A program made the translations under genes and the position numbers. This document shows, in pieces, positions 1-64,000 of a stretch of DNA of 64,000 nt. Source of the stretch: Longimicrobiales bacterium (lineage in GTDB: Bacteria; Gemmatimonadota; Gemmatimonadetes; Longimicrobiales; Gaopeijiaceae); the NCBI GenBank assembly GCA_965116905.1, contig OZ220732.1, positions 1,376,001-1,440,000 on the forward strand, read 5' to 3'. Under the pieces are notes generated by a model. The model saw only the letters and a list, made by a program, of their open reading frames with translations. It did no database searches and was not told the DNA's origin. The stretch's first letter is position 1, and the number at the start of each line of letters is the position of its first letter.

Positions 1-1
1 T

Positions 2-391
2 GGTGTCGGCGCGGTGTGCCGCATGCCCCTGGGCACGGTGCGCACACAGCCGGAGACCCGGGAGCTCCTGCGGCGGGCGATGGAAGAGATCGTAGCGGTG
101 GCGACCGCCCACGGCGTCTCATTGTCCCACGAAGCGGTCACGTTCGCGATGAAGACCGTGGACGGCTTCCCCGCCGAGGGGACCTCGTCGCTGCAGCGGG
201 ACATCGTGGCCGGGGTACCGTCCGAACTGGACGCGTGGAGCGGTGCGGCGGCGCGGCTGGGTGCCGAAGCGGGCGTGCCCACCCCCGTCCATTCGTTCAT
301 CCACTCGGTCCTGCTGCCCGCCGAACTGGAGGCGCGGCGTGCGGCCGAAACCGGTACATTCGTGGAAACGGATCGCGGGTCGCGCACGTAG
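2..391 (+). CDS. panE: 2-dehydropantoate 2-reductase (ketopantoate reductase), C-terminal part; 5' end outside window
   Basis: SSLQRDIVAGVPSELDAWSGAAARLGAEAGVPTPVH matches the ApbA/PanE C-terminal motif (SSxxxD...ExxxxxGxxxxxg...gvptP). Confidence 0.85.
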   Translation, partial: GVGAVCRMPLGTVRTQPETRELLRRAMEEIVAVATAHGVSLSHEAVTFAMKTVDGFPAEGTSSLQRDIVAGVPSELDAWSGAAARLGAEAGVPTPVHSFIHSVLLPAELEARRAAETGTFVETDRGSRT

Positions 392-489
392 AAGAGGCAC
401 GTGGAAGTGGCACGCAGAAGAGGCGAGCGTCCGACCGGGGGACGGGAGGCCTCGCAAACAGTGGACTGGACGAGCGAACAATCGTGTTG

Positions 490-1254
490 ATGACGCCCTG
501 GGTACAGCGGCTCCTCATGGCGAACGTCGTCATGTATCTGGTGACGCGGCTCGCTCCGGGCCTCGTTCAGGGCCTTGCACTGGTTCCCGCCTTTATTCCG
601 TACCAGCCGTGGACTCTCGTCACGTACATGTTCCTCCACGGCGGCTTCACGCACATCCTGTTCAACATGCTGATGCTGTTCTTTTTCGGCCCGCGGCTGG
701 AGGAGCGCCTCGGCAGCCGGACGTTCATCTGGTTCTACCTGGCGTGCGGCGTGGGCGGGGCGCTTCTCTCCTTCATGACGCCATTTTCGGCGATCGTGGG
801 GGCTTCGGGAGCGATCTACGGGGTGGTCATCGGTTTCGCGCGGTACTGGCCGCGCGAGGACATCTACATCTGGGGCATTCTGCCGATCCAGGCCCGCATG
901 CTGGCGATCTTCATGGTGGCCCTGAGCCTTTTCGCGGGGTTCACTGGGGCCCAGGACGGGATTGCCCACTTCGCTCACCTCGGGGGACTTCTGGCCGGCT
1001 GGGTGTTCCTCAGGAGCTGGGAAAAGCGTCGCAAGCAGCGGGTGGTCCGGCGTTCGCCGACACGCTCGAGGATGTCGGGGATTCGCGACACGGACGCAAT
1101 TCAGAGCTGGGAGGCGATCCCGCGGGAGAAGCTGCACGAGATCAACCGCGAAGAGGTGGACTACCTGCTGGCCAAGGTCCGGAAGATGGGCGTCGGTTCG
1201 CTGACCACGGAGCAGCGGGCGTTTCTGGACCGGATGGCCAAACCCCGATTGTGA
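490..1254 (+). CDS. Rhomboid family intramembrane serine protease with soluble C-terminal tail (DUF6576-like)
   Basis: PWTLVTYMFLHGGFTHILFNM, catalytic GASG, AHFAHLGG; start taken at ATG 490 (MTPWVQRLL) rather than the ORF-track start at 16. Confidence 0.9.
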   Translation: MTPWVQRLLMANVVMYLVTRLAPGLVQGLALVPAFIPYQPWTLVTYMFLHGGFTHILFNMLMLFFFGPRLEERLGSRTFIWFYLACGVGGALLSFMTPFSAIVGASGAIYGVVIGFARYWPREDIYIWGILPIQARMLAIFMVALSLFAGFTGAQDGIAHFAHLGGLLAGWVFLRSWEKRRKQRVVRRSPTRSRMSGIRDTDAIQSWEAIPREKLHEINREEVDYLLAKVRKMGVGSLTTEQRAFLDRMAKPRL

Positions 1255-1267
1255 GTCGGCCGGTACG

Positions 1268-1729
1268 TCAGCCCGTACCGCTGGACTCGCGCTTCGGGAT
1301 GATCTTCCCGGTCTCGCGGTCGTAGTCGACGATGTTCTCCCATTCCGAGGCATCGGAGCGCGCGACCACGGCCACGACGTCCTCCGTGTCGCTGACGTTG
1401 ACGACCTCGTGGGGGACCCCCGGCTCGATGAAGATGAAGTCGCCGGCGTGGTTCACGATCGATTCCCCGAGATGGGGCCCGAAGTCATGGCGCACGGTGC
1501 CCTCGAGGATGTAGAGCATGACCTCGAAGTCGACGTGGATGTGGGCGAATGCCACGCCGCGGGGCGGGATCCGGGCCACGTTCATGGAAAGCTCTCGGGC
1601 GGGGACGTTCTTTGCCGAGAGGCCCGTCTTGTAGTGGATCCCGTTCCAGCCCCGGTGAATCCCGCTGGCGCGGATGGTGTGGATGCCGTCGCGGCCGTCT
1701 GGCGTGCCGGGCCGGTCGTCCGCGCTCAC
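1268..1729 (-). CDS. Cupin domain protein
   Basis: AHIHVDFEVMLYILEG and GDFIFIEPGVPHEVVN cupin motifs; 4-bp overlap with the HAD stop. Confidence 0.85.
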   Translation of the reverse strand: MSADDRPGTPDGRDGIHTIRASGIHRGWNGIHYKTGLSAKNVPARELSMNVARIPPRGVAFAHIHVDFEVMLYILEGTVRHDFGPHLGESIVNHAGDFIFIEPGVPHEVVNVSDTEDVVAVVARSDASEWENIVDYDRETGKIIPKRESSGTG

Positions 1730-2466
1730 GAGTCCTCCAGCAACAGCCTGGCCAGCCCGGCCATGTCCGGGACCTCGGCGTCGGGCCGGGCCGGGGAGAC
1801 CGGTGTTGCACCCGTCGCTCCGCCGCGGCTCTTCCGGTTCACGTGCACGGTGGCGTAGCCGAGCGCGGAGGCCGGCGCGATGTCATGGAAGAGGCTCTGC
1901 GCGACGTGCAGGGTGCGCTCCCGCGCGATCCCCGAACGGGCGGCCATTTCCTCGAAGTGCGTCGGGGCGGGTTTGTAGCTGCCCACCTGCTGCGCCGTGA
2001 CGACCCAGTCGAAGTCGATGTCGAGCCGCTTCCGGGTCTCGGCGAAAAGGTCGTCGTCGACGTTGGAGACGATCCCGAGCCGGAAGCGCGCGCCCAGGCG
2101 GCGAAGCGCGTTCACGGTGTCCGGGAAGGGCGGCCAGTCGCCCACTGACGCCGCAAAGGCGTCGCACTCCGCCGCCGTGGGGCCAAAGCCGAGCGCGGAG
2201 CCCATCCGGCGCAGGGTCAGTGCGAGCACCTCGCGATAGCTGCGGTACCGCTCCCCCTGGACCACGTGCTCGGCGTCGCCGAACGCCTTGAGGATGGTTG
2301 CGGCATCGGCGGAGCGCCCTTGCGCGGCGCAGACCGTCCGCACGCCCTCGATGATCCCCGTCTCCCAATCCACCAGCGTGCCGTAGCAGTCGAAGGTGAG
2401 GAGATCGAAACGGTCGGGGTCGAGCCGGTCGGGGTCGAGCCGGTCGGGGTCGAGCCGGTCGGTCAT
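1726..2466 (-). CDS. HAD-superfamily hydrolase (haloacid dehalogenase type II-like)
   Basis: LTFDCYGTLVDW motif I, SNVD, YKP, HVAQSLFHDIAPA. Confidence 0.9.
   Translation of the reverse strand: MTDRLDPDRLDPDRLDPDRFDLLTFDCYGTLVDWETGIIEGVRTVCAAQGRSADAATILKAFGDAEHVVQGERYRSYREVLALTLRRMGSALGFGPTAAECDAFAASVGDWPPFPDTVNALRRLGARFRLGIVSNVDDDLFAETRKRLDIDFDWVVTAQQVGSYKPAPTHFEEMAARSGIARERTLHVAQSLFHDIAPASALGYATVHVNRKSRGGATGATPVSPARPDAEVPDMAGLARLLLEDS
2411..2462. repeat. 15-bp perfect tandem repeat x3 plus partial (CGGTCGGGGTCGAGC), encoding LDPDR repeats at the HAD N-terminus
   Basis: Units at 2411, 2426, 2441, partial at 2456. Confidence 0.9.
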
Positions 2467-2481
2467 GTGCGAGTCCCGCGT

Positions 2482-2988
2482 CTACATCTCGTCGAAATCG
2501 GCCGTTGGTCCGAACAACTGCGGAACCGGGATGTCGAGCAGCCGAAGATAGACGCCGAGTTGGGCCCGGTGGTGGATCATGTGGTCCAGGATGAAGGTCC
2601 GCAGGACGACCTTCTTCGGAAGGGTAAAGCGGGCTTCACCGGCGACCAGCATCGTCCAGGGGCTGTCCAGGTCCTCTTCGGAAGAGCCCTCGATCGCGCT
2701 GCGAGCCGCCGCGGCACTGTTGTTCAGCGCGTCGACCAGTTCGGCGCTCGAGCCGAGTGGGGCCATGGGGGGCGGCCCGCCCTCGGCGGGCGCGATGTCG
2801 AACTCGGACATGGACAGGGTGGCGATCGTCCAGTTGGGAAGGTTGGAGATGTGGGTCGCGAGTTCGCCCAGCGTCCACGACCTGTCGTGGGGGCGCCAGT
2901 CCAGACGATCGTCGGGCACGGCCTCCAGCAAGGTCCTGGCCCCGGCGATGATCTGGTCGAACGCGGCGAGCTGACCTCGTACGGACAT
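2482..2988 (-). CDS. DinB/YfiT-like metal-dependent protein
   Basis: LDWRPHDRSWTLGELATHI and DHMIHHRAQLGVYLRLLDIPVP; AAGGA upstream of ATG 2988. Confidence 0.85.
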   Translation of the reverse strand: MSVRGQLAAFDQIIAGARTLLEAVPDDRLDWRPHDRSWTLGELATHISNLPNWTIATLSMSEFDIAPAEGGPPPMAPLGSSAELVDALNNSAAAARSAIEGSSEEDLDSPWTMLVAGEARFTLPKKVVLRTFILDHMIHHRAQLGVYLRLLDIPVPQLFGPTADFDEM

Positions 2989-3084
2989 GTGTCGTCCTTT
3001 CAATGAACGTTTTGGGGGCGAAAGGTAGAGAAAGGCGGCGGGCGAAGGAATAGCCGGGGCGGATCAGGCCAGGCGACCGTCCCG

Positions 3085-4425
3085 CTACCCTGGTCTCACC
3101 CGGCGGAAGAGCCGGTCGGCGAGGACCGCGGCGGCCGGGGCGCCAACCGTCGCCATGATGATCCCGAGGCCGCGCGAACCGGTGAACCCGTCTTCCTCGG
3201 TCGTCAGGGCGAGGACGACGCCGGGTGCGGAGAGTATCGCGCTGGCCACCGCGTTCCTCCACATGCTCCCGCGCGACAGGTCCGTGCCGCCGACGCGCGC
3301 GACGACGAATCCCACCCCGGCCTGGGGAGCGCCGTACAGAGCAAGGCGCGAGCCGGCGTTGACGAGAAACCCGCATTCGGCCTCGTAGAAGTGTTGGGCG
3401 AGGGACTCGAAGTTCAGGCAGCGATTCGACAGCGCATAGCCCGCCAGGAGGCCGAGAGCATTGGCTGCGCTCGCGGCCGCCAGCGCCTTGCCCCACGGAT
3501 ACGGCCTGGATTCCAGCGCCCAGTTGTACAGCCCCGTGGGCGCGGCCCGCGTGCCGTCTGCCACAGCCATGCCGGAGCGGGTCTCGATGAGGATCACGCC
3601 GGCGTTCGAGTCGGCTCCGTACCGCACCCCGGCTTCTCCCGGCGGCACGGCCTCGACGCTCTGGATCTCGTTGATCGGAAGCGTGTTGAGGGTCACCAGC
3701 CCGTTGGACTGACGGACGTTGTCGACGATGACGATCGGTGTAAGGCAGCCGGGCTGGGCAAAGCTGGTGACGCCCCGAAACTCGAGGCACACGAGTTCAC
3801 CCGGCTGGCTGCGTCCGCTGCGGACCCGCACGCCCGGCAACAGTTGCGCGAGGGCGTTGGCGAGGTGGTTGCCGGTGCTGGCGATCGGTGCCAGCTGCTC
3901 CGACGTGACCCGTCGGCGGGCCGTACCGAGCGCGCGCGTGCCGCGCCGATCCCGGGACGCGACCTCGACCACAACCGGATCGAGCGAAATCGCGGTGGGC
4001 GACAGCGTCACCCGCAGCGCGAGCCGCTCCCCCGGCGCCACCGTCACCTCCTCCCTGAACGTCCCGTACGCGATGTGCGTCACCGTGAGCGCGTATGCGC
4101 CGGGAGCGGCTCGCTCGAACTGGAACAATCCCACGCCGTCGGTGACCTGTTCGGCCCGGGCCGAATCCGCCGCCTCCTCGCGGAGAGGCACCAGCACGAG
4201 CTCCGCGCCCTCCACGCCGGCGCCCGTGTCGCGGTCGAGCACGCGGCCGGAGATGCGGGGCGGCTCCTCCTGCGCGGCGAGCGCGCCCACGCCCCCATGC
4301 GGCGTCCCGCCGATCCCACACAGCCAGATAAGCGTCCCATACACGCATATCGCGCGCCCACGGGATATCGCCCCCCCACGGGATATCGCCCGCCCACGGG
4401 ACCATCCCGCGCCCCCGCCTACCAC
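3085..4425 (-). CDS. Exported carboxypeptidase-regulatory-like + TonB-receptor plug domain protein with C-terminal hydrophobic helices (no beta-barrel)
   Basis: ISGRVLDRDTGAGVEGA...TDGVGLFQF...HIAYG, then plug-like PIVIVDNV...IQSVEAVPPGEAGVRYGADSNAGVILIETR; start uncertain (GTG 4425 overlapping the upstream stop). Confidence 0.7.
   Translation of the reverse strand: MVGGGAGWSRGRAISRGGAISRGRAICVYGTLIWLCGIGGTPHGGVGALAAQEEPPRISGRVLDRDTGAGVEGAELVLVPLREEAADSARAEQVTDGVGLFQFERAAPGAYALTVTHIAYGTFREEVTVAPGERLALRVTLSPTAISLDPVVVEVASRDRRGTRALGTARRRVTSEQLAPIASTGNHLANALAQLLPGVRVRSGRSQPGELVCLEFRGVTSFAQPGCLTPIVIVDNVRQSNGLVTLNTLPINEIQSVEAVPPGEAGVRYGADSNAGVILIETRSGMAVADGTRAAPTGLYNWALESRPYPWGKALAAASAANALGLLAGYALSNRCLNFESLAQHFYEAECGFLVNAGSRLALYGAPQAGVGFVVARVGGTDLSRGSMWRNAVASAILSAPGVVLALTTEEDGFTGSRGLGIIMATVGAPAAAVLADRLFRRVRPG
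4347..4400. repeat. 18-bp imperfect tandem repeat x3 (ATATCGCSCSCCCACGGG) in the signal region of the plug protein
   Basis: Units at 4347, 4365, 4383; encodes RGRAIS/RGGAIS/RGRAI. Confidence 0.8.
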
Positions 4426-7400
4426 TCGATGCGCCAGATCTGCCCCCCTTCTCCCGCGGCCCAGCCCACCCGGCCGCCCGGCGCAAACTCGACCGCCCAC
4501 GCACTCACGCCGTCGAGCGGCTGCCAGGTGACGCCCATGTCGGCGGTGAAGGCGGCGCCGGGCGGGGCCACCGCGACGATGTTCCGGTAGGGGCCCCAGC
4601 GACCGACCGCACTCCCGTACACGGCTCCGGCGATCGGCACGGGGCTGGCGGCAGTCCAGCTGCGGCCCCCGTCCCTGGTGACCGCCGCGTTCGCCTCGAC
4701 CACCTCGCCGCGCGCGCCCAGATCGCCGCCCAGCGCCATGACCGGCGACCCGTCCGCCATGGCCAGCGTGAAGATCCCGGCCGCATCGCCCGTCGCCATC
4801 GGCACGGCGACCTCGCTCCAGGTCGCGCCGTAGTCGTCCGTGGCCAGGATCCGGGCCGAGCCGCTCGCGCCCGTCCCGATCCACCCCCGTCCCGAATCGC
4901 CCGCGCGGGCGCACGTGCCGCTGGCCGCGAAGCCGCCCTCGCCCTCGTTGGCCGCCGGGGCGGCATCGGCGGGAACGCGCGCCCAGCTCCGTCCGCCGTC
5001 CTCGGTGAGGAGGATGTACGGGACGCCGTCGAAGGAGTCGCCGTACGCGAAGCCGCGCTCGCCGTCCCAGAAGTCGAGGCAGTCGAGGAAGCCCTCGGGT
5101 GCGTCCATCAGGAAGCGGAGCGTCCACGTCTCGCCGCTGTCGGCAGTGCGGTAGATGCGCGACGCCGGTCCCGTGCCCGCGGTCAGCGCAATGGCTGCGC
5201 GGGACGAGAATCCGTGGATGTCGCGGAACTGGAGCGAATCGCCCGCCGGCGCGGCGACCCGCTGCCACGCCTCGCCCCCGTCGACCGTGCGCAGGATCGC
5301 CCCGCCGTGCCCGCTCGCCCACACGGTTTCGGCCGAGACCGGGCTGATCGCCTGCAGGACCTCGGTCGTGCCGCTGGACTGCCCGGTGACGGTGGGGGCG
5401 GGTGTGCCGGGGTTGCGCGCCGTGCCGGGGTCGCCGCCCGCTCGACCCGCGTCGTCTTCCGCCTCCGCCCCCCGCCGCCGGTACACCTCGCGCGCCTCCT
5501 CGAACTGCCTGAAGACATGCTCCTCTTCCCGCTCCGAACGCCACCCCGGCCACAACTCCGCCATCAGCTGCAGCTTGTCGATCCAGCGCAGCGCATAGTC
5601 CGCGGCGTCGGCGCTCCGGATCGGGCGGCCCGCGACCGTCACCCAGACGGGGTTGGTGAACGCCTGCGGATACGACGTGTCGAGCGGCCAGCGGTCCTCG
5701 GGGGCGCCCTCGACGCGCAGGTGGATCCAGCCGCTCGCTCCCATGGACAGGGTGTCGTCGATGTCGAGAGACTTCCTGTCGCCCGTGAGTTCCCAGGTGC
5801 GGACCACGTCGCCGTCGACGACCAACTCGACCCTTTCCATCGGCACCACGCTCCACACCCGGCCACGCACCTGCACCTCGCCGGGTCGGTCAAGGTCAAC
5901 CTCTTCCCCCGGCCCTCTGCCATCGACCGTGAAAGCGATCAGGGGGCCGGAGCTGACGAACGAGTTGCCGTCGCGAATCCCCTGGAACCACCCGTCCATG
6001 GTGAGTTCACCGTCCGGGGTGCGCACGTACGTCCGCATCGACCCCACCAGCGGCGTCGCGTGCAGGCTGGAGATCGAGTCTTCGCCCCCCACCACCGTCG
6101 CGCGAATGCCGCTGCTCCACACGGCGTAGACCGGGGGCCAGCCGTCCTGTGGGGTGGACCACTCGACGGCGTCTGCAGCCGCAAGCGCGGCGTCGACGAT
6201 GAAGCCCTTGGCACCGCCCAGGTTCCCCTCGAGCGGGTCGCCGTTGTAGAACGAGTGGACGTAGGCGGTCGTCGCCCCCTGGGCCTTGGCCTTCAGCATC
6301 ATGTCCGTGTTGCTCGGGTAGAGGCTCTCGATTCCGGTGCCTTCGTACCCCATCGCGTACGGCGCGATCAGGTGCTCCCGATGGCCGAACATGAAGACGT
6401 GTCCATAGAAGGGCGGGCGGTACTCCTGCCCGACGACGAGCAGGCGGTCCGGCTCCGAAAGGGGGTGCGGGCCCCCGCCCGGGATCCAGTACTGGTGATC
6501 GAGGATGCGGTTGTCCTTGTTGGCGACCTGCTCGGCGACGACGTCCTGGTCCTCCGCAGCGGACATCATCATCAGGTTGGCGAGGCTGTTGCGCAGGTTG
6601 CCGGCGTAGTTCATGTGGACGTGGGTGGAACCCGAGAACCAGCCCTCGTCGGAGAGGTCGGATATCTCCGTGAGCGTGACCTCCATCACGGTCGTTTCGC
6701 CGGGGCGGACGGTGGCGGTGTAGGTCACGGGGGCGGTTTCGAAGCCGCGCACCACGGTCATCTCGGCTTCGCCCGCCGGGAGGTCGACGGTGAACGACCC
6801 CGGATGATGGAAGATCCGGTCGCCTTCGCGGGCCACGCGGGCATAGGCGTCGGCGGGTGCATGGAACTTGCCGTCCGCAGCGGTCAGGTGGATCCGGCTG
6901 GCCAGCGGCTCGCCCTCTCGGTCGACGGTGGTCACGGCGAGGGTGCCCGTCGGCCGCGCCCAGTGCCGTTCGGTGATGTCGACGCGCCGCAGTCTGCCGC
7001 CGTTGGCCTCCAGCAGGTACAGCTGCGGGAGACCGGTCGGGTGTTGCGGCCCTCCCGCGGCGGCCGGCCCGCCTTCCGCGGCCGGCCCGTCCCCTGCGGT
7101 CGGTCCGTCCTCCGCGGTCGGCGCGTCCCCGGCAACCGGCCCGCCGCCGTTGGCCACGAAGGCGATCCACTCCGCGTCCGGCGACCAGCGCGGGTGGAAG
7201 GCGTCGTGGTCGAAGAAGGTCAGCTTGTACGGCTCGCCACCGGTCGTGGGCTGGACGTACAGGTTCTGGAACTGGTCCGCGGCGCCCGCGGTCGAGGAGT
7301 AGACGAAGCGCTGGCCGTCGTACGAAACGTGTGGCTGGGTGCGGTAGAGGGTCTGCTCGGCGAGGACGAGCTGGCGGTCCTCGATGCCGCCGGCCCGGGC

Positions 7401-8129
7401 GGGAACGCGGTAGACGTTGCCGCTGCCGAGTGCGACGTCGCGGTTGGAGACGATCAGCAGTTCCTCGCCGTTCGGCAGCCACGCGGGGGAGATGTGCATG
7501 TCCCAGGAGCCGAAGTACAGCCGGTCGCGGCCGAAGGAATTGTCGGACGTGACCGAGACTTCCGGCCCGGTCCAGCCGCCGTCGGCGAAGGGGCGGATGT
7601 AGACGTTGAAGTAGCCGCTCGGGGCGGTCGAGACGTAGGCGATCCGGCCGCCGTCCGGCGAGAAGCGGGGGTCGGTGTGGATGTGGGCGCCTTCGGTGAG
7701 ACGGTGGCGCTCGCCGGTGGCCGTGTTCATGACCTCGAGGTCGATCGTGCCGCCGCCGTCGTCCGCCGTGTAGAGCAGCCACGCGCCGTCGGGCGAGTAG
7801 TTGGGGGACGAATGGTAGTCGGGGCCGTACACGATCTCGTGGGCGTCGCCGGTCGCGATGTCGACCTCCCAGAGCGAGCCGCTCATCGCCACCGCGACGC
7901 GCTCGCCGCCGGGGTGCCACTCGGGGTACCAGGGCGATGAGGAGGGCGCCGGGGGGAAATGGAAGTTGTGCATGTAGTTGCCGCCGTGTGAGGCGGCGGG
8001 GTACGCGCGCTGCGCCGCGAGGGGGGCGGCGGCGAGGAGGAGGGCGGCGAGGGTGGCCAGGGTGGCCAGGGTGGCCAGGGTGGCGGCGGGAGTGCGCCGC
8101 CGCGCGACGAAGGAGCCGATTCGGGACAT
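4419..8129 (-). CDS. Secreted multidomain protein: TolB/PD40 beta-propeller + CehA/McbA-family PHP-like metallohydrolase + C-terminal YCF48/BNR-repeat propeller
   Basis: Signal peptide ending PLAAQ; repeated P-x-(W/F/Y)-S-P-D-G; WFSGSTHVHMNY, GQEYRPPFYGH, GGEDS, SFVSSGP; RTxDGG(E/R)xW Asp-box repeats at the C-terminus. Confidence 0.8.
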   Translation of the reverse strand: MSRIGSFVARRRTPAATLATLATLATLAALLLAAAPLAAQRAYPAASHGGNYMHNFHFPPAPSSSPWYPEWHPGGERVAVAMSGSLWEVDIATGDAHEIVYGPDYHSSPNYSPDGAWLLYTADDGGGTIDLEVMNTATGERHRLTEGAHIHTDPRFSPDGGRIAYVSTAPSGYFNVYIRPFADGGWTGPEVSVTSDNSFGRDRLYFGSWDMHISPAWLPNGEELLIVSNRDVALGSGNVYRVPARAGGIEDRQLVLAEQTLYRTQPHVSYDGQRFVYSSTAGAADQFQNLYVQPTTGGEPYKLTFFDHDAFHPRWSPDAEWIAFVANGGGPVAGDAPTAEDGPTAGDGPAAEGGPAAAGGPQHPTGLPQLYLLEANGGRLRRVDITERHWARPTGTLAVTTVDREGEPLASRIHLTAADGKFHAPADAYARVAREGDRIFHHPGSFTVDLPAGEAEMTVVRGFETAPVTYTATVRPGETTVMEVTLTEISDLSDEGWFSGSTHVHMNYAGNLRNSLANLMMMSAAEDQDVVAEQVANKDNRILDHQYWIPGGGPHPLSEPDRLLVVGQEYRPPFYGHVFMFGHREHLIAPYAMGYEGTGIESLYPSNTDMMLKAKAQGATTAYVHSFYNGDPLEGNLGGAKGFIVDAALAAADAVEWSTPQDGWPPVYAVWSSGIRATVVGGEDSISSLHATPLVGSMRTYVRTPDGELTMDGWFQGIRDGNSFVSSGPLIAFTVDGRGPGEEVDLDRPGEVQVRGRVWSVVPMERVELVVDGDVVRTWELTGDRKSLDIDDTLSMGASGWIHLRVEGAPEDRWPLDTSYPQAFTNPVWVTVAGRPIRSADAADYALRWIDKLQLMAELWPGWRSEREEEHVFRQFEEAREVYRRRGAEAEDDAGRAGGDPGTARNPGTPAPTVTGQSSGTTEVLQAISPVSAETVWASGHGGAILRTVDGGEAWQRVAAPAGDSLQFRDIHGFSSRAAIALTAGTGPASRIYRTADSGETWTLRFLMDAPEGFLDCLDFWDGERGFAYGDSFDGVPYILLTEDGGRSWARVPADAAPAANEGEGGFAASGTCARAGDSGRGWIGTGASGSARILATDDYGATWSEVAVPMATGDAAGIFTLAMADGSPVMALGGDLGARGEVVEANAAVTRDGGRSWTAASPVPIAGAVYGSAVGRWGPYRNIVAVAPPGAAFTADMGVTWQPLDGVSAWAVEFAPGGRVGWAAGEGGQIWRIEW

Positions 8130-8294
8130 GCTCGCATCCGGGCGGGGGGTGGTGCCGCGCCCGGGTGGGGTGGGCACGGGCGTGCAGGGATCGTACCGCG
8201 CGGAGGGGGGGTGGGCCAGTGACGGCCGGTTTGCCACCGGCGGCACGGGGTGGCTACATATCCCGGCGGAACATCCCGCAGGCTCGTTGTCGAA

Positions 8295-8333
8295 TGTCAA
8301 CTAAAGGTTACGTATTGTAATGTTTACTTTACA
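8295..8333. repeat. Dispersed 39-bp double-palindrome element, copy 1
   Basis: TGTCAA-CTAAAG-GTTACG-TAT-TGTAAT-GTTTAC-TTTACA; AT-rich island between divergent genes. Confidence 0.7.
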
Positions 8334-9912
8334 TTTGTGGTCGCTCTTCAAGCCCCATCATACGCTCGCGGCGCTCAGCCTGACCTTCGCGTTCGGCGGC
8401 AACCCGCTGGGGGGCCAGAGCTTCGAGCTCGAAGAGGCGACGATCGCCGAGGTCCACGCCGCCTTCCTCTCGGGCGACCTCACCTGTGTGGACCTCGTGC
8501 AGTCGTACCTGGACCGGATCGCCGCGTACGACAACCAGGGCCCGCGGCTCAACACGATCGCGACCCTGAACCCGCGCGCCCTCGACGAAGCGGCGCGGCT
8601 GGACGAGGCGCTCGCGGCCGGCGGGCTTACTGGGCCGCTGCACTGTATTCCGGTGCTGCTGAAGGACCAGGTCGAGACCAGCGACATGCCCACGACCTAC
8701 GGCTCCGCGCTCTTCGCGGAGTTTGTGCCGGAGCGGGACGCGACAATAGTCAAACGGGTCAGGGAGGCGGGCGCGATCATCCACGCCAAGACCAACATGG
8801 GCGAGTTCGCGTCGCGCTACGTGGGGTCGGGATTCGGCGTGATCCGCAACGCGTACGACCCGCGCCGCAACCCCAGCGGCTCGTCGGGCGGCACCAGCGT
8901 GGGCATCGCGGCCAACCTCGGCATGGTCGGGATCGGCGAGGACACGGGCGGCTCGATCCGCGGTCCGGCGGCGGTGGCGTCGTTGGTCGGTCTGCGGCCC
9001 ACCCTGGAGCTTGTGAGCCGCTTCGGCCTGATGCCCGCCAACCCCACGACCGACACGCAGGGCCCGATCACGCGCACGGTCATGGACGCGGCCATTCTGC
9101 TCGGCGTCATCGCGGGGTACGATCCGAACGATCCCGTGACCGCCCGTGCGGTGGGGCGTGTGCCGGAGGCGTATGAGAGCGGACTTGGCAGCGAGGGGTT
9201 GCAGGGCGCGCGCATCGGAGTCATCCGCGACGCCATGGACGAGTCGGTGGATCCGGGCTCTGAGGGGTTCCGGCAGGTGCGCTCCCGCGTCGACGCGGCG
9301 GTGGCCGATCTGCGGCGGCTCGGGGCCCAGGTCGTGGACCCGGTCACGATCGAGGGAATCGAGACGGTGAACCGGGTGTTCGGGAGCAACTCGTACGAGA
9401 CCGAGGAGGCGACCGACAACTACCTGTCCGAACATGCAAGCGCCCCGTACAAGACGCTGCGCTCGATTCTGCTCAGCGGGCGGGTGACGCCGTGGCGCGC
9501 GGCGGGTCTCGCGAACTCGCTGGGCAAGTCGACCGGCGACCCTGGGTACCTGGAGTACCTGCTCGGCCGCGACCGGATTCGGCAGAACGTGCTCGTGGCC
9601 ATGGCCGAACAAGACCTCGACGCTCTCGTCTACGCCACCTTCGACCACCAAGTGACGCTGATCGCCGAGGACGCCGAGACGAATCCCGCGCCAGCCGATC
9701 AGTACGGCCTGGGCGACAACCGGCTGTTGAGCCCGGTGACGGGGTTCCCGGCGCTGACGGTGCCTGCGGGGTTCACGCCGGACGGGCTACCCGTGGGGAT
9801 CGAGTTCCTGGGGCGCCCGTTCACCGAGGCGATGCTGCTGCGGTTCGGCTATGCGTTCGAACAGGGGACGGGGTATCGGCGACCGCCGGAGAGTGCGCCA
9901 CCGCTGGGTTAG
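8320..9912 (+). CDS. Amidase signature family protein (exported)
   Basis: GPLHCIPVLLKD (catalytic Lys), PSGSSGGT, GEDTGGSIRGPA (Ser-cisSer-Lys triad); true start uncertain because ATG 8320 lies inside the 39-bp element. Confidence 0.9.
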   Translation: MFTLHLWSLFKPHHTLAALSLTFAFGGNPLGGQSFELEEATIAEVHAAFLSGDLTCVDLVQSYLDRIAAYDNQGPRLNTIATLNPRALDEAARLDEALAAGGLTGPLHCIPVLLKDQVETSDMPTTYGSALFAEFVPERDATIVKRVREAGAIIHAKTNMGEFASRYVGSGFGVIRNAYDPRRNPSGSSGGTSVGIAANLGMVGIGEDTGGSIRGPAAVASLVGLRPTLELVSRFGLMPANPTTDTQGPITRTVMDAAILLGVIAGYDPNDPVTARAVGRVPEAYESGLGSEGLQGARIGVIRDAMDESVDPGSEGFRQVRSRVDAAVADLRRLGAQVVDPVTIEGIETVNRVFGSNSYETEEATDNYLSEHASAPYKTLRSILLSGRVTPWRAAGLANSLGKSTGDPGYLEYLLGRDRIRQNVLVAMAEQDLDALVYATFDHQVTLIAEDAETNPAPADQYGLGDNRLLSPVTGFPALTVPAGFTPDGLPVGIEFLGRPFTEAMLLRFGYAFEQGTGYRRPPESAPPLG

Positions 9913-11372
9913 CCGCCGCGCCGCCGCATTGCGAAGACACCGTTCAGGTAGTGCGTCGCGCGACCGTTGCCATCGTCGCCCCAGAAGGCGACGTCCCAGC
10001 CGCGGTTGCCGCCCATCGCCGGATTGCGGGGCAGAAACCGGTCGCCGCCGAGCGGGATGAGTTCGGACTCCAACGTGCTGCCGACCTCCGACCGCGCCAT
10101 CAGCCGGTCACTATCCACGGAGAACGAGAACCGGCTACCAAACGCCTCGAACTGCCCCACGTAGCGCTCGAGTTCGACCTCCTGGGGCGTCACCGTGTCC
10201 GGCTTCGGTGTCTGGGGCTTGTCGATGCCGAAGACCTCCGGAAACAGGGTGTCGAACACCTTGTCGGCCAGCGGGTAGCCCTGGCTCGGCACGTTGGCGA
10301 TCGTTGCGGCCGCGACGCCTCTGCTCGGACACCAGAGCAGCAGTGAGGACCCCCCGCTGTTGGTGCCGCTGTGCCCGTAGATCACCTCGCCGCCCCAGCG
10401 CTTCCAGTACGGCCCCGTGCACCACCTCTGGGCGATGATCCGGGTCGGCATGTCGATCTCGGGCGTGTGCATCGTCTCGACGGCTCCCTCCGACAGCACC
10501 TGCCGCCCGTCGGCCGAGCGTCCATCCCGCAGGAACATCCGGGCGAATCGCACGAGGTCGCCGGCGCTGCAGCACAGGGTTGCCCCGGCCGGGGCGATGC
10601 TGCGCGGCAGCCCCCAGAACGGCACCCGCTCGCCTTCGGGGTTGGCGGGGGTCGGCGAGTAGCCGAGCGCTACCGGGTGAAAGAGCAGGTCCTCCGGGAA
10701 GGTCGCCGAGTGCTCGAGCCCCAGCGGCTGGAGGATGCGTTCGGCGAGCAGGGTCTCCCAGTTCCTGCCCATCACCCGCTGGGCCACAAACCCGGCGACG
10801 GCGGTACCCGCGTTCGAGTAGCCGTAGGCCGTGCCCGGCTCGAAGATGACGGGCAGCTCGGCAAGTGAAGCGACGTACCGGCCCAGCGCGTCATCGCCGC
10901 GGCCGTGATCCGTGTACGGCCCGTTGTCGAGCCCCGACGACATCGAGAGCAGTTGGCGCAGGGTCATGTCCACGGGCGGGACATCGCTCGTGAGCGACGC
11001 GCCGTCGAGGTAGCTTGCGACGGGTCCGTCCAGGTCGAGCGTGCCCTCGTCGACCAGGGCCATGACCACGGCGGCGTTGAAGACCTTGGTCGTCGAGCCG
11101 ATCTGGAACAGCGTGTCCGGCGTGACGGCCACGTTGCGTTCACGAATCGCCAGACCGGTCGCGAACTCCTGGACCGACTCGCCGTCGAACACCGCGAGCT
11201 GGGCACCGACGATGCCGAGGCTCTCGGCCGATTCGTCGAGGAGCTGCTGGAGGTCGCGCCGGTCAAAACGCACCTGCGGCGGAGCGGAGATTGCCGCGAG
11301 GTGTCGCGCTGACGCGACGATCGGCAGGGCAGCCGCGGCCGCACCGGCCTTGAGTAGTGACCGTCGGTTCAT
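9909..11372 (-). CDS. Tat-exported serine hydrolase (beta-lactamase class C/AmpC-like family)
   Basis: MNRRSLLK twin-arginine signal, FQIGSTTK (SxxK), YGYSN (YxN), GHSG. Confidence 0.9.
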   Translation of the reverse strand: MNRRSLLKAGAAAAALPIVASARHLAAISAPPQVRFDRRDLQQLLDESAESLGIVGAQLAVFDGESVQEFATGLAIRERNVAVTPDTLFQIGSTTKVFNAAVVMALVDEGTLDLDGPVASYLDGASLTSDVPPVDMTLRQLLSMSSGLDNGPYTDHGRGDDALGRYVASLAELPVIFEPGTAYGYSNAGTAVAGFVAQRVMGRNWETLLAERILQPLGLEHSATFPEDLLFHPVALGYSPTPANPEGERVPFWGLPRSIAPAGATLCCSAGDLVRFARMFLRDGRSADGRQVLSEGAVETMHTPEIDMPTRIIAQRWCTGPYWKRWGGEVIYGHSGTNSGGSSLLLWCPSRGVAAATIANVPSQGYPLADKVFDTLFPEVFGIDKPQTPKPDTVTPQEVELERYVGQFEAFGSRFSFSVDSDRLMARSEVGSTLESELIPLGGDRFLPRNPAMGGNRGWDVAFWGDDGNGRATHYLNGVFAMRRRGG

Positions 11373-11617
11373 CTGGCACTCTCCATGTTCGTGGTCCGTG
11401 ACCGCATCCGGCCGGAGAAGGGCTTGCTCGGTACCCTTCCCGTCTCCTCACAGAATTCGAGGTAGTCATCGACGGCGCGTCGCATCGACTCCTTCAACTC
11501 ATCGACAGAGGATCCTTCGAAGTTGATTCCGTCTCGCGTGTCCACGACATGACCCGAGAAAAACTCGTATTCCTCATCGTACTCGAAGACGCCCGTGTAG
11601 CCGCGGTACTCGATCAT
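11369..11617 (-). pseudogene. hicB: HicB antitoxin lacking its C-terminal RHH DNA-binding domain
   Basis: MIEYRGYTG...FEGSSVDELKESMRRAVDDYLEFC...PSKPFSG; similarity stops after PFSG, compared with the full-length paralog at 25223..25609. Confidence 0.7.
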
Positions 11618-11817
11618 GGTCTCACCCCTGCACGTTCCAGGAACACACGCAACCGCTTGACGAGACCCTTTCCGCACTCGGGACGGGGATGGGGTCTATG
11701 CACGGTCTCGACCTCTCCGTTCAAGACGATGATCACGGATGATCCCCGTCTCTCGTGAACCTCGGCACCCAGAGCGCGGAACATATCAAGGATGGTCTGA
11801 CACGGCGATCTTGCCAT
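11614..11817 (-). pseudogene. hicA: HicA toxin, probably N-terminally truncated
   Basis: FRALGAEVHERRGSSVIIVLNGEVETVHRPHPRPECGKGLVKRLRVFLERAGVRP* with ATGA overlap to hicB; the usual N-terminal helix is not recognisable. Confidence 0.65.
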
Positions 11818-11839
11818 GGCGACACCTGAACCGTAGGCT
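11811..11839 (+). promoter_or_regulatory. Putative sigma70 promoter of beta-propeller paralog 1
   Basis: TTGCCA-N17-TAGGCT; a related box precedes paralog 2. Confidence 0.5.
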
Positions 11840-11894
11840 GGCCTCACGGGCACGGGAATGTTCCGTTGCGCCCACTATGGCACGGGAGGCGCTC

Positions 11895-13118
11895 ATGAAG
11901 CCGCATCCTCTCCTGGCCTTGATGTCCCTGGCCGCGTTTGCCTGCGACCAGGGCCAGGAATCTGCGCCCTTCCCCACCACCCAGGTCCGCGACAGCGCGG
12001 GAATCCGGATCGTCGAGAACCCGCGTCCGTCGGACAGGTCGCGGCTCCCCTGGCGGATCGGTCCGGAGCCCGCCGTGTCCATCGGTGCCGTGGAGGGCGA
12101 CGAGCCCTACATGCTCGTCGGGGCCATCGACGCCACCAGGCTAAGCGACGGTCGCATCGTCGTTGTGAATGGCGGAACGAGCGAGCTGCGCGTGTTCGAC
12201 GCAGTGGGGGATCACGTCGCAACCTGGGGCGGCCGCGGAGAGGGTCCGGGCGAATTCGGAGGCCTCTACGCGGTCGAGCGATGGCCGGGAAACTCGATCA
12301 TCGCCTGGTACACAACGCGCCTGGGGATTTCGGCCTTCGACGCGCAGGGGAACTACGGCCGCACGTGGGAACTCGTGCAGGAGGGGTCCATCCCGCTAAT
12401 GCTTGGCTTCCGGCCCGAGTACGCGATGCACGACGGCTCGATTCTCGCGGTTCACATGCCCGAGTCTTCGGATACCGTCGTCGTTCAGCTCAGGGACGGT
12501 GAGGGAAGGATACGGGGTTCGCTAGGGACGCACAGGGTCGCCGAACCGTATATCCATTCCCCGGGAACCGACCAATCACTGCTGCTCGAGAAGACCTTCG
12601 GGCACGAACCGGTCTGGACACCGTGGGGAGGCCTGGTCGTTATCGCCCACACGGGTCGGTACGAACTGAGGGCCTTCGCGGCGGACGGTTCTCTGGCGCG
12701 GATCGTCAGGCGCGACCATGTGCCCCGTTCTCCGACCCCGGCCCAGATCGAGGCTTACATCGAGGGACAACTCGCCTGGACCACCGACGTGGCCGAGAGC
12801 CAGAGAGCGCGGTGGCGTGAGGGATACGAGTCGGCGCCGGTAGCGGAGCACCTTCCGGCGTTCGAGTCGGTCATGTCCGACGCGGCGGGCCACCTTTGGG
12901 TTGCGGAATACGAGTTCTCAACGGCGGCTCGGGGCACATACGAGGAGCGACCGCCCCGACTCTGGACGGTTTTCGATCCGGAAGGCAGGGTGTTGGGCAA
13001 TGTCGAGACGCCGGAGGACCTGTGGATCCACGAAATCGGCGAAGACTACATCCTTGGCGTGGTTCTCGACGAACTCAATGTGGAGTATGTACAGGTGTGG
13101 ACGCTCGAGCGGCTATGA
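11895..13118 (+). CDS. Lipoprotein 6-bladed beta-propeller (NHL/TolB-like) protein, paralog 1
   Basis: GGGAGG RBS, lipobox LAAFAC, RDSAGIRIVEN, WGGRGEGPGEF, WTVFDPEGRVLG, EIGEDYILG...DELNVEYVQVW. Confidence 0.85.
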   Translation: MKPHPLLALMSLAAFACDQGQESAPFPTTQVRDSAGIRIVENPRPSDRSRLPWRIGPEPAVSIGAVEGDEPYMLVGAIDATRLSDGRIVVVNGGTSELRVFDAVGDHVATWGGRGEGPGEFGGLYAVERWPGNSIIAWYTTRLGISAFDAQGNYGRTWELVQEGSIPLMLGFRPEYAMHDGSILAVHMPESSDTVVVQLRDGEGRIRGSLGTHRVAEPYIHSPGTDQSLLLEKTFGHEPVWTPWGGLVVIAHTGRYELRAFAADGSLARIVRRDHVPRSPTPAQIEAYIEGQLAWTTDVAESQRARWREGYESAPVAEHLPAFESVMSDAAGHLWVAEYEFSTAARGTYEERPPRLWTVFDPEGRVLGNVETPEDLWIHEIGEDYILGVVLDELNVEYVQVWTLERL

Positions 13119-13124
13119 TCCGCG

Positions 13125-13152
13125 TTGCGGGAACGATGCTTCAGGATAGGCT
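13125..13152 (+). promoter_or_regulatory. Putative sigma70 promoter of beta-propeller paralog 2
   Basis: TTGCGG-N16-TAGGCT followed by a leader homologous to that of paralog 1. Confidence 0.4.
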
Positions 13153-13207
13153 GGCCCTTTGGGCGCGCGAATGTTCAGATGGGCCTAATTTCCACCGGGA
13201 GGCTTTT

Positions 13208-14410
13208 GTGAGGCTGAATCCTCTCCTTGGCCTGATGTCTGTGGCCGCGCTTGCCTGTGAGCAGGGCCGGCAATCACCGCTCTCTCTCCCCACTCAAACA
13301 CGCGACAGCGCGGGAATCCGGATCGTCGAGAACGCGCAGCCGCCGGAGGGGTCGCGGCTCTCGTGGCGGATCGGCCCGGAGCCCGCCGTCTCCATCGGAG
13401 CCGTTGAAGGCGACGAGCCCTACATGCTCGACGGGGCCATCGACGCCACCAGGCTGAGCGACGGACGCATCGTCGTCGCCAACGTGGGCACACAGGAGCT
13501 GCGGGTCTTCGACCCAGCGGGGAACCATCTCGCGACCTGGGGTGGCCAGGGGGAGGGGCCGGGGGAATTCACGGGTCTCTGGCAGGTGGAGCCGTGGCCG
13601 GGCGACTCGATCGTGGCCTGGAGTGCACCACGCTTCGGGATCTCGGTCTTCGATGGGCGGGGGACCTACGCTCGCACGTTCAGGCTGGTGCACGACGAAG
13701 CCACATCACCGATGCAGCGCTTCTGGCCACAGTCGACGACGCGAGACGGAGCCCTTCTCGCGGTGCACGGGCCCGAAGACGCGGACACAGTCGTCGTTCA
13801 ACTCAGAGACGGCCAAGGCGGAGTCCGGAGCTCGTTCGGCACCCATCCCGGCAGTGAGCCATACATCCACCGCGAGGGGGACCGGTCGATGCTGTTCTGG
13901 AAGATCTTCGGGCGGCAGTCGGTGTGGAGTCCGTGGAGCGACCTGACCGTCGTCGCCCACACCGGCCGCTACGAACTCACGGCGTTCGGTTCCGATGGGT
14001 CCCTGAGCCGGATCGTCAGGCGAGATCATATCCCGCGCGCGCCCTCGGAGACTGACGTCGAAGCCTTTGTCGAGTGGCAGATCGGGCGCAGCAGGCGCAG
14101 CTCCGAGAGCGAAATGGCCGAGTCGCGACGGCGGTATCGGAGCGTGCCGGTCGCCGAGCACTTTCCGGCTTTCGAGTCGATCTTGAGCGATGCCCGCAAC
14201 CACCTCTGGGTTGAGGAATACGAGCTGCCGGGAGAAGAGGAGCCGGGAACGCTCTGGACCGTTTTCGATTCGGAAGGCCGCGCGCTGGGGTTCATGGAGA
14301 CGCCGGAGGGTCTGTGGATCCACGAGATCGGAGAGGACTATATCCTCGGCCGTGCCCTCGACGAACTCAATGTGGAGTACGTGCAGGTGTGGACGCTGGA
14401 GCGTTCCTAG
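13208..14410 (+). CDS. Lipoprotein 6-bladed beta-propeller protein, paralog 2
   Basis: GGGAGG RBS then GTG 13208; lipobox AALAC; same motifs as paralog 1 with long near-identical DNA stretches at both ends. Confidence 0.85.
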   Translation: MRLNPLLGLMSVAALACEQGRQSPLSLPTQTRDSAGIRIVENAQPPEGSRLSWRIGPEPAVSIGAVEGDEPYMLDGAIDATRLSDGRIVVANVGTQELRVFDPAGNHLATWGGQGEGPGEFTGLWQVEPWPGDSIVAWSAPRFGISVFDGRGTYARTFRLVHDEATSPMQRFWPQSTTRDGALLAVHGPEDADTVVVQLRDGQGGVRSSFGTHPGSEPYIHREGDRSMLFWKIFGRQSVWSPWSDLTVVAHTGRYELTAFGSDGSLSRIVRRDHIPRAPSETDVEAFVEWQIGRSRRSSESEMAESRRRYRSVPVAEHFPAFESILSDARNHLWVEEYELPGEEEPGTLWTVFDSEGRALGFMETPEGLWIHEIGEDYILGRALDELNVEYVQVWTLERS

Positions 14411-14431
14411 GGCCGTCGGGGTAGGAGACGT

Positions 14432-15640
14432 ATGAGGATTCGCATTGTCGGTGTGATGCTCGCGCTCAGCGCGTTGGCCTGCCAGCAGGACCCCGGCACT
14501 CGTACCGCGCTGGCCAGTGCGGCCCGCGACAGCGCCGGCGTCCGGATCGTCGAGAACGCGCGGCCCCCGGACGGTTCGCGCCTGGGATGGACAATCGGAC
14601 CTGAACCTGCGGTTTCGATCGGTGTTTTCGAAGGCGAAGAGCCGTACATGCTGCACTGGGCCGACGATGCGACGCGGCTCCGGGACGGTCGGATTGTCGT
14701 GGCGAACAATGGGAGCAACGAACTGAGGGTGTTCGACGCAGACGGAACTCACGTGGCTACATGGGGCAGAGATGGGGAGGGGCCGTCGGACTTTGCTGCT
14801 CTCACGGAGGTAGATGCCTGGCCGGGCGACTCCATCATAGCCTGGTACACGGGTGCATTCGGAATGGCCGTTTACGACTCGGACGGGACTTTCGGGCGCA
14901 CGTTTGTGCTGCAGAGCCAGGAGAACGTCAATGGGCTCAGACCCCGACTTGACGCCGCGCGCGCGGATGGCACGTTGCTGTCGACAAGGGACGTGGAGGA
15001 CCTGGATTCAGCCATCGTAGAGGTATGGACGAGCCAAGGGGCGCTGTCCGCATCCATGGGAGCGCATCCCGCCGAGGAGATACTGATCACGGGCGAGGGA
15101 CGCGGACGAACGCTGAGCAGACTCGCGTACAGCCGCCAACTTGTCACAGGCCTGTGGGGCGACCTGGTTGTCATCAGTCACAACAGCCGCTACGAGATCA
15201 TGGCGTACCGCGTGGACGGCGTTCTCGACCGGGTCGTCAGGCGGGACCATTTGCTTCGATCCCCAACCGAGGCCGACCGCGAGCCCTTTGTCGAAGAACA
15301 GCTGTCGCTGCTTGAGGGCGCCGACATTCCCGAGTTCGTGGAGCGGGCAGCACGCCAGGAGTTCGAAACAACGCCCTTGGCCGACTTCTTCCCTGCCTTC
15401 GTGTCGGTCCTGGGCGACGCCGCCGGCCACCTCTGGTTGGAGGAGTACGAGTTCCCGCGAGAGAATCGCCCCGGCACGCTATGGACCGTGTTCGATCCCG
15501 AGGGAGACGCTCTCGGGTTTGTGGAGACGGCGGAGGGATTGGAGATCTACGAGATTGGTGAGGACTACATTCTGGGCCGGGTCAAGAACGAACTCGGCGT
15601 GGAGTCGATTCAGCTCTGGCCGCTGGACCGGTCCGGCTGA
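14432..15640 (+). CDS. Lipoprotein 6-bladed beta-propeller protein, paralog 3
   Basis: AGGAG RBS, lipobox SALAC, RDSAGVRIVEN, GEGPSDF, EIGEDYILG. Confidence 0.85.
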   Translation: MRIRIVGVMLALSALACQQDPGTRTALASAARDSAGVRIVENARPPDGSRLGWTIGPEPAVSIGVFEGEEPYMLHWADDATRLRDGRIVVANNGSNELRVFDADGTHVATWGRDGEGPSDFAALTEVDAWPGDSIIAWYTGAFGMAVYDSDGTFGRTFVLQSQENVNGLRPRLDAARADGTLLSTRDVEDLDSAIVEVWTSQGALSASMGAHPAEEILITGEGRGRTLSRLAYSRQLVTGLWGDLVVISHNSRYEIMAYRVDGVLDRVVRRDHLLRSPTEADREPFVEEQLSLLEGADIPEFVERAARQEFETTPLADFFPAFVSVLGDAAGHLWLEEYEFPRENRPGTLWTVFDPEGDALGFVETAEGLEIYEIGEDYILGRVKNELGVESIQLWPLDRSG

Positions 15641-15681
15641 CGCCGGGAACAGCCCTCCAGGAGAGAAGGGACACAGGTTCG

Positions 15682-17034
15682 ATGCGTGGCCATTGCTCCC
15701 CGAGCACCCTGGCAACTCGTGGACTGCCAGTACTCGCAGGGTTGCTGCTGGTGTTCGCCGGATGCCAGGAGGGCCAGGCTCCAACGGCCGGTGCTTTCGT
15801 GGTCCGCGACAGCGCTGGCATCGAGATCGTCGAGAGTATGGCACCGGCCTGGGACGGAGATGGTTGGACCGTGTCGGGGACGCCGAGCCTGGTCATCGGT
15901 CAGATGGGGGGAGACGAGCGCTACCTGTTCGGGGAAGTGGCCGGCGCCGTCATGCTCCGCGATGGGCGAATCGCGGTGCTCGACGGGCAGAGCGCACTGA
16001 TCCGCGTGTACTCGCCCGAGGGCGAGCACATCGAGGACTGGGGAGGACAAGGGGAAGGCCCGGGAGAGTTCACCTCCGCCCAAACCATTTCGTCGTATCG
16101 GGGCGACTCGATCCTCGTGAGCGAGTTTGTCGCACGCCGGCTTGTGATCTTCGACGACCGGGGACGGCTCGGGAGAAGCATCGTCCCGGAGATGAGGATG
16201 TCATTTGCAACCGAACAGCGCAGGCGCATGGCAGAAGGGGACCGCTCGACGGTTCCCGGGTGGAGCTGCTGCAGACTCTGGGGCTCGCTCCGGACCGGCG
16301 CCTTCCTCCTCTCCTACCCCGAGATGATCCCCAACGAGGGGAGCGGGACAAAGAGGGCGTCGGTCACGGCGGCCATCATGCCGGATGCCGGCGGGGCGGC
16401 CGAATCCGTCGGCGTCTTCGGGGGGATGACCTATGAGCTCGGCCTGCAGGGATCGCGGTCCCGATTGCAGCTCCAACCGTGGTTCAACATGGTCCCGGGA
16501 CCCGATGGGTACTATGCCACGCAGGGAGACTCCTATTCGATTGATGCATACGACCTGGGCGGCAACCTAAGGCGAATCATCCGGCTCGCCCGCGAAACCC
16601 GACCCGTCACCGATGAGATCAAGGCGGCCTACGAAGCCGGACTTCGAGATCGGCTCATGGCGCCCGGCGCGTTTATCGACGCCGACTCTCCCGAGGAAAT
16701 GCTGGACATATTGCTCGCCGGTCCCTATCCCCCACATCTCCCCACGTTCTTTCAGCTCCTCGTGGACCCGGATGGCAACATCTGGGCCGGTCAGCGTCGG
16801 TACGGTGCGGGTGATTCCGGCGCGGGCGGCACCGACGACGGCACCGTGAACGACGACTCCCAGCCGTCCGAAATGAACGAGTTCATCGTCTTCGGAGCCG
16901 ACGGGCGGTACCTCGGCATGGTCGAGCTGACAGCCGATTTTCAGGTGCTTCTTATCGGCACGGACTTCATTCTCGGGGCGCTGAGGGATGACCTCGGCGT
17001 AGCCTGCGTCCACGTTTACCGGATTGAGAAGTAG
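15682..17034 (+). CDS. Lipoprotein 6-bladed beta-propeller protein, paralog 4 (more divergent)
   Basis: Lipobox VFAGC, RDSAGIEIVES, WGGQGEGPGEF, IGTDFILGALRDDLGV. Confidence 0.8.
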   Translation: MRGHCSPSTLATRGLPVLAGLLLVFAGCQEGQAPTAGAFVVRDSAGIEIVESMAPAWDGDGWTVSGTPSLVIGQMGGDERYLFGEVAGAVMLRDGRIAVLDGQSALIRVYSPEGEHIEDWGGQGEGPGEFTSAQTISSYRGDSILVSEFVARRLVIFDDRGRLGRSIVPEMRMSFATEQRRRMAEGDRSTVPGWSCCRLWGSLRTGAFLLSYPEMIPNEGSGTKRASVTAAIMPDAGGAAESVGVFGGMTYELGLQGSRSRLQLQPWFNMVPGPDGYYATQGDSYSIDAYDLGGNLRRIIRLARETRPVTDEIKAAYEAGLRDRLMAPGAFIDADSPEEMLDILLAGPYPPHLPTFFQLLVDPDGNIWAGQRRYGAGDSGAGGTDDGTVNDDSQPSEMNEFIVFGADGRYLGMVELTADFQVLLIGTDFILGALRDDLGVACVHVYRIEK

Positions 17035-17054
17035 GGACTACTGCGTCAGCGCGT

Positions 17055-17093
17055 TGTCAACTACACTTTACATGATGTGACGTAAAGTTTACA
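17055..17093. repeat. Dispersed 39-bp double-palindrome element, copy 2
   Basis: TGTCAA-CTACAC-TTTACA-TGA-TGTGAC-GTAAAG-TTTACA; lies between convergent genes. Confidence 0.75.
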
Positions 17094-17108
17094 CACAGGC
17101 CGCAAAAT

Positions 17109-17145
17109 CCTTGCAAATCCAGCACGCCATACCGGATTTGCAAGG
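17109..17145. promoter_or_regulatory. Perfect 12-bp inverted repeat with 13-bp spacer (operator-like, or bidirectional terminator hairpin)
   Basis: CCTTGCAAATCC-N13-GGATTTGCAAGG. Confidence 0.5.
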
Positions 17146-17177
17146 TTCGCTCGTCTTGACCACATCCCGCCCGCCCC

Positions 17178-18944
17178 CTAGACCTCCCCCCGCCTTGCCG
17201 CCCACACCGCGTAGTGACTCGCTCTCGCCGCGAACGCCATGTAGGTCAGCGACGGGTTCTGGCAGCCGGACGACGCCATCGACGCGCCGTCGATCACGAA
17301 CAGGTTGGGCACGTCCCACGCCTGGTTGTGGGCGTTGAGCACGGAAGTGGCCGGGTCGCGGCCCATGCGCGCCGTGCCCATCTCGTGGATGGTCAGCCCG
17401 GGCGGGGTCATCTCGGTGTCGATCGTGATGTCGCGGCCGCCGCCGGCCTCGAGCATTTCGGCGGCCTGCAGGGCGGCGTCGCGCATCATAGCGCGCTCGT
17501 TGTCGCTCCAGGTGCAGCTGATGCGCAGCGTGGGGATTCCCCACTTGTCGACCTGCTCGGGGTCGAGGGCCACGTGGTTCTCCTCGCGCGGGAGGCACTC
17601 GCCGAATCCCTCGATTCCGAACGACCACGGCCCCGGGCGGAGCAGGTCGCTCTTGAAATCCCCTCCAAAACCCGGCATCGACATGCCCCGCCCCCATCCT
17701 TCCCTTCTCGCCGAGCCCTGGTACCCGTACCCGCGCACGAAATCGGGCGAAGGCTCGGTGACATTGCGGAAACGGGCGATGTAGATGCCGTTGGGGCGCC
17801 GGCCACGAGTAGTGCGGTCCTCCCAGCCGGGGAAGGTCGCGCGCGCGCCGACGTCCATCGTGTGGTCCATGAGGTATTTGCCGAGCACGCCGCTTGAGTT
17901 GGCGAGACCGTCTGGGAAGTCGGCCGACATCGAGTTGAGCAGAATGCGCGTCGATTCCAGCGCGGAGGCGCCGAGGAAGACGGTGCGCGCGCGGTACTCG
18001 GACTCTTCGTGGGTCTCGGCGTCGATCACGCGGACCCCGCTGACCCGCCCGGCCCTCGGATCCCAGACGACCTCGGCGACGACGCTGTTGGGGCGCAGGG
18101 TCATGCGGCCGGTGGCCTCGGCGGCGGGGAGGGTGGCGTTGAGCGAGCTGAAGTAGCTGCGGGTACGGCATCCCCGGTGGCAGGGGCCGCAGTAGTGGCA
18201 GGCGCGCCGGCCCTTGTGATCGCGCGTGAGGACGGCGGTGCGGCCGATCGTCATGCGCCGGGTGCCGCCGAACGCGCTGTCGATCACGCCCGCCACATGC
18301 TCCTCGACGCAGGACATCTGCATCGGCGGCAGGAAGACCCCGTCCGGAACCTGCGGCAGCCCCTCCGCGCGCCCGCTGATGCCGACGAACGCTTCGACGT
18401 GGTCGTACCAGGGCGCCAGGTCGGCGTAGCGGATGGGCCAGTCGACCCCGTATCCCTCACGCGCGTTGGCCTCGAAGTCCAGGTCCGACAGCCGGTAGCA
18501 CTGCCGCGCCCACATGATCGACCGGCCGCCCACCTGCCGTCCGCGGATCCACAGAAAGGGCTTGTCCGGATCGGTCGTGTACGGGTTCTCGATGTCGTTG
18601 ACGAAGAACTTGCGGCCCACTTCGTCGCAGGCGTAGCACTGGCCCTGGACCGGCTGCTCGGCCGCCACCGCCTTGCGGTCGTTCCAGCCGCGGTACGGCA
18701 TCTGGTACGTGGGGAGGTGCTCGGCGTAGTCGCGTTCGGGCACGATCATCGGCCCCGCCTCGAGGACGAGCACGTTGGCGCCCAGTTCGGTCAGCTCCTT
18801 GGCGGCCCACCCGCCCGACATCCCCGAGCCGACGATGATCGCGTCGTACTCCTGGCGGCGCGGACGGATGTGGAACGGCCGCACGCGAAAGAGGTCCCGG
18901 CGCGCGACGGTCAGCGGCCGGCCAGCCGGTTGCCCGTCGGTCAT
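17178..18944 (-). CDS. GMC family FAD oxidoreductase (glycoside 3-dehydrogenase-like flavoprotein subunit)
   Basis: YDAIIVGSGMSGGWAAKELTE, RGRQVGGRSIMWAR, CHYCGPCHRGC Fe-S motif, IHEMGTARMG, QNPSLTYMA. Confidence 0.9.
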   Translation of the reverse strand: MTDGQPAGRPLTVARRDLFRVRPFHIRPRRQEYDAIIVGSGMSGGWAAKELTELGANVLVLEAGPMIVPERDYAEHLPTYQMPYRGWNDRKAVAAEQPVQGQCYACDEVGRKFFVNDIENPYTTDPDKPFLWIRGRQVGGRSIMWARQCYRLSDLDFEANAREGYGVDWPIRYADLAPWYDHVEAFVGISGRAEGLPQVPDGVFLPPMQMSCVEEHVAGVIDSAFGGTRRMTIGRTAVLTRDHKGRRACHYCGPCHRGCRTRSYFSSLNATLPAAEATGRMTLRPNSVVAEVVWDPRAGRVSGVRVIDAETHEESEYRARTVFLGASALESTRILLNSMSADFPDGLANSSGVLGKYLMDHTMDVGARATFPGWEDRTTRGRRPNGIYIARFRNVTEPSPDFVRGYGYQGSARREGWGRGMSMPGFGGDFKSDLLRPGPWSFGIEGFGECLPREENHVALDPEQVDKWGIPTLRISCTWSDNERAMMRDAALQAAEMLEAGGGRDITIDTEMTPPGLTIHEMGTARMGRDPATSVLNAHNQAWDVPNLFVIDGASMASSGCQNPSLTYMAFAARASHYAVWAARRGEV

Positions 18945-19597
18945 CGGCCTGCCTCCGTCGGCGTCAGCGGCGCGCACCCCTCGAAGGTGCGGAACGTGGT
19001 GCGGTACCCCAGCGCGTCCAGCCCCGGTTCCGACGTGAAGTAGGCGGTCAAGGTGAAGCGTTTGACGTCGTGGAAGAAGTGTTGAGTCTCGTCCGCGGCA
19101 GGGTCCTCGCGCAGACGGGTCAGTTCCTGGTCGAGGTCGCGGACGAAGGCCGCCTGCTCACCCGGCGCGCACTCCGCGAATGGGCTTCCGAAGCGCTCGC
19201 GGCACGCGGGGTCCACCGTATCGAGCCCGGCGAGAAAGCGGTCGCGGTCGTCGTCGTCCAGCCACCCGTCGACGAGCGCGGCCACGAACTCGATCACCCC
19301 CGCCTCCGAGGCCCCCGGCGTGTCCGTCTCCGGGATGATGATCTCGGCGAGGGCCTCCATGACACGGGCGCGCTCGGGGGTGAACAGGGACGGGGTCTGG
19401 GTGGTGGCGCCATCGGCTGCGTGGTCGGTGTCCCCGTCGCCTTCCGGCCCGCGGCCCGCCCCGTCACCACCTGCCTGCCCCGCCGAGCCAAGCACGCGCT
19501 CGCGCCAGGCCAGCAGGCGTCCGACCTCGTCGGGGGCCATGACCAGCGGCGCTCCAACGACCCCGCTCAGGACTCCGATGGCCTGCCGTCGCTTCAT
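18941..19597 (-). CDS. Gluconate 2-dehydrogenase subunit 3 family protein (Tat hitchhiker subunit)
   Basis: MKRRQAI Tat signal, EIIIPETDTPGASEAGV, FFHDVKRFTLTAYFTSE; ATGA overlap with the GMC gene. Confidence 0.85.
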   Translation of the reverse strand: MKRRQAIGVLSGVVGAPLVMAPDEVGRLLAWRERVLGSAGQAGGDGAGRGPEGDGDTDHAADGATTQTPSLFTPERARVMEALAEIIIPETDTPGASEAGVIEFVAALVDGWLDDDDRDRFLAGLDTVDPACRERFGSPFAECAPGEQAAFVRDLDQELTRLREDPAADETQHFFHDVKRFTLTAYFTSEPGLDALGYRTTFRTFEGCAPLTPTEAGR

Positions 19598-19645
19598 GCG
19601 TTACCGTTTCCGCCGCTTTGACGCGGTCTTGCTGGAGGACGACGG

Positions 19646-20554
<909 letters not shown>

Positions 20555-20651
20555 CCGATAATCACCAGCCCATCACAAATCATATTCAGAGCATGTATGG
20601 ACCATCATCTATCATGATCTGACATCCCACCACACCCCAGCACGGAAACCC

Positions 20652-21557
20652 ATGCTCGAAATACGAGATCTCGTCAAAGTCTACCCCGGACCCGTCGCGG
20701 CCCTGCAGGGCGTCTCGATCGATGTCTCCAGGGGAATGTTCGGTCTCCTCGGCCCCAACGGCGCGGGGAAGACCACCCTGATGCGCATCGTCGCCGGCCT
20801 GCTGGAGCCCACCTCCGGCGCGGTTCGCTTCAACGGCGAGGACGTCGTCGCCGACCCGCGGCGCATCCGCAAACAGCTCGGCTACCTGCCCCAGGACTTC
20901 GGCTTCTACCCGCATCTGACCGGCGAGGCGATGCTGCGCTACCTCCTCGTCCTCAAGGGCGTGCGTGCGCCGCAGGGCCTCAAGCGGCTCGCGGCGGAAC
21001 TCCTCGACCGGGTCAACATGTCCCACGCCGCCAAGCGCAAGGTCAAGGGCTATTCGGGCGGAATGCGTCAGCGGCTGGGGATCGCCCAGGCGCTTGCGGG
21101 TGACCCGGCCCTCATCATCGTGGACGAACCGACCGCCGGTCTGGATCCCGAGGAACGCATCCGCTTCTACCGGCTCCTGGCCGAGCTGGCCGAAGACCGC
21201 ACGGTGCTCCTGTCCACGCACATCGTCGAGGACATCTCGGTGCTGTGCCCGCGCGTGGCGATCATGTACGACGGGCGCTTCGTGGCCGATACGACGCCGG
21301 CGGAGGCTCGTGACCGGCTGGCGGGCACGATCTACCAGGGTGCCGTCGAGCAGGACGACCTCGATGAGATCGAGCGTCGCTACCGAATCACGCAGGCGAT
21401 CCTGATCGAGGGACGGAACCAGGTTCGGATCCACGTGGCGGGCGACGAGGCCGCAGACACCGGTTTGCCCGAAGGGTTCGACTCCGTGCCGCCGACGCTT
21501 GAGGACGCGTACCTGCTGCTGGCGCAGGCGAACGGATCCGCAGAGGCCGCCTCGTGA
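20652..21557 (+). CDS. ABC transporter ATP-binding protein
   Basis: Walker A GPNGAGKTT, signature YSGGMRQR, Walker B IIVDEP, H-loop STH. Confidence 0.95.
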   Translation: MLEIRDLVKVYPGPVAALQGVSIDVSRGMFGLLGPNGAGKTTLMRIVAGLLEPTSGAVRFNGEDVVADPRRIRKQLGYLPQDFGFYPHLTGEAMLRYLLVLKGVRAPQGLKRLAAELLDRVNMSHAAKRKVKGYSGGMRQRLGIAQALAGDPALIIVDEPTAGLDPEERIRFYRLLAELAEDRTVLLSTHIVEDISVLCPRVAIMYDGRFVADTTPAEARDRLAGTIYQGAVEQDDLDEIERRYRITQAILIEGRNQVRIHVAGDEAADTGLPEGFDSVPPTLEDAYLLLAQANGSAEAAS

Positions 21558-24500
21558 GCGCCATCGCCCGCTGGTGGGAAGTCGCCCGGAGAGAGGTGCT
21601 TTCCGGCCTCCGTCGCCCGGCCTACTGGGTGTTGTTCGTCCTCCTGGCACTCCTGGCCTGGGGCTTCTCGGAGGGGGGCGTGACGATCTCCTCCGGCGAT
21701 GCCACCGTCGGAGGTGAACGTGCCCACATCACTTCCATGTTCGGTCAGGGCCTCATTCAAACCGTCCTGATCATGGGCTTCGGCGCCTGGTTCCTCGCGA
21801 TCGCAGCCGGCCTGGTGGTCATCCGCGACCTGGAGCTGGGTGTCGTCGAACTCTTCCACGCGACGCGGCTGACGCCGCGGGAATACGTCTGGGGCAAGTT
21901 CGCCGGCGCACTGGGGATCTTCCTCGTCGTGTGGCTGCTCTACCTGTGCGTGGCCGCCGGGGTGAACCACATCGTGGAGGGGGGAGACGCCGAGCACATC
22001 GGAACATTCGCGCTCGCCAACTACCTGTACCCGACGCTGCTCTTCGGACTTCCGCAAATCCTGCTCTTCGCGGGGGTGCCCTTCTTCCTGGGGACCTGGA
22101 CGCGGCAGCCGATCGTCGTCTTCGCGTTCCCGGTGGCGGTACTGCTTTTCACCCTGTTTTTCCTGACGACCTGGTCCCCCGACTGGCTTTCGCCGGAGAC
22201 CAACCGCCTGCTCATGCTCGTCGATCCGTCCGGCTTCCGCTGGCTCAACGAGACGTTCCTGACGGTAGACCGGGGGGTCGCGTTCTACAATTCGGCGCCC
22301 ATTCAACCCGATACCGGATTCCTGCTGAGCCGGGCGGCCTTCGGCGTGCTGGGGCTGGCCGCGGTGGCGGGCGCCACAAGGAGCTACGCGGGCAGGCTGC
22401 GCCGGGGTGGCAGCGATTCGCGGGTGGCCCGCTTCTTCCGCAGGCGCCGCGAACGCCGCGAGGGCTCGTTTGCGACCGTGGAGCCGGCCGCCGCTTCCCT
22501 TCGCGGCCTCGACATGGCCACCCGCCCGCTGGGCTTCTGGAGGGCGGCTCAGGCGATCGGCCGCGAGGAGATCCGCGAACTGATCCGGCGTCCGGGGATG
22601 TACCTCTTCGTGCCGCTGATCCTCTGGCAGGCAATCGTCAACTCGCTGTTCGCGATCGGCCCCTTCAATTCGCAGGTCCTGCTCACGCCGGGAGTCATGG
22701 CGGCGCGGCAACTGAACACGCTGGCGCTGCTGATCTGCGTCCTCCTGCTGTTCTACACCGTGGAGTCCCTGCACAAGGAGCGAGGGCGCCAGCTGGCCGA
22801 GATCTTCAATTCAACGCCCATTCCGACCGGGTCGATCCTTCTGGGCAAGACGATCGGCAACAGCGTGGTGGCGGGTCTGATCCTGGTGATCGGCGTGATC
22901 GCCTGCGCGATTGTCATGCTCTACCGGCAGCTCTTCCAGGGAAGCCCGGTCGGCTTCGACGTCGTCCCCTTTGTGGTGACCTGGGGCGGTGTGCTCGTGC
23001 CCACGTTCATATTCTGGACGGCGCTGGTCACCGCTCTCTTCGCCCTGTTCCGGAATCGCTACGCGGTATACGCGGTCGGGCTCTTCCTGATCATCTTCAC
23101 GGCTGTCCGGATGGCGTTTCTCGAACCGTTCGGCTGGGTCCGGAACTGGATGGCCTGGAACGCCGTCCAGTGGACCGACATGGGTACGTTTTCGCTCAAT
23201 GGACGGGAGCTGCTGCTCAATCGGATCCTGTACCTGAGCCTGGTGCCGCTGCTCGTTTTCATGGCCGTAAAGTGGTTCGGCCGCCAGGACCGCGACGCCA
23301 CGCGGGTTTTGCACCGAATACGGCCCAGGCCGATCCTGTTCGGCACCCCGCGCGTGCTCGCCTTCGCCGCGCCCGCGATCGTGCTGGCGTCGGTGCTGTT
23401 CTTCGGCGGACGGGCGGGGCGGCAGGGAGAGGCTGCCGAAGAGGCCGGCAAGGACTACTGGCGCGAAAACGTGGCGACCTGGACCGACTTCGAGATGCCG
23501 TCGGTCTCCGATGTCGACGTCAGTCTCGAATTCGAGCCTGCCGAGCGAACGGCCGCGGTGGAGGGCGAATACACCTTCTACAACCACCGGGACTACGCCT
23601 ATGAGCACCTTCCGGTCACGGCCGGTCAGTGGGATCCCATCGAATGGACGTTGAACGGGGAGGCGCACGAACCCGATGACCGTTCCAACCTCTTCGTCTT
23701 CACCCTCGAAGACCCGCTGGAACCCGGCGACTCGCTCACGATTGGCTTCAGCTACGACCTGGAGTTCCCGCAAGGCATGAGCCGGCGCGCCGGCGGTGAG
23801 GGGCAGTTCATCCTCGAGTCCGGGATCGTACTGACCGCTTTCACGCCCACGTTCATGCCCACTCCCGGATACCTCGACGGCATCGGCGTGGACGACGACA
23901 ACTCATCCGAGCCCAGGGACTACCCGGACGACTTCTACGAGGGCGAAACCGAGCCCCTGTTCGGCTGGGGCGGGGAGCCCTTCACCGTGCGCACGCAAAT
24001 CACGCTGCCGGAGGAATACACGGCCAACGGCGTCGGGCAGAAGGTCAGCGACCGGGTCGCGGACGGGCGGCGGACGGTGGTCTGGGAGACCGATCACCCC
24101 GTGGTCCTGTTCAACGTCGTGGCGGGCAAGTACGCCGTGAAGGAGGGAGACGGGACCGCGCTCTACTACCACCCGGAGCACGACTACAACATCGAGGAGA
24201 TGTCGGCCGCGCTCGACGCCGCGCGCAAGTACTACTCGGAGTGGTTCTATCCGTTCCCGTGGGATCTGCTCAAGATCTCGGAGTTCGCGGCATTTGCGAC
24301 CTATGCGCAGGGGTTCCCCACGAACATCACCTTCAGCGAGGGGATCGGTTTTCTTGCGAAGAGCGACCCCAGGTCGCACGTGGCCTTCATGGTTGTGGCG
24401 CACGAGGCCGCGCACCAGTGGTGGGGCAACCTGCTGACGCCCGGCCAGGGTCCCGGCGGCAACATCCTCTCGGAGGGGATGGCGCACTACTCGACGATGC

Positions 24501-25180
24501 TGCTGCACGAACAGGTGTACGGCGACCGCTACCGGATCGAGTTCGGCAAGCGGCTGGAGCAACAGTATGGCGACCAGCGTTTCGTGGACTCCGAGCGCCC
24601 CATGGTCGAGATCGACGGGACCCGGTCCGGGGACGGAACGGTGACCTATGACAAGGGTGGCTGGGTGCCGTGGATGCTGCAGCAGGAGATGGGGCGCGAG
24701 AACATCCTCGCCGGGCTCCAGGCCTTCATCGCGAAGTACAACCCCGACTCGGATTTCCCCGTCATTCAGGACATGCTGGCCGTGCTGCGGGACTTTGCAC
24801 CCGACACGACCGCGTTCGATGCGTTCGCCGAGCAGTGGTTCTTCGATGTGGTCGTGCCGGAGTACCGGTTCTCGGACGTGACGAAGACGGAGGAAGGGGG
24901 CGAGTGGGTGGTGCGGGGAACGCTGGAGAACGCGGGAACCGGGCGGATGCGCGTACAGGTGGGCGCGACCGCGGGAGAGCGGTGGTCGGACGAGGGTGAG
25001 GACGGGAGCCGGACCGTGGTGAACGAGGACTACCGCGACGCCCGCACCGAGGTGGAACTGGGGGCGGGGGAGTCGGCCGAGTTCGTGATTCGTGCGGACT
25101 TCGAGCCCGAGCGCGTGGTGATCGACCCGGATGTGCTGGTGCTGCAGCTGAACCGGGACGCGGCGGTGTTCGAGTTTTAG
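21554..25180 (+). CDS. ABC-2-type double permease fused to a C-terminal M1-family aminopeptidase domain
   Basis: Two blocks of transmembrane helices, then AHEAAHQWWGN...SEGMAHYS (HExxH-x18-E) and YDKG; GTGA overlap with the ATPase. Confidence 0.9.
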   Translation: MSAIARWWEVARREVLSGLRRPAYWVLFVLLALLAWGFSEGGVTISSGDATVGGERAHITSMFGQGLIQTVLIMGFGAWFLAIAAGLVVIRDLELGVVELFHATRLTPREYVWGKFAGALGIFLVVWLLYLCVAAGVNHIVEGGDAEHIGTFALANYLYPTLLFGLPQILLFAGVPFFLGTWTRQPIVVFAFPVAVLLFTLFFLTTWSPDWLSPETNRLLMLVDPSGFRWLNETFLTVDRGVAFYNSAPIQPDTGFLLSRAAFGVLGLAAVAGATRSYAGRLRRGGSDSRVARFFRRRRERREGSFATVEPAAASLRGLDMATRPLGFWRAAQAIGREEIRELIRRPGMYLFVPLILWQAIVNSLFAIGPFNSQVLLTPGVMAARQLNTLALLICVLLLFYTVESLHKERGRQLAEIFNSTPIPTGSILLGKTIGNSVVAGLILVIGVIACAIVMLYRQLFQGSPVGFDVVPFVVTWGGVLVPTFIFWTALVTALFALFRNRYAVYAVGLFLIIFTAVRMAFLEPFGWVRNWMAWNAVQWTDMGTFSLNGRELLLNRILYLSLVPLLVFMAVKWFGRQDRDATRVLHRIRPRPILFGTPRVLAFAAPAIVLASVLFFGGRAGRQGEAAEEAGKDYWRENVATWTDFEMPSVSDVDVSLEFEPAERTAAVEGEYTFYNHRDYAYEHLPVTAGQWDPIEWTLNGEAHEPDDRSNLFVFTLEDPLEPGDSLTIGFSYDLEFPQGMSRRAGGEGQFILESGIVLTAFTPTFMPTPGYLDGIGVDDDNSSEPRDYPDDFYEGETEPLFGWGGEPFTVRTQITLPEEYTANGVGQKVSDRVADGRRTVVWETDHPVVLFNVVAGKYAVKEGDGTALYYHPEHDYNIEEMSAALDAARKYYSEWFYPFPWDLLKISEFAAFATYAQGFPTNITFSEGIGFLAKSDPRSHVAFMVVAHEAAHQWWGNLLTPGQGPGGNILSEGMAHYSTMLLHEQVYGDRYRIEFGKRLEQQYGDQRFVDSERPMVEIDGTRSGDGTVTYDKGGWVPWMLQQEMGRENILAGLQAFIAKYNPDSDFPVIQDMLAVLRDFAPDTTAFDAFAEQWFFDVVVPEYRFSDVTKTEEGGEWVVRGTLENAGTGRMRVQVGATAGERWSDEGEDGSRTVVNEDYRDARTEVELGAGESAEFVIRADFEPERVVIDPDVLVLQLNRDAAVFEF

Positions 25181-25222
25181 GGGTGGAAGCCGTGTGGCGC
25201 GGGTTACGCCGACGGAATCATG

Positions 25223-25609
25223 TCATCTGCGCTCGGCATCCATGGCTCGGTCGGCATCCAGGCCGTGGTCGGTCCCCCTGACGCTGATACTCCTGCGCAA
25301 GGCCTGCACTATCCACGAATTTATGCTCATTCGGTTGGCGACTGCCGCCTCGGCCACGACGGCGTGAAGTTCAGAGCCAAGGCGCAGGTTCAGCTTCCCT
25401 GAGAACGGCCGTCTGGGCTCGACTCCGTCTTCCTTGCACCACTTGAGGTAGTCATCCACCGACCGTTCGAACTCCCTGCGTAGCTTCTTGGTATCCGTTG
25501 CCTCGAAAGTTGCGATTGGATACGGACCACTGTTGACGATCCGTCCATGCAGGACGTCGATGGAGTCGTCGAACTCCACCTCGGCGACGTATCCCTTGTA
25601 CTCCATCAT
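25223..25609 (-). CDS. hicB: HicB antitoxin, full length with RHH domain (orphan)
   Basis: MMEYKGYVAEVEFD...FERSVDDYLKWC...PFSGKLNLRLGSELH...SINSWI. Confidence 0.85.
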   Translation of the reverse strand: MMEYKGYVAEVEFDDSIDVLHGRIVNSGPYPIATFEATDTKKLRREFERSVDDYLKWCKEDGVEPRRPFSGKLNLRLGSELHAVVAEAAVANRMSINSWIVQALRRSISVRGTDHGLDADRAMDAERR

Positions 25610-25632
25610 GGCTCCACTCCCGCGGCTCTCAG
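25606..25632 (-). pseudogene. hicA: C-terminal remnant (8 codons + stop) of hicA
   Basis: Minus strand reads CTG AGA GCC GCG GGA GTG GAG CCA TGA = LRAAGVEP*, with ATGA overlap on hicB, like FLERAGVRP* of the other hicA. Confidence 0.6.
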
Positions 25633-26453
25633 ACCGGTGCCTCCCCCTGGATCGTGACCCGGTAGCCCGACCTTGTCGCCGGCCAGTAGTCCCAGATCGC
25701 GTGATGCTGGGCGGAGCGGTTGTCCCAGAACGCGATCGAATTCCTGCGCCAGCGGAAGCGGCACTGGAAATCCGGGCGCGCGACGTGCTCGTACAGCAGA
25801 GCCAGAATCCCGCGGCTCTCCGCCGGCGGCAGCCCCACGATGTACTGCGTGAACATCGGGTTCACGAAGAGTGCCTTGCGGCCGGTGACCGGATGCGTGC
25901 GCACGACCGGATGCTCCGCCGACGGATAGCTGCGGCCGCCGTCGTCACGGCCGATGATCCGGTTCGTTTCGCGATAGTACGGCCCGCCGTCGTGCACCGC
26001 GGTCAGGCCGTCGAGAAAGGTCCGCATCCGCTCCGAGAGCGCCTCGTAGGCGGCGTACATGTTCGCGAAGAGCGTGTCGCCCCCGGTCTCGGGCACCGTG
26101 TGCAGCCGCAGAATCGACCCCATCGGGGGCAGCGGATCGCACGACACGTCGGAGTGCCACTGCTCACCCGCGACCCGCCGCGAGTTCTCGTCCGCGTGGA
26201 TGGGCATGACCTCGGGGTGGCCGTCGACCCCGGGGTCGTTCGGGTGCGCGACCAGCTCCCCGAAGCGAGCGCCGAGTTCCTTCTGGCTCTCGATCGAGAT
26301 GTCCTGATCGCGGAAGAAGATGACGCAGTGATCCATGAGGGCGTCGTGAATCAGCTGGAAGTCGGCATCGGTGATGTCGTCGAGGTCCAGACCATGGACT
26401 TCGGCGCCGATCACCGGCGTGACGGGTCTGACCTGCGGGCTTGTTGTGCTCAT
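25629..26453 (-). CDS. tauD: TauD/TfdA family 2-oxoglutarate-dependent dioxygenase
   Basis: WHSDVS (HxD), GGDTLFANM, HPVVRTHPVTGRKALFVN, WDNRSAQHHA; substrate not determinable. Confidence 0.85.
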   Translation of the reverse strand: MSTTSPQVRPVTPVIGAEVHGLDLDDITDADFQLIHDALMDHCVIFFRDQDISIESQKELGARFGELVAHPNDPGVDGHPEVMPIHADENSRRVAGEQWHSDVSCDPLPPMGSILRLHTVPETGGDTLFANMYAAYEALSERMRTFLDGLTAVHDGGPYYRETNRIIGRDDGGRSYPSAEHPVVRTHPVTGRKALFVNPMFTQYIVGLPPAESRGILALLYEHVARPDFQCRFRWRRNSIAFWDNRSAQHHAIWDYWPATRSGYRVTIQGEAPV

Positions 26454-26597
26454 GCGCCGAATATCGACGGACTCGCCGCAGTGGGCAACGACCGGCATCG
26501 TGCTGGAAATCACCCCGGCGCCGGGCTAGCATTGTGGAAGCAGCCCGACCCACACGCCCGGTCACTTGCCACAGGCCCGGAGGAGACCACGCCAACG

Positions 26598-28529
26598 ATG
26601 TCAGTTGAACGTCTGATGAGAGCCGCGATCGCATTTCTGCTGACCCTCGGCGCATGGGCCTGCGACTCACCCGGTGCGCCTGCGGGAGGCTCGCCCTGGG
26701 AGCGCACCCGCGAGGCCGCGAACGGTGGCGACCCGGCCCACCTGGCCTGGCTCGAGGACAACTACGACAAGAGCGAGCACATGGTCTCCATGCGGGACGG
26801 CGCACAGCTGTACACGATCGTCTACACGCCCCGCTTCACGACCGAGCCGGTGCCGGTCATGCTGTTCCGCACACCGTACTCGATCGCACCGTACGAGCCG
26901 GATCAGTACCGCAACCCGCTCGGGCCGTCCGCCGAGTTCGACCGGGCGGGCTACGTGTTCGTTTTCCAGGACGTGCGCGGCAAGTTCCGGTCCGAGGGCG
27001 ACTTCGAGGTCATCCGCCCGCTGGCGCCCAAGCCCAAAGGGCCGACGACGGTCGACGAGAGTACCGACAACCACGACGCGATCGACTGGGCGCTCGCGAA
27101 CGTGGAGGGCCACAACGGCAGGGTGGGGCAGTGGGGGATTTCCTACCCGGGCTGGCAGACCGTCATGGGGATGGTGGATGCGCATCCGGCGCTCGCCGCG
27201 TCGTCTCCTCAAGCTTCCCCCTCCGACATGTTCATAGGGGACGACTGGCACCACAACGGCGCCTTCAGAGTCATGTACGCCTTCTCCTGGCTCGCCAGAA
27301 ACGCACGCAGGCGAGATGCGCCCACCGACGCGCGGGAGGGTCCCTTCGACTACGGCACCGACTCCGGCTACGACTTCTTTCTGGCCGCGGGGTCGGCGGC
27401 GAACATCAACGACCTGTACTTCCATGGCGATGTTCCGGCCTGGAACGATTTCATCGAGCACGACACGTACGACGAATACTGGCAGCGGCAGAACGCGCTA
27501 CCGCACCTGCGCGGCATCCGGCACCCGATCCTGAACGTCGCGGGTTGGTTCGACACCGAGGATTTCTACGGGCCCATGTCGATCTACAGGACGATCGAGG
27601 CGGAGAATCCGGGCACCGAGAACACGCTCGTGGCGGGTCCGTGGCTGCATGGCGGGTGGTCGCGCATGCTCGGCGACAACCTGGGGTGCATCGAGTTTGT
27701 CGACGAGACTTCGGTGACCTTCCAGCGGGAGGTTCAGTTCCCGTTCTTCGAGCATCATCTGCGGGGGGTGGAGGGTTGGGCGGCGCCTGAAGCGTTCGTC
27801 TTCGAGACCGGGTCGAATGTGTGGCGCACGCACGAGACCTGGCCGCCGGCGGGCGTCGAGCCGGTGTCACTTTACCTGGCCGACGATCGTGGCCTTTCCT
27901 TCGATCCGCCGTCCGGGCCGGGTGGCTCGGACAGCTATGTCAGCGACCCGAACAATCCCGTTCCATTCTCGGCAGAGGAGCGGACGACGCTCGGGCATCT
28001 CTGGAAGGTCGAGGATCAGCGCTTCGCGTCGGCGCGGCGGGACGTGCTGGTGTACGAGTCGGAGCCGCTCGCGGAGGACCTGACCATCGCGGGACCGATC
28101 CTGGCGGACATCTTCGTATCGACGACCGGCACCGATTCCGACTGGATCGTGAAGGTGATCGACGTCTATCCGGACGATGCCCCGGACTCGCCCTTCTGCG
28201 ACGTGCCGATGGGTGGCTACCAGATGCACCTGGCGGGCGAGATCATGCGCGGCCGCTTCCGCAACAGCCTGGAGCACCCGGAGGCGATGGTGTCGGGCGA
28301 AGTCACGCCGATCCACATCGACCTGAGGGACCGCTACCACACCTTCAAGGCCGGCCACCGGATCATGGTGCACGTGCAGAGTTCGTGGTTCCCCGCGTAC
28401 GACCGCAATCCGCAGCAGTTCGTCAACACGTACACCGCCAGTCCCGAGGACTATGTGGTGGCGTCGCAGACGGTGCACCGGGGCCCGAACTACCCATCGC
28501 GGGTGACGTTCGGGGTGGTGAGGGACTGA
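26598..28529 (+). CDS. CocE/NonD family hydrolase (alpha-amino acid ester hydrolase-like), lipoprotein
   Basis: Lipobox GAWAC, MRDGAQLYT, RTPY, QDVRGKFRSEG, GISYPG nucleophile, GPWLHG. Confidence 0.9.
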   Translation: MSVERLMRAAIAFLLTLGAWACDSPGAPAGGSPWERTREAANGGDPAHLAWLEDNYDKSEHMVSMRDGAQLYTIVYTPRFTTEPVPVMLFRTPYSIAPYEPDQYRNPLGPSAEFDRAGYVFVFQDVRGKFRSEGDFEVIRPLAPKPKGPTTVDESTDNHDAIDWALANVEGHNGRVGQWGISYPGWQTVMGMVDAHPALAASSPQASPSDMFIGDDWHHNGAFRVMYAFSWLARNARRRDAPTDAREGPFDYGTDSGYDFFLAAGSAANINDLYFHGDVPAWNDFIEHDTYDEYWQRQNALPHLRGIRHPILNVAGWFDTEDFYGPMSIYRTIEAENPGTENTLVAGPWLHGGWSRMLGDNLGCIEFVDETSVTFQREVQFPFFEHHLRGVEGWAAPEAFVFETGSNVWRTHETWPPAGVEPVSLYLADDRGLSFDPPSGPGGSDSYVSDPNNPVPFSAEERTTLGHLWKVEDQRFASARRDVLVYESEPLAEDLTIAGPILADIFVSTTGTDSDWIVKVIDVYPDDAPDSPFCDVPMGGYQMHLAGEIMRGRFRNSLEHPEAMVSGEVTPIHIDLRDRYHTFKAGHRIMVHVQSSWFPAYDRNPQQFVNTYTASPEDYVVASQTVHRGPNYPSRVTFGVVRD

Positions 28530-28532
28530 AAC

Positions 28533-28571
28533 TGTAAACTCCGGTTGACATGATGTGAACTGGAGTTGACA
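28533..28571. repeat. Dispersed 39-bp double-palindrome element, copy 3 (most symmetric)
   Basis: TGTAAA-CTCCGG-TTGACA-TGA-TGTGAA-CTGGAG-TTGACA; begins 4 bp after the CocE stop. Confidence 0.8.
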
Positions 28572-28609
28572 TCCGCAGGTTGCCGGTTGGCGGTCCTCAC
28601 TGCATATTG

Positions 28610-28627
28610 CTCCTAAACATTTAGGAG
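28610..28627. promoter_or_regulatory. Perfect palindrome overlapping the RBS of beta-propeller paralog 5
   Basis: CTCCTAAA-CA-TTTAGGAG, 9 bp before ATG 28637. Confidence 0.55.
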
Positions 28628-28636
28628 ACGCCAGCT

Positions 28637-29899
28637 ATGCTCGACCTCCAACTATGCTCAAGGGGGCCCGCAAATCCAGCGCCCGCCCGTTTCGCGCCGC
28701 TGTTCGCGGCCGTCCTCCATGTGGCCGTCTTCCACGCGGCCGCGGCCTGCCAGGACGGTGCGCTGCAGAACCTCCCCGCTTCGCAAGTCCGGGACAGCAC
28801 CGGTATCCGAATTGTCGAGAACGCCCGCCCCGCCGACGATTCGCGATTGCCCTGGCGAATCGGCCGAGAGCCCTCGGTGTCGATCGGCGAAGTGACCGGT
28901 GAGGAAGCGTACATGCTGCACCGGGTGGACGACGCCGTGATGCTGCCGGACGGCCGTATCGTCGTCGCGAACACCGGGACAAGCGAGATCCGCGTTTTCG
29001 ATGCTTCCGGGATGCACCAGGCGACCTGGGGCCGGGAGGGAGGGGGGCCCGGGGAATTCACGGCTCTCGCCGGCGTGGCCCCCTGGCCGGGCGACTCCAT
29101 AGTCGCGTGGGACACGCGGACCGATGCCATCGCCGTCTTCGACTCGGTAGGAGCGTTGGGGCGCTCGTTTGTTCTCGAGGCGGAGGGTCGCCCCGCCGAG
29201 CCCCGGATGCCCATGAACGACGGCACGATTCTGGGGCGGATCGTGGATGCCGGGAGCGGCCCGGGCTACAGGCGCGAGCAGATCACGCACGAAGTGCGCG
29301 ATTCCGACGGACGCATGCTCGTCTCGCTGGGGGAGCACGCCGGGCGCGAGTCCTTCATCAACATGGACGGCCGCATGGCGGTGTTCGGCCTGCTGCCGTT
29401 CAGCCGCTCGCTGCACGAGGCGCTTTGGGGCGAGATGGTCATCCTCGCTCCGGACGATCACTACGAGATCCGTGCCTACGACCGGACGACCGGACGACTC
29501 GCGCGCATCGTTCGCCGCGACTACGCCAATCGTGCACCGACGCGCGAAGAGGTCGACCGGGCGATCGACGACGCCCTGGAACGGACCAACCTGAGCGGCG
29601 ATCGCCTCGAATGGACGCGCGAGGGCTACAAGGACATGCCGCTGGTGGAGGGCTTCCCGGCGTTTCGGTCACTCCTGGTCGATGTGCTGGACCATCTCTG
29701 GGTGCGGGAAGCGACCCTTCCGGGCATGGACAGGCCCGCACCCTTGTGGACGGTCTTCAACGCAGAAGGGCGGGTCCTGGGGTTCATTGAGACGCCCGAG
29801 GGGCTGACGGTGCTCGAGATCGGCGCCGACTACATCCTGGGGCAGGCCGCCGATGACCTGGGGGTCGAGTCGGTGCAGGTGTGGCCGCTGGAGCGGTAG
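28637..29899 (+). CDS. Lipoprotein 6-bladed beta-propeller protein, paralog 5
   Basis: AAAAC lipobox-like, RDSTGIRIVEN, WGREGGGPGEF, EIGADYILG...DDLGVESVQVW. Confidence 0.85.
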   Translation: MLDLQLCSRGPANPAPARFAPLFAAVLHVAVFHAAAACQDGALQNLPASQVRDSTGIRIVENARPADDSRLPWRIGREPSVSIGEVTGEEAYMLHRVDDAVMLPDGRIVVANTGTSEIRVFDASGMHQATWGREGGGPGEFTALAGVAPWPGDSIVAWDTRTDAIAVFDSVGALGRSFVLEAEGRPAEPRMPMNDGTILGRIVDAGSGPGYRREQITHEVRDSDGRMLVSLGEHAGRESFINMDGRMAVFGLLPFSRSLHEALWGEMVILAPDDHYEIRAYDRTTGRLARIVRRDYANRAPTREEVDRAIDDALERTNLSGDRLEWTREGYKDMPLVEGFPAFRSLLVDVLDHLWVREATLPGMDRPAPLWTVFNAEGRVLGFIETPEGLTVLEIGADYILGQAADDLGVESVQVWPLER

Positions 29900-29905
29900 C
29901 GGGTG

Positions 29906-31279
29906 TCACCACTCCAACACGGGCAACACGTCCTCCTGTAGCCGCCACATCTCGTTGATGAGGCTCACTGCCTGGCGGTAGGACTCGGTGGTGGGGTCCA
30001 GGAGCAGGGCCTGAAGCAGGGGGCGGCGGGAGCCGGATTTGAATGCGTCCACCAGCAGCCGAGTGATGCTGGTCTGCGTGCGGAGCAGTGCGAGGATGCC
30101 CTCGGGGAGTGGTTGCATGGTGAGCGGGTGAAGACCGGATCCGTCGACGGTCGCGGGGACTTCGACCACGGCGCCGTCGGGCAGGCCGGGAACGTACCCG
30201 GCGTTGGGGACATTGACCGCGTCAAGATGATGTTCGACGCCACGCAGGACCCCTTCCAGCAACGGTGCGGCGAGTTCGCCGGAAGGCTCCAGGGGCGCCT
30301 GCTCGGCCTCGCCCGCCCGCTCCTCCCGGCTTCCGCGCGCCCGCTCTCGCCGCGTGTCTGGAAACAGCGGTGTTTCGGTGGGATTGTCCCCGAGGTTGTA
30401 GATCCACGTGGGGACTTCGCCGGTGTCCCAGGGATGGCCCTCGGTGGGGTCGTAAAAGAACTGGAGCGTGCTGCTGGCCAGGAATTCGCCCGCCCAGCGG
30501 ATGTATTCGCCGATGTGGTTGGCGCCGGGGCTCGGGAAGCGTCCGAAGACGCGAAAGAGCGTGCGGCTGAGCGCGATCTCATCCCAGTCGTGCAGCCAGT
30601 CAGCGGCGCGCTCCCGGGCGATTAGGCGCGGGTACAGGTCCTCGCCCGTCTCGCGATCACGTACGGATTCGAACCAGGCGAAGTGGTTCAGCCCACTGGC
30701 GCGTGCGTCGAGGCGGCCGGGCGGCAGGTCGAGAAGCCGGGCCATCTGTTCGATCCCGTGGAAGACGCCGTGGCAGAGCCCGACGACGCGGACGTCGGTC
30801 AGGCGGCTCACCGATTCGCTCAGCCTGGTGAGCGGGTTGGTGTAGTTGACGAGCCATGCGTCGGGACAATGCCGCTCCATGGCACGGGCGACCTCGAGGG
30901 TCGGACCCATATTCCGTAGAGCGTGGAAGAGTCCGCCGGGTCCGCCGTTCTCGCCGTAGATCTGGCGGAAGCCGAAGCTCCGGGGAACGTGGAAGTCCTG
31001 TGCCCAGTAGAAGTAGCGGTTGATCTCGATGGAGAGGACGACGGCGTCGGCACTGGGAAGGGCGTCTGCCACGCGGGTCGAGGCGGACACGGTGGCAGAG
31101 CGGCCCAGGCGGTCAGCGACGGCTTCGGCGTAGGCCTGGGCGCGGGGGAGGCCGGACGGGTCGATGTCCACCAGCGCGATCTCGATGCCTCCATTGCAGA
31201 GGGCGTCGCTGAGAAGGATGTCGCGGGTGGACGCGGGGCCGAATTCGCGGCTGCCCGCGCCGACGAGGACGATCTTCAT
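29906..31279 (-). CDS. Glycoside hydrolase family 4 (NAD+/Mn2+-dependent alpha-galactosidase/glucosidase-like)
   Basis: MKIVLVGAGS, GENGGPGG, NYTNP, GLCHG, GLNHF; ATGA overlap with the SSS gene fixes the start at 31279. Confidence 0.9.
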   Translation of the reverse strand: MKIVLVGAGSREFGPASTRDILLSDALCNGGIEIALVDIDPSGLPRAQAYAEAVADRLGRSATVSASTRVADALPSADAVVLSIEINRYFYWAQDFHVPRSFGFRQIYGENGGPGGLFHALRNMGPTLEVARAMERHCPDAWLVNYTNPLTRLSESVSRLTDVRVVGLCHGVFHGIEQMARLLDLPPGRLDARASGLNHFAWFESVRDRETGEDLYPRLIARERAADWLHDWDEIALSRTLFRVFGRFPSPGANHIGEYIRWAGEFLASSTLQFFYDPTEGHPWDTGEVPTWIYNLGDNPTETPLFPDTRRERARGSREERAGEAEQAPLEPSGELAAPLLEGVLRGVEHHLDAVNVPNAGYVPGLPDGAVVEVPATVDGSGLHPLTMQPLPEGILALLRTQTSITRLLVDAFKSGSRRPLLQALLLDPTTESYRQAVSLINEMWRLQEDVLPVLEW

Positions 31280-33093
31280 GGGGCGGGGGAGGGTGGGTGG
31301 GGAGCCGTGTCGCGGTCTGCGAGCCTCACGGTTGCGACCGCGGCAGCCATGGACACGCCCAGCAGCAGGAGGCCGACTCCGGCCCGCCCGGTGAGCATGC
31401 AACCGATCCCGAGCAGACTGCCGTAGACGAACAGCCCGCCGAGGACGAAGCCGGTCCACATGCGGGAAGCGGGGGGATCCGACGACACCACGCCGGTTCG
31501 GGCGGCTACGGGTGCCCACCATCCGCCGGGTCGCACGCGGCGATGGAAGCGATCGAGGACATCGTCCCTTTCGGGGCTTGTGAAACGAATCACAATCAGC
31601 CAGAGCAGTGTGCAGGTGACCAGGATGACTACGGCGCGTACGAGGTCCATCTCGGGGGCGTAGAAGGCATTCGCCATCTCCAGCAATGACGCGGGCATGG
31701 GAATGGCGCTTTGTGCCGCGCTGAGCAGCAGCCGGCCGTTGGCCAGGACGATCGAACCCGCCATGGCCGCAATCTCGGCCCACGCGTTCACCCGCCACCA
31801 GTACCACCGGAGCAGCCATACGATCGCCACGCCCGCCGTCAGCTCGATGATGTAGATCCACCCCCGCTGGATCGACTCCATCTGCCAGGCGACGAGAGCC
31901 GCGAGCACCGCCAGTCCTACCACCGCCACCCGCGACGCGGTCACGTAATGGCGTTCGGCCGCGTCGCGTTTCACGAATCGGCGGTACACGTCGTTAACCA
32001 TGTACGAGGCGCCCCAGCACAGGTGCGTGTCCATCGTGCTCATGAAGGCGGCCAGGAAGGTCGCGACCATCAGCCCGCGCAGTCCCACGGGCATGAGCTC
32101 GCGGATCATCATGGGGTAGGCGAGTTCGGGGTCGGCCATGAGCGCCGGGTCGGCACCGGGACCCGCCGGGAACACCAGCAGCGACCCCAGGCCGGCCACG
32201 ATCCACGGCCACGTCAGCAGCACCGTTCCCGCAAACGCGAACCAGAGCGACGCCATCACGGACTGCCGCTCGTCGCGGGTGGCGAACAGGCGTTGCGCGA
32301 CATACCCGTCGCCCTGCCCGCTCCTCATCCACAGGATCAGGATCAGGCAGAGGAAGGACAGGAATTCCAGCGACGAGGCGCCGTTGGCGCTCGGCACCAG
32401 GTCGAGCGCGCCCGCGGGCGCGGCCGGGGCCTCACGGACGGCCGCCGCCATCGCGGCCGGGCCGCCGAACCGAGCCAGCACGATCCCCGCAAGCGTGATC
32501 GACCCCAGCATCCCGGCCACAAACTGCACCACGTCGGTCACCACGACGCCCCAGAGGCCCGACGCCACCGTGTACACCAGGGCGAGGCCGACACACACCG
32601 TGAGGGTGAGCGCGGCGTCCCATCCGAGCAGCACCTCGGCGAACTTGACCATGGCCAGCATCACCCAACCCATGACGACGGCGTTCTTGAGCAGTCCCTG
32701 GTAGATGGCCGAGAAGCCGCGCAGAATCCGAGCCGGGGCGCCACCGTAGCGCAGCTCGATCATCTCGGCGTCGGTGAGGATCCCGGCGCGCCGCCACAGC
32801 CGCGCATAGAAAAAGGTCAGCATCAGGATGCCGGCAGCCTCGTACCACCACAGCCAGTTGCCGAAGACCCCCTGCCGCCGGACGAGCGCGGCGGTGGCGA
32901 GCGGCGCGTCGCTGGCGAACCACGTGGCCGCGATCGATGTGCCGGCGATCCACCAGGGCAGGGACCGGCCGGCGACGAAAAAGTCCTCGACGCTGCGCCC
33001 TGCTCGCCGTGCGAGACGCAAGCCGATGGTGAGGGTCAGCGCGCCGTATGCGGCGACAACGATCCAGTCAATGGCCGTAAGGGTCACGGCCAC
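31276..33093 (-). CDS. Sodium:solute symporter (SSS) family transporter
   Basis: FFVAGRSLPWWIAGTSIAATWFASD, YTVASGLWGVVVTDVVQ, AAFMSTMDT; many transmembrane helices. Confidence 0.9.
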   Translation of the reverse strand: MAVTLTAIDWIVVAAYGALTLTIGLRLARRAGRSVEDFFVAGRSLPWWIAGTSIAATWFASDAPLATAALVRRQGVFGNWLWWYEAAGILMLTFFYARLWRRAGILTDAEMIELRYGGAPARILRGFSAIYQGLLKNAVVMGWVMLAMVKFAEVLLGWDAALTLTVCVGLALVYTVASGLWGVVVTDVVQFVAGMLGSITLAGIVLARFGGPAAMAAAVREAPAAPAGALDLVPSANGASSLEFLSFLCLILILWMRSGQGDGYVAQRLFATRDERQSVMASLWFAFAGTVLLTWPWIVAGLGSLLVFPAGPGADPALMADPELAYPMMIRELMPVGLRGLMVATFLAAFMSTMDTHLCWGASYMVNDVYRRFVKRDAAERHYVTASRVAVVGLAVLAALVAWQMESIQRGWIYIIELTAGVAIVWLLRWYWWRVNAWAEIAAMAGSIVLANGRLLLSAAQSAIPMPASLLEMANAFYAPEMDLVRAVVILVTCTLLWLIVIRFTSPERDDVLDRFHRRVRPGGWWAPVAARTGVVSSDPPASRMWTGFVLGGLFVYGSLLGIGCMLTGRAGVGLLLLGVSMAAAVATVRLADRDTAPHPPSPAP

Positions 33094-35915
33094 AGCACAT
33101 TGGACAGGATGCGATAGGCGCCGGGCACGCCGTAGGGCAACTGGCGGTGCAGTGCCAGTGCCAGGTAGCTGTAGCGGCCTTTCCCGACTTCAGCGGCGAG
33201 CCAGACTCCGCGCTGTGGCTCCTGACCGGTGTCGTGCGTCTCGACGAGGGGCGTGTAGGCCGGATCCCACTCGGTGAAGAACTTGGATCCGCGTTGTTCC
33301 AGCCAGCCGTCGAAGTCGGCCTCCGAGATGCGGTTCGGAGCCGAAAGCAGTGGATGGGACGGGTCGAGCAGGCGCACCGGTGCGTCTTCCTCCGAGACCT
33401 CTTCGGCACCGCGGGGCAGGGAGGCACGATACGGCGCCATCACGGACGGCACGAACTCCTGGGTCTGGTACAGAACGACCAGGTTGCCGCCGCGGCGTGC
33501 GTAATCCAGCAGCCGCTGGTTGTTCTCGACCAGATCGCGGCGAACTGCGTACGCGCGCGTGCCCACGACGATTGCGTCGTACTGGTCGAGTTCGCCGCCG
33601 GTCAGGGCCGCCTCGTCCAGCAGGGTCACGGTTGCGCCGAGGGCCTCGATCGCTGCCGGCACCTCGTCCCCCACGCCCATTGCGTAGCCCACCGAAAGGC
33701 CATCCAGAGCAGCGACATCGACCGAACGGACCAGGGTCCGAGCCGGGACACTGAGCCGCGCGAGCGGCAGATCACGGTGGTCGATGACCTGGTAGCCGGA
33801 GCGGTACTCCGGTGGGACGACGGTCTGCACGTCCGGGCGAGCGTCGACTGCCGGGCGTCCCTCGTCCGCGCCGGCCACGACCCGCGCGACGGCTTCGATC
33901 ACCGCGTCACCGCTCCAGTCGGCCGGAGGTTGGATCGTGATTGAAGTCTCGACAGCCTCTCCGCGGCTACGGAAGTCGTGCCGAATCGAAGAAGGCGCCG
34001 CTGTCCAGCCTGCGGGAAGCTCGAGCTCGGCCTCGGCGGAGACATCCGGCGCATTGGCTTCCAGGCGGACGAGGACCTCGACTGGTTCGGCGCGTGCCAC
34101 ATCACCGCCCCGGACACGTGCCGGCACCACACGCACCGTCGGGGTCACACCCACGGACAGCGCCGGCAGCACCTCAATACGCCGCCCCACGGATCCGTAC
34201 GGCAGCTGCGGGACCGATCCCGTCACGGGTACGGTCCTGGCCAGGGTCGCTCCCATTCCCTCCAGGTCCATGACGGCGCGGAGGCCTGTCACGCGCCATG
34301 GCAGGTGCAGGTTGGCCGAGTCTTGTACCTCGTAGTGGTTCTCGGCCAGCCCGTTCCGCGAGAAGTAGGGACCGGCGAGTGTATGTTCCGTGGGAATCCG
34401 GATTGACAACATGTTTTCAAACGCATGCGCGGTTCCAGTCGGCTGATCCGAGACACCCGCGACCGTACCGCCGCGGCAGGTTGCTCTGATCCGCTCCCAG
34501 CGGATTGTCATCGCGTTCGCGGTCTCGCGGCCGTGAACGATCCCGATGTAGTGCGCTCTCTCCCAGCCCGGCAATGTGCTCTCAATCCTCACGGCAACAT
34601 CCACTTCCTCGCCCGGCGAGACCACGACACCGCCGATGTCCAGCTCTGCTTGAACGTCCACCCCTGCCGCGGCGAAGATGGCATCCTCGAATTGCCGCCG
34701 CTTCACCGCCAGGTGAAAACTCGTCTCTGGCGTCAGCGGTACCCTGGCGGTCACATCACGGAGGAGGTCGTATCCACACAGCAGCTCCGGCACCGATCTC
34801 TCCGGCGCGTTGAAGTCGAAGTCCTCCAAGACGCGCTGAACGATGCCGTGGAGCTCTGCGAGCATCTCGGTGATGCCGTCCCCCGCCTCTTCACCGAGTA
34901 GCCCGGGCAGACCCGCAAGACTCGTGTCGAGACCTGCGAAGAAGTTGTCCGCGACCTCGGGCGCGACCTCGGGCACGACCTTGGGCGCCACCGCGTCCTC
35001 CATCTCTTCCGCCTCGGGTGTCCCCAGCTGCTCGTACCGGTACACCCGCCCGACGCCCGTTCGCACGCGGCCGGACGTCTGCGACCGCTGCAGGCTCAGA
35101 CCCAGGCTCGCCCACTCCTGATACGACATCCCCAGCAGCGGGCTGTACGCGTCCCCTACCGCCACGTGATGGGGCTCGTCCACCCGCAGGCCACCGCGGA
35201 ACACCCTGAGCACCCGCCACGGCCGCAGCCCCTCGCGCGTGATCTGCTCCGGGAAGCGGCCGGGGTCGGCAGCCGCGGCAACGGCTTCCGGAGTCAGCAA
35301 CCCAGCCGCGTGATGGTGCCCGTGGCCGTCGCGCCGGGATCCGTGAAAGCGCGACACAGCCACGAGCGGTCGGTTCAGGCGGATCACCCGCACCATGTCT
35401 TCCAGCACGGCTTCCCGGTCCCAGCTGCGGAACGCCTCTTCGACCGACTTCGAGTAGCCGTAGTCGACCGCGGTGGTGAAGTACAGGTCGTCGAGGCCGT
35501 AGTAGCGGCCCGAAAGAACCAGTTCGCGGGTGCGGATCAGCCCGAGGGCGTCGAAGAGTTCAGGCCCGATCGCGTTGGCGCCGGCTTCGCCGCGGTTCAG
35601 GCTGAGCAGCGCGGTGCGCGCGCCCCAGCCCCGGCTGGCCAGGGCGAGCATGCCCGAGTGCTCGTCGTCGGGGTGAGCCGTGACGTGCAGAATGCTGGCG
35701 GTGGTCGTCAGCTTCCGGATGCGGTGCCACACGCCCGCAGCGCCGCGGTCGGCCTGCAGTTCTTCGCCGGGGATCGGGGCGGGGAAGGCGAGGACGCGGT
35801 CGAGGGTGGGCGTGGACTGGGCGGACGCCGACTGCGACTGCGGGGACGCCGCGGCGGAGCCAAGTGCCAGCGTGCCCGTGAGCACGATGGCCGCGGCGAA
35901 CGTCCGGGAAGCCAT
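33084..35915 (-). CDS. Exported PIG-L family deacetylase with C-terminal NEW3/Ig-like and class-I-glutamine-amidotransferase-like domains
   Basis: Signal peptide, AHPDDE, GLIRTREL, DYGYSKS, HGHH; C-terminal GYAMGVGDEVP, YDAIVVGTRAY, DFDGWLEQRG. Confidence 0.85.
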   Translation of the reverse strand: MASRTFAAAIVLTGTLALGSAAASPQSQSASAQSTPTLDRVLAFPAPIPGEELQADRGAAGVWHRIRKLTTTASILHVTAHPDDEHSGMLALASRGWGARTALLSLNRGEAGANAIGPELFDALGLIRTRELVLSGRYYGLDDLYFTTAVDYGYSKSVEEAFRSWDREAVLEDMVRVIRLNRPLVAVSRFHGSRRDGHGHHHAAGLLTPEAVAAAADPGRFPEQITREGLRPWRVLRVFRGGLRVDEPHHVAVGDAYSPLLGMSYQEWASLGLSLQRSQTSGRVRTGVGRVYRYEQLGTPEAEEMEDAVAPKVVPEVAPEVADNFFAGLDTSLAGLPGLLGEEAGDGITEMLAELHGIVQRVLEDFDFNAPERSVPELLCGYDLLRDVTARVPLTPETSFHLAVKRRQFEDAIFAAAGVDVQAELDIGGVVVSPGEEVDVAVRIESTLPGWERAHYIGIVHGRETANAMTIRWERIRATCRGGTVAGVSDQPTGTAHAFENMLSIRIPTEHTLAGPYFSRNGLAENHYEVQDSANLHLPWRVTGLRAVMDLEGMGATLARTVPVTGSVPQLPYGSVGRRIEVLPALSVGVTPTVRVVPARVRGGDVARAEPVEVLVRLEANAPDVSAEAELELPAGWTAAPSSIRHDFRSRGEAVETSITIQPPADWSGDAVIEAVARVVAGADEGRPAVDARPDVQTVVPPEYRSGYQVIDHRDLPLARLSVPARTLVRSVDVAALDGLSVGYAMGVGDEVPAAIEALGATVTLLDEAALTGGELDQYDAIVVGTRAYAVRRDLVENNQRLLDYARRGGNLVVLYQTQEFVPSVMAPYRASLPRGAEEVSEEDAPVRLLDPSHPLLSAPNRISEADFDGWLEQRGSKFFTEWDPAYTPLVETHDTGQEPQRGVWLAAEVGKGRYSYLALALHRQLPYGVPGAYRILSNVLWP

Positions 35916-35922
35916 TCTCGGC

Positions 35923-36273
35923 CTATCGCCGCACCATGCCGCCCAGCGGTCGCCCGCCCATGAGGTGCAGGTGGAGGTGGTAGACTTCCTGCCCCCCGTG
36001 GTCCCGGCAGTTGATCATGACGCGGTAGCCGTCGTCCGCGATCCCCTCGTTCTCGGCGATACCGGCGGCCACCCGGAGCATGCGGCCCAGCACCGCCTCG
36101 TCGTCCGCGGACACGTCCGCAAGTGTGGGGATCGCCCGGTTCGGCACGATCAGGACGTGTGTGGGCGTAAGCGGACGGATGTCGCGAAAGGCGGTGACCA
36201 GATCGTCCCGGTAGACGATGTCCGCCGGGATCTCGCCCCGCACGATCTTCGAGAATATGGTGTCTTCGGCCAT
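35923..36273 (-). CDS. hinT: Histidine triad (HIT) nucleotide-binding protein
   Basis: [35 protein letters not shown]. Confidence 0.92.
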
Positions 36274-36333
36274 GTCCGTCTATCGTAGCATTCTGGGGAA
36301 TCGGAGCAAGAGGAGGGTGGTTCGGGGGCTATT

Positions 36334-37614
36334 ATGTCAACTGTGCTTGACTTATTGCGCGCTCCTGGACTTCGCTCGGCGTTGCGCCGACGCCGCTGGG
36401 TGCCGCTCGTCTCTCTCGTTGCCGCGCTCGCGATTTCTGCTTGCGAACCCGACAGCGCCATGCAAATGGACGCGGCCGAACCCTGGCAAACGGAGCCTGA
36501 GTACGAGATAGGCGTCCTGGTCGAGGGGAACGCGACGTTCGAGCGGGTGACCGGACTGCGTGTCGGCGGCGGCGGGACGCGCCTCTACGTGCTGGATCCG
36601 GGCCGGGAGCGGCTCACCGTGTGGTCTCCGGAGGGTGTCGAGCTGCTCGAAATGGCGTGGGCAGGTGAGGAGGAAGGCGAGCTCGGTTCGCCCGACCGTA
36701 TCGAGTTGCGCGACGGGGGATTTCAACTGCGGGACGGCAACTCATTCGTGGTTTTCGCCGAGGACGGACAGCATCGGGAAACCGTGTCCCTGCCCCCGGC
36801 CGTGGGCTTCAACCGCTTCCGGCTCAGACCGGAGCTGATGTTGCCGGACGGGGCGTTCGTGGTGTCGCTCAGGATTCCCGATGGCGTACGGGCGGGCTGG
36901 TTTGAGGAAGATCCGATCGTGGAGGCTCCCGTCCTTCGGCTTGAGCAGGTCGAGGGCCAATGGGAGTTCGACTCGCTGGCCGTGCTCGACATCCGGAACC
37001 GGGATCTGGATCTTCGGCCGAGTGAGAGCGGTTTCGGATGGTCTCTGCACACGGCACAGCCCTACGGCGACGCGGATGAGATCGACTTCCTGCCGGCTTC
37101 AGGCACGATGGTGGTGACGCGAGACAGCCGGTCCGACCCCGGACTGGTTTACCTGCACCAGATCGCTGCCGGCGGCGACACGGTCTGGTCGGGAAGCCTG
37201 CGGTTCGAGGCGGCTCCGCTGTTGCCCGATGACGCCGCGGAGGCATTGGCCGCGGAAGCGCGGGCCGTCGCCGGGACGCTCGGGTCGCTTTCCCTCGATG
37301 AGGCTGCGGCCCTGGTGGAGCAGGTCCTGTACGTACCCGACCACTATCCGGCCGTCATGGACACCGAAGTCATGTCCAACGGGGAACTGTGGATCAGGAA
37401 CCACGAAGAGCCGGGCGACACGCTGGACGTCTGGTACGCCGTGCGGATTGGCGGGGGAAGCACTGCGCCACGACGGACGCCGCGGCGCATCCTGGTACCG
37501 TGGTCCTTCTACCCCTTCGATACGACGGACACACACGTGTGGGGCATTCAGCTCGATCCCGAGACCGGGGGGCAATACGTGGTCGGCAGGAGACTGGTTC
37601 GCGGCAGCGGCTGA
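36334..37614 (+). CDS. Divergent lipoprotein beta-propeller protein (paralog 6); start uncertain
   Basis: Lipobox AISAC, PEYEIG, LYVLD, degenerate AGEEEGELG in place of GEGPGEF, C-terminal HVWGIQLD. Confidence 0.6.
   Translation: MSTVLDLLRAPGLRSALRRRRWVPLVSLVAALAISACEPDSAMQMDAAEPWQTEPEYEIGVLVEGNATFERVTGLRVGGGGTRLYVLDPGRERLTVWSPEGVELLEMAWAGEEEGELGSPDRIELRDGGFQLRDGNSFVVFAEDGQHRETVSLPPAVGFNRFRLRPELMLPDGAFVVSLRIPDGVRAGWFEEDPIVEAPVLRLEQVEGQWEFDSLAVLDIRNRDLDLRPSESGFGWSLHTAQPYGDADEIDFLPASGTMVVTRDSRSDPGLVYLHQIAAGGDTVWSGSLRFEAAPLLPDDAAEALAAEARAVAGTLGSLSLDEAAALVEQVLYVPDHYPAVMDTEVMSNGELWIRNHEEPGDTLDVWYAVRIGGGSTAPRRTPRRILVPWSFYPFDTTDTHVWGIQLDPETGGQYVVGRRLVRGSG
36335..36355. repeat. Half copy of the 39-bp element (copy 4)
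   Basis: TGTCAA-CTGTGC-TTGACT-TAT; the second unit is degenerate. Confidence 0.45.
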
Positions 37615-37710
37615 TTTCCCGGCGCCGCACACCTTGAGAGGTTGGGACGTGCGCAGTATTCCTTTCCGTTGAGGAAGTGTACTCGCAGTAACAGGAATGG
37701 GAGGTATTTC

Positions 37711-40704
37711 GTGAGGGCGACATTCTTCACAATGGGGTTTGCGGCCGTCCTGGCGGCGGGCGCCGATGCCCAGCAGGCGAGCCGGACGCAGCCCGTCCAG
37801 GGCATGCGCGACAACGGCACCGGATACCACGCACTGGTGGGAGCCAGGGTCGTGACGGGGCCCGGCCAGGTCATCGACGACGCCACGATCGTGATACGGG
37901 ACGGCCTCGTGCAGGCGGTGGGACGGGGCATGGAGGCACCGGCGGGTGCACGCGTGTGGGACCTCGAGGGACTTACCGTTTACCCGGGCTTCATCGACGC
38001 CCACGCCGACCTCGAGATGGACGCGGTGCCTGAGGGCGGGGACATTGGGCCCACGCACTGGAATCCCCAGGTCAGGGCGTGGTTTTCCACGACCCGGAAC
38101 CTCGCTGACGACGAAGACCGGCGGGCGGCGCTGCGCTCACAGGGCTTCGGCACTGCGCTGGCGGTGCCGAAGGAGGGGATCTTCCGGGGCACGGCTTCGG
38201 TGGTGAATCTCGGGGACGAAGGTGTGCGTGAACGGGTACTCCGGCCGGATGTCGCCCAGGCCATGGGGTTCCAGCGCTCGTTCGAGCTGGGCGGATCGTA
38301 CCCGAACTCCGCGATGGGTACGATCGCGCTCATCAAGCAGACCCTCATGGACGCCGAGTGGTACATGCGCGCCTGGGAGGCCTACGAGTCGAGCGGCCGC
38401 GCCTTCCTCCCCCCGGAGACGAGCGAGGCCCTCGCGGCGCTTGAAGACGTGGTGCAGGGCAATCAGCCGGTCGTCTTCGAGACGGGCAGCGAGGAGGATT
38501 ACCTGCGGGCACACAGTCTCGCCAGCGAGTTCGGGCTGACCCCGTGGTTCCGCGGCAACGGGCTCGAATACCGCCTTATCGACGTGCTGCGCGGACGCAG
38601 CGATCCCCTTGTTGTGCCGCTCGACTTCCCGGACGCCCCCGATGTGGGACACCCGGCGGCGGCACTCGATGCATCGGTCTCCGACCTGCGTCACTGGTAC
38701 CTGGCGCCGACCAACCCGGCGCAGCTGGCCGACGCCGGGGTCCGCTTCGCCATCACCAGCGACGGGCTTTCGTCGCTGAACGAGTTCCTGCCCAACCTTC
38801 GGATCGCGGTGGCGCGGGGACTCGCCACGGACGATGCCCTGGCGGCGCTCACGACGACGCCGGCCTCCTGGCTCGGGATCGACCGCACCCACGGGACCAT
38901 CGCCGAGGGCAAGGTGGCCAACCTGATCGTCAGCGAGGGCGACCTGTTCACCGAGGAGGCCACGGTGCGCGACGTGTGGGTCCAGGGACGGGTCTACGGC
39001 GTAACCCGTCCGGCCCAGATCGATCCCAGGGGAACCTGGCAGATCGCGTCGGACGACGAGTGGGGCTTCGACGCCGCCCTCGTCCTGGAGGGCCCGTTGA
39101 ACCGGTTGCGCGGCTATCTCGACATCGCCAGCACCGGCCCCGAGCTTCCCGGCGGCGCCCGGGTCGACCTCGAGTCGGCCAGTGCGGTTGCCGAGACCGG
39201 CCGGATCCAGGCGCGCTTCAACGGCGAGGTGCTCGGCTACCAGGGCATGGCGCTGCTGTCGGGCTCCGTCCGCGGCGACGAGTTCTACGGGTGGACTTCG
39301 CTCCCGAACGGGGCGGATCCGTCCTTCCGCGGGACCCGCACCGGGGACTTCGAAGGCCCGTCGCGCGGCACCGTGGCGATGGACGTGCCCGAGATCGACC
39401 TGCCGTTCATCCGCCCCATGATGGACTACGGCCGGACATCGATCCCCGAACAGCCCGCCGCGGTCGTGGTGCGCAACGCGACCGTCTGGACCCAGGGTGC
39501 GCAGGGCATGCTCGAAGGTGCGGACCTCCTGGTTCGCGCGGGTACGGTCGAGGCGGTCGGCGTGGACCTCGACGCCCCGCGCGGCGCGGTCGAGATCGAC
39601 GCCGCGGGGAAGCACGTCACGCCGGGGATGATCGATCCGCACATCCATTCGGGCGTCAGCGCCGTCAACGAGAGCGGCTTCGCGATCGTGCCCGAGGTGC
39701 GCATGGGCGACGTCGTCACCCACAACAACATCTGGATGTACCGGCAGGTGGCGGGCGGACTCACCACCGCGCACATCAAGCACGGCTCCGCGAACCCCAT
39801 CGGCGGCGAGAACGTCTTCGTGAAGATGCGCTGGGGCTCGCTCCCCGACGACCTGAAGCTGGAAAACGCGCCGCGCACGGTGAAGTTCGCGCTGGGCGAG
39901 AACCCGAAGCGGCGGCAGGGACGCTACCCCGACACGCGCATGGGCACGCAGGAGATCATCCGCGACCACTTCATGGCCGCGCGCGACTACGAGCGGGAGT
40001 GGCAGCGCTGGGAGGAGACCGGTGAGGGGCTGCCCCCCCGGCGCGACCTGCGCATGGAGGCGATCCTGGACATCCTCGACCAGGAGCTGCTCATCTCGTC
40101 GCACGGCTACCGCGCCGACGAGTTCCTGGCGCTCGTCCGGCTGGCCGAAGAGTTCGGCTTCCGGGTCCAGACGCTGCAGCACGGCGTCGAGGCGTACAAG
40201 ATCGCGCCCGAACTCGCCGAGTCCGGGGTCGCCGCGGTCGTCTGGAGCGACTGGGGCGCCTTCAAGCTCGAGGCGTACGACGCGACGGTGTACAACGCGC
40301 GCATCCTGATCGAGGCGGGTGTCGTGACCTCGCTGCACTCGGACAACAGCGAGATCGCCAGCCGCATGAACTGGGAGGCGGGCAAGCTGCTTCGCACCGG
40401 GCTCACCCCCGAACAGGCGCTCTCGACCGTGACCAACCAGGCGGCCGAGGCGATCGCGATCCACGACCAGGTCGGCTCGCTGGAGCCCGGAAAGGACGGG
40501 GACTTCGTGATCTGGAGCGGCGACCCGCTTTCGCAGTTTACGCGGGCCGAGCAGACCTGGATCGATGGCCGCCGCTACTTCTCGCTCGAGGAAGACGCGG
40601 CCATGCGGGAACAGATCGCACAGGAACGCACACAGCTGATCCAGGCCATCCTGTCCATCGAGGGCGGCGGCGGCCGGAGCGCCCAGACGGAGACAAACCG
40701 ATGA
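37711..40704 (+). CDS. Exported amidohydrolase family protein with two amidohydrolase-fold domains
   Basis: GGGAGG RBS + GTG; first domain PGFIDAHAD, second PGMIDPHIHSG, KFALGENPK, SHGY, QHGVE, LHSD. Confidence 0.88.
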   Translation: MRATFFTMGFAAVLAAGADAQQASRTQPVQGMRDNGTGYHALVGARVVTGPGQVIDDATIVIRDGLVQAVGRGMEAPAGARVWDLEGLTVYPGFIDAHADLEMDAVPEGGDIGPTHWNPQVRAWFSTTRNLADDEDRRAALRSQGFGTALAVPKEGIFRGTASVVNLGDEGVRERVLRPDVAQAMGFQRSFELGGSYPNSAMGTIALIKQTLMDAEWYMRAWEAYESSGRAFLPPETSEALAALEDVVQGNQPVVFETGSEEDYLRAHSLASEFGLTPWFRGNGLEYRLIDVLRGRSDPLVVPLDFPDAPDVGHPAAALDASVSDLRHWYLAPTNPAQLADAGVRFAITSDGLSSLNEFLPNLRIAVARGLATDDALAALTTTPASWLGIDRTHGTIAEGKVANLIVSEGDLFTEEATVRDVWVQGRVYGVTRPAQIDPRGTWQIASDDEWGFDAALVLEGPLNRLRGYLDIASTGPELPGGARVDLESASAVAETGRIQARFNGEVLGYQGMALLSGSVRGDEFYGWTSLPNGADPSFRGTRTGDFEGPSRGTVAMDVPEIDLPFIRPMMDYGRTSIPEQPAAVVVRNATVWTQGAQGMLEGADLLVRAGTVEAVGVDLDAPRGAVEIDAAGKHVTPGMIDPHIHSGVSAVNESGFAIVPEVRMGDVVTHNNIWMYRQVAGGLTTAHIKHGSANPIGGENVFVKMRWGSLPDDLKLENAPRTVKFALGENPKRRQGRYPDTRMGTQEIIRDHFMAARDYEREWQRWEETGEGLPPRRDLRMEAILDILDQELLISSHGYRADEFLALVRLAEEFGFRVQTLQHGVEAYKIAPELAESGVAAVVWSDWGAFKLEAYDATVYNARILIEAGVVTSLHSDNSEIASRMNWEAGKLLRTGLTPEQALSTVTNQAAEAIAIHDQVGSLEPGKDGDFVIWSGDPLSQFTRAEQTWIDGRRYFSLEEDAAMREQIAQERTQLIQAILSIEGGGGRSAQTETNR

Positions 40705-42092
40705 TGACGACGACGACGGAGCGACGAGCGATGAGGGGAGCCCTTGCGCGGTGGGCGGGCATGGCAGCGATGGCCGCCGCGGCCTTGGCGGTCCTGTGCG
40801 CGGCGGTGCCGACAGCCCTCGGGGCGCAGGTGCGCATGACCGTGCCGCCGCAATCCGAGCCCGTGGCACTGCAGGGCGCCACCATTCACACGGTCACCAG
40901 CGGTGTGATCGAGAACGGGACGATCCTCCTGGAGAACGGGTTGATCACCGCGATCGGGGCCGACGTGGAGATCCCGGCCGGGACCCGCGTGGTCGATGCG
41001 ACCGGCAAGCACATCTATCCCGGCCTCATCGACGCCTTCAGCACCGTGGGGATCGCCGAGATCGGCGCGGTGGGCGTCTCCAACGACGTCAACGAACTGG
41101 GCGACTTCAACCCGAACGTGCGCGCGGACGTCGCCGTGAACGCCGAGAGCCGCCACATCGGCACCACGCGCTCGGCCGGCGTGCTCACGACGCTCACGAC
41201 GCCCGGCGGCGGACTCGTCTCCGGCATGTCTTCCGCGATGGCCCTCGAGGGATGGAGCTGGGAAGAGATGTCGATGCAGTCGGCCGCGGCGCTCAACGTG
41301 AACTGGCCGAATCCCAACCCCCGCCGGTTCCGCGGATTCGGCGGCTTCAGGTTCGGTCAGGAACGCGAAGACCCGCCGAGCTACGAGGAACAGGTCCAGC
41401 AGCTCAAGGACTTCTTCGCGGAAGCCCGGGCCTATCGGGACGCGGTCGCCGCCGGTGCTGAGGTGCGCAGCGACTCCCGCTACGCCGCCATGATCCCGGT
41501 CATCGACGGAGACCTCCCCGTCGTGGTCGCGGCCGACGGCGCGGCCCAGATCAACGACGCCATCACCTGGGCGCAGGAGGAGGACCTGCGGATCGTCATC
41601 CGCGGCGGGCGGGACGCCATCCATGTGGCGGATCGCCTGGTTGCCGAGGACATCCCGGTGATCCTGACCTCGACGATGGCCGCTCCCGGGCGGCCATACG
41701 AGGGCTACGACGGCGCCTACTCGATGCCGGCGCGCCTCCACGAGGCGGGCGTGCGCTTTGCGATTTCGGGCGGTTCGGGGTCGCTGTATTCGAACCGGCT
41801 GCCCTTCGAAGCGGGCGTGGCCGTTGCGTTCGGGCTCCCCGAGGAGGAGGCCCTGAAGGCGGTGACGATCAACCCCGCACAGTTCCTGGGACTCGACGAT
41901 CGCGTCGGCTCTCTGGAACCGGGCAAGCAGGCGACCTTCCTGATCACGACCGGAACGCCGCTCGACATGACCACCGACATTGAGCAGGCGTACATCCAGG
42001 GCCGCGAGCTCGACATGATGGACATCCAGAAGTACTTCTTCGAGAAGTACATGGAGAAGGTCCGGCAAGTCATGCGGCGGGTGATCATGTAG
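40701..42092 (+). CDS. Amidohydrolase family protein (partner subunit, metal ligands degenerate)
   Basis: YPGLIDAFSTVG lacks HxH; ALKAVTINPAQFLGLDDRVGSLEPGK. Confidence 0.85.
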   Translation: MMTTTTERRAMRGALARWAGMAAMAAAALAVLCAAVPTALGAQVRMTVPPQSEPVALQGATIHTVTSGVIENGTILLENGLITAIGADVEIPAGTRVVDATGKHIYPGLIDAFSTVGIAEIGAVGVSNDVNELGDFNPNVRADVAVNAESRHIGTTRSAGVLTTLTTPGGGLVSGMSSAMALEGWSWEEMSMQSAAALNVNWPNPNPRRFRGFGGFRFGQEREDPPSYEEQVQQLKDFFAEARAYRDAVAAGAEVRSDSRYAAMIPVIDGDLPVVVAADGAAQINDAITWAQEEDLRIVIRGGRDAIHVADRLVAEDIPVILTSTMAAPGRPYEGYDGAYSMPARLHEAGVRFAISGGSGSLYSNRLPFEAGVAVAFGLPEEEALKAVTINPAQFLGLDDRVGSLEPGKQATFLITTGTPLDMTTDIEQAYIQGRELDMMDIQKYFFEKYMEKVRQVMRRVIM

Positions 42093-42111
42093 GCGGTCGC
42101 GCGCCCGGCCG

Positions 42112-42139
42112 GGGGAGCGGGCGCGGACGCCCGCTCCCC
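42112..42139. terminator. GC-rich hairpin between convergent genes, likely bidirectional terminator
   Basis: GGGGAGCGGGCG-CGGA-CGCCCGCTCCCC, 12-bp perfect stem, no U-tract. Confidence 0.6.
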
Positions 42140-42150
42140 ACCGCCGCCCC

Positions 42151-43182
42151 CTACGCCCCCGGGAACCGCTGCCGAAGCGCGTCCCGCCGCTGCCGGTAGC
42201 TCGCGTGCGGCTGACCACTCGCTCCGCTGTCCGGGTGCCTGCTCCGATTGCGCGCGGCTTCCGCGAAGGCGGCCAGGTGCACGACGGTGTCCTCGGCCAC
42301 CAGTCCGCCCGCCACCAACCCGGTGCCCACGACGCCGACATCGCGCCCCAGGCCCACTCCGGGATGCTCGTCGAAGGTGGCGCCCACAATGCGGTCGAGG
42401 AACGCCCGGGCGCCTGAAGCGGACGAGCGCGACCGCCGCCGCTCACGCCCGAGCGCATCGATGGCGTAGCTGCGCACGAGCTTCGGCAGGAACGCCGCGA
42501 ACGTGTCGGGGCGATCGAAGAGGTCCAGACCATAGCGACGCCCCCGCACCACGAACACGGCGCCGACCTGGTCGTCCCCGGCCTCCACCCCCGCCTCCAC
42601 ACCGGCCACGTAGTCATCCAGCTCCTCGCTGTGCCGGTCGAACATGGCACTCATCGCCTCCGTGGGAGACGACGCCTCCAGCCGGTCGGACTCCTCGGCG
42701 ATCGAGTCCCACACCTGCCCCTGGTCGGAATGTCGGCTGCCGCGCGAGCGCAGCGAATGCCGCACGCTCGCCACCTTCTCCGCCCGCCCCCGCACGTTCT
42801 GCACCCGGTCGGTCACCCCGAAATCCCGCTTGCTGTACGACCACCGCCCCGCTTCCACGCACGACACCGGGATCACCGTCGTTTTCCTGGCGGCCAACAG
42901 CATCGTCAGGTTGGCGACCCGGTTCTGCTTGGCCCCCACCAGCTCCTCGCCGTCGACGATGAGGACGGGCTTGTCGGCACGGTTCCTTACCAGGAGTTCG
43001 GGCACGCTGCCCCCCTCCGAGACCTCGCGGATGGAGACGAGGTCCTTCCGCAAACCATCCTCCAGCAGGAGGTACGAGAGCGGGCTCGAGCGGTCCGACG
43101 TCAGCGGGAACACGGCAAGTCCGCCGTGGTTCATCGGATCCGACAGCGTCAGGCCGGAAAGGGTGCTCTTGACGAGGTCCAT
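42151..43182 (-). CDS. ARPP-1 family (DUF6569) protein
   Basis: EVSEGGSVPEL, LIVDGEELVGAKQNRVAN, IPVSCVEAGRW, QGQVW, KLVRSYAIDA; AAGGAG RBS before ATG 43182. Confidence 0.8.
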   Translation of the reverse strand: MDLVKSTLSGLTLSDPMNHGGLAVFPLTSDRSSPLSYLLLEDGLRKDLVSIREVSEGGSVPELLVRNRADKPVLIVDGEELVGAKQNRVANLTMLLAARKTTVIPVSCVEAGRWSYSKRDFGVTDRVQNVRGRAEKVASVRHSLRSRGSRHSDQGQVWDSIAEESDRLEASSPTEAMSAMFDRHSEELDDYVAGVEAGVEAGDDQVGAVFVVRGRRYGLDLFDRPDTFAAFLPKLVRSYAIDALGRERRRSRSSASGARAFLDRIVGATFDEHPGVGLGRDVGVVGTGLVAGGLVAEDTVVHLAAFAEAARNRSRHPDSGASGQPHASYRQRRDALRQRFPGA

Positions 43183-43195
43183 GGGTCTCTCCTTA

Positions 43196-43260
43196 TGTTG
43201 GCAGTATTGACCAGTTACTTGACAGTAACGGGAAATCACCAGTATGTCAACAGTCAACAC
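43196..43260. promoter_or_regulatory. AT-rich divergent promoter region with phased CAGTA-like direct repeats and TTGAC/GTCAA boxes
   Basis: gCAGTAttgacCAGTTActtgaCAGTAacgggaaatcacCAGTAtgtcaaCAGTCaac. Confidence 0.55.
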
Positions 43261-43287
43261 CAGCGAATAACAGAAGGGAAGTCCGGG

Positions 43288-44196
43288 ATGCCCAGCTACA
43301 CCGCCAGAGAGCTAGAGCGCGAGACGGGCGTCGACCGCCGGACGATCGCCTACTACGTGCAGGAGGGACTTCTGCCCAAGGTCGGGCGCCGCGGCCGCCG
43401 AACCCGCTACCCGAAGCTCTTCCGCGACCGCCTCCTCTTCATCCAGCGCGTGCGAAACGCCGAGGAGGAGGGCGAGGTGTCCGCCGTGTCGCTCAGCGAC
43501 ATCCGCAAGGTGTTCGAACGCGTGCCGCCGGCGCTGATCGCGGGTGTCGCCGACGGCCGGATCGCGGTGACGCCGGACCTGGTGTCGGAGCCCTCGACGG
43601 CATTCCGCGCGCCAGGCATGAGGCGGGCGATTCTGAGGGACCGATGGGTTGGGGAAGAGAGGGCGATGTCCCCGATGCCGGAGCCGCCCTCGCCCGCCGG
43701 CCCGCGCTACTCACCCGGGGCGCCTGCGGAAGACGAGGATTGGGGCGACGACGACGAGGAGCCGCGCGAAGGTGACCTGGTCGCGCGGGAGGAGGGGCCG
43801 CGGGCAGCGGAGCCCGAGCCGTACGCGTCGGAGCCCTCAGATGCGGAGCCGCCGCTGGAGGCGCCGCGACGGAGCGCGCCGCGGAGGAGGGCACCGCAGC
43901 GGGAGGTGGAGGTGCCGCCGGTGTACTCGCGGCTGCCGGAGGACGAGGACGCGGACGCAGACGCGGATGCGGCGCGTGGGCGCGCGGAGGAGATGGCCCT
44001 CGCCAGGGCCCTGCGGCGACTCGAGGAGGTGGCGCGCCGCAGGAACGACGAGTCGCCCAGGTCGCGGGATACCTGGACGCGGATCGGTGTTTCGCCGAAC
44101 CTGGTGCTCTCCGCACGCGGGGTCGGAGAGGAGGACGCGGCCATCGTCGAAAGAGTGCGGCGGGCGATGCGGAGGGTGATCAGGCGGGGGCGGTGA
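43288..44196 (+). CDS. MerR-like HTH DNA-binding protein with long acidic/Pro-rich linker and small C-terminal domain
   Basis: YTARELERETGVDRRTIAYYVQEGLLP...RYPKLFRDRLLFIQRVR; C-terminal WTRIGVSPNLVLSAR. Confidence 0.8.
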   Translation: MPSYTARELERETGVDRRTIAYYVQEGLLPKVGRRGRRTRYPKLFRDRLLFIQRVRNAEEEGEVSAVSLSDIRKVFERVPPALIAGVADGRIAVTPDLVSEPSTAFRAPGMRRAILRDRWVGEERAMSPMPEPPSPAGPRYSPGAPAEDEDWGDDDEEPREGDLVAREEGPRAAEPEPYASEPSDAEPPLEAPRRSAPRRRAPQREVEVPPVYSRLPEDEDADADADAARGRAEEMALARALRRLEEVARRRNDESPRSRDTWTRIGVSPNLVLSARGVGEEDAAIVERVRRAMRRVIRRGR

Positions 44197-44309
44197 ATTC
44201 AGTATACTCCGAAGGAGGGCCCGCATCGGGAGAGCCGATCTCGCTCTCGGTGGGAACTGGACCAACGGCCTGCTGTGCGACCGGGCGGGTCTCCACGTGC
44301 ACCTTGACG

Positions 44310-46697
44310 TCAGGCCCTGGCCAGCGCTCGTTCGAGCCGCACCATCCTGTCACTCTCTTCGTCGAGCCTCTCAGCGACGGGCGCGCTCGTCAGCAGCGAT
44401 TCGATGCGGCGCACATCCTCGGTGTATTCTTCCATTCTCCGAAGGTGCCCCACCCGGGTCTTCGTGCAGACCAGCACTTCGGTGCCTGTACGCCAGCTTG
44501 GCTGGTACTTCAAATCCGGGTGATGTCGGCGGATCTTGTCGATGAGGTGCCAGACTCCGTCGTCACCGGGTTCGAATTCCCGCGCCTGCGCGACCGGATC
44601 CCGGCAGAACTCGCGCAGCTTCGCGCAGATCCGACAATCGCACGTTGTCCGCACCTCGACGGTCCAGTCGGCGGGCTCGACGGGACCCGTCGCGCTGCGC
44701 GCCAGCAGATAATCGACGCACCGACGCCACAGCACCCGGTAGGCCTCCGCATCCTCGATGCCTCCGCGCTCATGCATCTTCATCAAGGCCGTCACGAGCG
44801 ACCGGTCCGGCGTCACGACCTCGGAGTGACCCGCAACGGCCCGAGCGGCGGCGACAGCCTCGTCGGCGATCCCCAGGCGGTGTGCGAGCACGAACAGATC
44901 GCAAATGGCTTGGGCATCGATCCACCTGTCCCCGGAATCGTTGTCCTTGCGGCTGTGGAACCCCCCCTGTCTCGACCGCTCGCGTTCGCTGCGGGCACTA
45001 GCCTCCGACTCCGCCCGAAGTCCGGCTTCCAGGCCCGACAGGGCGCTTCCCACGGCTCCGCGTATCGCATCACGCCGCGCCGCGTCCGCCGGCGTGTCAC
45101 TGCGTCGGCCTGCCAGCGTGAGTAGAGCCACAACCGCGTTCGGGCGCCGCCCCAGGTGTTTCTCAACCAGCTTCGACATGAAGACGCCAGCGTCCGCGGC
45201 CCCGATCAGGTCCAGCACCGCCGCCAGGGACTCATTCTCGCCGCCATCGTAGTCGATCAAGGCCACATGGTGGAGGAAGTCGGCGGCGAGATCTGCCTGG
45301 CCCAGGGCTTGCAGCAGGCGCAGCATCTCGCAGCGGTCCCGTGACCGTGCAAGGCTGCGCCCGCGCCGCCAGATCAGGGTCAGCCTCGCCACCAGTTGCC
45401 GCACATGTTCGCTGTCCCTGCCCTGCGAATCGCTGAAGTGGGCGGCAACCCAGGACACGGCGTGCGCGATGCTGTTGCCAGCGACAATGTCCAGAGTCTT
45501 GTTGGGAGGCCAGACGACCAGCGCCCCATGGCGGTAGACCAGCCCCATCGTCACACCCTCGTTGCCCGTCGGGTGCACGCTACGTTCGGCCGGCTCGCCG
45601 TCCGTGAGCGCGTGTCGAGACATCAGCTCCTGCGCTTCAAGTTCGATGGTGCCGAATGACGGGCGTCCGCCGTCGAGGGCCGCCCAGCCGTCCGCCATGC
45701 GCGCTCGGCGATGGAGCTCCCCGATTACGGCTTGAGGGGCCTCCTGGATGTCGTCGCCCTCCCAGTCGTCCGGCGGACTCTCGCTGGGATAGCCTCTCTC
45801 TTCGATCCTGAGAACGGCCGCGTGCAGCTCGCAGTCCGCGCCGTCCGCAGCTTTGGCAAGCACTTGCGCCACGGCTGCGTCCCTGTTCTTCAGCGTGTCG
45901 AACGACAGGCCGTCCTCGCTGTATTCGTGGTCGAGCACCCATGCCAGTTTGTCGGCACCGCCTTCTTCTCGCCACCGCGCCAGGCAGTCGGCGACCCGTC
46001 TGGTCACTTCCCGGTATTCGGGCGGCGGCAGCAGCTCTGCGGGAGACCCGACGGACAGATTGAAAAGGAGGGAGACGCGGTGGCCGTCCGTGACCGGCAG
46101 CACTTCGTGGGGACAGTCGGCGTAGAAGGCAGCGAACGACAACTCGGAGGGCTCCAAGGCGGTCAATTCGAATGTTGCCGATCGGCCCGAGTGTCGAACG
46201 ACCAGCTCGCCCCCGGCACCGGGTGTCGGCAGCGACAACGATAGGGTCGCCACCATGCCGGGTACCTTCTCGGTGTCCCGGTGTTCGGCGAAGAAGCCTC
46301 CCGGCCCGTAGACGAGGAGCTTGTAGAGCTCGACCTTCAGGCGTTCGACGGGAAGGCCCAGACCGTCGGCCACCAGACCCTTGATCTTCGCGAGCGAATC
46401 GGGCCACGCCCGACCTGTGAGACGGACATGTTCGGCGTCGATTTGCCAACTGTCGCGAACCGTCGTATCCAGAACGGTTTCGGCCCCCTTGCCGTAGGGC
46501 GACCGGGTCGCGGCGGCAATGAGCGCCTCGATCTGTGTTGCCGGCACCGGAAAGGACAATTCGCCCGCGCCCTTGACGGTGACGCACGGCATGGGGGTGA
46601 AGAGAGATCCGCCGACACAGTAGTCGCCCGGCCGGTCCACGGACTCGAGAAGTTCGTTGAGACGCTTCTGAGACGGGGTGGGCTCGGATCCGTACAT
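44310..46697 (-). CDS. Large 2OG-Fe(II) oxygenase-domain protein with helical C-terminal region and CxCxxC motif
   Basis: LYKLLVYGPGGFFAEHRDTEK (HxD), AFYADCPHEVLPVTDGHRVSLLFNL (H...R), CDCRIC. Confidence 0.85.
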   Translation of the reverse strand: MYGSEPTPSQKRLNELLESVDRPGDYCVGGSLFTPMPCVTVKGAGELSFPVPATQIEALIAAATRSPYGKGAETVLDTTVRDSWQIDAEHVRLTGRAWPDSLAKIKGLVADGLGLPVERLKVELYKLLVYGPGGFFAEHRDTEKVPGMVATLSLSLPTPGAGGELVVRHSGRSATFELTALEPSELSFAAFYADCPHEVLPVTDGHRVSLLFNLSVGSPAELLPPPEYREVTRRVADCLARWREEGGADKLAWVLDHEYSEDGLSFDTLKNRDAAVAQVLAKAADGADCELHAAVLRIEERGYPSESPPDDWEGDDIQEAPQAVIGELHRRARMADGWAALDGGRPSFGTIELEAQELMSRHALTDGEPAERSVHPTGNEGVTMGLVYRHGALVVWPPNKTLDIVAGNSIAHAVSWVAAHFSDSQGRDSEHVRQLVARLTLIWRRGRSLARSRDRCEMLRLLQALGQADLAADFLHHVALIDYDGGENESLAAVLDLIGAADAGVFMSKLVEKHLGRRPNAVVALLTLAGRRSDTPADAARRDAIRGAVGSALSGLEAGLRAESEASARSERERSRQGGFHSRKDNDSGDRWIDAQAICDLFVLAHRLGIADEAVAAARAVAGHSEVVTPDRSLVTALMKMHERGGIEDAEAYRVLWRRCVDYLLARSATGPVEPADWTVEVRTTCDCRICAKLREFCRDPVAQAREFEPGDDGVWHLIDKIRRHHPDLKYQPSWRTGTEVLVCTKTRVGHLRRMEEYTEDVRRIESLLTSAPVAERLDEESDRMVRLERALARA

Positions 46698-46756
46698 TGT
46701 CGTTTTCGCTGCATTGAGAGGTGGTGGAGGGGTCCAAAGAGCTGTACAGATCCGAC

Positions 46757-46772
46757 TAGACAGACCAGTCTA
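46757..46772. promoter_or_regulatory. TetR-type operator-like palindrome upstream of the 2OG-Fe(II) gene
   Basis: TAGAC-AGACCA-GTCTA. Confidence 0.4.
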
Positions 46773-46949
46773 TCCAATTCACTGCGGGCATCGCAAGTCC
46801 GGCGGCTGGCTTCGGCCTGCCGGTGCCTCCCGCACTCCACCAGAGGCTCTGGAAGACGACCCGAGCGGGTTTCGTCCCGCGGGAGGGCCCGCCGCAATCG
46901 GGGCTCGCGGGCAGCTCTACGAAGCCGGTGCGGCAGGCGGGCGAAGCTG

Positions 46950-47927
46950 CTACAGCCCCGTGTCCAGTTCGCTCATCCAGGCCTGCATGGCACGCTGGTA
47001 GAAGTTGGGGTTGAAGACGTACCATTCGCCCAGCGATGCGGGAACCTCAAAGGCTTCGGCCGCCTCATCCGGCTCCATGCCGCGGCGCCAGGCAGCTCGG
47101 GCGGCCTCCTCGACCAGGTCGATCAATGCCACGTAGCCGGTCATCGCGGCGTCGTCGGTCAACGGGCCGTGGCCCGGCACGTAGGTGCTCGCGGGCATCG
47201 CCTGCAGTGCCCGCACCGTGCGAGAGAGCTGCGACGGGACTGCATGCGTATAGTTCGGGAACATGGCGTTCCAGACCAGGTCGCCGCACCACACAGGCCC
47301 CTCGCCGCCGTCCACCTCGATCGTGACGTCGCTTGCCGTATGCCCCCGCCGCGGAACCACCGCCACCGTGCGGTCCCCCAGGTCGACATCGAGCGGTCCG
47401 TCCTCCGCAAGCACCGTCACGTCGGCCCACGGTGCGAGGATGGCGTCTCCGCGCGACTCCTGCACCAGCTCCTGCGTCGCCCGAGTGGCTCGCAGCGCGG
47501 GCGCCCGTCCGTTGTCCGGGACAAAGCCCGCGGGCCCGGCGGAGTGATCGCCGTGAAAGTGGGACACCACGACATGGTCCGGCCAGCGCCCGGTGAGATC
47601 GCGGGCCTGCTCGGCGACCCACCTCGCGCCCTCGGGGGTGTTGAAGGCCTCGTACACGAGCGTGCCCGACGACCCGCCGACGATGCCTCCGTTGCAGGTG
47701 GTGGTAAAGTCGCCTTCCAGGGGCGTCGAGATGATCGCGTACATGTTTGCACCGACCTCCTCGATCCGGGCGAACGGGGTCTGGGCCACGACGCGCCCAC
47801 CGGTCGCGGTGCGCCATCTGCCGAGGGCCACCGGCCCGAGAATCGGGGCGATCGCAGCCAGATAGGCACCGCAGCTCGCCGATGCCGACAGGAACTCGCG
47901 ACGGGTACAGTGGTCGAAATGGGTCAT
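46950..47927 (-). CDS. Tat-exported MBL-fold metallohydrolase
   Basis: TRREFL Tat motif, SHFHGDHS, GHTASD, CGDL, VPGHG. Confidence 0.88.
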   Translation of the reverse strand: MTHFDHCTRREFLSASASCGAYLAAIAPILGPVALGRWRTATGGRVVAQTPFARIEEVGANMYAIISTPLEGDFTTTCNGGIVGGSSGTLVYEAFNTPEGARWVAEQARDLTGRWPDHVVVSHFHGDHSAGPAGFVPDNGRAPALRATRATQELVQESRGDAILAPWADVTVLAEDGPLDVDLGDRTVAVVPRRGHTASDVTIEVDGGEGPVWCGDLVWNAMFPNYTHAVPSQLSRTVRALQAMPASTYVPGHGPLTDDAAMTGYVALIDLVEEAARAAWRRGMEPDEAAEAFEVPASLGEWYVFNPNFYQRAMQAWMSELDTGL

Positions 47928-47994
47928 CGGTTTAGTTCCCGGTAGTGTGGATGGCTCAATGGACACCCCGCACTATGATGCGTCGCGGCCCCAC

Positions 47995-48066
47995 GGGGAA
48001 GAGGGCGCGGCCGTTGTCGAAAGGGCGCGGCGCGCGATGCGGCGGGTGATCAAGCGGGGTTCTTGA
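47995..48066 (+). pseudogene. Isolated duplicate of the last 24 codons of the merR-like gene
   Basis: GEEGAAVVERARRAMRRVIKRGS* versus GEEDAAIVERVRRAMRRVIRRGR* (44125..44196); 58/72 nt identical by manual alignment. Confidence 0.75.
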
Positions 48067-48091
48067 TTGCAACGCAATCGTTGTTTAGACT
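48063..48091 (+). promoter_or_regulatory. fitAB/vapBC promoter with overlapping operator palindrome
   Basis: TTGATT-N17-TAGACT with GATTGC-AAC-GCAATC at 48065..48079; GAGGAGG RBS downstream. Confidence 0.6.
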
Positions 48092-48115
48092 TCTCGACGA
48101 CGAGGAGGTACGACC

Positions 48116-48358
48116 ATGGCCAGCATCACGATCCGCAACCTGGATGACGAGGTGAAGACCCGCTTGCGAGTACGGGCGGCGGGTAACGGCCGTTCCATGG
48201 AGGAGGAAGTGCGGCTCATCCTGCGCGATGCCGTGGGGCGCAGGCCCAGTTCTCGAAATCTGGCTAGCATCGTCCGCTCCCACTTCGGGTCGGCCAGGGG
48301 CGTGGACCTGGAGTTGCCTCCCCGTGAGGCCGCGCGTGAGCCACCGTCCTTCGAGTGA
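48116..48358 (+). CDS. FitA-like ribbon-helix-helix antitoxin
   Basis: MASITIRNLDDEVKTRLRVRAAGNGRSMEEEVRLIL. Confidence 0.9.
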   Translation: MASITIRNLDDEVKTRLRVRAAGNGRSMEEEVRLILRDAVGRRPSSRNLASIVRSHFGSARGVDLELPPREAAREPPSFE

Positions 48359-48375
48359 GTTCGCGGGGATTGTCC

Positions 48376-48795
48376 ATGCTGTTGGACACCAACGTCGTGT
48401 CCGAACTGGTTCGCAAGTCACCCAATCCTGCGGTGGTGACCTGGGTCTCGGCCCACGCCCTGGAAGATCTGTTCCTTTCCGCGGTTAGCGAAGCGGAGCT
48501 GCGTTACGGCGTGGCCATCCTGCCGGTGGGCCGACGGCGGGACAGGATGTTCTTCCAGATTGAGGCGATGCTGCGAGAAGCGTTCGAGGACCGAGTGTTG
48601 CCGTTCGACAGCGACGCCGCGGGCGCGTACGGGAACATTGCGGCTGGCCGCCGCTCCACCGGACGCCCCGTGGCAGTTGCGGATTGCCAGATCGCGGCGA
48701 TTGCGGCGTCCCGCGGCATGGCGGTGGCGACGCGAAACGTCCGCGATTTCGAGAACATGGGAATCGAGATCGTGGATCCCTGGGCAGGCGCGTAG
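48376..48795 (+). CDS. vapC: PIN-domain VapC/FitB toxin (alternative start GTG 48355)
   Basis: LLDTNVVSE, EAELRYG, ADCQIAAIA, ATRNVRDF acidic active-site residues. Confidence 0.92.
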   Translation: MLLDTNVVSELVRKSPNPAVVTWVSAHALEDLFLSAVSEAELRYGVAILPVGRRRDRMFFQIEAMLREAFEDRVLPFDSDAAGAYGNIAAGRRSTGRPVAVADCQIAAIAASRGMAVATRNVRDFENMGIEIVDPWAGA

Positions 48796-48861
48796 CTACG
48801 GCCCGATCAACTAGCTACGGCCCGATCAACTAGCTACGGCCCGATCAACTCGCTCCGGCCC
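48793..48861. repeat. 19-bp perfect tandem repeat x3 plus degenerate partial (TAGCTACGGCCCGATCAAC)
   Basis: Units at 48793, 48812, 48831; spans the vapC stop and the convergent M14 stop. Confidence 0.9.
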
Positions 48862-51800
48862 CCTTCTCCTCTTCCTTCTCCTCCCTCGGCGGCCGCTCAC
48901 GGCTCATCCTCAGCGTCACGCCGCCCCGGAACCGTGACCCGCTGCGCTCCACCTCGTGATCCCCGTCGTACAGGTAGTCCAGGATCGCCTGGTCCCACGA
49001 CAGTCCGGCCTTGGCCACCAGCTCCATCCAGGGCCCGTACGCGGTCTCGTCGGGAGCTTCGGTGATGCCGTTCCAGATCGTGATCCTGGGGTTGAACGCG
49101 CCGCCGCCGCCCCCTCGTGAGCCCTTCAGCGGCATCTCGATCAGGACGCTGTCGGTCATGGGCAGGCGGAAGACCTCGGAGTCGAAGTCGGCTCCGTAGC
49201 GGCGGTAGCGGTCGTAGGTGCGCTGGTTCATCTCGAAGACGTCGCGGTTCGAGTTGATCCCTGCGGTGATGTAGTCCCGGATCTTGAACGCGGCGTCCTT
49301 GTGGCGCGGGAAATCGGGGTCGTCGACGTACCCGAACCCCGGCATGAACCATCCCTTGTTCAACCCCCAGTTGCGCTCGGTCACACGGCCGCGCCGCACG
49401 AGGCCCGAGTACTCGGAGAACAGTTGCACGACCTGGTGGCTCGGATAGCCGTGCGGATTGAGGAAGATGTCGGGCAGCCAGCGTTCCCAGAGCTGGCCGC
49501 GCACCTTCGACTCGGGGTAGATGGGGAAGTCCTGGCCGCCGCCGGATGTGACGTCCATCCCCAGCGACGCCAGATAGCCCGCGTGCAGGATGTAGTCGGG
49601 CGTGATCCGGTACAGGTCGTAGGCGAGTTGCGCGCCGTCGGGGTTGGTGAAGGGGTGGATGACGACGTTGACCCTGTCCAGCCTGGCCCGCTGCTCCGGA
49701 TCGGTGAGCAGCAGTTCGGCGTGACGAAGGACGTGGCTCGTGGACGAGACCTCGTTGGCGTGTTGCCGGGCCGAGTAGATCACGGTGGGCTTGAACGTCG
49801 TCGCCTTGGCGCGCGACCAGTGGGTGGCGGTGATCGGCGGCATCAGGTCCATCGCCCAGGTGGTCCTGCCCAGGTAGCTCTTGCCGACCCTGTACATGGT
49901 GGCCTCGTCGAAGGCGTGGCTCAGCTTGGCCGTCATCTCGTGGCCTTCGGGCGGCGGGATGGGAGTGTCCCACTGGACGATGCGCTCGCCGTCGTAGCTC
50001 CAGCCTTCCGGGACCAGGTCGGTCCACACCGGGAGCGGGGCCGGGGCGCCGTTGCCCGGTAGGGTGGCCGCGACGCGCGCCGAATCGTTCTGTTCGTGGG
50101 TCCACTCGGCCCACACGCCGATCTCGCCGACATCGCGGTAGGCGAGCGCGTCGCCGTACAGGCCCGCGTCGCGCAGCGCGCCGAGGTTGGCGAGGGTGGC
50201 CGCGACCTGCTCGGCCGAGATCATGCGGGCGTCGACCTGCTCGGGACGGGCCTGAATGAGCAGCCTGTCGCGCTCGTCGGTCTCGGAGTCGACGCGCACC
50301 CGGAGGTCGAGGCGGGGAAGCGCGGGGGCCCCGGCCGCCCCGGGGGCGATCACTGCACGGCGCAGGCTCGGGCGCTCCATCGTGACCTTCGGAATATCGA
50401 GCCGCTCTTCGCCCTCCCGCCCGTCGCGGGTCCGGTACCGCACGACCACGGCCGGTCGATCCGTCGCGAACCCGGTGAGGCTGATGCGCCCGCGTCCAGC
50501 CGCGCCGTCCCGCTTCGGGCGCATGACGGGAATGATGCGGCCCGGATAGGTCAGGTCCTGGCCGCGCGCGTTGCGTCCGAGCAGGTGGAAGAACTCGATC
50601 GTGCCGAAGTAGATCTCCTCGTGCAGGGCGTCCATCGTCGAGATGATCTCGTTGTCGACGCCCAGGCGGTAGTCGGGCTCGCTGAGTTCGAGTTCGACGT
50701 TCAGCGTCCCGAAGAAGGGCGCGTCCGCGCCGCCGCCGCGCGGATTCCCGTCGTGGCGGTCCATCACGTAGTCGTAGACCGCGGGCAGCGTGCGTTCCTG
50801 GTAGTGGTCCCAGAACCCCTCGGGGTCGGTGACGATGCGTCCGTGGGCGAGGGTGTCCGGCGACGTGTCCCCCGAAGTGTCCCCCTCGGCTATTGCGGTG
50901 ACCCAGCCCGTCGTGACGCGCACGTGTTCGTAGTCGCGGAAGCGGTCGAAGTACGGACGCAACACCCAGACGGGGTCGAAGGTGTCCTCGACGATGGTGC
51001 TTCCGTCCGGTGCGTGGGCCCGGACCCGGTAGATGGGCCCGCTGTCCACCATTTCGAAGCGGATCCGCTCGAGGGAGAGGCCCAGATCCTCGGCCAGGAC
51101 CTCGTCGATCGGAAAGATCTCGTGCAGCCACCGCAGCGGCGTGTGAATCGCCTGTTGCGGCCAGTCGGCCGGCGGGTCGTTCCTCAGAAACTCGATCACG
51201 ACCTCGTCGATCTCCTGCCCGGCAAGCCGGGGGGCGATCCGCTCCGTCAGCCAGAAGAAGCCCTGCTTGAACGCGGACAGCACCTCGACGGTGGTGGCGT
51301 CGGGGTCCGCGCCGGCCGCGATCAGACGGTTCCGGGCCTCCGCTTCGACCGTCCGGCGGACCTCGGGCGGCTCGGAGAGGCGTGCGTGAAGCCGAATCGC
51401 CTGCTCCGGGCGGACCGCGGGCAGTACCTGGTTCTCGAAGACCGTCCAGAAACGGTCCACCTCGGAGGGCACCGTGAAGGTCTCGTCGAAGATCGTGTCG
51501 GCGCGCTGCACGTCGCGGTTGTCGACCGTGACGGTGATCTCGTCGGCGCCCAGTGCGGCGGCCCTCGCGCGCACGAAGTCGGCCAGCCCGTTGGCGGGCT
51601 TCTCGAGTGATAGCATGATGTCCGCCGCCGCGACATCGTCGTCCGCGAGTCCGGCGAAGATCCGGTCGAGCTTGTACAGCCCGACCGCGGCCTGCCCTGC
51701 CGGCGTCCGGCCCGAGAGCGTGGCCCAGAGCTCGTACTCGATGTCGTCGAAGGTGGGCGTGTCGTCGCCGCGTACGCTGACGTTGGGGAAGACCTCGGCG

Positions 51801-53302
51801 AGGCGTTGTGTCGCGAGCGTCGCGCCGTCGTGGTCCGCGCCGGTGACCACCACGGCGGACTTGCTGCCGAACGCGTCGGGCACGAGTTCGATGAGGCCCT
51901 GGCCGGGGCCCAGGTCGCCGGTCGAGATCCTGCCGGAGTCCGCCAACTCGTCGATGAACGGGTGGTCGCTGCCGACGAGCACGGCCGTGGGCTCGCTCGC
52001 GGCGGACTCGATTTCGTCCAGCCGGCGGACCAGCGGCACGGTCAGACCGGTGGCCTCGAGACCCATGCGGGCGGTGAGATCGGCCACGCCCTCGGCGCCG
52101 CTTCCCGGCACCACGACCACCCCGATCCCGGTGGGGATGTCGCTTCCCGTGAGGAATCCGTCGGTGGTGTAGAGGTTGGAGAGGTCGAGGTCGCCGCTGC
52201 CGCCGCCGGGGCGCGCGGAACCGCCGCCCGAGGGCCCGGGTTCGGCCAGCGTCGGGAGGACGACCCGGCGTCCGCCCGCGCCGACGGTGAGCGAGGCCAG
52301 GCCGGGCAGGCGAAGGTCGGCCGAATCGGGCCCTGCGGCGTTGTCGCCGAGGCGTTCCCAGGCGAGGAACTGCAGTTGGTCGAGCGCGTCGGCGGCGCGG
52401 CCGGGGTCGGGACCGGATTCGAAGTCCAGATCGGCGTGGAGATGGACGCCGCCTGCGGACGCATCGAGCGTGGCGCGGGAGTAGTGGAGCGTGGCGGCGG
52501 ACGCCGTGGTGTCGCCCGCGTTCAGCCAGGTGGACAGTTCGTCGCCGACGTCGGTGAGCGAGGGACCGGACAGGGTCCGGACGTGCGGAAGAGCGCCGGC
52601 GAGGAGGCGGGCCGCGCCGAGAAGGGCATCGTCGTCGCCGCCCAGGACGGCCAGCCAGCGGTCGCCGGAGGGGGTGGTGTGGGTGGCGACGGTTGGGGGG
52701 AAGGAGGAGGTGGGCGGCGGATCGCCGGATGGGGGGTCCGCGCCGGGGGTCGCCGTATCGGGGATCGCCGCGTCGGGGGCTGCCGAGGCGGGGATCCCCG
52801 AGGGGTCGACACCGAAGTCCGCGACGGAAAGCCCGGCCGCCTCGACGGCGCGGTGGCCGATCAGGATGCCGATCTGGCCGGGCCGGGGGCCGCGCCGGAT
52901 TGGGAGGTCGAGCGCCATCGTCTCGAATCCCAGCCGCGCGGTGATGTCGGCGGCGGCGGCCCGCTCGGCGTCGGTGGGGTCGGGCGCGAAGATCAGCGCC
53001 GCGCCGAGGCGGTCGGGCACGCCGTCGCCGTTCTCGTCAAGGAGGAGATGTCCGAGATCGAACAGCGTGGCCAGGTGGAAGGGGGGCGGGGTGGGGGGTG
53101 GTTGGGCGGTGGCGGGGTGGAGGGGGAGGAGGGTGGCCAGGATGGCCAGGGTGGCCAGCGTCCCCGGGATGCCGGTTCGCGCGCGCTGCGGGAGGGTAGT
53201 GAACGACGTCAAACCCGGTCGGGTGTCCGATTTTGTCATTAGCGTGTCCGGTTTTGACATATGCTCGTCCGTTTTTGGCACAGGTATGTCCGGTTTTGAC
53301 AT
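48845..53302 (-). CDS. Very large (about 1485 aa) exported M14-family zinc metallopeptidase
   Basis: C-terminal ARQHANEVSST (HxxE), NPDG, LNPHGYPSH; N-terminal DENGDGVPD Ca-loop-like motif; TAATG coupling with the upstream gene. Confidence 0.8.
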   Translation of the reverse strand: MSKPDIPVPKTDEHMSKPDTLMTKSDTRPGLTSFTTLPQRARTGIPGTLATLAILATLLPLHPATAQPPPTPPPFHLATLFDLGHLLLDENGDGVPDRLGAALIFAPDPTDAERAAAADITARLGFETMALDLPIRRGPRPGQIGILIGHRAVEAAGLSVADFGVDPSGIPASAAPDAAIPDTATPGADPPSGDPPPTSSFPPTVATHTTPSGDRWLAVLGGDDDALLGAARLLAGALPHVRTLSGPSLTDVGDELSTWLNAGDTTASAATLHYSRATLDASAGGVHLHADLDFESGPDPGRAADALDQLQFLAWERLGDNAAGPDSADLRLPGLASLTVGAGGRRVVLPTLAEPGPSGGGSARPGGGSGDLDLSNLYTTDGFLTGSDIPTGIGVVVVPGSGAEGVADLTARMGLEATGLTVPLVRRLDEIESAASEPTAVLVGSDHPFIDELADSGRISTGDLGPGQGLIELVPDAFGSKSAVVVTGADHDGATLATQRLAEVFPNVSVRGDDTPTFDDIEYELWATLSGRTPAGQAAVGLYKLDRIFAGLADDDVAAADIMLSLEKPANGLADFVRARAAALGADEITVTVDNRDVQRADTIFDETFTVPSEVDRFWTVFENQVLPAVRPEQAIRLHARLSEPPEVRRTVEAEARNRLIAAGADPDATTVEVLSAFKQGFFWLTERIAPRLAGQEIDEVVIEFLRNDPPADWPQQAIHTPLRWLHEIFPIDEVLAEDLGLSLERIRFEMVDSGPIYRVRAHAPDGSTIVEDTFDPVWVLRPYFDRFRDYEHVRVTTGWVTAIAEGDTSGDTSPDTLAHGRIVTDPEGFWDHYQERTLPAVYDYVMDRHDGNPRGGGADAPFFGTLNVELELSEPDYRLGVDNEIISTMDALHEEIYFGTIEFFHLLGRNARGQDLTYPGRIIPVMRPKRDGAAGRGRISLTGFATDRPAVVVRYRTRDGREGEERLDIPKVTMERPSLRRAVIAPGAAGAPALPRLDLRVRVDSETDERDRLLIQARPEQVDARMISAEQVAATLANLGALRDAGLYGDALAYRDVGEIGVWAEWTHEQNDSARVAATLPGNGAPAPLPVWTDLVPEGWSYDGERIVQWDTPIPPPEGHEMTAKLSHAFDEATMYRVGKSYLGRTTWAMDLMPPITATHWSRAKATTFKPTVIYSARQHANEVSSTSHVLRHAELLLTDPEQRARLDRVNVVIHPFTNPDGAQLAYDLYRITPDYILHAGYLASLGMDVTSGGGQDFPIYPESKVRGQLWERWLPDIFLNPHGYPSHQVVQLFSEYSGLVRRGRVTERNWGLNKGWFMPGFGYVDDPDFPRHKDAAFKIRDYITAGINSNRDVFEMNQRTYDRYRRYGADFDSEVFRLPMTDSVLIEMPLKGSRGGGGGAFNPRITIWNGITEAPDETAYGPWMELVAKAGLSWDQAILDYLYDGDHEVERSGSRFRGGVTLRMSRERPPREEKEEEKGAGAS

Positions 53303-53306
53303 TACC
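53223..53306. repeat. Four imperfect 21-bp units, consensus core RTGTCCGGTTTTGACAT (palindrome TGTC-N7-GACA)
   Basis: Units at 53223, 53244, 53265, 53286; encode MSKPDIP/VPKTDEH/MSKPDTL/MTKSDTR. Confidence 0.75.
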
Positions 53307-55620
53307 GCCGGGATTCCTCCCCCGGACGGTAGCTCGTGATCGTCGTCCGGCGGATGTCCTCGTCCGTCCACGCGATCTCCTTCGTTTCGCCGCGTGCGAA
53401 CATGGCCGCCTGATCCGCGTGGTGGGGGGCACCGGCGCGCGCGGTCTGGCCGTACGCGAGGACCGTCCGGGCCCGTGGGATGTCCCCGAACTCGACCACG
53501 AAGACCCAGGAATCGCCCCGATTGGCCGCGAGTCGCCCGTCTTCGGTCGGCGCGAAGGACAGGACGCGGAAGCACCCCAGGGTGGGCGGGCAGCCGGACA
53601 CCGGCTCGTCCACCTCACCCCGTATCACGCGGTGCACCTGGCCCCACGGGGCATCGAGGGCGATGCCCTGAGCTCGCAGGAACTCGACCGAACGCCCAAG
53701 CGCCTGCACCGCCGCGTTGGCGTCGCTCAATCCGTAGGGCGTAGCGGCCGGACGCATGGGATCCCACGGCTCGCGCCAGCGCACCGGCCCGCCGGCGTCG
53801 GTGGCTGTCCCGTCGAAGTCCCCATCGAAGTATTGACTCGCCCAGCGGACGAACAGGACCCCGCCCCGGCTGTCGGCACCCGCGGTCAGGTCCCAGCCGG
53901 ACAGAACCTCCACGGCCTCCCGAACCCCCGGATCGCCCGAGGCCCGCGCCGCTTCCAGGAGGTCGTCGATGACGCGCTCGGCCAGCAGCATCCGCGGCGT
54001 GTGCTTCAGCGCGACCACGTGTTCCACGGTGAGGAGCCGCCCTCCGGACTCCGGTGCACCCGAGATCCCCGGCGCACCGGAGATTCCCGGCGCTCCCGCG
54101 GTGCCACCCGCTCCCGCCGCTGCCGCCGCCAGCTCCAGAGACAGCTGGCTCCGCAGCCGCAGCCTCGGTTCCGGCAGGTTGGCGGGCACCGTGTCCCGGT
54201 CCATCGGTACGTTGAGGTTGGTGTAGTCGGGGGTGTCGTTCGCCTGTTGGACGTACCCGCCCGGCGGGTTGAGGTACAGCGGCAGGCTCTCCCAGGGGAC
54301 CAGTTCCGACCAGATGTCGGCCGAAGTCGTGGCGAGCGCCGCGGTGTCGCCGGTCACTGGGTGGGGCAGAAGCGGCAAGCGCGCATTGTAGTAGTGCGCG
54401 ATGTTTCCGTCCCGGTCGGCGTACGTGAAGTTCGATGTCGGATGCGCGCGCATCTTCATGACATCGAGCCATTCCTCGAGGCTCCGGGCCATCATCATCC
54501 GCAGGAACTGCTCGCCGCGCCGAAACTCGCCGTCGCGGGGATCCTTCAGCAGGTACACGTGTTCGTCGGTGCGGTGGATGACCGGCCCGTGCGGCGTGTG
54601 CCAGGAAACGCGGGTCTCGACGGCGCTGCCACCGCCGGGCGTCCGGTAGTCGACGGTCGTCTCGCGTCTCTCAAGAGCCAGCGGCCGGCCGTCAAGCAGT
54701 GCATGGTCGGCCAGGTCCGGGTGCATCCGCAGCTTGTACACCTGCGAAAGCGTCGGATAGTTGTTCGTCGTGGCCCATCCCAGCCGGGCGTTGAAGCCGC
54801 CGATGATCCCGAACGCGGTCCCGATTCGCAGGTCCCCGTAGAAGTCGATCACGCCCGGCACCCGCACATGCCCCTCGTAGTAGGTCAGTCCGGATGGCCG
54901 TTCGAGCAGGTCGTGCCGGCCTTCCCAGGGCAGGTGGGGGTTGCGAAGAAGGATGGTGTTGCCGGACGCGGTGCGCGTGCCGTGAAACGCCCACGCGTTG
55001 GATCCGTCGAGTGCGAAAGACGACGGCGGCTGCTCCGGCGCGTCCTCGTCGCTCAGTCCGGCCACGAAGCGGGCCGCGTCGGCGCGGCTCCAGCCCTGAA
55101 CATCCCGTGCGAGCGCGTCGGCGCCGGTGAAATCGGCGGTCAGCCAGGCGGGGAACTCGTCGGGGTGCAGCCGGATGTAGTGATTCACACCCTCCGCGAA
55201 GCCCCGGTAGACGTCCTGCGTGCGCGGCTCCAGACGGTGGAACGTCTCCACCGCCCGGGCGTGGACCGGACGGGCCGCGAAGTCGGCGTCGAGTTCCTCC
55301 GGGCCGAGGTGGCGGGCGAGGGTGCCCCGGCTCGCCATCATGGCCATGGCGATCGACATGCTGTAGTCCTCGGACTGGACGTATCCGAGGCCGAAGCCCA
55401 TCGCTTCGAGATCGTCGGCGAAGATGTGGGGGATTCCGTACTCGGTCCGGTGGACCATGACGCGCTGGGCCAGGTCAATGGCTGGATCGGCCGCGGTGGC
55501 TGGGTCACGCACCGTGGGTGGATCGGTCTGCCCCATGGCCACGCCGCCGGGCGTGGCGAGGGCCGCGAGCGCTACGGCCAACGTCGCCGCGACCGCCCAC
55601 GGGGTATCCCGCAGGCTCAC
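53302..55620 (-). CDS. Penicillin acylase / Ntn-hydrolase (peptidase S45) family protein
   Basis: RTEYGIPHIFA, GSNAWAF (N-terminal nucleophile Ser), LLRNPHLPW, TPHGPV, NFTYADRDGNI; GTGA overlap fixes the start. Confidence 0.9.
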   Translation of the reverse strand: MSLRDTPWAVAATLAVALAALATPGGVAMGQTDPPTVRDPATAADPAIDLAQRVMVHRTEYGIPHIFADDLEAMGFGLGYVQSEDYSMSIAMAMMASRGTLARHLGPEELDADFAARPVHARAVETFHRLEPRTQDVYRGFAEGVNHYIRLHPDEFPAWLTADFTGADALARDVQGWSRADAARFVAGLSDEDAPEQPPSSFALDGSNAWAFHGTRTASGNTILLRNPHLPWEGRHDLLERPSGLTYYEGHVRVPGVIDFYGDLRIGTAFGIIGGFNARLGWATTNNYPTLSQVYKLRMHPDLADHALLDGRPLALERRETTVDYRTPGGGSAVETRVSWHTPHGPVIHRTDEHVYLLKDPRDGEFRRGEQFLRMMMARSLEEWLDVMKMRAHPTSNFTYADRDGNIAHYYNARLPLLPHPVTGDTAALATTSADIWSELVPWESLPLYLNPPGGYVQQANDTPDYTNLNVPMDRDTVPANLPEPRLRLRSQLSLELAAAAAGAGGTAGAPGISGAPGISGAPESGGRLLTVEHVVALKHTPRMLLAERVIDDLLEAARASGDPGVREAVEVLSGWDLTAGADSRGGVLFVRWASQYFDGDFDGTATDAGGPVRWREPWDPMRPAATPYGLSDANAAVQALGRSVEFLRAQGIALDAPWGQVHRVIRGEVDEPVSGCPPTLGCFRVLSFAPTEDGRLAANRGDSWVFVVEFGDIPRARTVLAYGQTARAGAPHHADQAAMFARGETKEIAWTDEDIRRTTITSYRPGEESRR

Positions 55621-57812
55621 CGGACCCACACCTCCGCCGTCTCGATCACGGCACCCTCCTGTATGGCATCGACGACCTCCATTCCCTCCACCACCACCCC
55701 GTAAATCGTGTAGTTGAAGTCCAGGCGCACGTTGTCGGCCAGATTGATGAAGATCTGGGCGTCGCCGGTGTCGCGGCCGCGGGTGGAAAGGCCCACGGTG
55801 CCGCGCCAGTGGGGCTGCGCGCTGATCTCGTCGCGGCTGTAGGGGCCGTCGCCGGCGTACTCGTTCGCGTGGGGGCTGCCGCCCTGGATGACGAAGTTGG
55901 GCTCGACGCGGTGGAAGGTGAGCCCGTCGAAGTATCCCTGGCTGGCCAGGCGGGCGAAGCGGTCGGCGTTGGTGGCGGCGAGGTCGGGGCGGAGTGCGAT
56001 GACGATGTCGCCGAGACCCGCCATGTGGAGCCGGACGGTCGAGCGCTGCAGTTCGGCGAGACGGGCTGCGTCGGGAGTCGGGGTCCGGGGCAGGGGTCCG
56101 GGCGCGGCTTCCTCGGCTGCGCCGGTGGCCTCGGTCAACAGCGCGGCGGCCCGTTCTGCTATTGCGGGGTCGTAGTCGGTGAGATACGGGGCGAGGTCGT
56201 GCCGGGAGAAGCCGCCCACGGCGCCGATCCCGTCGAGGAGGGCGGCGCGCGCGTCCCGTTCCGTCTCGCGCTGCGCGGCCGTGAAGCGGGCGAGGGGCGC
56301 GAGCAGTGCGGAAACGGGCGTTTCGGCGGGGGTGTGGGCGACCAGGAGACGGGTCGCGGTCATCACGAGTTGCGGGTCGTCGCTGGCCAGCGCGGCGAGG
56401 TAGGCTTCGCGGCCGGCGGCCCCCGCCACCTCGCCCAGCCCCGTGAGCGCGGCCTCGCGCACGTTCGCGTCGGAGTCGTCGCTCAGCTCCTCGAGCGCGG
56501 CTGCGTCTCCCGCCAGGCCCGCGGCCCGCGCCGCCCACGCACGGACAAAGGGGTTGGTGTGCCGCGCGGCCCCGGCCACCCGGTCCCCCACCTCACCCGG
56601 CGCGATCCCCGCCAGCGCGTGAAGTGCCCGCGCCGGCCCGCGCCAGTCGCTCTCCGCGTCGGCCAGCTCGGCGGCCTTTTCCGCGAGCGCCTGGCGCTGC
56701 GTCTCCAGATCCGGGCACGGCTGCGCGAGCAGCCCGATCGCGGTGTTGGACACGTGCGGGTCGGCGTCACGCATGGCGCGCAAGACCGCGGCACAGCCCT
56801 CGTCCGGGCGGGTCCAGCGGTCATACGCCCGCACGGCCTCGACCCGAACGCGCGGGTCGGGGTCCGCAAGGCCGGCCTGGATCACTGTGTCGGCTAGTGT
56901 GCCGTGGCGCAGCGCCGCGATGACCACCTGCCGCCGCACGCCCCAGTCCTCGTCCTGGATGAGCCGGGCGGCGTCCTCGACCGTGAGTTGGCTGGCGTGC
57001 ACGAGGGCCGAAGCGGCCACGCGGCGGACGCGGGCGGCGGCGAGCGTGGCCTTTTCGTGGGCCGCATCCGGGATGTCCCCGCCAATCGACACGGACGACA
57101 ATTGGACCGTCGCGGCTCGCAGTGCGGGCGATAGCGGGGTCCCCGGGCTCCTTCGCGCCATGGCCTCGATCCCGCGCGCCAGACCGGGCATCGGCTGGCA
57201 GGACGGCGTCTCGCACTCCCGGGATCCACCGGTCGCGGGCGCATCTGCCGCGGGGCCGGCTACGCGTTGCATGACGGCAATCAGCCCGGCCTCCACCGCG
57301 GCCCGCTCATCCGCGCCGGGCTGCGCCAACCGCCCCAGGTTCACCGCCAGGCTACCCAGCACGGTCGGATCTTCCTCCACTCCGATCCGCGCCACGAGCG
57401 CCTGCCGAACCCGGTCGATCTCATTCGCACCCGCCTGACCTGCCTCGGCCTGCGGGTCCACGCGGAATACCGCCTGCGCCATCGCGATCGCCGCTGCAGC
57501 CCGAACCACGGGCTCCGGATCGTTCAAATTGGTCTCGAGACCGGCCAGTTGCCCCGGATCTTCCAAACGCCCCAGCGCCCGGGTTGCGTACGCCCGTACG
57601 GTCGCGTCCCCGTCCTGCAGGTGCGCGCGCGCGCGTGGCAGCCCGTCCAGCCCACGCGCGTCTTCCTCGGCCACGATCTCGGCGTACTCGGCGTGGGGGC
57701 CGTCCGGCGGCTGGACGCAGCCCGCCATTGCCGCGGCGAGCGATCCGGCAAGCGCGAACGCCAAGCCTGACCCGACGCAACATGCAGGCGCCCGGTAACC
57801 CCGCCGCTTCAC
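55617..57812 (-). CDS. HEAT-repeat lipoprotein with C-terminal cyclophilin-type peptidyl-prolyl isomerase domain
   Basis: Lipobox AMAGC; repeated D-x-D/E-x-x-VR-x-x-A HEAT units; FHRVEPNFVIQGG, GTVGLS, DTGDAQIFI. Confidence 0.88.
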   Translation of the reverse strand: MKRRGYRAPACCVGSGLAFALAGSLAAAMAGCVQPPDGPHAEYAEIVAEEDARGLDGLPRARAHLQDGDATVRAYATRALGRLEDPGQLAGLETNLNDPEPVVRAAAAIAMAQAVFRVDPQAEAGQAGANEIDRVRQALVARIGVEEDPTVLGSLAVNLGRLAQPGADERAAVEAGLIAVMQRVAGPAADAPATGGSRECETPSCQPMPGLARGIEAMARRSPGTPLSPALRAATVQLSSVSIGGDIPDAAHEKATLAAARVRRVAASALVHASQLTVEDAARLIQDEDWGVRRQVVIAALRHGTLADTVIQAGLADPDPRVRVEAVRAYDRWTRPDEGCAAVLRAMRDADPHVSNTAIGLLAQPCPDLETQRQALAEKAAELADAESDWRGPARALHALAGIAPGEVGDRVAGAARHTNPFVRAWAARAAGLAGDAAALEELSDDSDANVREAALTGLGEVAGAAGREAYLAALASDDPQLVMTATRLLVAHTPAETPVSALLAPLARFTAAQRETERDARAALLDGIGAVGGFSRHDLAPYLTDYDPAIAERAAALLTEATGAAEEAAPGPLPRTPTPDAARLAELQRSTVRLHMAGLGDIVIALRPDLAATNADRFARLASQGYFDGLTFHRVEPNFVIQGGSPHANEYAGDGPYSRDEISAQPHWRGTVGLSTRGRDTGDAQIFINLADNVRLDFNYTIYGVVVEGMEVVDAIQEGAVIETAEVWVR

Positions 57813-58123
57813 CCGTGCGGATTCCATCCAAAACGCTCCCATGAAGCTTCCCCTTCCTCGTTGAACTCGACGCCCTCGTGCTCCAGCAGCGCGCGCTGGC
57901 GCTGGGCCACCCCCATCACGCGCGAGGTCGAAATGGCGCCCCGGCGGTTCACGACCCGCCACCACGGCACGTCCGTGTCGATCGGGAGGTGGCTCAGCGC
58001 ATAGCCGACCCCCCGGGCCGCACGGGGCCTGCCGACGAGGGCGGCGACGGCCCCGTAGTTGATGATCCTGCCGTTGGGAATCCGCCGCACGCAGGCGTAT
58101 ACTCGTTCTGAAAACGCGGTCAT
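57809..58123 (-). CDS. Alkyltransferase-like (ATL/YbaZ) O6-alkylguanine-binding protein
   Basis: IPNGRIINYGAVA, ARGVG, PWWRVV (Trp in place of the catalytic Cys), QRALLEHEGV. Confidence 0.85.
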   Translation of the reverse strand: MTAFSERVYACVRRIPNGRIINYGAVAALVGRPRAARGVGYALSHLPIDTDVPWWRVVNRRGAISTSRVMGVAQRQRALLEHEGVEFNEEGEASWERFGWNPHG

Positions 58124-58245
58124 GGCAGGGTAAGGTATCGTGCGGTGCGCGCCGATGGGAACACATGGCCCGAGGGAACCGGGGCGTGGTGGGCGCGGGT
58201 ATATTGAGGTGCGTTGGTTGCGCCGAAGTTCAACGGAGATGTGCA

Positions 58246-60426
58246 ATGGTCAGAATCTCAGCGGGGATCCTCACGGTCTCGTTCCTTTTCGCGGGCTGTA
58301 TCGCGGGCGGCGCCTCCCGGGCGACGGTCGACTCGACACCGCCGCCCCCCTCTCCGGAGGCCGAGGCGGACGTACAATCCACAGACCCTGAAGGGGCGCC
58401 GGAGGAGGGCGCGGCCGACAGCGCCGTCGCCGAGCCTGCCATCGAGCCGTTGGCCGCGGCACCGGGCTACCCACCCGCCGTCCTGATCGGGGCCCGCGTC
58501 GCCGACGTGCGAACGGAGCCGGCGGAAATCGTCGTCGAGGTGGGCGACTCGCTGGCGATGGGTGACGACGTGGAGATGATCGCGTACGACGCGGCCGGCA
58601 ATCCGGTGAGGGGCGTGCGGATCCTGGGAAACATCGAGTCCCGCTTCGCGGCTCTTGAGGAAGGCCACATCATGGGCGTCTCCGAGGGAGAGGCGGAGCT
58701 GAGAATGGCGATCCGCGTCCCGCCCCCCGGCGGCACCGGCCCGCCGGAGATCCGCACCTTTACGGCTCCGCTCCTGGTCGTCGGTCCACCGGTCACATCC
58801 GTCGAGATCATGGATCCCGGAGTCCGCTTCTTCACGGGTTCGCTCGTCCAGATCGAGGCGCGCGCGCTGACCGAGGACGGCAGCGTGCGGAAGAGCGTCG
58901 AGGTGGCCTGGACCAGCAACCGCAGGCGTCTGGCCACGATAGACGCTCACGGATTCGTGCGCGCGATCCGGCCGGGTGCGGTGACCGTGACCGCGGCGGT
59001 GGAGGGACTGGAGGCCACCTATTCGCTCGAGGTGGAGGAGAACCCGGTAGCGGCGGTCGAAGTCGAGGGTCCTTCCCGGGGGCGGACGGGCGACGTGCTG
59101 CGGTTCTCGGCCGTCGCGCTCGACGCGGGCGGCGATGTCGTCGAAGGGACCCCGGTGGACTTTTCGGCCTCATCCTTCGAAACCCGGGCCGACATGGGTG
59201 CCTCCGTGTACCCCGACGGGGCCTTCGTGGCCGAGCGTCCGGGCCTTTACCGGGTGACCGCCAACGCGGGAGCGCGCACGGGCCAGGTTCTCGTGGAGGT
59301 CGTGGAGCGTGGGGTCGAGCACGACGTGATCGTGACCGGTCACGGTCTGGTGGCCGACCGGCCCACCGCGGATCTGTGGGCGTTCACCGGCGTGGACGGA
59401 CGGGACTACGTCTATACGGGCACGCATCTGGGGGGCCAGCGCATGCTGGCGTGGGACGTGACCAATCCGGCCAGTCCCGTGCTCACGGACTTCGTGGAGG
59501 TCGACGCCCGGGTCGTCAACGACGTCAAGGTCAACAGCAGCGCCACCGTGGCCGTGATCACCCGCGAGGGGGCCTCGGACCGCAGAAACGGGATCGTCGT
59601 GCTCGATATTACGGACCCGGCGCATCCGGTCATCGCCGACACCTATACCAACGAACTCACCGGCGGCGTGCACAACGTCTTCTTCTCGGGCAACATCCTC
59701 TACGCGATCCACAACGGCACCCTCGACGTGCACATCCTCGACATCAGCGACCCGTCCGATGTCGAGGAGGTGGGGCGCTGGGGCATCGACGCGCCCGGCA
59801 AGTACCTGCACGACATCTGGGTCGTGGACGGCCTCGCCTATGTGTCCTACTGGAACGACGGCGTGTACATCCTCGATGTCGGGGACGGACGCTGGGGCGG
59901 GACTCCCACCGAGCCCGTGGAGGTGAGCAGCTTCGCCTACGAAGAGGGCAACACGCACTTCGCGTATCCGTATACCAACGCGGACGGGCATCGCTACCTG
60001 TTCGTGGGCGACGAGATCTTCGGGTGCGAGGACTGCATCTCCCGTAACGGACATCCGGGCGACGGGTCGCGCGGCTTCGTCCACATCCTGGACCTGGAAG
60101 ACCCCGAGAACCTGCGCGAAGTGGCTCGCTACGAGGTGCCCGAGGCGGGCGCGCACAACCTCTGGATCGAGGACGACCGGATGTACGTGGCCTACTATCA
60201 GGCCGGGTTGCGGGTCGTCGATGTCTCCGGAGAGCTGCGGGGAGATCTCTACAGACAGGGGCGCGAGATGGCGTGGTTCCCCACTGGTACGCCCGAGGGC
60301 CACGTGCCCAACTCGCCGATGGCGTGGGGACCGCACCCCTTCAAGGGCCACGTCTTCGTCTCCGACCTCAACTCGGGGCTGTGGGTGGTCCGCCTCGAGC
60401 CGAAGCAGAAGGCGCCGGTGTCGTGA
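58246..60426 (+). CDS. Lipoprotein with Ig-like (Big_2) domains and C-terminal LVIVD-repeat beta-propeller
   Basis: Lipobox LFAGC, VAWTSNRRRLATID, repeated GIVVLDITDP / VHILDISDP / GVYILDV / GLRVVDVS. Confidence 0.8.
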   Translation: MVRISAGILTVSFLFAGCIAGGASRATVDSTPPPPSPEAEADVQSTDPEGAPEEGAADSAVAEPAIEPLAAAPGYPPAVLIGARVADVRTEPAEIVVEVGDSLAMGDDVEMIAYDAAGNPVRGVRILGNIESRFAALEEGHIMGVSEGEAELRMAIRVPPPGGTGPPEIRTFTAPLLVVGPPVTSVEIMDPGVRFFTGSLVQIEARALTEDGSVRKSVEVAWTSNRRRLATIDAHGFVRAIRPGAVTVTAAVEGLEATYSLEVEENPVAAVEVEGPSRGRTGDVLRFSAVALDAGGDVVEGTPVDFSASSFETRADMGASVYPDGAFVAERPGLYRVTANAGARTGQVLVEVVERGVEHDVIVTGHGLVADRPTADLWAFTGVDGRDYVYTGTHLGGQRMLAWDVTNPASPVLTDFVEVDARVVNDVKVNSSATVAVITREGASDRRNGIVVLDITDPAHPVIADTYTNELTGGVHNVFFSGNILYAIHNGTLDVHILDISDPSDVEEVGRWGIDAPGKYLHDIWVVDGLAYVSYWNDGVYILDVGDGRWGGTPTEPVEVSSFAYEEGNTHFAYPYTNADGHRYLFVGDEIFGCEDCISRNGHPGDGSRGFVHILDLEDPENLREVARYEVPEAGAHNLWIEDDRMYVAYYQAGLRVVDVSGELRGDLYRQGREMAWFPTGTPEGHVPNSPMAWGPHPFKGHVFVSDLNSGLWVVRLEPKQKAPVS

Positions 60427-61553
60427 GGCCGCGTGTTGTCGCGCAGTGGAGTGCCGTTATGGCGTGGGGTGCTGTGGCAGCGCTGGCGGTTCCAGGCGTC
60501 CCGGTCGTGGGTTGCGGCGGTGCCGGCTTGGCTGCCCAGGAGCCCGCCACCTACCGCGTCTACGTCGCCAACGAATCGTCGGACCTGGTCAGCAGGGTCG
60601 CCTTCACCCCCGGTGAGGGCGCGGTCGTGGAAAAAGAGATCGCGGTCGGCGTCATGCCGGGGGACAACGACGGCGCGCACGGGCTCAGCGTCTCGCCTGA
60701 CGGGCGCTACTGGTACCTCACGATCGCCCACGGGACACCGTACGGATACCTGTGGAAGTTCGACGCGGGACCGGACACGCTGATCGCGCGCACCCGTCTC
60801 GGGCTATTTCCCGCGACCATGGGGATCACGCCGGACGGCCAGTTCCTGCTGGCGGCCAACTTCAATCTGCACGGCGACATGGTCCCGTCGGACATCTCCG
60901 TTGTCTACACGCCCGAGATGATCGAGGTCACCAGGATCCGCACCTGCCTCATGCCGCACGGCAGCCGCGTGCGACCGGACGGCACCAGGCAGTACTCGGC
61001 CTGCATGCACTCCGAGGAGCTGGTCGAAATCGACCTGGAGACCTTCGAGGTGAGCTCCCGCTTCGACGTTTCGCCCGCTCCGGAAGCCGTGTGCAGCCCG
61101 ACGTGGGTGGAGCCGGGGCTGGGTTCGCGCGCCAACCGCGTCGTCTATGTCGCCTGCAACAGGAACCAGGAGGTGCTGGAGGTGGACACGGGGCGCTGGG
61201 AGGTCTCGCGCCGGTTTGCCACGGGGATGGCACCGTACAACCTGGAGGTGACGGCGGGGGGTGAGCGTCTGATCGCGACCCTCAAGGGGGAGCAGGCGGT
61301 CGCTGTGTTCGACATCGAGAGCGGCAGGGAAGTCGGGCGCGTGGAGACGTCCCGCCCGGTGACGCACGGCGTGGTGGCCAGCCCGGACGGCCGCTACGCG
61401 TTCGTGTCGAACGAGTCGGTCGGCTCGGTGCGCGGGACCCTGGACGTGATCGACCTGGAGACGCTCGACGTGGTGGCATCCGTCGAACTCGGGCACCAGT
61501 CCGGGGGCATCGACTTCTGGTCGGTGACACCGGTGAGCGGCGGGACTCGTTGA
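60423..61553 (+). CDS. YncE/YVTN-type beta-propeller exported protein
   Basis: VYVANESSD, AHGLSVSPDG, PHGSRV, THGVVASPDGRYAFVSNE; GTGA overlap. Confidence 0.8.
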   Translation: MRPRVVAQWSAVMAWGAVAALAVPGVPVVGCGGAGLAAQEPATYRVYVANESSDLVSRVAFTPGEGAVVEKEIAVGVMPGDNDGAHGLSVSPDGRYWYLTIAHGTPYGYLWKFDAGPDTLIARTRLGLFPATMGITPDGQFLLAANFNLHGDMVPSDISVVYTPEMIEVTRIRTCLMPHGSRVRPDGTRQYSACMHSEELVEIDLETFEVSSRFDVSPAPEAVCSPTWVEPGLGSRANRVVYVACNRNQEVLEVDTGRWEVSRRFATGMAPYNLEVTAGGERLIATLKGEQAVAVFDIESGREVGRVETSRPVTHGVVASPDGRYAFVSNESVGSVRGTLDVIDLETLDVVASVELGHQSGGIDFWSVTPVSGGTR

Positions 61554-62203
61554 CGGACGAACAGACCGCGCTTGCAGAAGCACGGCGCCGTATGCTGCGG
61601 CGTCATCTGGCGGAGAGGGGCATTGCGGATCGGCGCGTGCTCGAGGCGATGGCGACCGTGCCGCGGGAGCGGTTCGTCGCGCCGGAGTGCCTGCGCCGTG
61701 CCTACGACGACGGACCGCTTCCCATCGGTCAGGGCCAGACGATCTCGCAACCGTACGTGGTGGCGTTGATGGCGGAGGCCGTGGAGCTTGGCCGCGATGA
61801 CCGGGTGCTGGAGGTTGGCACGGGATCGGGGTACGCGGCGGCGGTGCTCAGCCGGATCGCCCGCACCGTCCATTCCGTGGAACGGCACGCCCTGCTCGCC
61901 GAGGCGGCCCGCCACCGGCTGCGCGCCCTGGGCTACGCAAACGTGCACGTTCGGCTGGGCGACGGCACGCTGGGCTGGAGCGATCATGCCCCCTACGATG
62001 CGATCGTGGTCTCCGCCGGCGCGCGCCGCGTCCCGCCGCCGCTGCGCGAACAGCTGGCCGATGGCGGCAGACTCGTGATGCCGGTGGGGCGGGGCTGGCG
62101 TGGGCAGTCGCTGGTCCGGGAGCGGCGTGAGGGAGCCGGTACGTTCACCCGCGAGAAGCTGGGACGCGTGCGCTTCGTGCCGCTGATCGGGGCAGCCCGG
62201 TAG
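61550..62203 (+). CDS. pcm: Protein-L-isoaspartate O-methyltransferase
   Basis: VPRERFV, AYDDGPLPIGQGQTISQPYVVA, VLEVGTGSGY, GDGTLGW, VRFVPL. Confidence 0.95.
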   Translation: MTDEQTALAEARRRMLRRHLAERGIADRRVLEAMATVPRERFVAPECLRRAYDDGPLPIGQGQTISQPYVVALMAEAVELGRDDRVLEVGTGSGYAAAVLSRIARTVHSVERHALLAEAARHRLRALGYANVHVRLGDGTLGWSDHAPYDAIVVSAGARRVPPPLREQLADGGRLVMPVGRGWRGQSLVRERREGAGTFTREKLGRVRFVPLIGAAR

Positions 62204-62205
62204 CG

Positions 62206-62673
62206 TTACCCGAAAATCCCTCTCAGCATCAGGACCACCAGCTGAAGGCCCACAAGGATCGTGGGGAGCAGGAATGTGAGTCCCACCGAGAAGATCAGTC
62301 CCGCCCTGAAAAGGTGTGGGCCGATCGCACGAACATCCCGGCCCCATAGTTTGTGCGCGAGCGATTCGGTCACCGGGCCCAGGAAGTACAGGATGTTGGC
62401 GGCCACGAGGATGACGAACGAGCCTCCAAGCACGGTGGTCACGTCGGCCAGCCCGAGGCCGGTGCCGTTCAGAAGGCTGACTGCGGCGATGCCTGCCAGC
62501 GAGACCGAACCACCCGCGCAGATGATCGCGTTGTAGGCGAGCCGCCGCTTCTCCCACCACCTGAAGATCTTGCCGACCGAGCGCTTGGCCGGAAGCGGAT
62601 AGAGGAAATCGACAAGCCTCGAACCCTTGTGGCCGGCTTCGACGCCCGTCTCGAATGGTGCCGGATTACCCAT
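62206..62673 (-). CDS. Hypothetical membrane protein (3 predicted TM helices)
   Basis: WWEKRRLAYN then hydrophobic segments, ANILYFLGP; fills the gap between pcm and creatininase. Confidence 0.65.
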   Translation of the reverse strand: MGNPAPFETGVEAGHKGSRLVDFLYPLPAKRSVGKIFRWWEKRRLAYNAIICAGGSVSLAGIAAVSLLNGTGLGLADVTTVLGGSFVILVAANILYFLGPVTESLAHKLWGRDVRAIGPHLFRAGLIFSVGLTFLLPTILVGLQLVVLMLRGIFG

Positions 62674-62774
62674 CGTCGTCTGCTCCCCCCGGGACGGGTG
62701 CGCGGCGCCGGGATGTCGACCCCGGGCGGACCCGGCGACTCGACAGCGCGGCGGCCCCGATCCTACGTTGCCGC

Positions 62775-63551
62775 ATGTCTGAACGTAACCTGCTTCTCGA
62801 AGAGTTGACGTGGCCGGAGGTGGAAGGGTTGCTTGCCGACGGCTTCACATCGGTGGTGGTGGCGGCGGGCGCGACGGAGCAGCACGGCCCCCACCTGCCG
62901 CTGCTCGTGGATGCGGTCCGCGGCGACCGCCTGGCCCTGGAGGTGGCGCGGCGGCTGGGGCGCACCCTGGTGGCCCCGACCATCCGGGTGGGGTGTTCCG
63001 AGCACCACATGGGGTTTTCGGGCACCCTGTCGCTCAGGGATTCGACTTTCAGAGCCATCTGCGCGGACTACGCCACCAGCCTCTCCCGGCACGGTTTCCG
63101 CACGATCTGCTTCGTGCCGTCGCACGGCGGCAACTTCGCCCCCCTTGCCGAAATCCTGCCGCGCCTGCGCGAGGCGGCGGGGCCCGGCTGCAGGGTGCTG
63201 GCCTACACGGACCTGCAGGGATTCGTGGCGCTGTGGGAGGGCGCGGTCGCGGAGCTGGCGCCGGGCCTGGCGCACAGGGTGGGCGGGCACGCCGATATTG
63301 CCGAGAGCTCGGAGATGCTGTGCATCCGTCCCGACCTCGTGCGCGGGGAGCTGGCCGAGCCCGGCCACGTCGCCGGATTCGACGACGAGCTCGCCGAGCG
63401 CCTCTTCCGGGACGGCCTTCGCGCGATCACGGCCAACGGCGTGCTGGGAGACGCGCGGGGCATGAGCCGTGAGATCGGCGATCTGTGCATCGCGCGCACC
63501 GCCGACGGTATCGCGGCGGCACTCCGGGACGCGGGCGCCGCGGGCGCGTGA
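62775..63551 (+). CDS. Creatininase / creatinine amidohydrolase family protein
   Basis: EELTWPEV, GATEQHGPHLPLLVD, GCSEHHMGFSGT, SHGGN, HADIAESS. Confidence 0.9.
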   Translation: MSERNLLLEELTWPEVEGLLADGFTSVVVAAGATEQHGPHLPLLVDAVRGDRLALEVARRLGRTLVAPTIRVGCSEHHMGFSGTLSLRDSTFRAICADYATSLSRHGFRTICFVPSHGGNFAPLAEILPRLREAAGPGCRVLAYTDLQGFVALWEGAVAELAPGLAHRVGGHADIAESSEMLCIRPDLVRGELAEPGHVAGFDDELAERLFRDGLRAITANGVLGDARGMSREIGDLCIARTADGIAAALRDAGAAGA

Positions 63552-64000
63552 AGGCTGTCGGCCCGGTCGGCCCGGTCGGTCTGGACGCCATACGGGCCGC
63601 GCGTTCGCGAATCGCCGGGGCCGCGATACGGTCGCCGCTGATTCCCCTGGACGTGCCGGGCGCGCCCACCGAGGTGTGGATCAAGCTGGAATGTCTGCAA
63701 CCCATCGGCTCGTTCAAGATCCGGGGCGCGGCCAACGCGATGGCGCTCGCCGATGCGGGGGTCATCGCGCGCGGCGTCTACACGGGGAGCGCGGGGAACA
63801 TGGCGCAGGGGGTGGCCTTCGCCGCCCGTCGTCTGGGCGTCCCCTGCCGGGTCGTCGTGCCCGACACGGCTCCCCGCGCCAAGCTCGACGCGATCGCGCG
63901 TCTGGGGGCCACCGCGACCCCGCTGCCCTTCGACGAGTGGTGGAGCGTCTTGCGCGACCATGGTCACCCCGCCGAGGACGGGTACTTCGTCCACCCCGTG
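63548..64000 (+). CDS. PLP-dependent threonine/serine dehydratase family enzyme, N-terminal part (runs off the window)
   Basis: Hand translation from GTG 63548: VWIKLECLQPIGSFKIRGA (PLP Lys), SAGNMAQGVA; absent from the ORF track because there is no stop in the window. Confidence 0.88.
   Translation, partial: MKAVGPVGPVGLDAIRAARSRIAGAAIRSPLIPLDVPGAPTEVWIKLECLQPIGSFKIRGAANAMALADAGVIARGVYTGSAGNMAQGVAFAARRLGVPCRVVVPDTAPRAKLDAIARLGATATPLPFDEWWSVLRDHGHPAEDGYFVHPV

Follow-up and report, generated by a model that had tools for sequence, protein, structure and literature searches.

A 39-bp tandem palindrome dispersed through a Longimicrobiales genus and its predicted binder, an XRE-PBP protein

The window analysed here, a stretch of 64,000 nucleotides from the genome G000 (labels of the form G0xx denote congeners), contains three full copies and one half copy of a 39-bp element. 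The element consists of two 18-bp palindromes in tandem, arranged as 18+3+18 with a start-to-start distance of 21 bp. The copies and their neighbouring genes are as follows:

4419..8129, minus strand: large PD40/BNR-repeat protein gene, divergent from copy 1 (gene call; Pfam PD40)
8295..8333, no strand: full double site (copy 1) between two divergent genes, covering the start codon of the amidase gene (8320)
8320..9912, plus strand: amidase gene, first codons in copy 1 (Pfam Amidase, E 1e-89)
15799..17034, plus strand: 6-bladed beta-propeller gene, last of a tandem array (Pfam DUF5128, below cut-off)
17055..17093, no strand: full double site (copy 2), flanked by a convergent gene pair
17178..18944, minus strand: GMC oxidoreductase gene, convergent to copy 2 (Pfam GMC_oxred_N/C)
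26616..28529, plus strand: CocE/peptidase S15 gene, separated by 3 bp from copy 3 (Pfam Peptidase_S15, PepX_C)
28533..28571, no strand: full double site, copy 3, 3 bp past the stop of the CocE/S15-family gene
28721..29899, plus strand: beta-propeller gene downstream of copy 3 (Pfam DUF5128, below cut-off)
36335..36352, no strand: lone 18-bp half site between divergent genes

The letters of the full copies at 8295, 17055 and 28533 and of the half copy at 36335 are exactly those given in an earlier note on this DNA, which also described their divergent, tandem and convergent contexts correctly; the degenerate pattern finds just three full copies in the 64-kb window. Copy 1 does overlap the amidase start, as that note had it: the ATG at 8320 lies within 8295..8333, and both this ATG inside the copy and the copy itself, with colinear flanks, are kept in 4/4 relatives having the locus. 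Copy 2 is present in G061 and deleted in G056 and G041, where both flanking genes are still adjacent. At the orthologous place of copy 3, most relatives have two units, G001 has one and G061 three, and G013 has no unit after a clean 42-bp loss with a 3-bp repeat at its edges. For the half site at 36335, a counterpart was found in G001 but in neither G014 nor G061. Between close relatives, individual copies come and go freely. The beta-propeller array differs in length among relatives, with breakpoints falling inside the array; its last gene (15799..17034) ends 20 bp before copy 2 and is a neighbour outside the system, and the beta-propeller gene at 28721..29899 is absent from this place in G005.

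The genome-wide PWM scan proposed in the earlier note returned 37 double sites at the 21-bp spacing in G000, so copies are not few, and 0-2 double sites at each of the other spacings from 18 to 31 bp. With the degenerate pattern, G000 yields 34 copies at up to two mismatches (0.0003 expected) and 37 at up to three (0.007 expected). The logo of 124 unique sites defines the half site as TGT(A/C)AA-N6-TT(T/G)ACA with a W-A flank. The N6 spacers do not vary freely: they follow the consensus (C/G)(T/C)NN(A/G)(C/G), with a centre that is mostly TAA/TTA. Between-copy differences in G000 have a median of 13, and the sole identical pair sits in a larger MITE. A REP-like hairpin was rejected, as within-half complementarity across the 124 sites equals expectation, and this lack of covariation within the halves indicates that a hairpin is not required. 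The viral collection gave 10 scattered, patternless single matches.

Gene calls for G000 come from a custom hexamer model, and some gene starts are uncertain. The association with beta-propeller genes holds in the window only: genome-wide, members of this family (75 genes) adjoin 3/37 sites vs 96/1701 intergenic gaps (Fisher p=0.46). Convergent gaps hold 5/33 sites vs 228/1670 in the background, without a promoter-side preference, and four of the 37 sites lie within genes. A conventional promoter regulon is rejected on these grounds, with orientation classes equal to background and unrelated neighbours, and the ordinary promoter positions of a coherent regulon, an outcome considered in the earlier note, do not describe the copies. 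Integron-like cassettes are likewise rejected, since sites occur at either side of genes and inside them. Many copies have a sigma-70-like promoter built in (inner TTKACA, 17 bp, TACANT): a TAnnnT -10 box lies 17 bp from the inner hexamer in 18/37 copies, including the one facing the XRE-PBP gene described below. In tandem gaps, this built-in promoter faces the downstream gene in just 4/6 informative cases.

The 18-bp half site matches a published consensus of the Motif_24/27 type. Motif_24 (WATGTAAAGTWWACTTTACATW) is listed in Table S1 of PMC12565409 with 881 proteins, 2.2 sites per protein and a positive EMSA. Motif_24, Motif_25 and Motif_27 lie upstream of XRE genes, with 2.2-2.3 sites per protein for Motif_24/25, and EMSA binding was shown for G4P54_09295 (Motif_24), another family member (PMC12565409). 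Of 24 exact matches from outside Gemmatimonadota, 19 share a 3-kb locus with a gene for a small VSRQ-type XRE protein (4 of these 19 seeded the XRE profile), and XRE operons preceded by the exact 18+3+18 form occur in Spirochaetes, Thermotoga, Bacteroidota, Parcubacteria and an archaeon. The sole strong G000 match to the VSRQ-type XRE profile (E 9e-18; next 1.5e-7) is the HTH of XRE-PBP, an XRE HTH fused to a PBP-like domain (HTH_3 + PF12727), whose gene is single in the genome and lies at 977,773-978,885, directly upstream of modABC. XRE-PBP is the best match to the small XRE in 46/47 site-positive genomes, and the profile search found no second VSRQ-type XRE in G000 or the site-positive genomes. 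The nearest solved relative of its HTH is CylR2 (E 5.6e-9), and its family is widespread (404 cluster representatives at E<=1e-30). The C-terminal domain has a type II periplasmic-binding/LysR effector fold of the anion-binding kind, which together with the modABC neighbourhood suggests a putative role in molybdate/tungstate sensing. A copy upstream of an HTH gene, which the earlier note had proposed to look for, was found: in 47/47 site-positive congeners, a double site with up to four mismatches lies directly upstream of the XRE-PBP gene (45 in the main screen, plus G062 and G017 found separately). We predict with good confidence that XRE-PBP is the binder of the 39-bp element. Of the note's own model, the part on tandem operators for a dimeric HTH protein is supported, with XRE-PBP, encoded elsewhere in the genome, as the candidate. 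The other part, that lost autoregulated modules left the copies behind, does not hold: purifying selection acts on the copies, some of them originated in place within core genes, and they vanish in lineages without the protein.

Among 53 congeners, 47 are site-positive, with 9-262 copies per genome, and six are site-free, five of them with zero sites even at three mismatches. XRE-PBP was found in 47/47 site-positive vs 1/6 site-free congeners (Fisher 2e-6, overstated because kinship is ignored). The site-free genomes fall at three places on the valS tree, a single clade being marginally rejected (p-AU 0.04), and sites decay or vanish in lineages without XRE-PBP; its gene may in part have been lost along with the mod operon. 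The five genomes of sister genera have the protein and a double site before its gene, but only 0-2 sites each. Three genomes are exceptions: G049 encodes a divergent XRE-PBP but is site-free; G003, with its protein intact, keeps 14 sites and has lost those in smc and valS; and in G017 a frameshift, possibly due to an assembly indel, disrupts the HTH part of the gene, while both the smc and the valS site are intact. These exceptions indicate that the protein alone does not predict dispersal, and there may be a second factor besides XRE-PBP. As a separate observation, smc was not found in site-free G051 and is present in other site-free genomes.

Copies inside genes occur in smc, valS, an AAA_27 SMC-like ATPase gene and acyl-CoA ligase genes. 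They are in frame and length-neutral, one of them falling in a Walker A helix, and they arose via codon changes, not insertion. Of the positive genomes, 43/44 have the valS site, against 0/6 of the site-free and 0/5 of the outgroup genomes; the codons that hold it, rare elsewhere in the gene, are TGT in 42/43, AAA in 42/43, CAA in 34/34 and TTT in 25/25 cases, compared with 3/81, 3/163, 7/134 and 24/460 for the same codons in the gene body. The smc site occurs in 27/30 positives vs 0/4 site-free genomes at equal gene length, and the AAA_27 site in 27/38 vs 0/6. In-gene sites track their genes rather than a fixed distance from dif. In orthologous standalone copies, the hexamers diverge half as fast as the spacers (0.089 vs 0.172). 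The dispersed sites are under purifying selection.

A MITE of about 250 bp carries the site in this genus; its terminal inverted-repeat arms pair and fold back, it has no ORF, and it exists in a long (250 bp) and a short (~170 bp) form. Its insertions are polymorphic, with filled and empty sites at TAG/TAA targets. MITE arms accompany 8/37 loci in G000, 5/15 in G056, 4/15 in G013 and 17/30 of those sampled in G053, whose copies follow a lineage consensus with identical repeats. No arm is detectable at 29/37 G000 sites, and 62 and 54 sites remain in G062 and G047 with little MITE left. Zone variability in the G053 MITEs is confounded by indels and was left out of the argument. No arm pair enclosing a gene was seen in G000. 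A replichore polarity of the MITE, apparent in 7/8 G000 copies, was rejected by inspection, both orientations occurring on either side of dif among the first 100 G053 sites listed. The 39-mer itself is not a transposon or MITE, given target duplications in 0/29 cases and diverged copies, and IS21-like ends in the genome, which score as single half sites, are unrelated to the element.

We propose a model in which (i) one XRE-PBP repressor would bind the tandem palindromes as two dimers, 21 bp apart; (ii) bound XRE-PBP would damp transcription wherever the site sits, occluding the built-in sigma-70-like promoter and blocking elongating polymerase in genes, in operons and between convergent genes; and (iii) the operator, local in sister genera, would have been multiplied in this genus by MITE transposition and selected point changes. 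This is the best overall explanation, and we give it about an even chance of being right as a whole. Given binding, an effect on transcription is slightly favoured, and at dispersed sites the protein most likely represses transcription or acts as a roadblock to it. The operator of a local repressor seems to have become a chromosome-wide switch.

The same binder could instead act on sites that are anchors for chromosome organisation, with XRE-PBP as a sequence-specific nucleoid protein that bridges distant sites via its C-terminal domain or halts or unloads SMC, comparably to MatP/matS or XerD/XDS, a reading that we regard as possible but doubtful. Sites are spread along the entire chromosome without regard to position, convergent gaps and gene interiors among them, which would fit such a role, and we counted towards it the fold of the C-terminal domain (for bridging) and the location of 2/4 in-gene sites of G000 in SMC-superfamily ATPase genes. 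Lobe 2 of the PBP domain is deleted in G035, G040 and G053, the three densest genomes (37-90 sites per Mb), so that the ligand cleft is destroyed and the protein retained; this indicates that ligand-controlled regulation is not the whole function there. However, ori and ter show neither enrichment nor exclusion (in G053 and G000, sites lie at 11-51 kb from dif), and 700 contiguous kb of the G000 chromosome are devoid of double sites. Genomes with sites have anywhere from 9 to 262 of them, six congeners do without, and smc is present in site-free genomes other than G051. An organiser patterned on the terminus or origin is rejected by sites on both replichores and near dif, with a mild 25:12 replichore skew (p=0.03). 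We only tentatively entertain the corresponding history, in which a transporter repressor was co-opted in the ancestor of this sponge-associated Longimicrobiales genus as a sequence-specific chromosome organiser, the site being broadcast by the MITE and written codon by codon into smc, valS and the SMC-like ATPase gene, the densest lineage dropping ligand sensing, and the system being gained once and lost at least twice. Improbable, in our judgement, is that most dispersed copies are passengers, a MITE having picked up the operator whose repressor silences its promoter, with tolerated insertions, leftovers that titrate the protein, and only the modABC operator and a few in-gene sites that matter. 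The arms at 8/37 G000 and 17/30 sampled G053 loci, the polymorphic TAG/TAA insertions, the identical repeats of G053 and the free turnover of single copies suit that account, but the 29/37 armless G000 sites, the slower divergence of the hexamers, the in-gene copies made by codon change and the persistence of sites in G062 and G047 with little MITE do not.

That another protein such as XerD reads the dispersed sites, XRE-PBP being merely one target, is highly improbable. G003, G049 and G017 would favour another reader, and the half-site arm agrees in ~9/11 bases with the XerD arm of the G000 dif (TTATGTAAAGT, at 2,929,977); yet site-free G051 and G060 have two strong XerC/XerD-type recombinase matches as site-positives do, the dif arm is the same in site-free G008 and changed in G035, G040 and G053 without a change in the sites, and no second VSRQ-type XRE is present. 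The element is not itself a Xer dif/pdif site: its geometry is not 11+6+11, its facing arms overlap by 3 bp, and the true dif is single (2,929,977). Least credible of all is the earlier note's reading of the element, from its TGT...ACA ends and ACA-NNN-TGT centre, as a recombination site or minimal transposon/IS circle junction marking cassette junctions, which we consider extremely unlikely. Synteny with G000 breaks near 21/53 relatives' sites, and in three of these cases homology stops right at the site's outer boundary, but 0/21 breakpoints fall inside a site and 29/53 sites are fully colinear. One sub-type of site clusters in a variable island, and the clean 42-bp loss in G013 with its 3-bp edge repeat also speaks for this reading; against it stand the absence of 2-5 bp target duplications (0/29 standalone copies), window copies kept or lost with colinear flanks, the in-frame, length-neutral copies in smc, valS and the Walker A helix, and the single exact copies elsewhere that precede XRE operons. 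In three contig-level runs that cover the region, 15 of 35 joints were listed, and none of these 15 falls at 8295 or at 17055.

The motif and the protein family are already known. Literature searches, which had no Gemmatimonadota or sponge-symbiont focus and left most subscription papers outside, found no report of such dispersal. Within one genus and its sisters, all stages can be seen. The operator is local in sister genera; within the genus it has spread on a MITE and has arisen in place in coding sequence, the genomes richest in sites per Mb have lost the sensor lobe, and sites have decayed where the protein disappeared. The genus is thereby a natural test case for the origin and MITE rewiring of bacterial regulons or nucleoid-organising systems; if the co-option described above were true, it would show, caught in the act, how a transcription factor gives rise to a nucleoid-structuring system. 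The host is uncultured, and with a small protein and a short site, binding, roadblock and bridging are testable in vitro and in E. coli.

Several known systems share parts of this arrangement. TyrR boxes (TGTAAA-N6-TTTACA) have the same half-site letters, with double boxes 23 bp apart and promoter-linked, and the tandem ARG boxes of ArgR have the same 18+3+18 layout with another consensus. CylR2-like XRE operators (Motif_24/25/27) have the same 18-bp palindrome with A/T flanks, usually in two copies. However, they occupy one locus per genome before their own operon, compared with 9-262 dispersed copies here, and their protein is a small HTH, whereas here the HTH is fused to a PBP-like domain and some sites lie in core genes. 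The XRE-PBP regulators beside modABC agree in the order of their domains, in preceding modA-modB-modC and in having an operator of their own; in sister genera this operator is local (0-2 sites), and in this genus it is dispersed. SBS/SlmA and NBS/Noc are dispersed sites confined to or excluded from the terminus. According to PMC11894783, the same is true of matS/MatP and XDS/XerD, which resemble the present element as tens of conserved palindromes in coding and non-coding DNA. In contrast to these systems, the sites reported here have no terminus pattern; at 39 bp they are longer, and they go back to the operator of a transcription factor. The Correia element of Neisseria is a MITE with an internal IHF site and promoter-like sequence (PMC10969869). 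It is likewise a MITE with a binding site for a host protein, able to alter neighbouring transcription, and long and short forms are found here too. Unlike the Correia element, the MITE of this genus carries the site of a specific repressor, and this site persists without MITE arms and also arises inside genes.

The three full copies of the element at window positions 8295, 17055 and 28533 and the half copy at 36335 match their earlier description in sequence. The whole-genome PWM scan called for by the earlier note, iterated on the closed genome that holds the window (G000; 4.21 Mb, 68% GC), revealed many further copies, 37 double sites in total and all with a 21-bp period, whereas each other spacing between 18 and 31 bp gave 0–2 double sites. 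At up to two mismatches there are 34 copies against 0.0003 expected by chance, and at up to three, 37 against 0.007. Across 124 unique sites, the half consensus is TGT(A/C)A(A/T)(C/G)(T/C)NN(A/G)(C/G)(A/T)T(T/G)ACA, which the second half repeats, with TAA or TTA at the centre in most and no excess complementarity within halves. G000 also contains a variant pair with a spacing of 23 bp (914,958-914,998), a cluster of two doubles and one single between two large Ig-like genes (3,463,080-3,463,345), and single half sites in pairs (3,428,166-3,428,370). One run containing window DNA is a sponge metatranscriptome.

Within the genus, 47 of 53 genomes carry 9–262 sites (median 46, at most one mismatch) and six carry none; five of these six, rescanned at three mismatches, still gave zero. 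Twelve genomes from other genera of the order yielded one match in total. The site-free genomes occupy three places on a valS tree, and forcing them into one group was only marginally rejected (p-AU 0.04). Density is highest in the smallest genomes, G053, G040 and G035 (37–90 per Mb). Copy 1 was retained in all four relatives compared, copy 2 was retained in G061 and deleted between colinear flanks in G056 and G041, and copy 3 is represented by 0, 1, 2 or 3 units depending on the relative. In G002, fragments of a gene named by eye as Rpn/YhgA-like lie between two similar sites in direct orientation (L025:67-1036).

We observe a fixed architecture, selection on the site, its co-occurrence with a candidate protein, and two routes of spread. 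One route is carriage: 8 of the 37 G000 sites sit within an element of about 250 bp with long inverted arms, found in these forms:

G000 1,652,920-1,653,173 (L484:221-474): long form, about 250 bp, one of 8 copies
G000 2,601,378, 4,142,632 and 3,886,058: short form, about 170 bp, without the middle

The inverted arms, the short form and polymorphic insertion at TAG/TAA targets identify it as a MITE; no matching transposase was seen for the arm pairs in G000. It is present in 49/53 congeners. Across the eight copies, divergence is 6–7% in the arms, 12% in the hexamers and 27–30% in the spacers and inner flanks, the central ~85 bp varying about four times more than the arms. The other 29 G000 sites have neither detectable MITE arms nor a target duplication. 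In G053, 17 of 30 sampled sites have arms, and the sites share a lineage consensus.

The other route runs through coding sequence, including these two loci of G000:

2,877,890-2,881,354: smc with an in-gene site
447,189-450,949: metallophosphoesterase and AAA_27 ATPase, with an in-gene site

The smc site encodes 13 coiled-coil residues (CQSSLTSCKAELT in G000). Its codon position is shared by 27 of the 30 site-positive genomes compared, although the amino acids vary. It is missing at equal gene length from 4/4 site-free genomes, and also from G008 and three outgroup genomes; it is present in G053, and half of it is lost in G046. A site in the valS tail occurs in 43/44 positive, 0/6 site-free and 0/5 outgroup genomes; in some site-free genomes its trace survives at the amino-acid level (CRVQLTKLQDKLT, CALQLTKWEAKLS), now written in GC-rich codons. 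In counts that pool kin and are thus not independent, the valS site uses rare codons (TGT 42/43, AAA 42/43, CAA 34/34, ACA 70/85, TTT 25/25) compared with the remainder of the same genes (3/81, 3/163, 7/134, 6/280 and 24/460, respectively). In the AAA_27 ATPase, the site covers the Walker A lysine and the following helix (27/38 positive genomes, in two clades; 0/6 site-free), and versions with and without it are separated by synonymous substitutions plus one or two amino-acid changes. Further copies occupy linkers of acyl-CoA ligases. The in-gene copies cannot be insertions: they originated in place and are maintained by selection on DNA. SMC-superfamily ATPase genes hold two of the four in-gene sites of G000, and the gene ahead of the AAA_27 ATPase is SbcD/Mre11-like. 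No DNA match to the G000 smc was found in G051 (97% complete), which may possibly have lost SMC.

A GTDB scan for the exact pattern provided the candidate binder. Among the 80 loci listed, 56 were from Gemmatimonadota and 24 from outside. For 19 of these 24, the 3-kb locus also holds a small XRE/HTH_3 gene whose recognition helix reads VSRQ or VTRQ; four of the 19 had seeded the XRE profile. The gene mostly follows a small membrane-protein gene (DUF2178 passed by 2/14 tested). In two Saccharibacteria genomes (L278, L301), an exact double site precedes a dnaK-like gene, not an XRE operon. PMC12565409 lists a matching half site upstream of XRE genes (Motif_24 WATGTAAAGTWWACTTTACATW, Motif_25, Motif_27), reports Motif_24 as EMSA-positive with a mutation control, and describes XRE proteins as dimers working on palindromes. 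G000 has a single strong match to the site-linked XRE subfamily, in the N-terminal part of XRE-PBP, a protein of 370 aa with HTH_3 and PBP_like domains. PF12727 also exists as a fusion with MoeA (PMC10102598).

G000 977,773-978,885: XRE-PBP gene, heading the modABC operon
L409:916-1698 (G053), L421 and L408: lobe-deleted XRE-PBP in three small genomes

The copy directly upstream of an HTH gene that the earlier note had proposed to look for thus exists, 56 bp before XRE-PBP. The closest solved relative of the protein is CylR2; its model (pLDDT 89) ends in a type II periplasmic-binding/LysR-effector fold. The gene is present in 47/47 site-positive congeners, each with a site upstream, vs 1/6 site-free ones. 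In sister genera, two half sites precede the orthologue in 8/9 intact loci, and the five genomes scanned hold 0–2 sites each, so a local operator is the ancestral state and dispersal the derived one. XRE-PBP of G035, G040 and G053 has an intact HTH and a clean deletion of about 100 residues that removes the entire second PBP lobe, a natural loss of one lobe of a type II periplasmic-binding domain from a retained transcription factor. Three genomes speak against the association: G049 carries no sites, and no operator precedes its divergent orthologue; G003 keeps XRE-PBP and 14 sites (several of the 14 look foreign; contamination 7%), yet its copies in smc and valS are gone; and in G017 the gene is frameshifted in the HTH (L481), either a real pseudogene or an assembly indel, with in-gene sites intact.

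The 37 G000 sites fall in tandem (18), divergent (10) and convergent (5) gaps and within genes (4), the intergenic split equalling background (966/476/228). Their neighbours, named by eye from sequence with moxR/DUF58 confirmed separately, are unrelated (glnA, moxR-DUF58, trpB-trpA, atpH-atpA, peptidases, defence-island genes). The suspected link to beta-propeller genes disappeared at genome scale: 3/37 sites adjoin the 75-member family against 96/1701 in the background (p=0.46). Window 11895-17034 holds four 6-bladed beta-propeller genes in a tandem array; exchange between paralogues changes its length both among relatives and in run X1 (joint 14433 to 15626). A small HicB-like gene (Pfam HicB at cut-off) lies at window 11369-11617; no HicA partner was noticed. 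Elsewhere in G000, a variable island (730,000-792,000) has many toxin-antitoxin pairs, XRE/ImmA regulators, defence-like genes and a TTTCCA/TGGAAA site sub-type (742,966; 771,341; 781,822), also clustered in G056; 17 tRNA genes lie on one strand within 2 kb at 1,296,478-1,298,432.

We propose that two XRE-PBP dimers would fill four successive major grooves on one DNA face. In 18/37 copies, including the one facing the XRE-PBP gene itself, the inner hexamer and the outer end are placed like the -35 and -10 boxes of a sigma-70 promoter, 17 bp apart, and predicted binding would therefore repress initiation there. In genes, operons and convergent gaps, the simplest effect of a 39-bp site bound by two dimers would be a roadblock to elongation, as known for other repressors. 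That XRE-PBP-bound sites act on transcription in these two ways is the reading we favour, at about even chances. The same protein might instead serve chromosome architecture, which we consider possible but distinctly less probable; both replichores carry sites (25:12, p=0.03), and no terminus pattern was found relative to oriC (near 880 kb) and dif (2,929,977).

Mostly passive carriage by the MITE, which holds eight sites and is undetectable at 29, seems unlikely. That a different protein binds the sites is more doubtful still. The half site has a likeness to the XerD arm of dif, but the occurrence of the sites follows neither dif nor XerC/D. At dif itself (2,929,977-2,930,004, L027), an extra palindrome overlaps the XerC arm, and the three smallest site-rich genomes have a changed XerD arm. 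A role in recombination or as a transposon end is very improbable; no synteny break fell inside a site, though 21 of 53 sites in relatives have one nearby relative to G000 and homology ends at the outer site edge in three.

By criteria testable on sequence, the element is a CylR2-type XRE operator and would work like one. It was rejected as a dif/pdif site (its geometry departs from 11+6+11), a transposon (no target duplication at the standalone sites) and a REP hairpin (no excess complementarity). Such dispersal was not found in the literature searched, with Gemmatimonadota and sponge-symbiont terms uncombined and subscription papers mostly outside coverage. The element resembles Correia elements (PMC10969869) as a MITE-borne protein site and matS/XDS (PMC11894783) in being spread through genes, but lacks their positional pattern. 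What is new compared with these systems is one local operator multiplied genus-wide, originating codon by codon inside core genes and lost together with its candidate protein.
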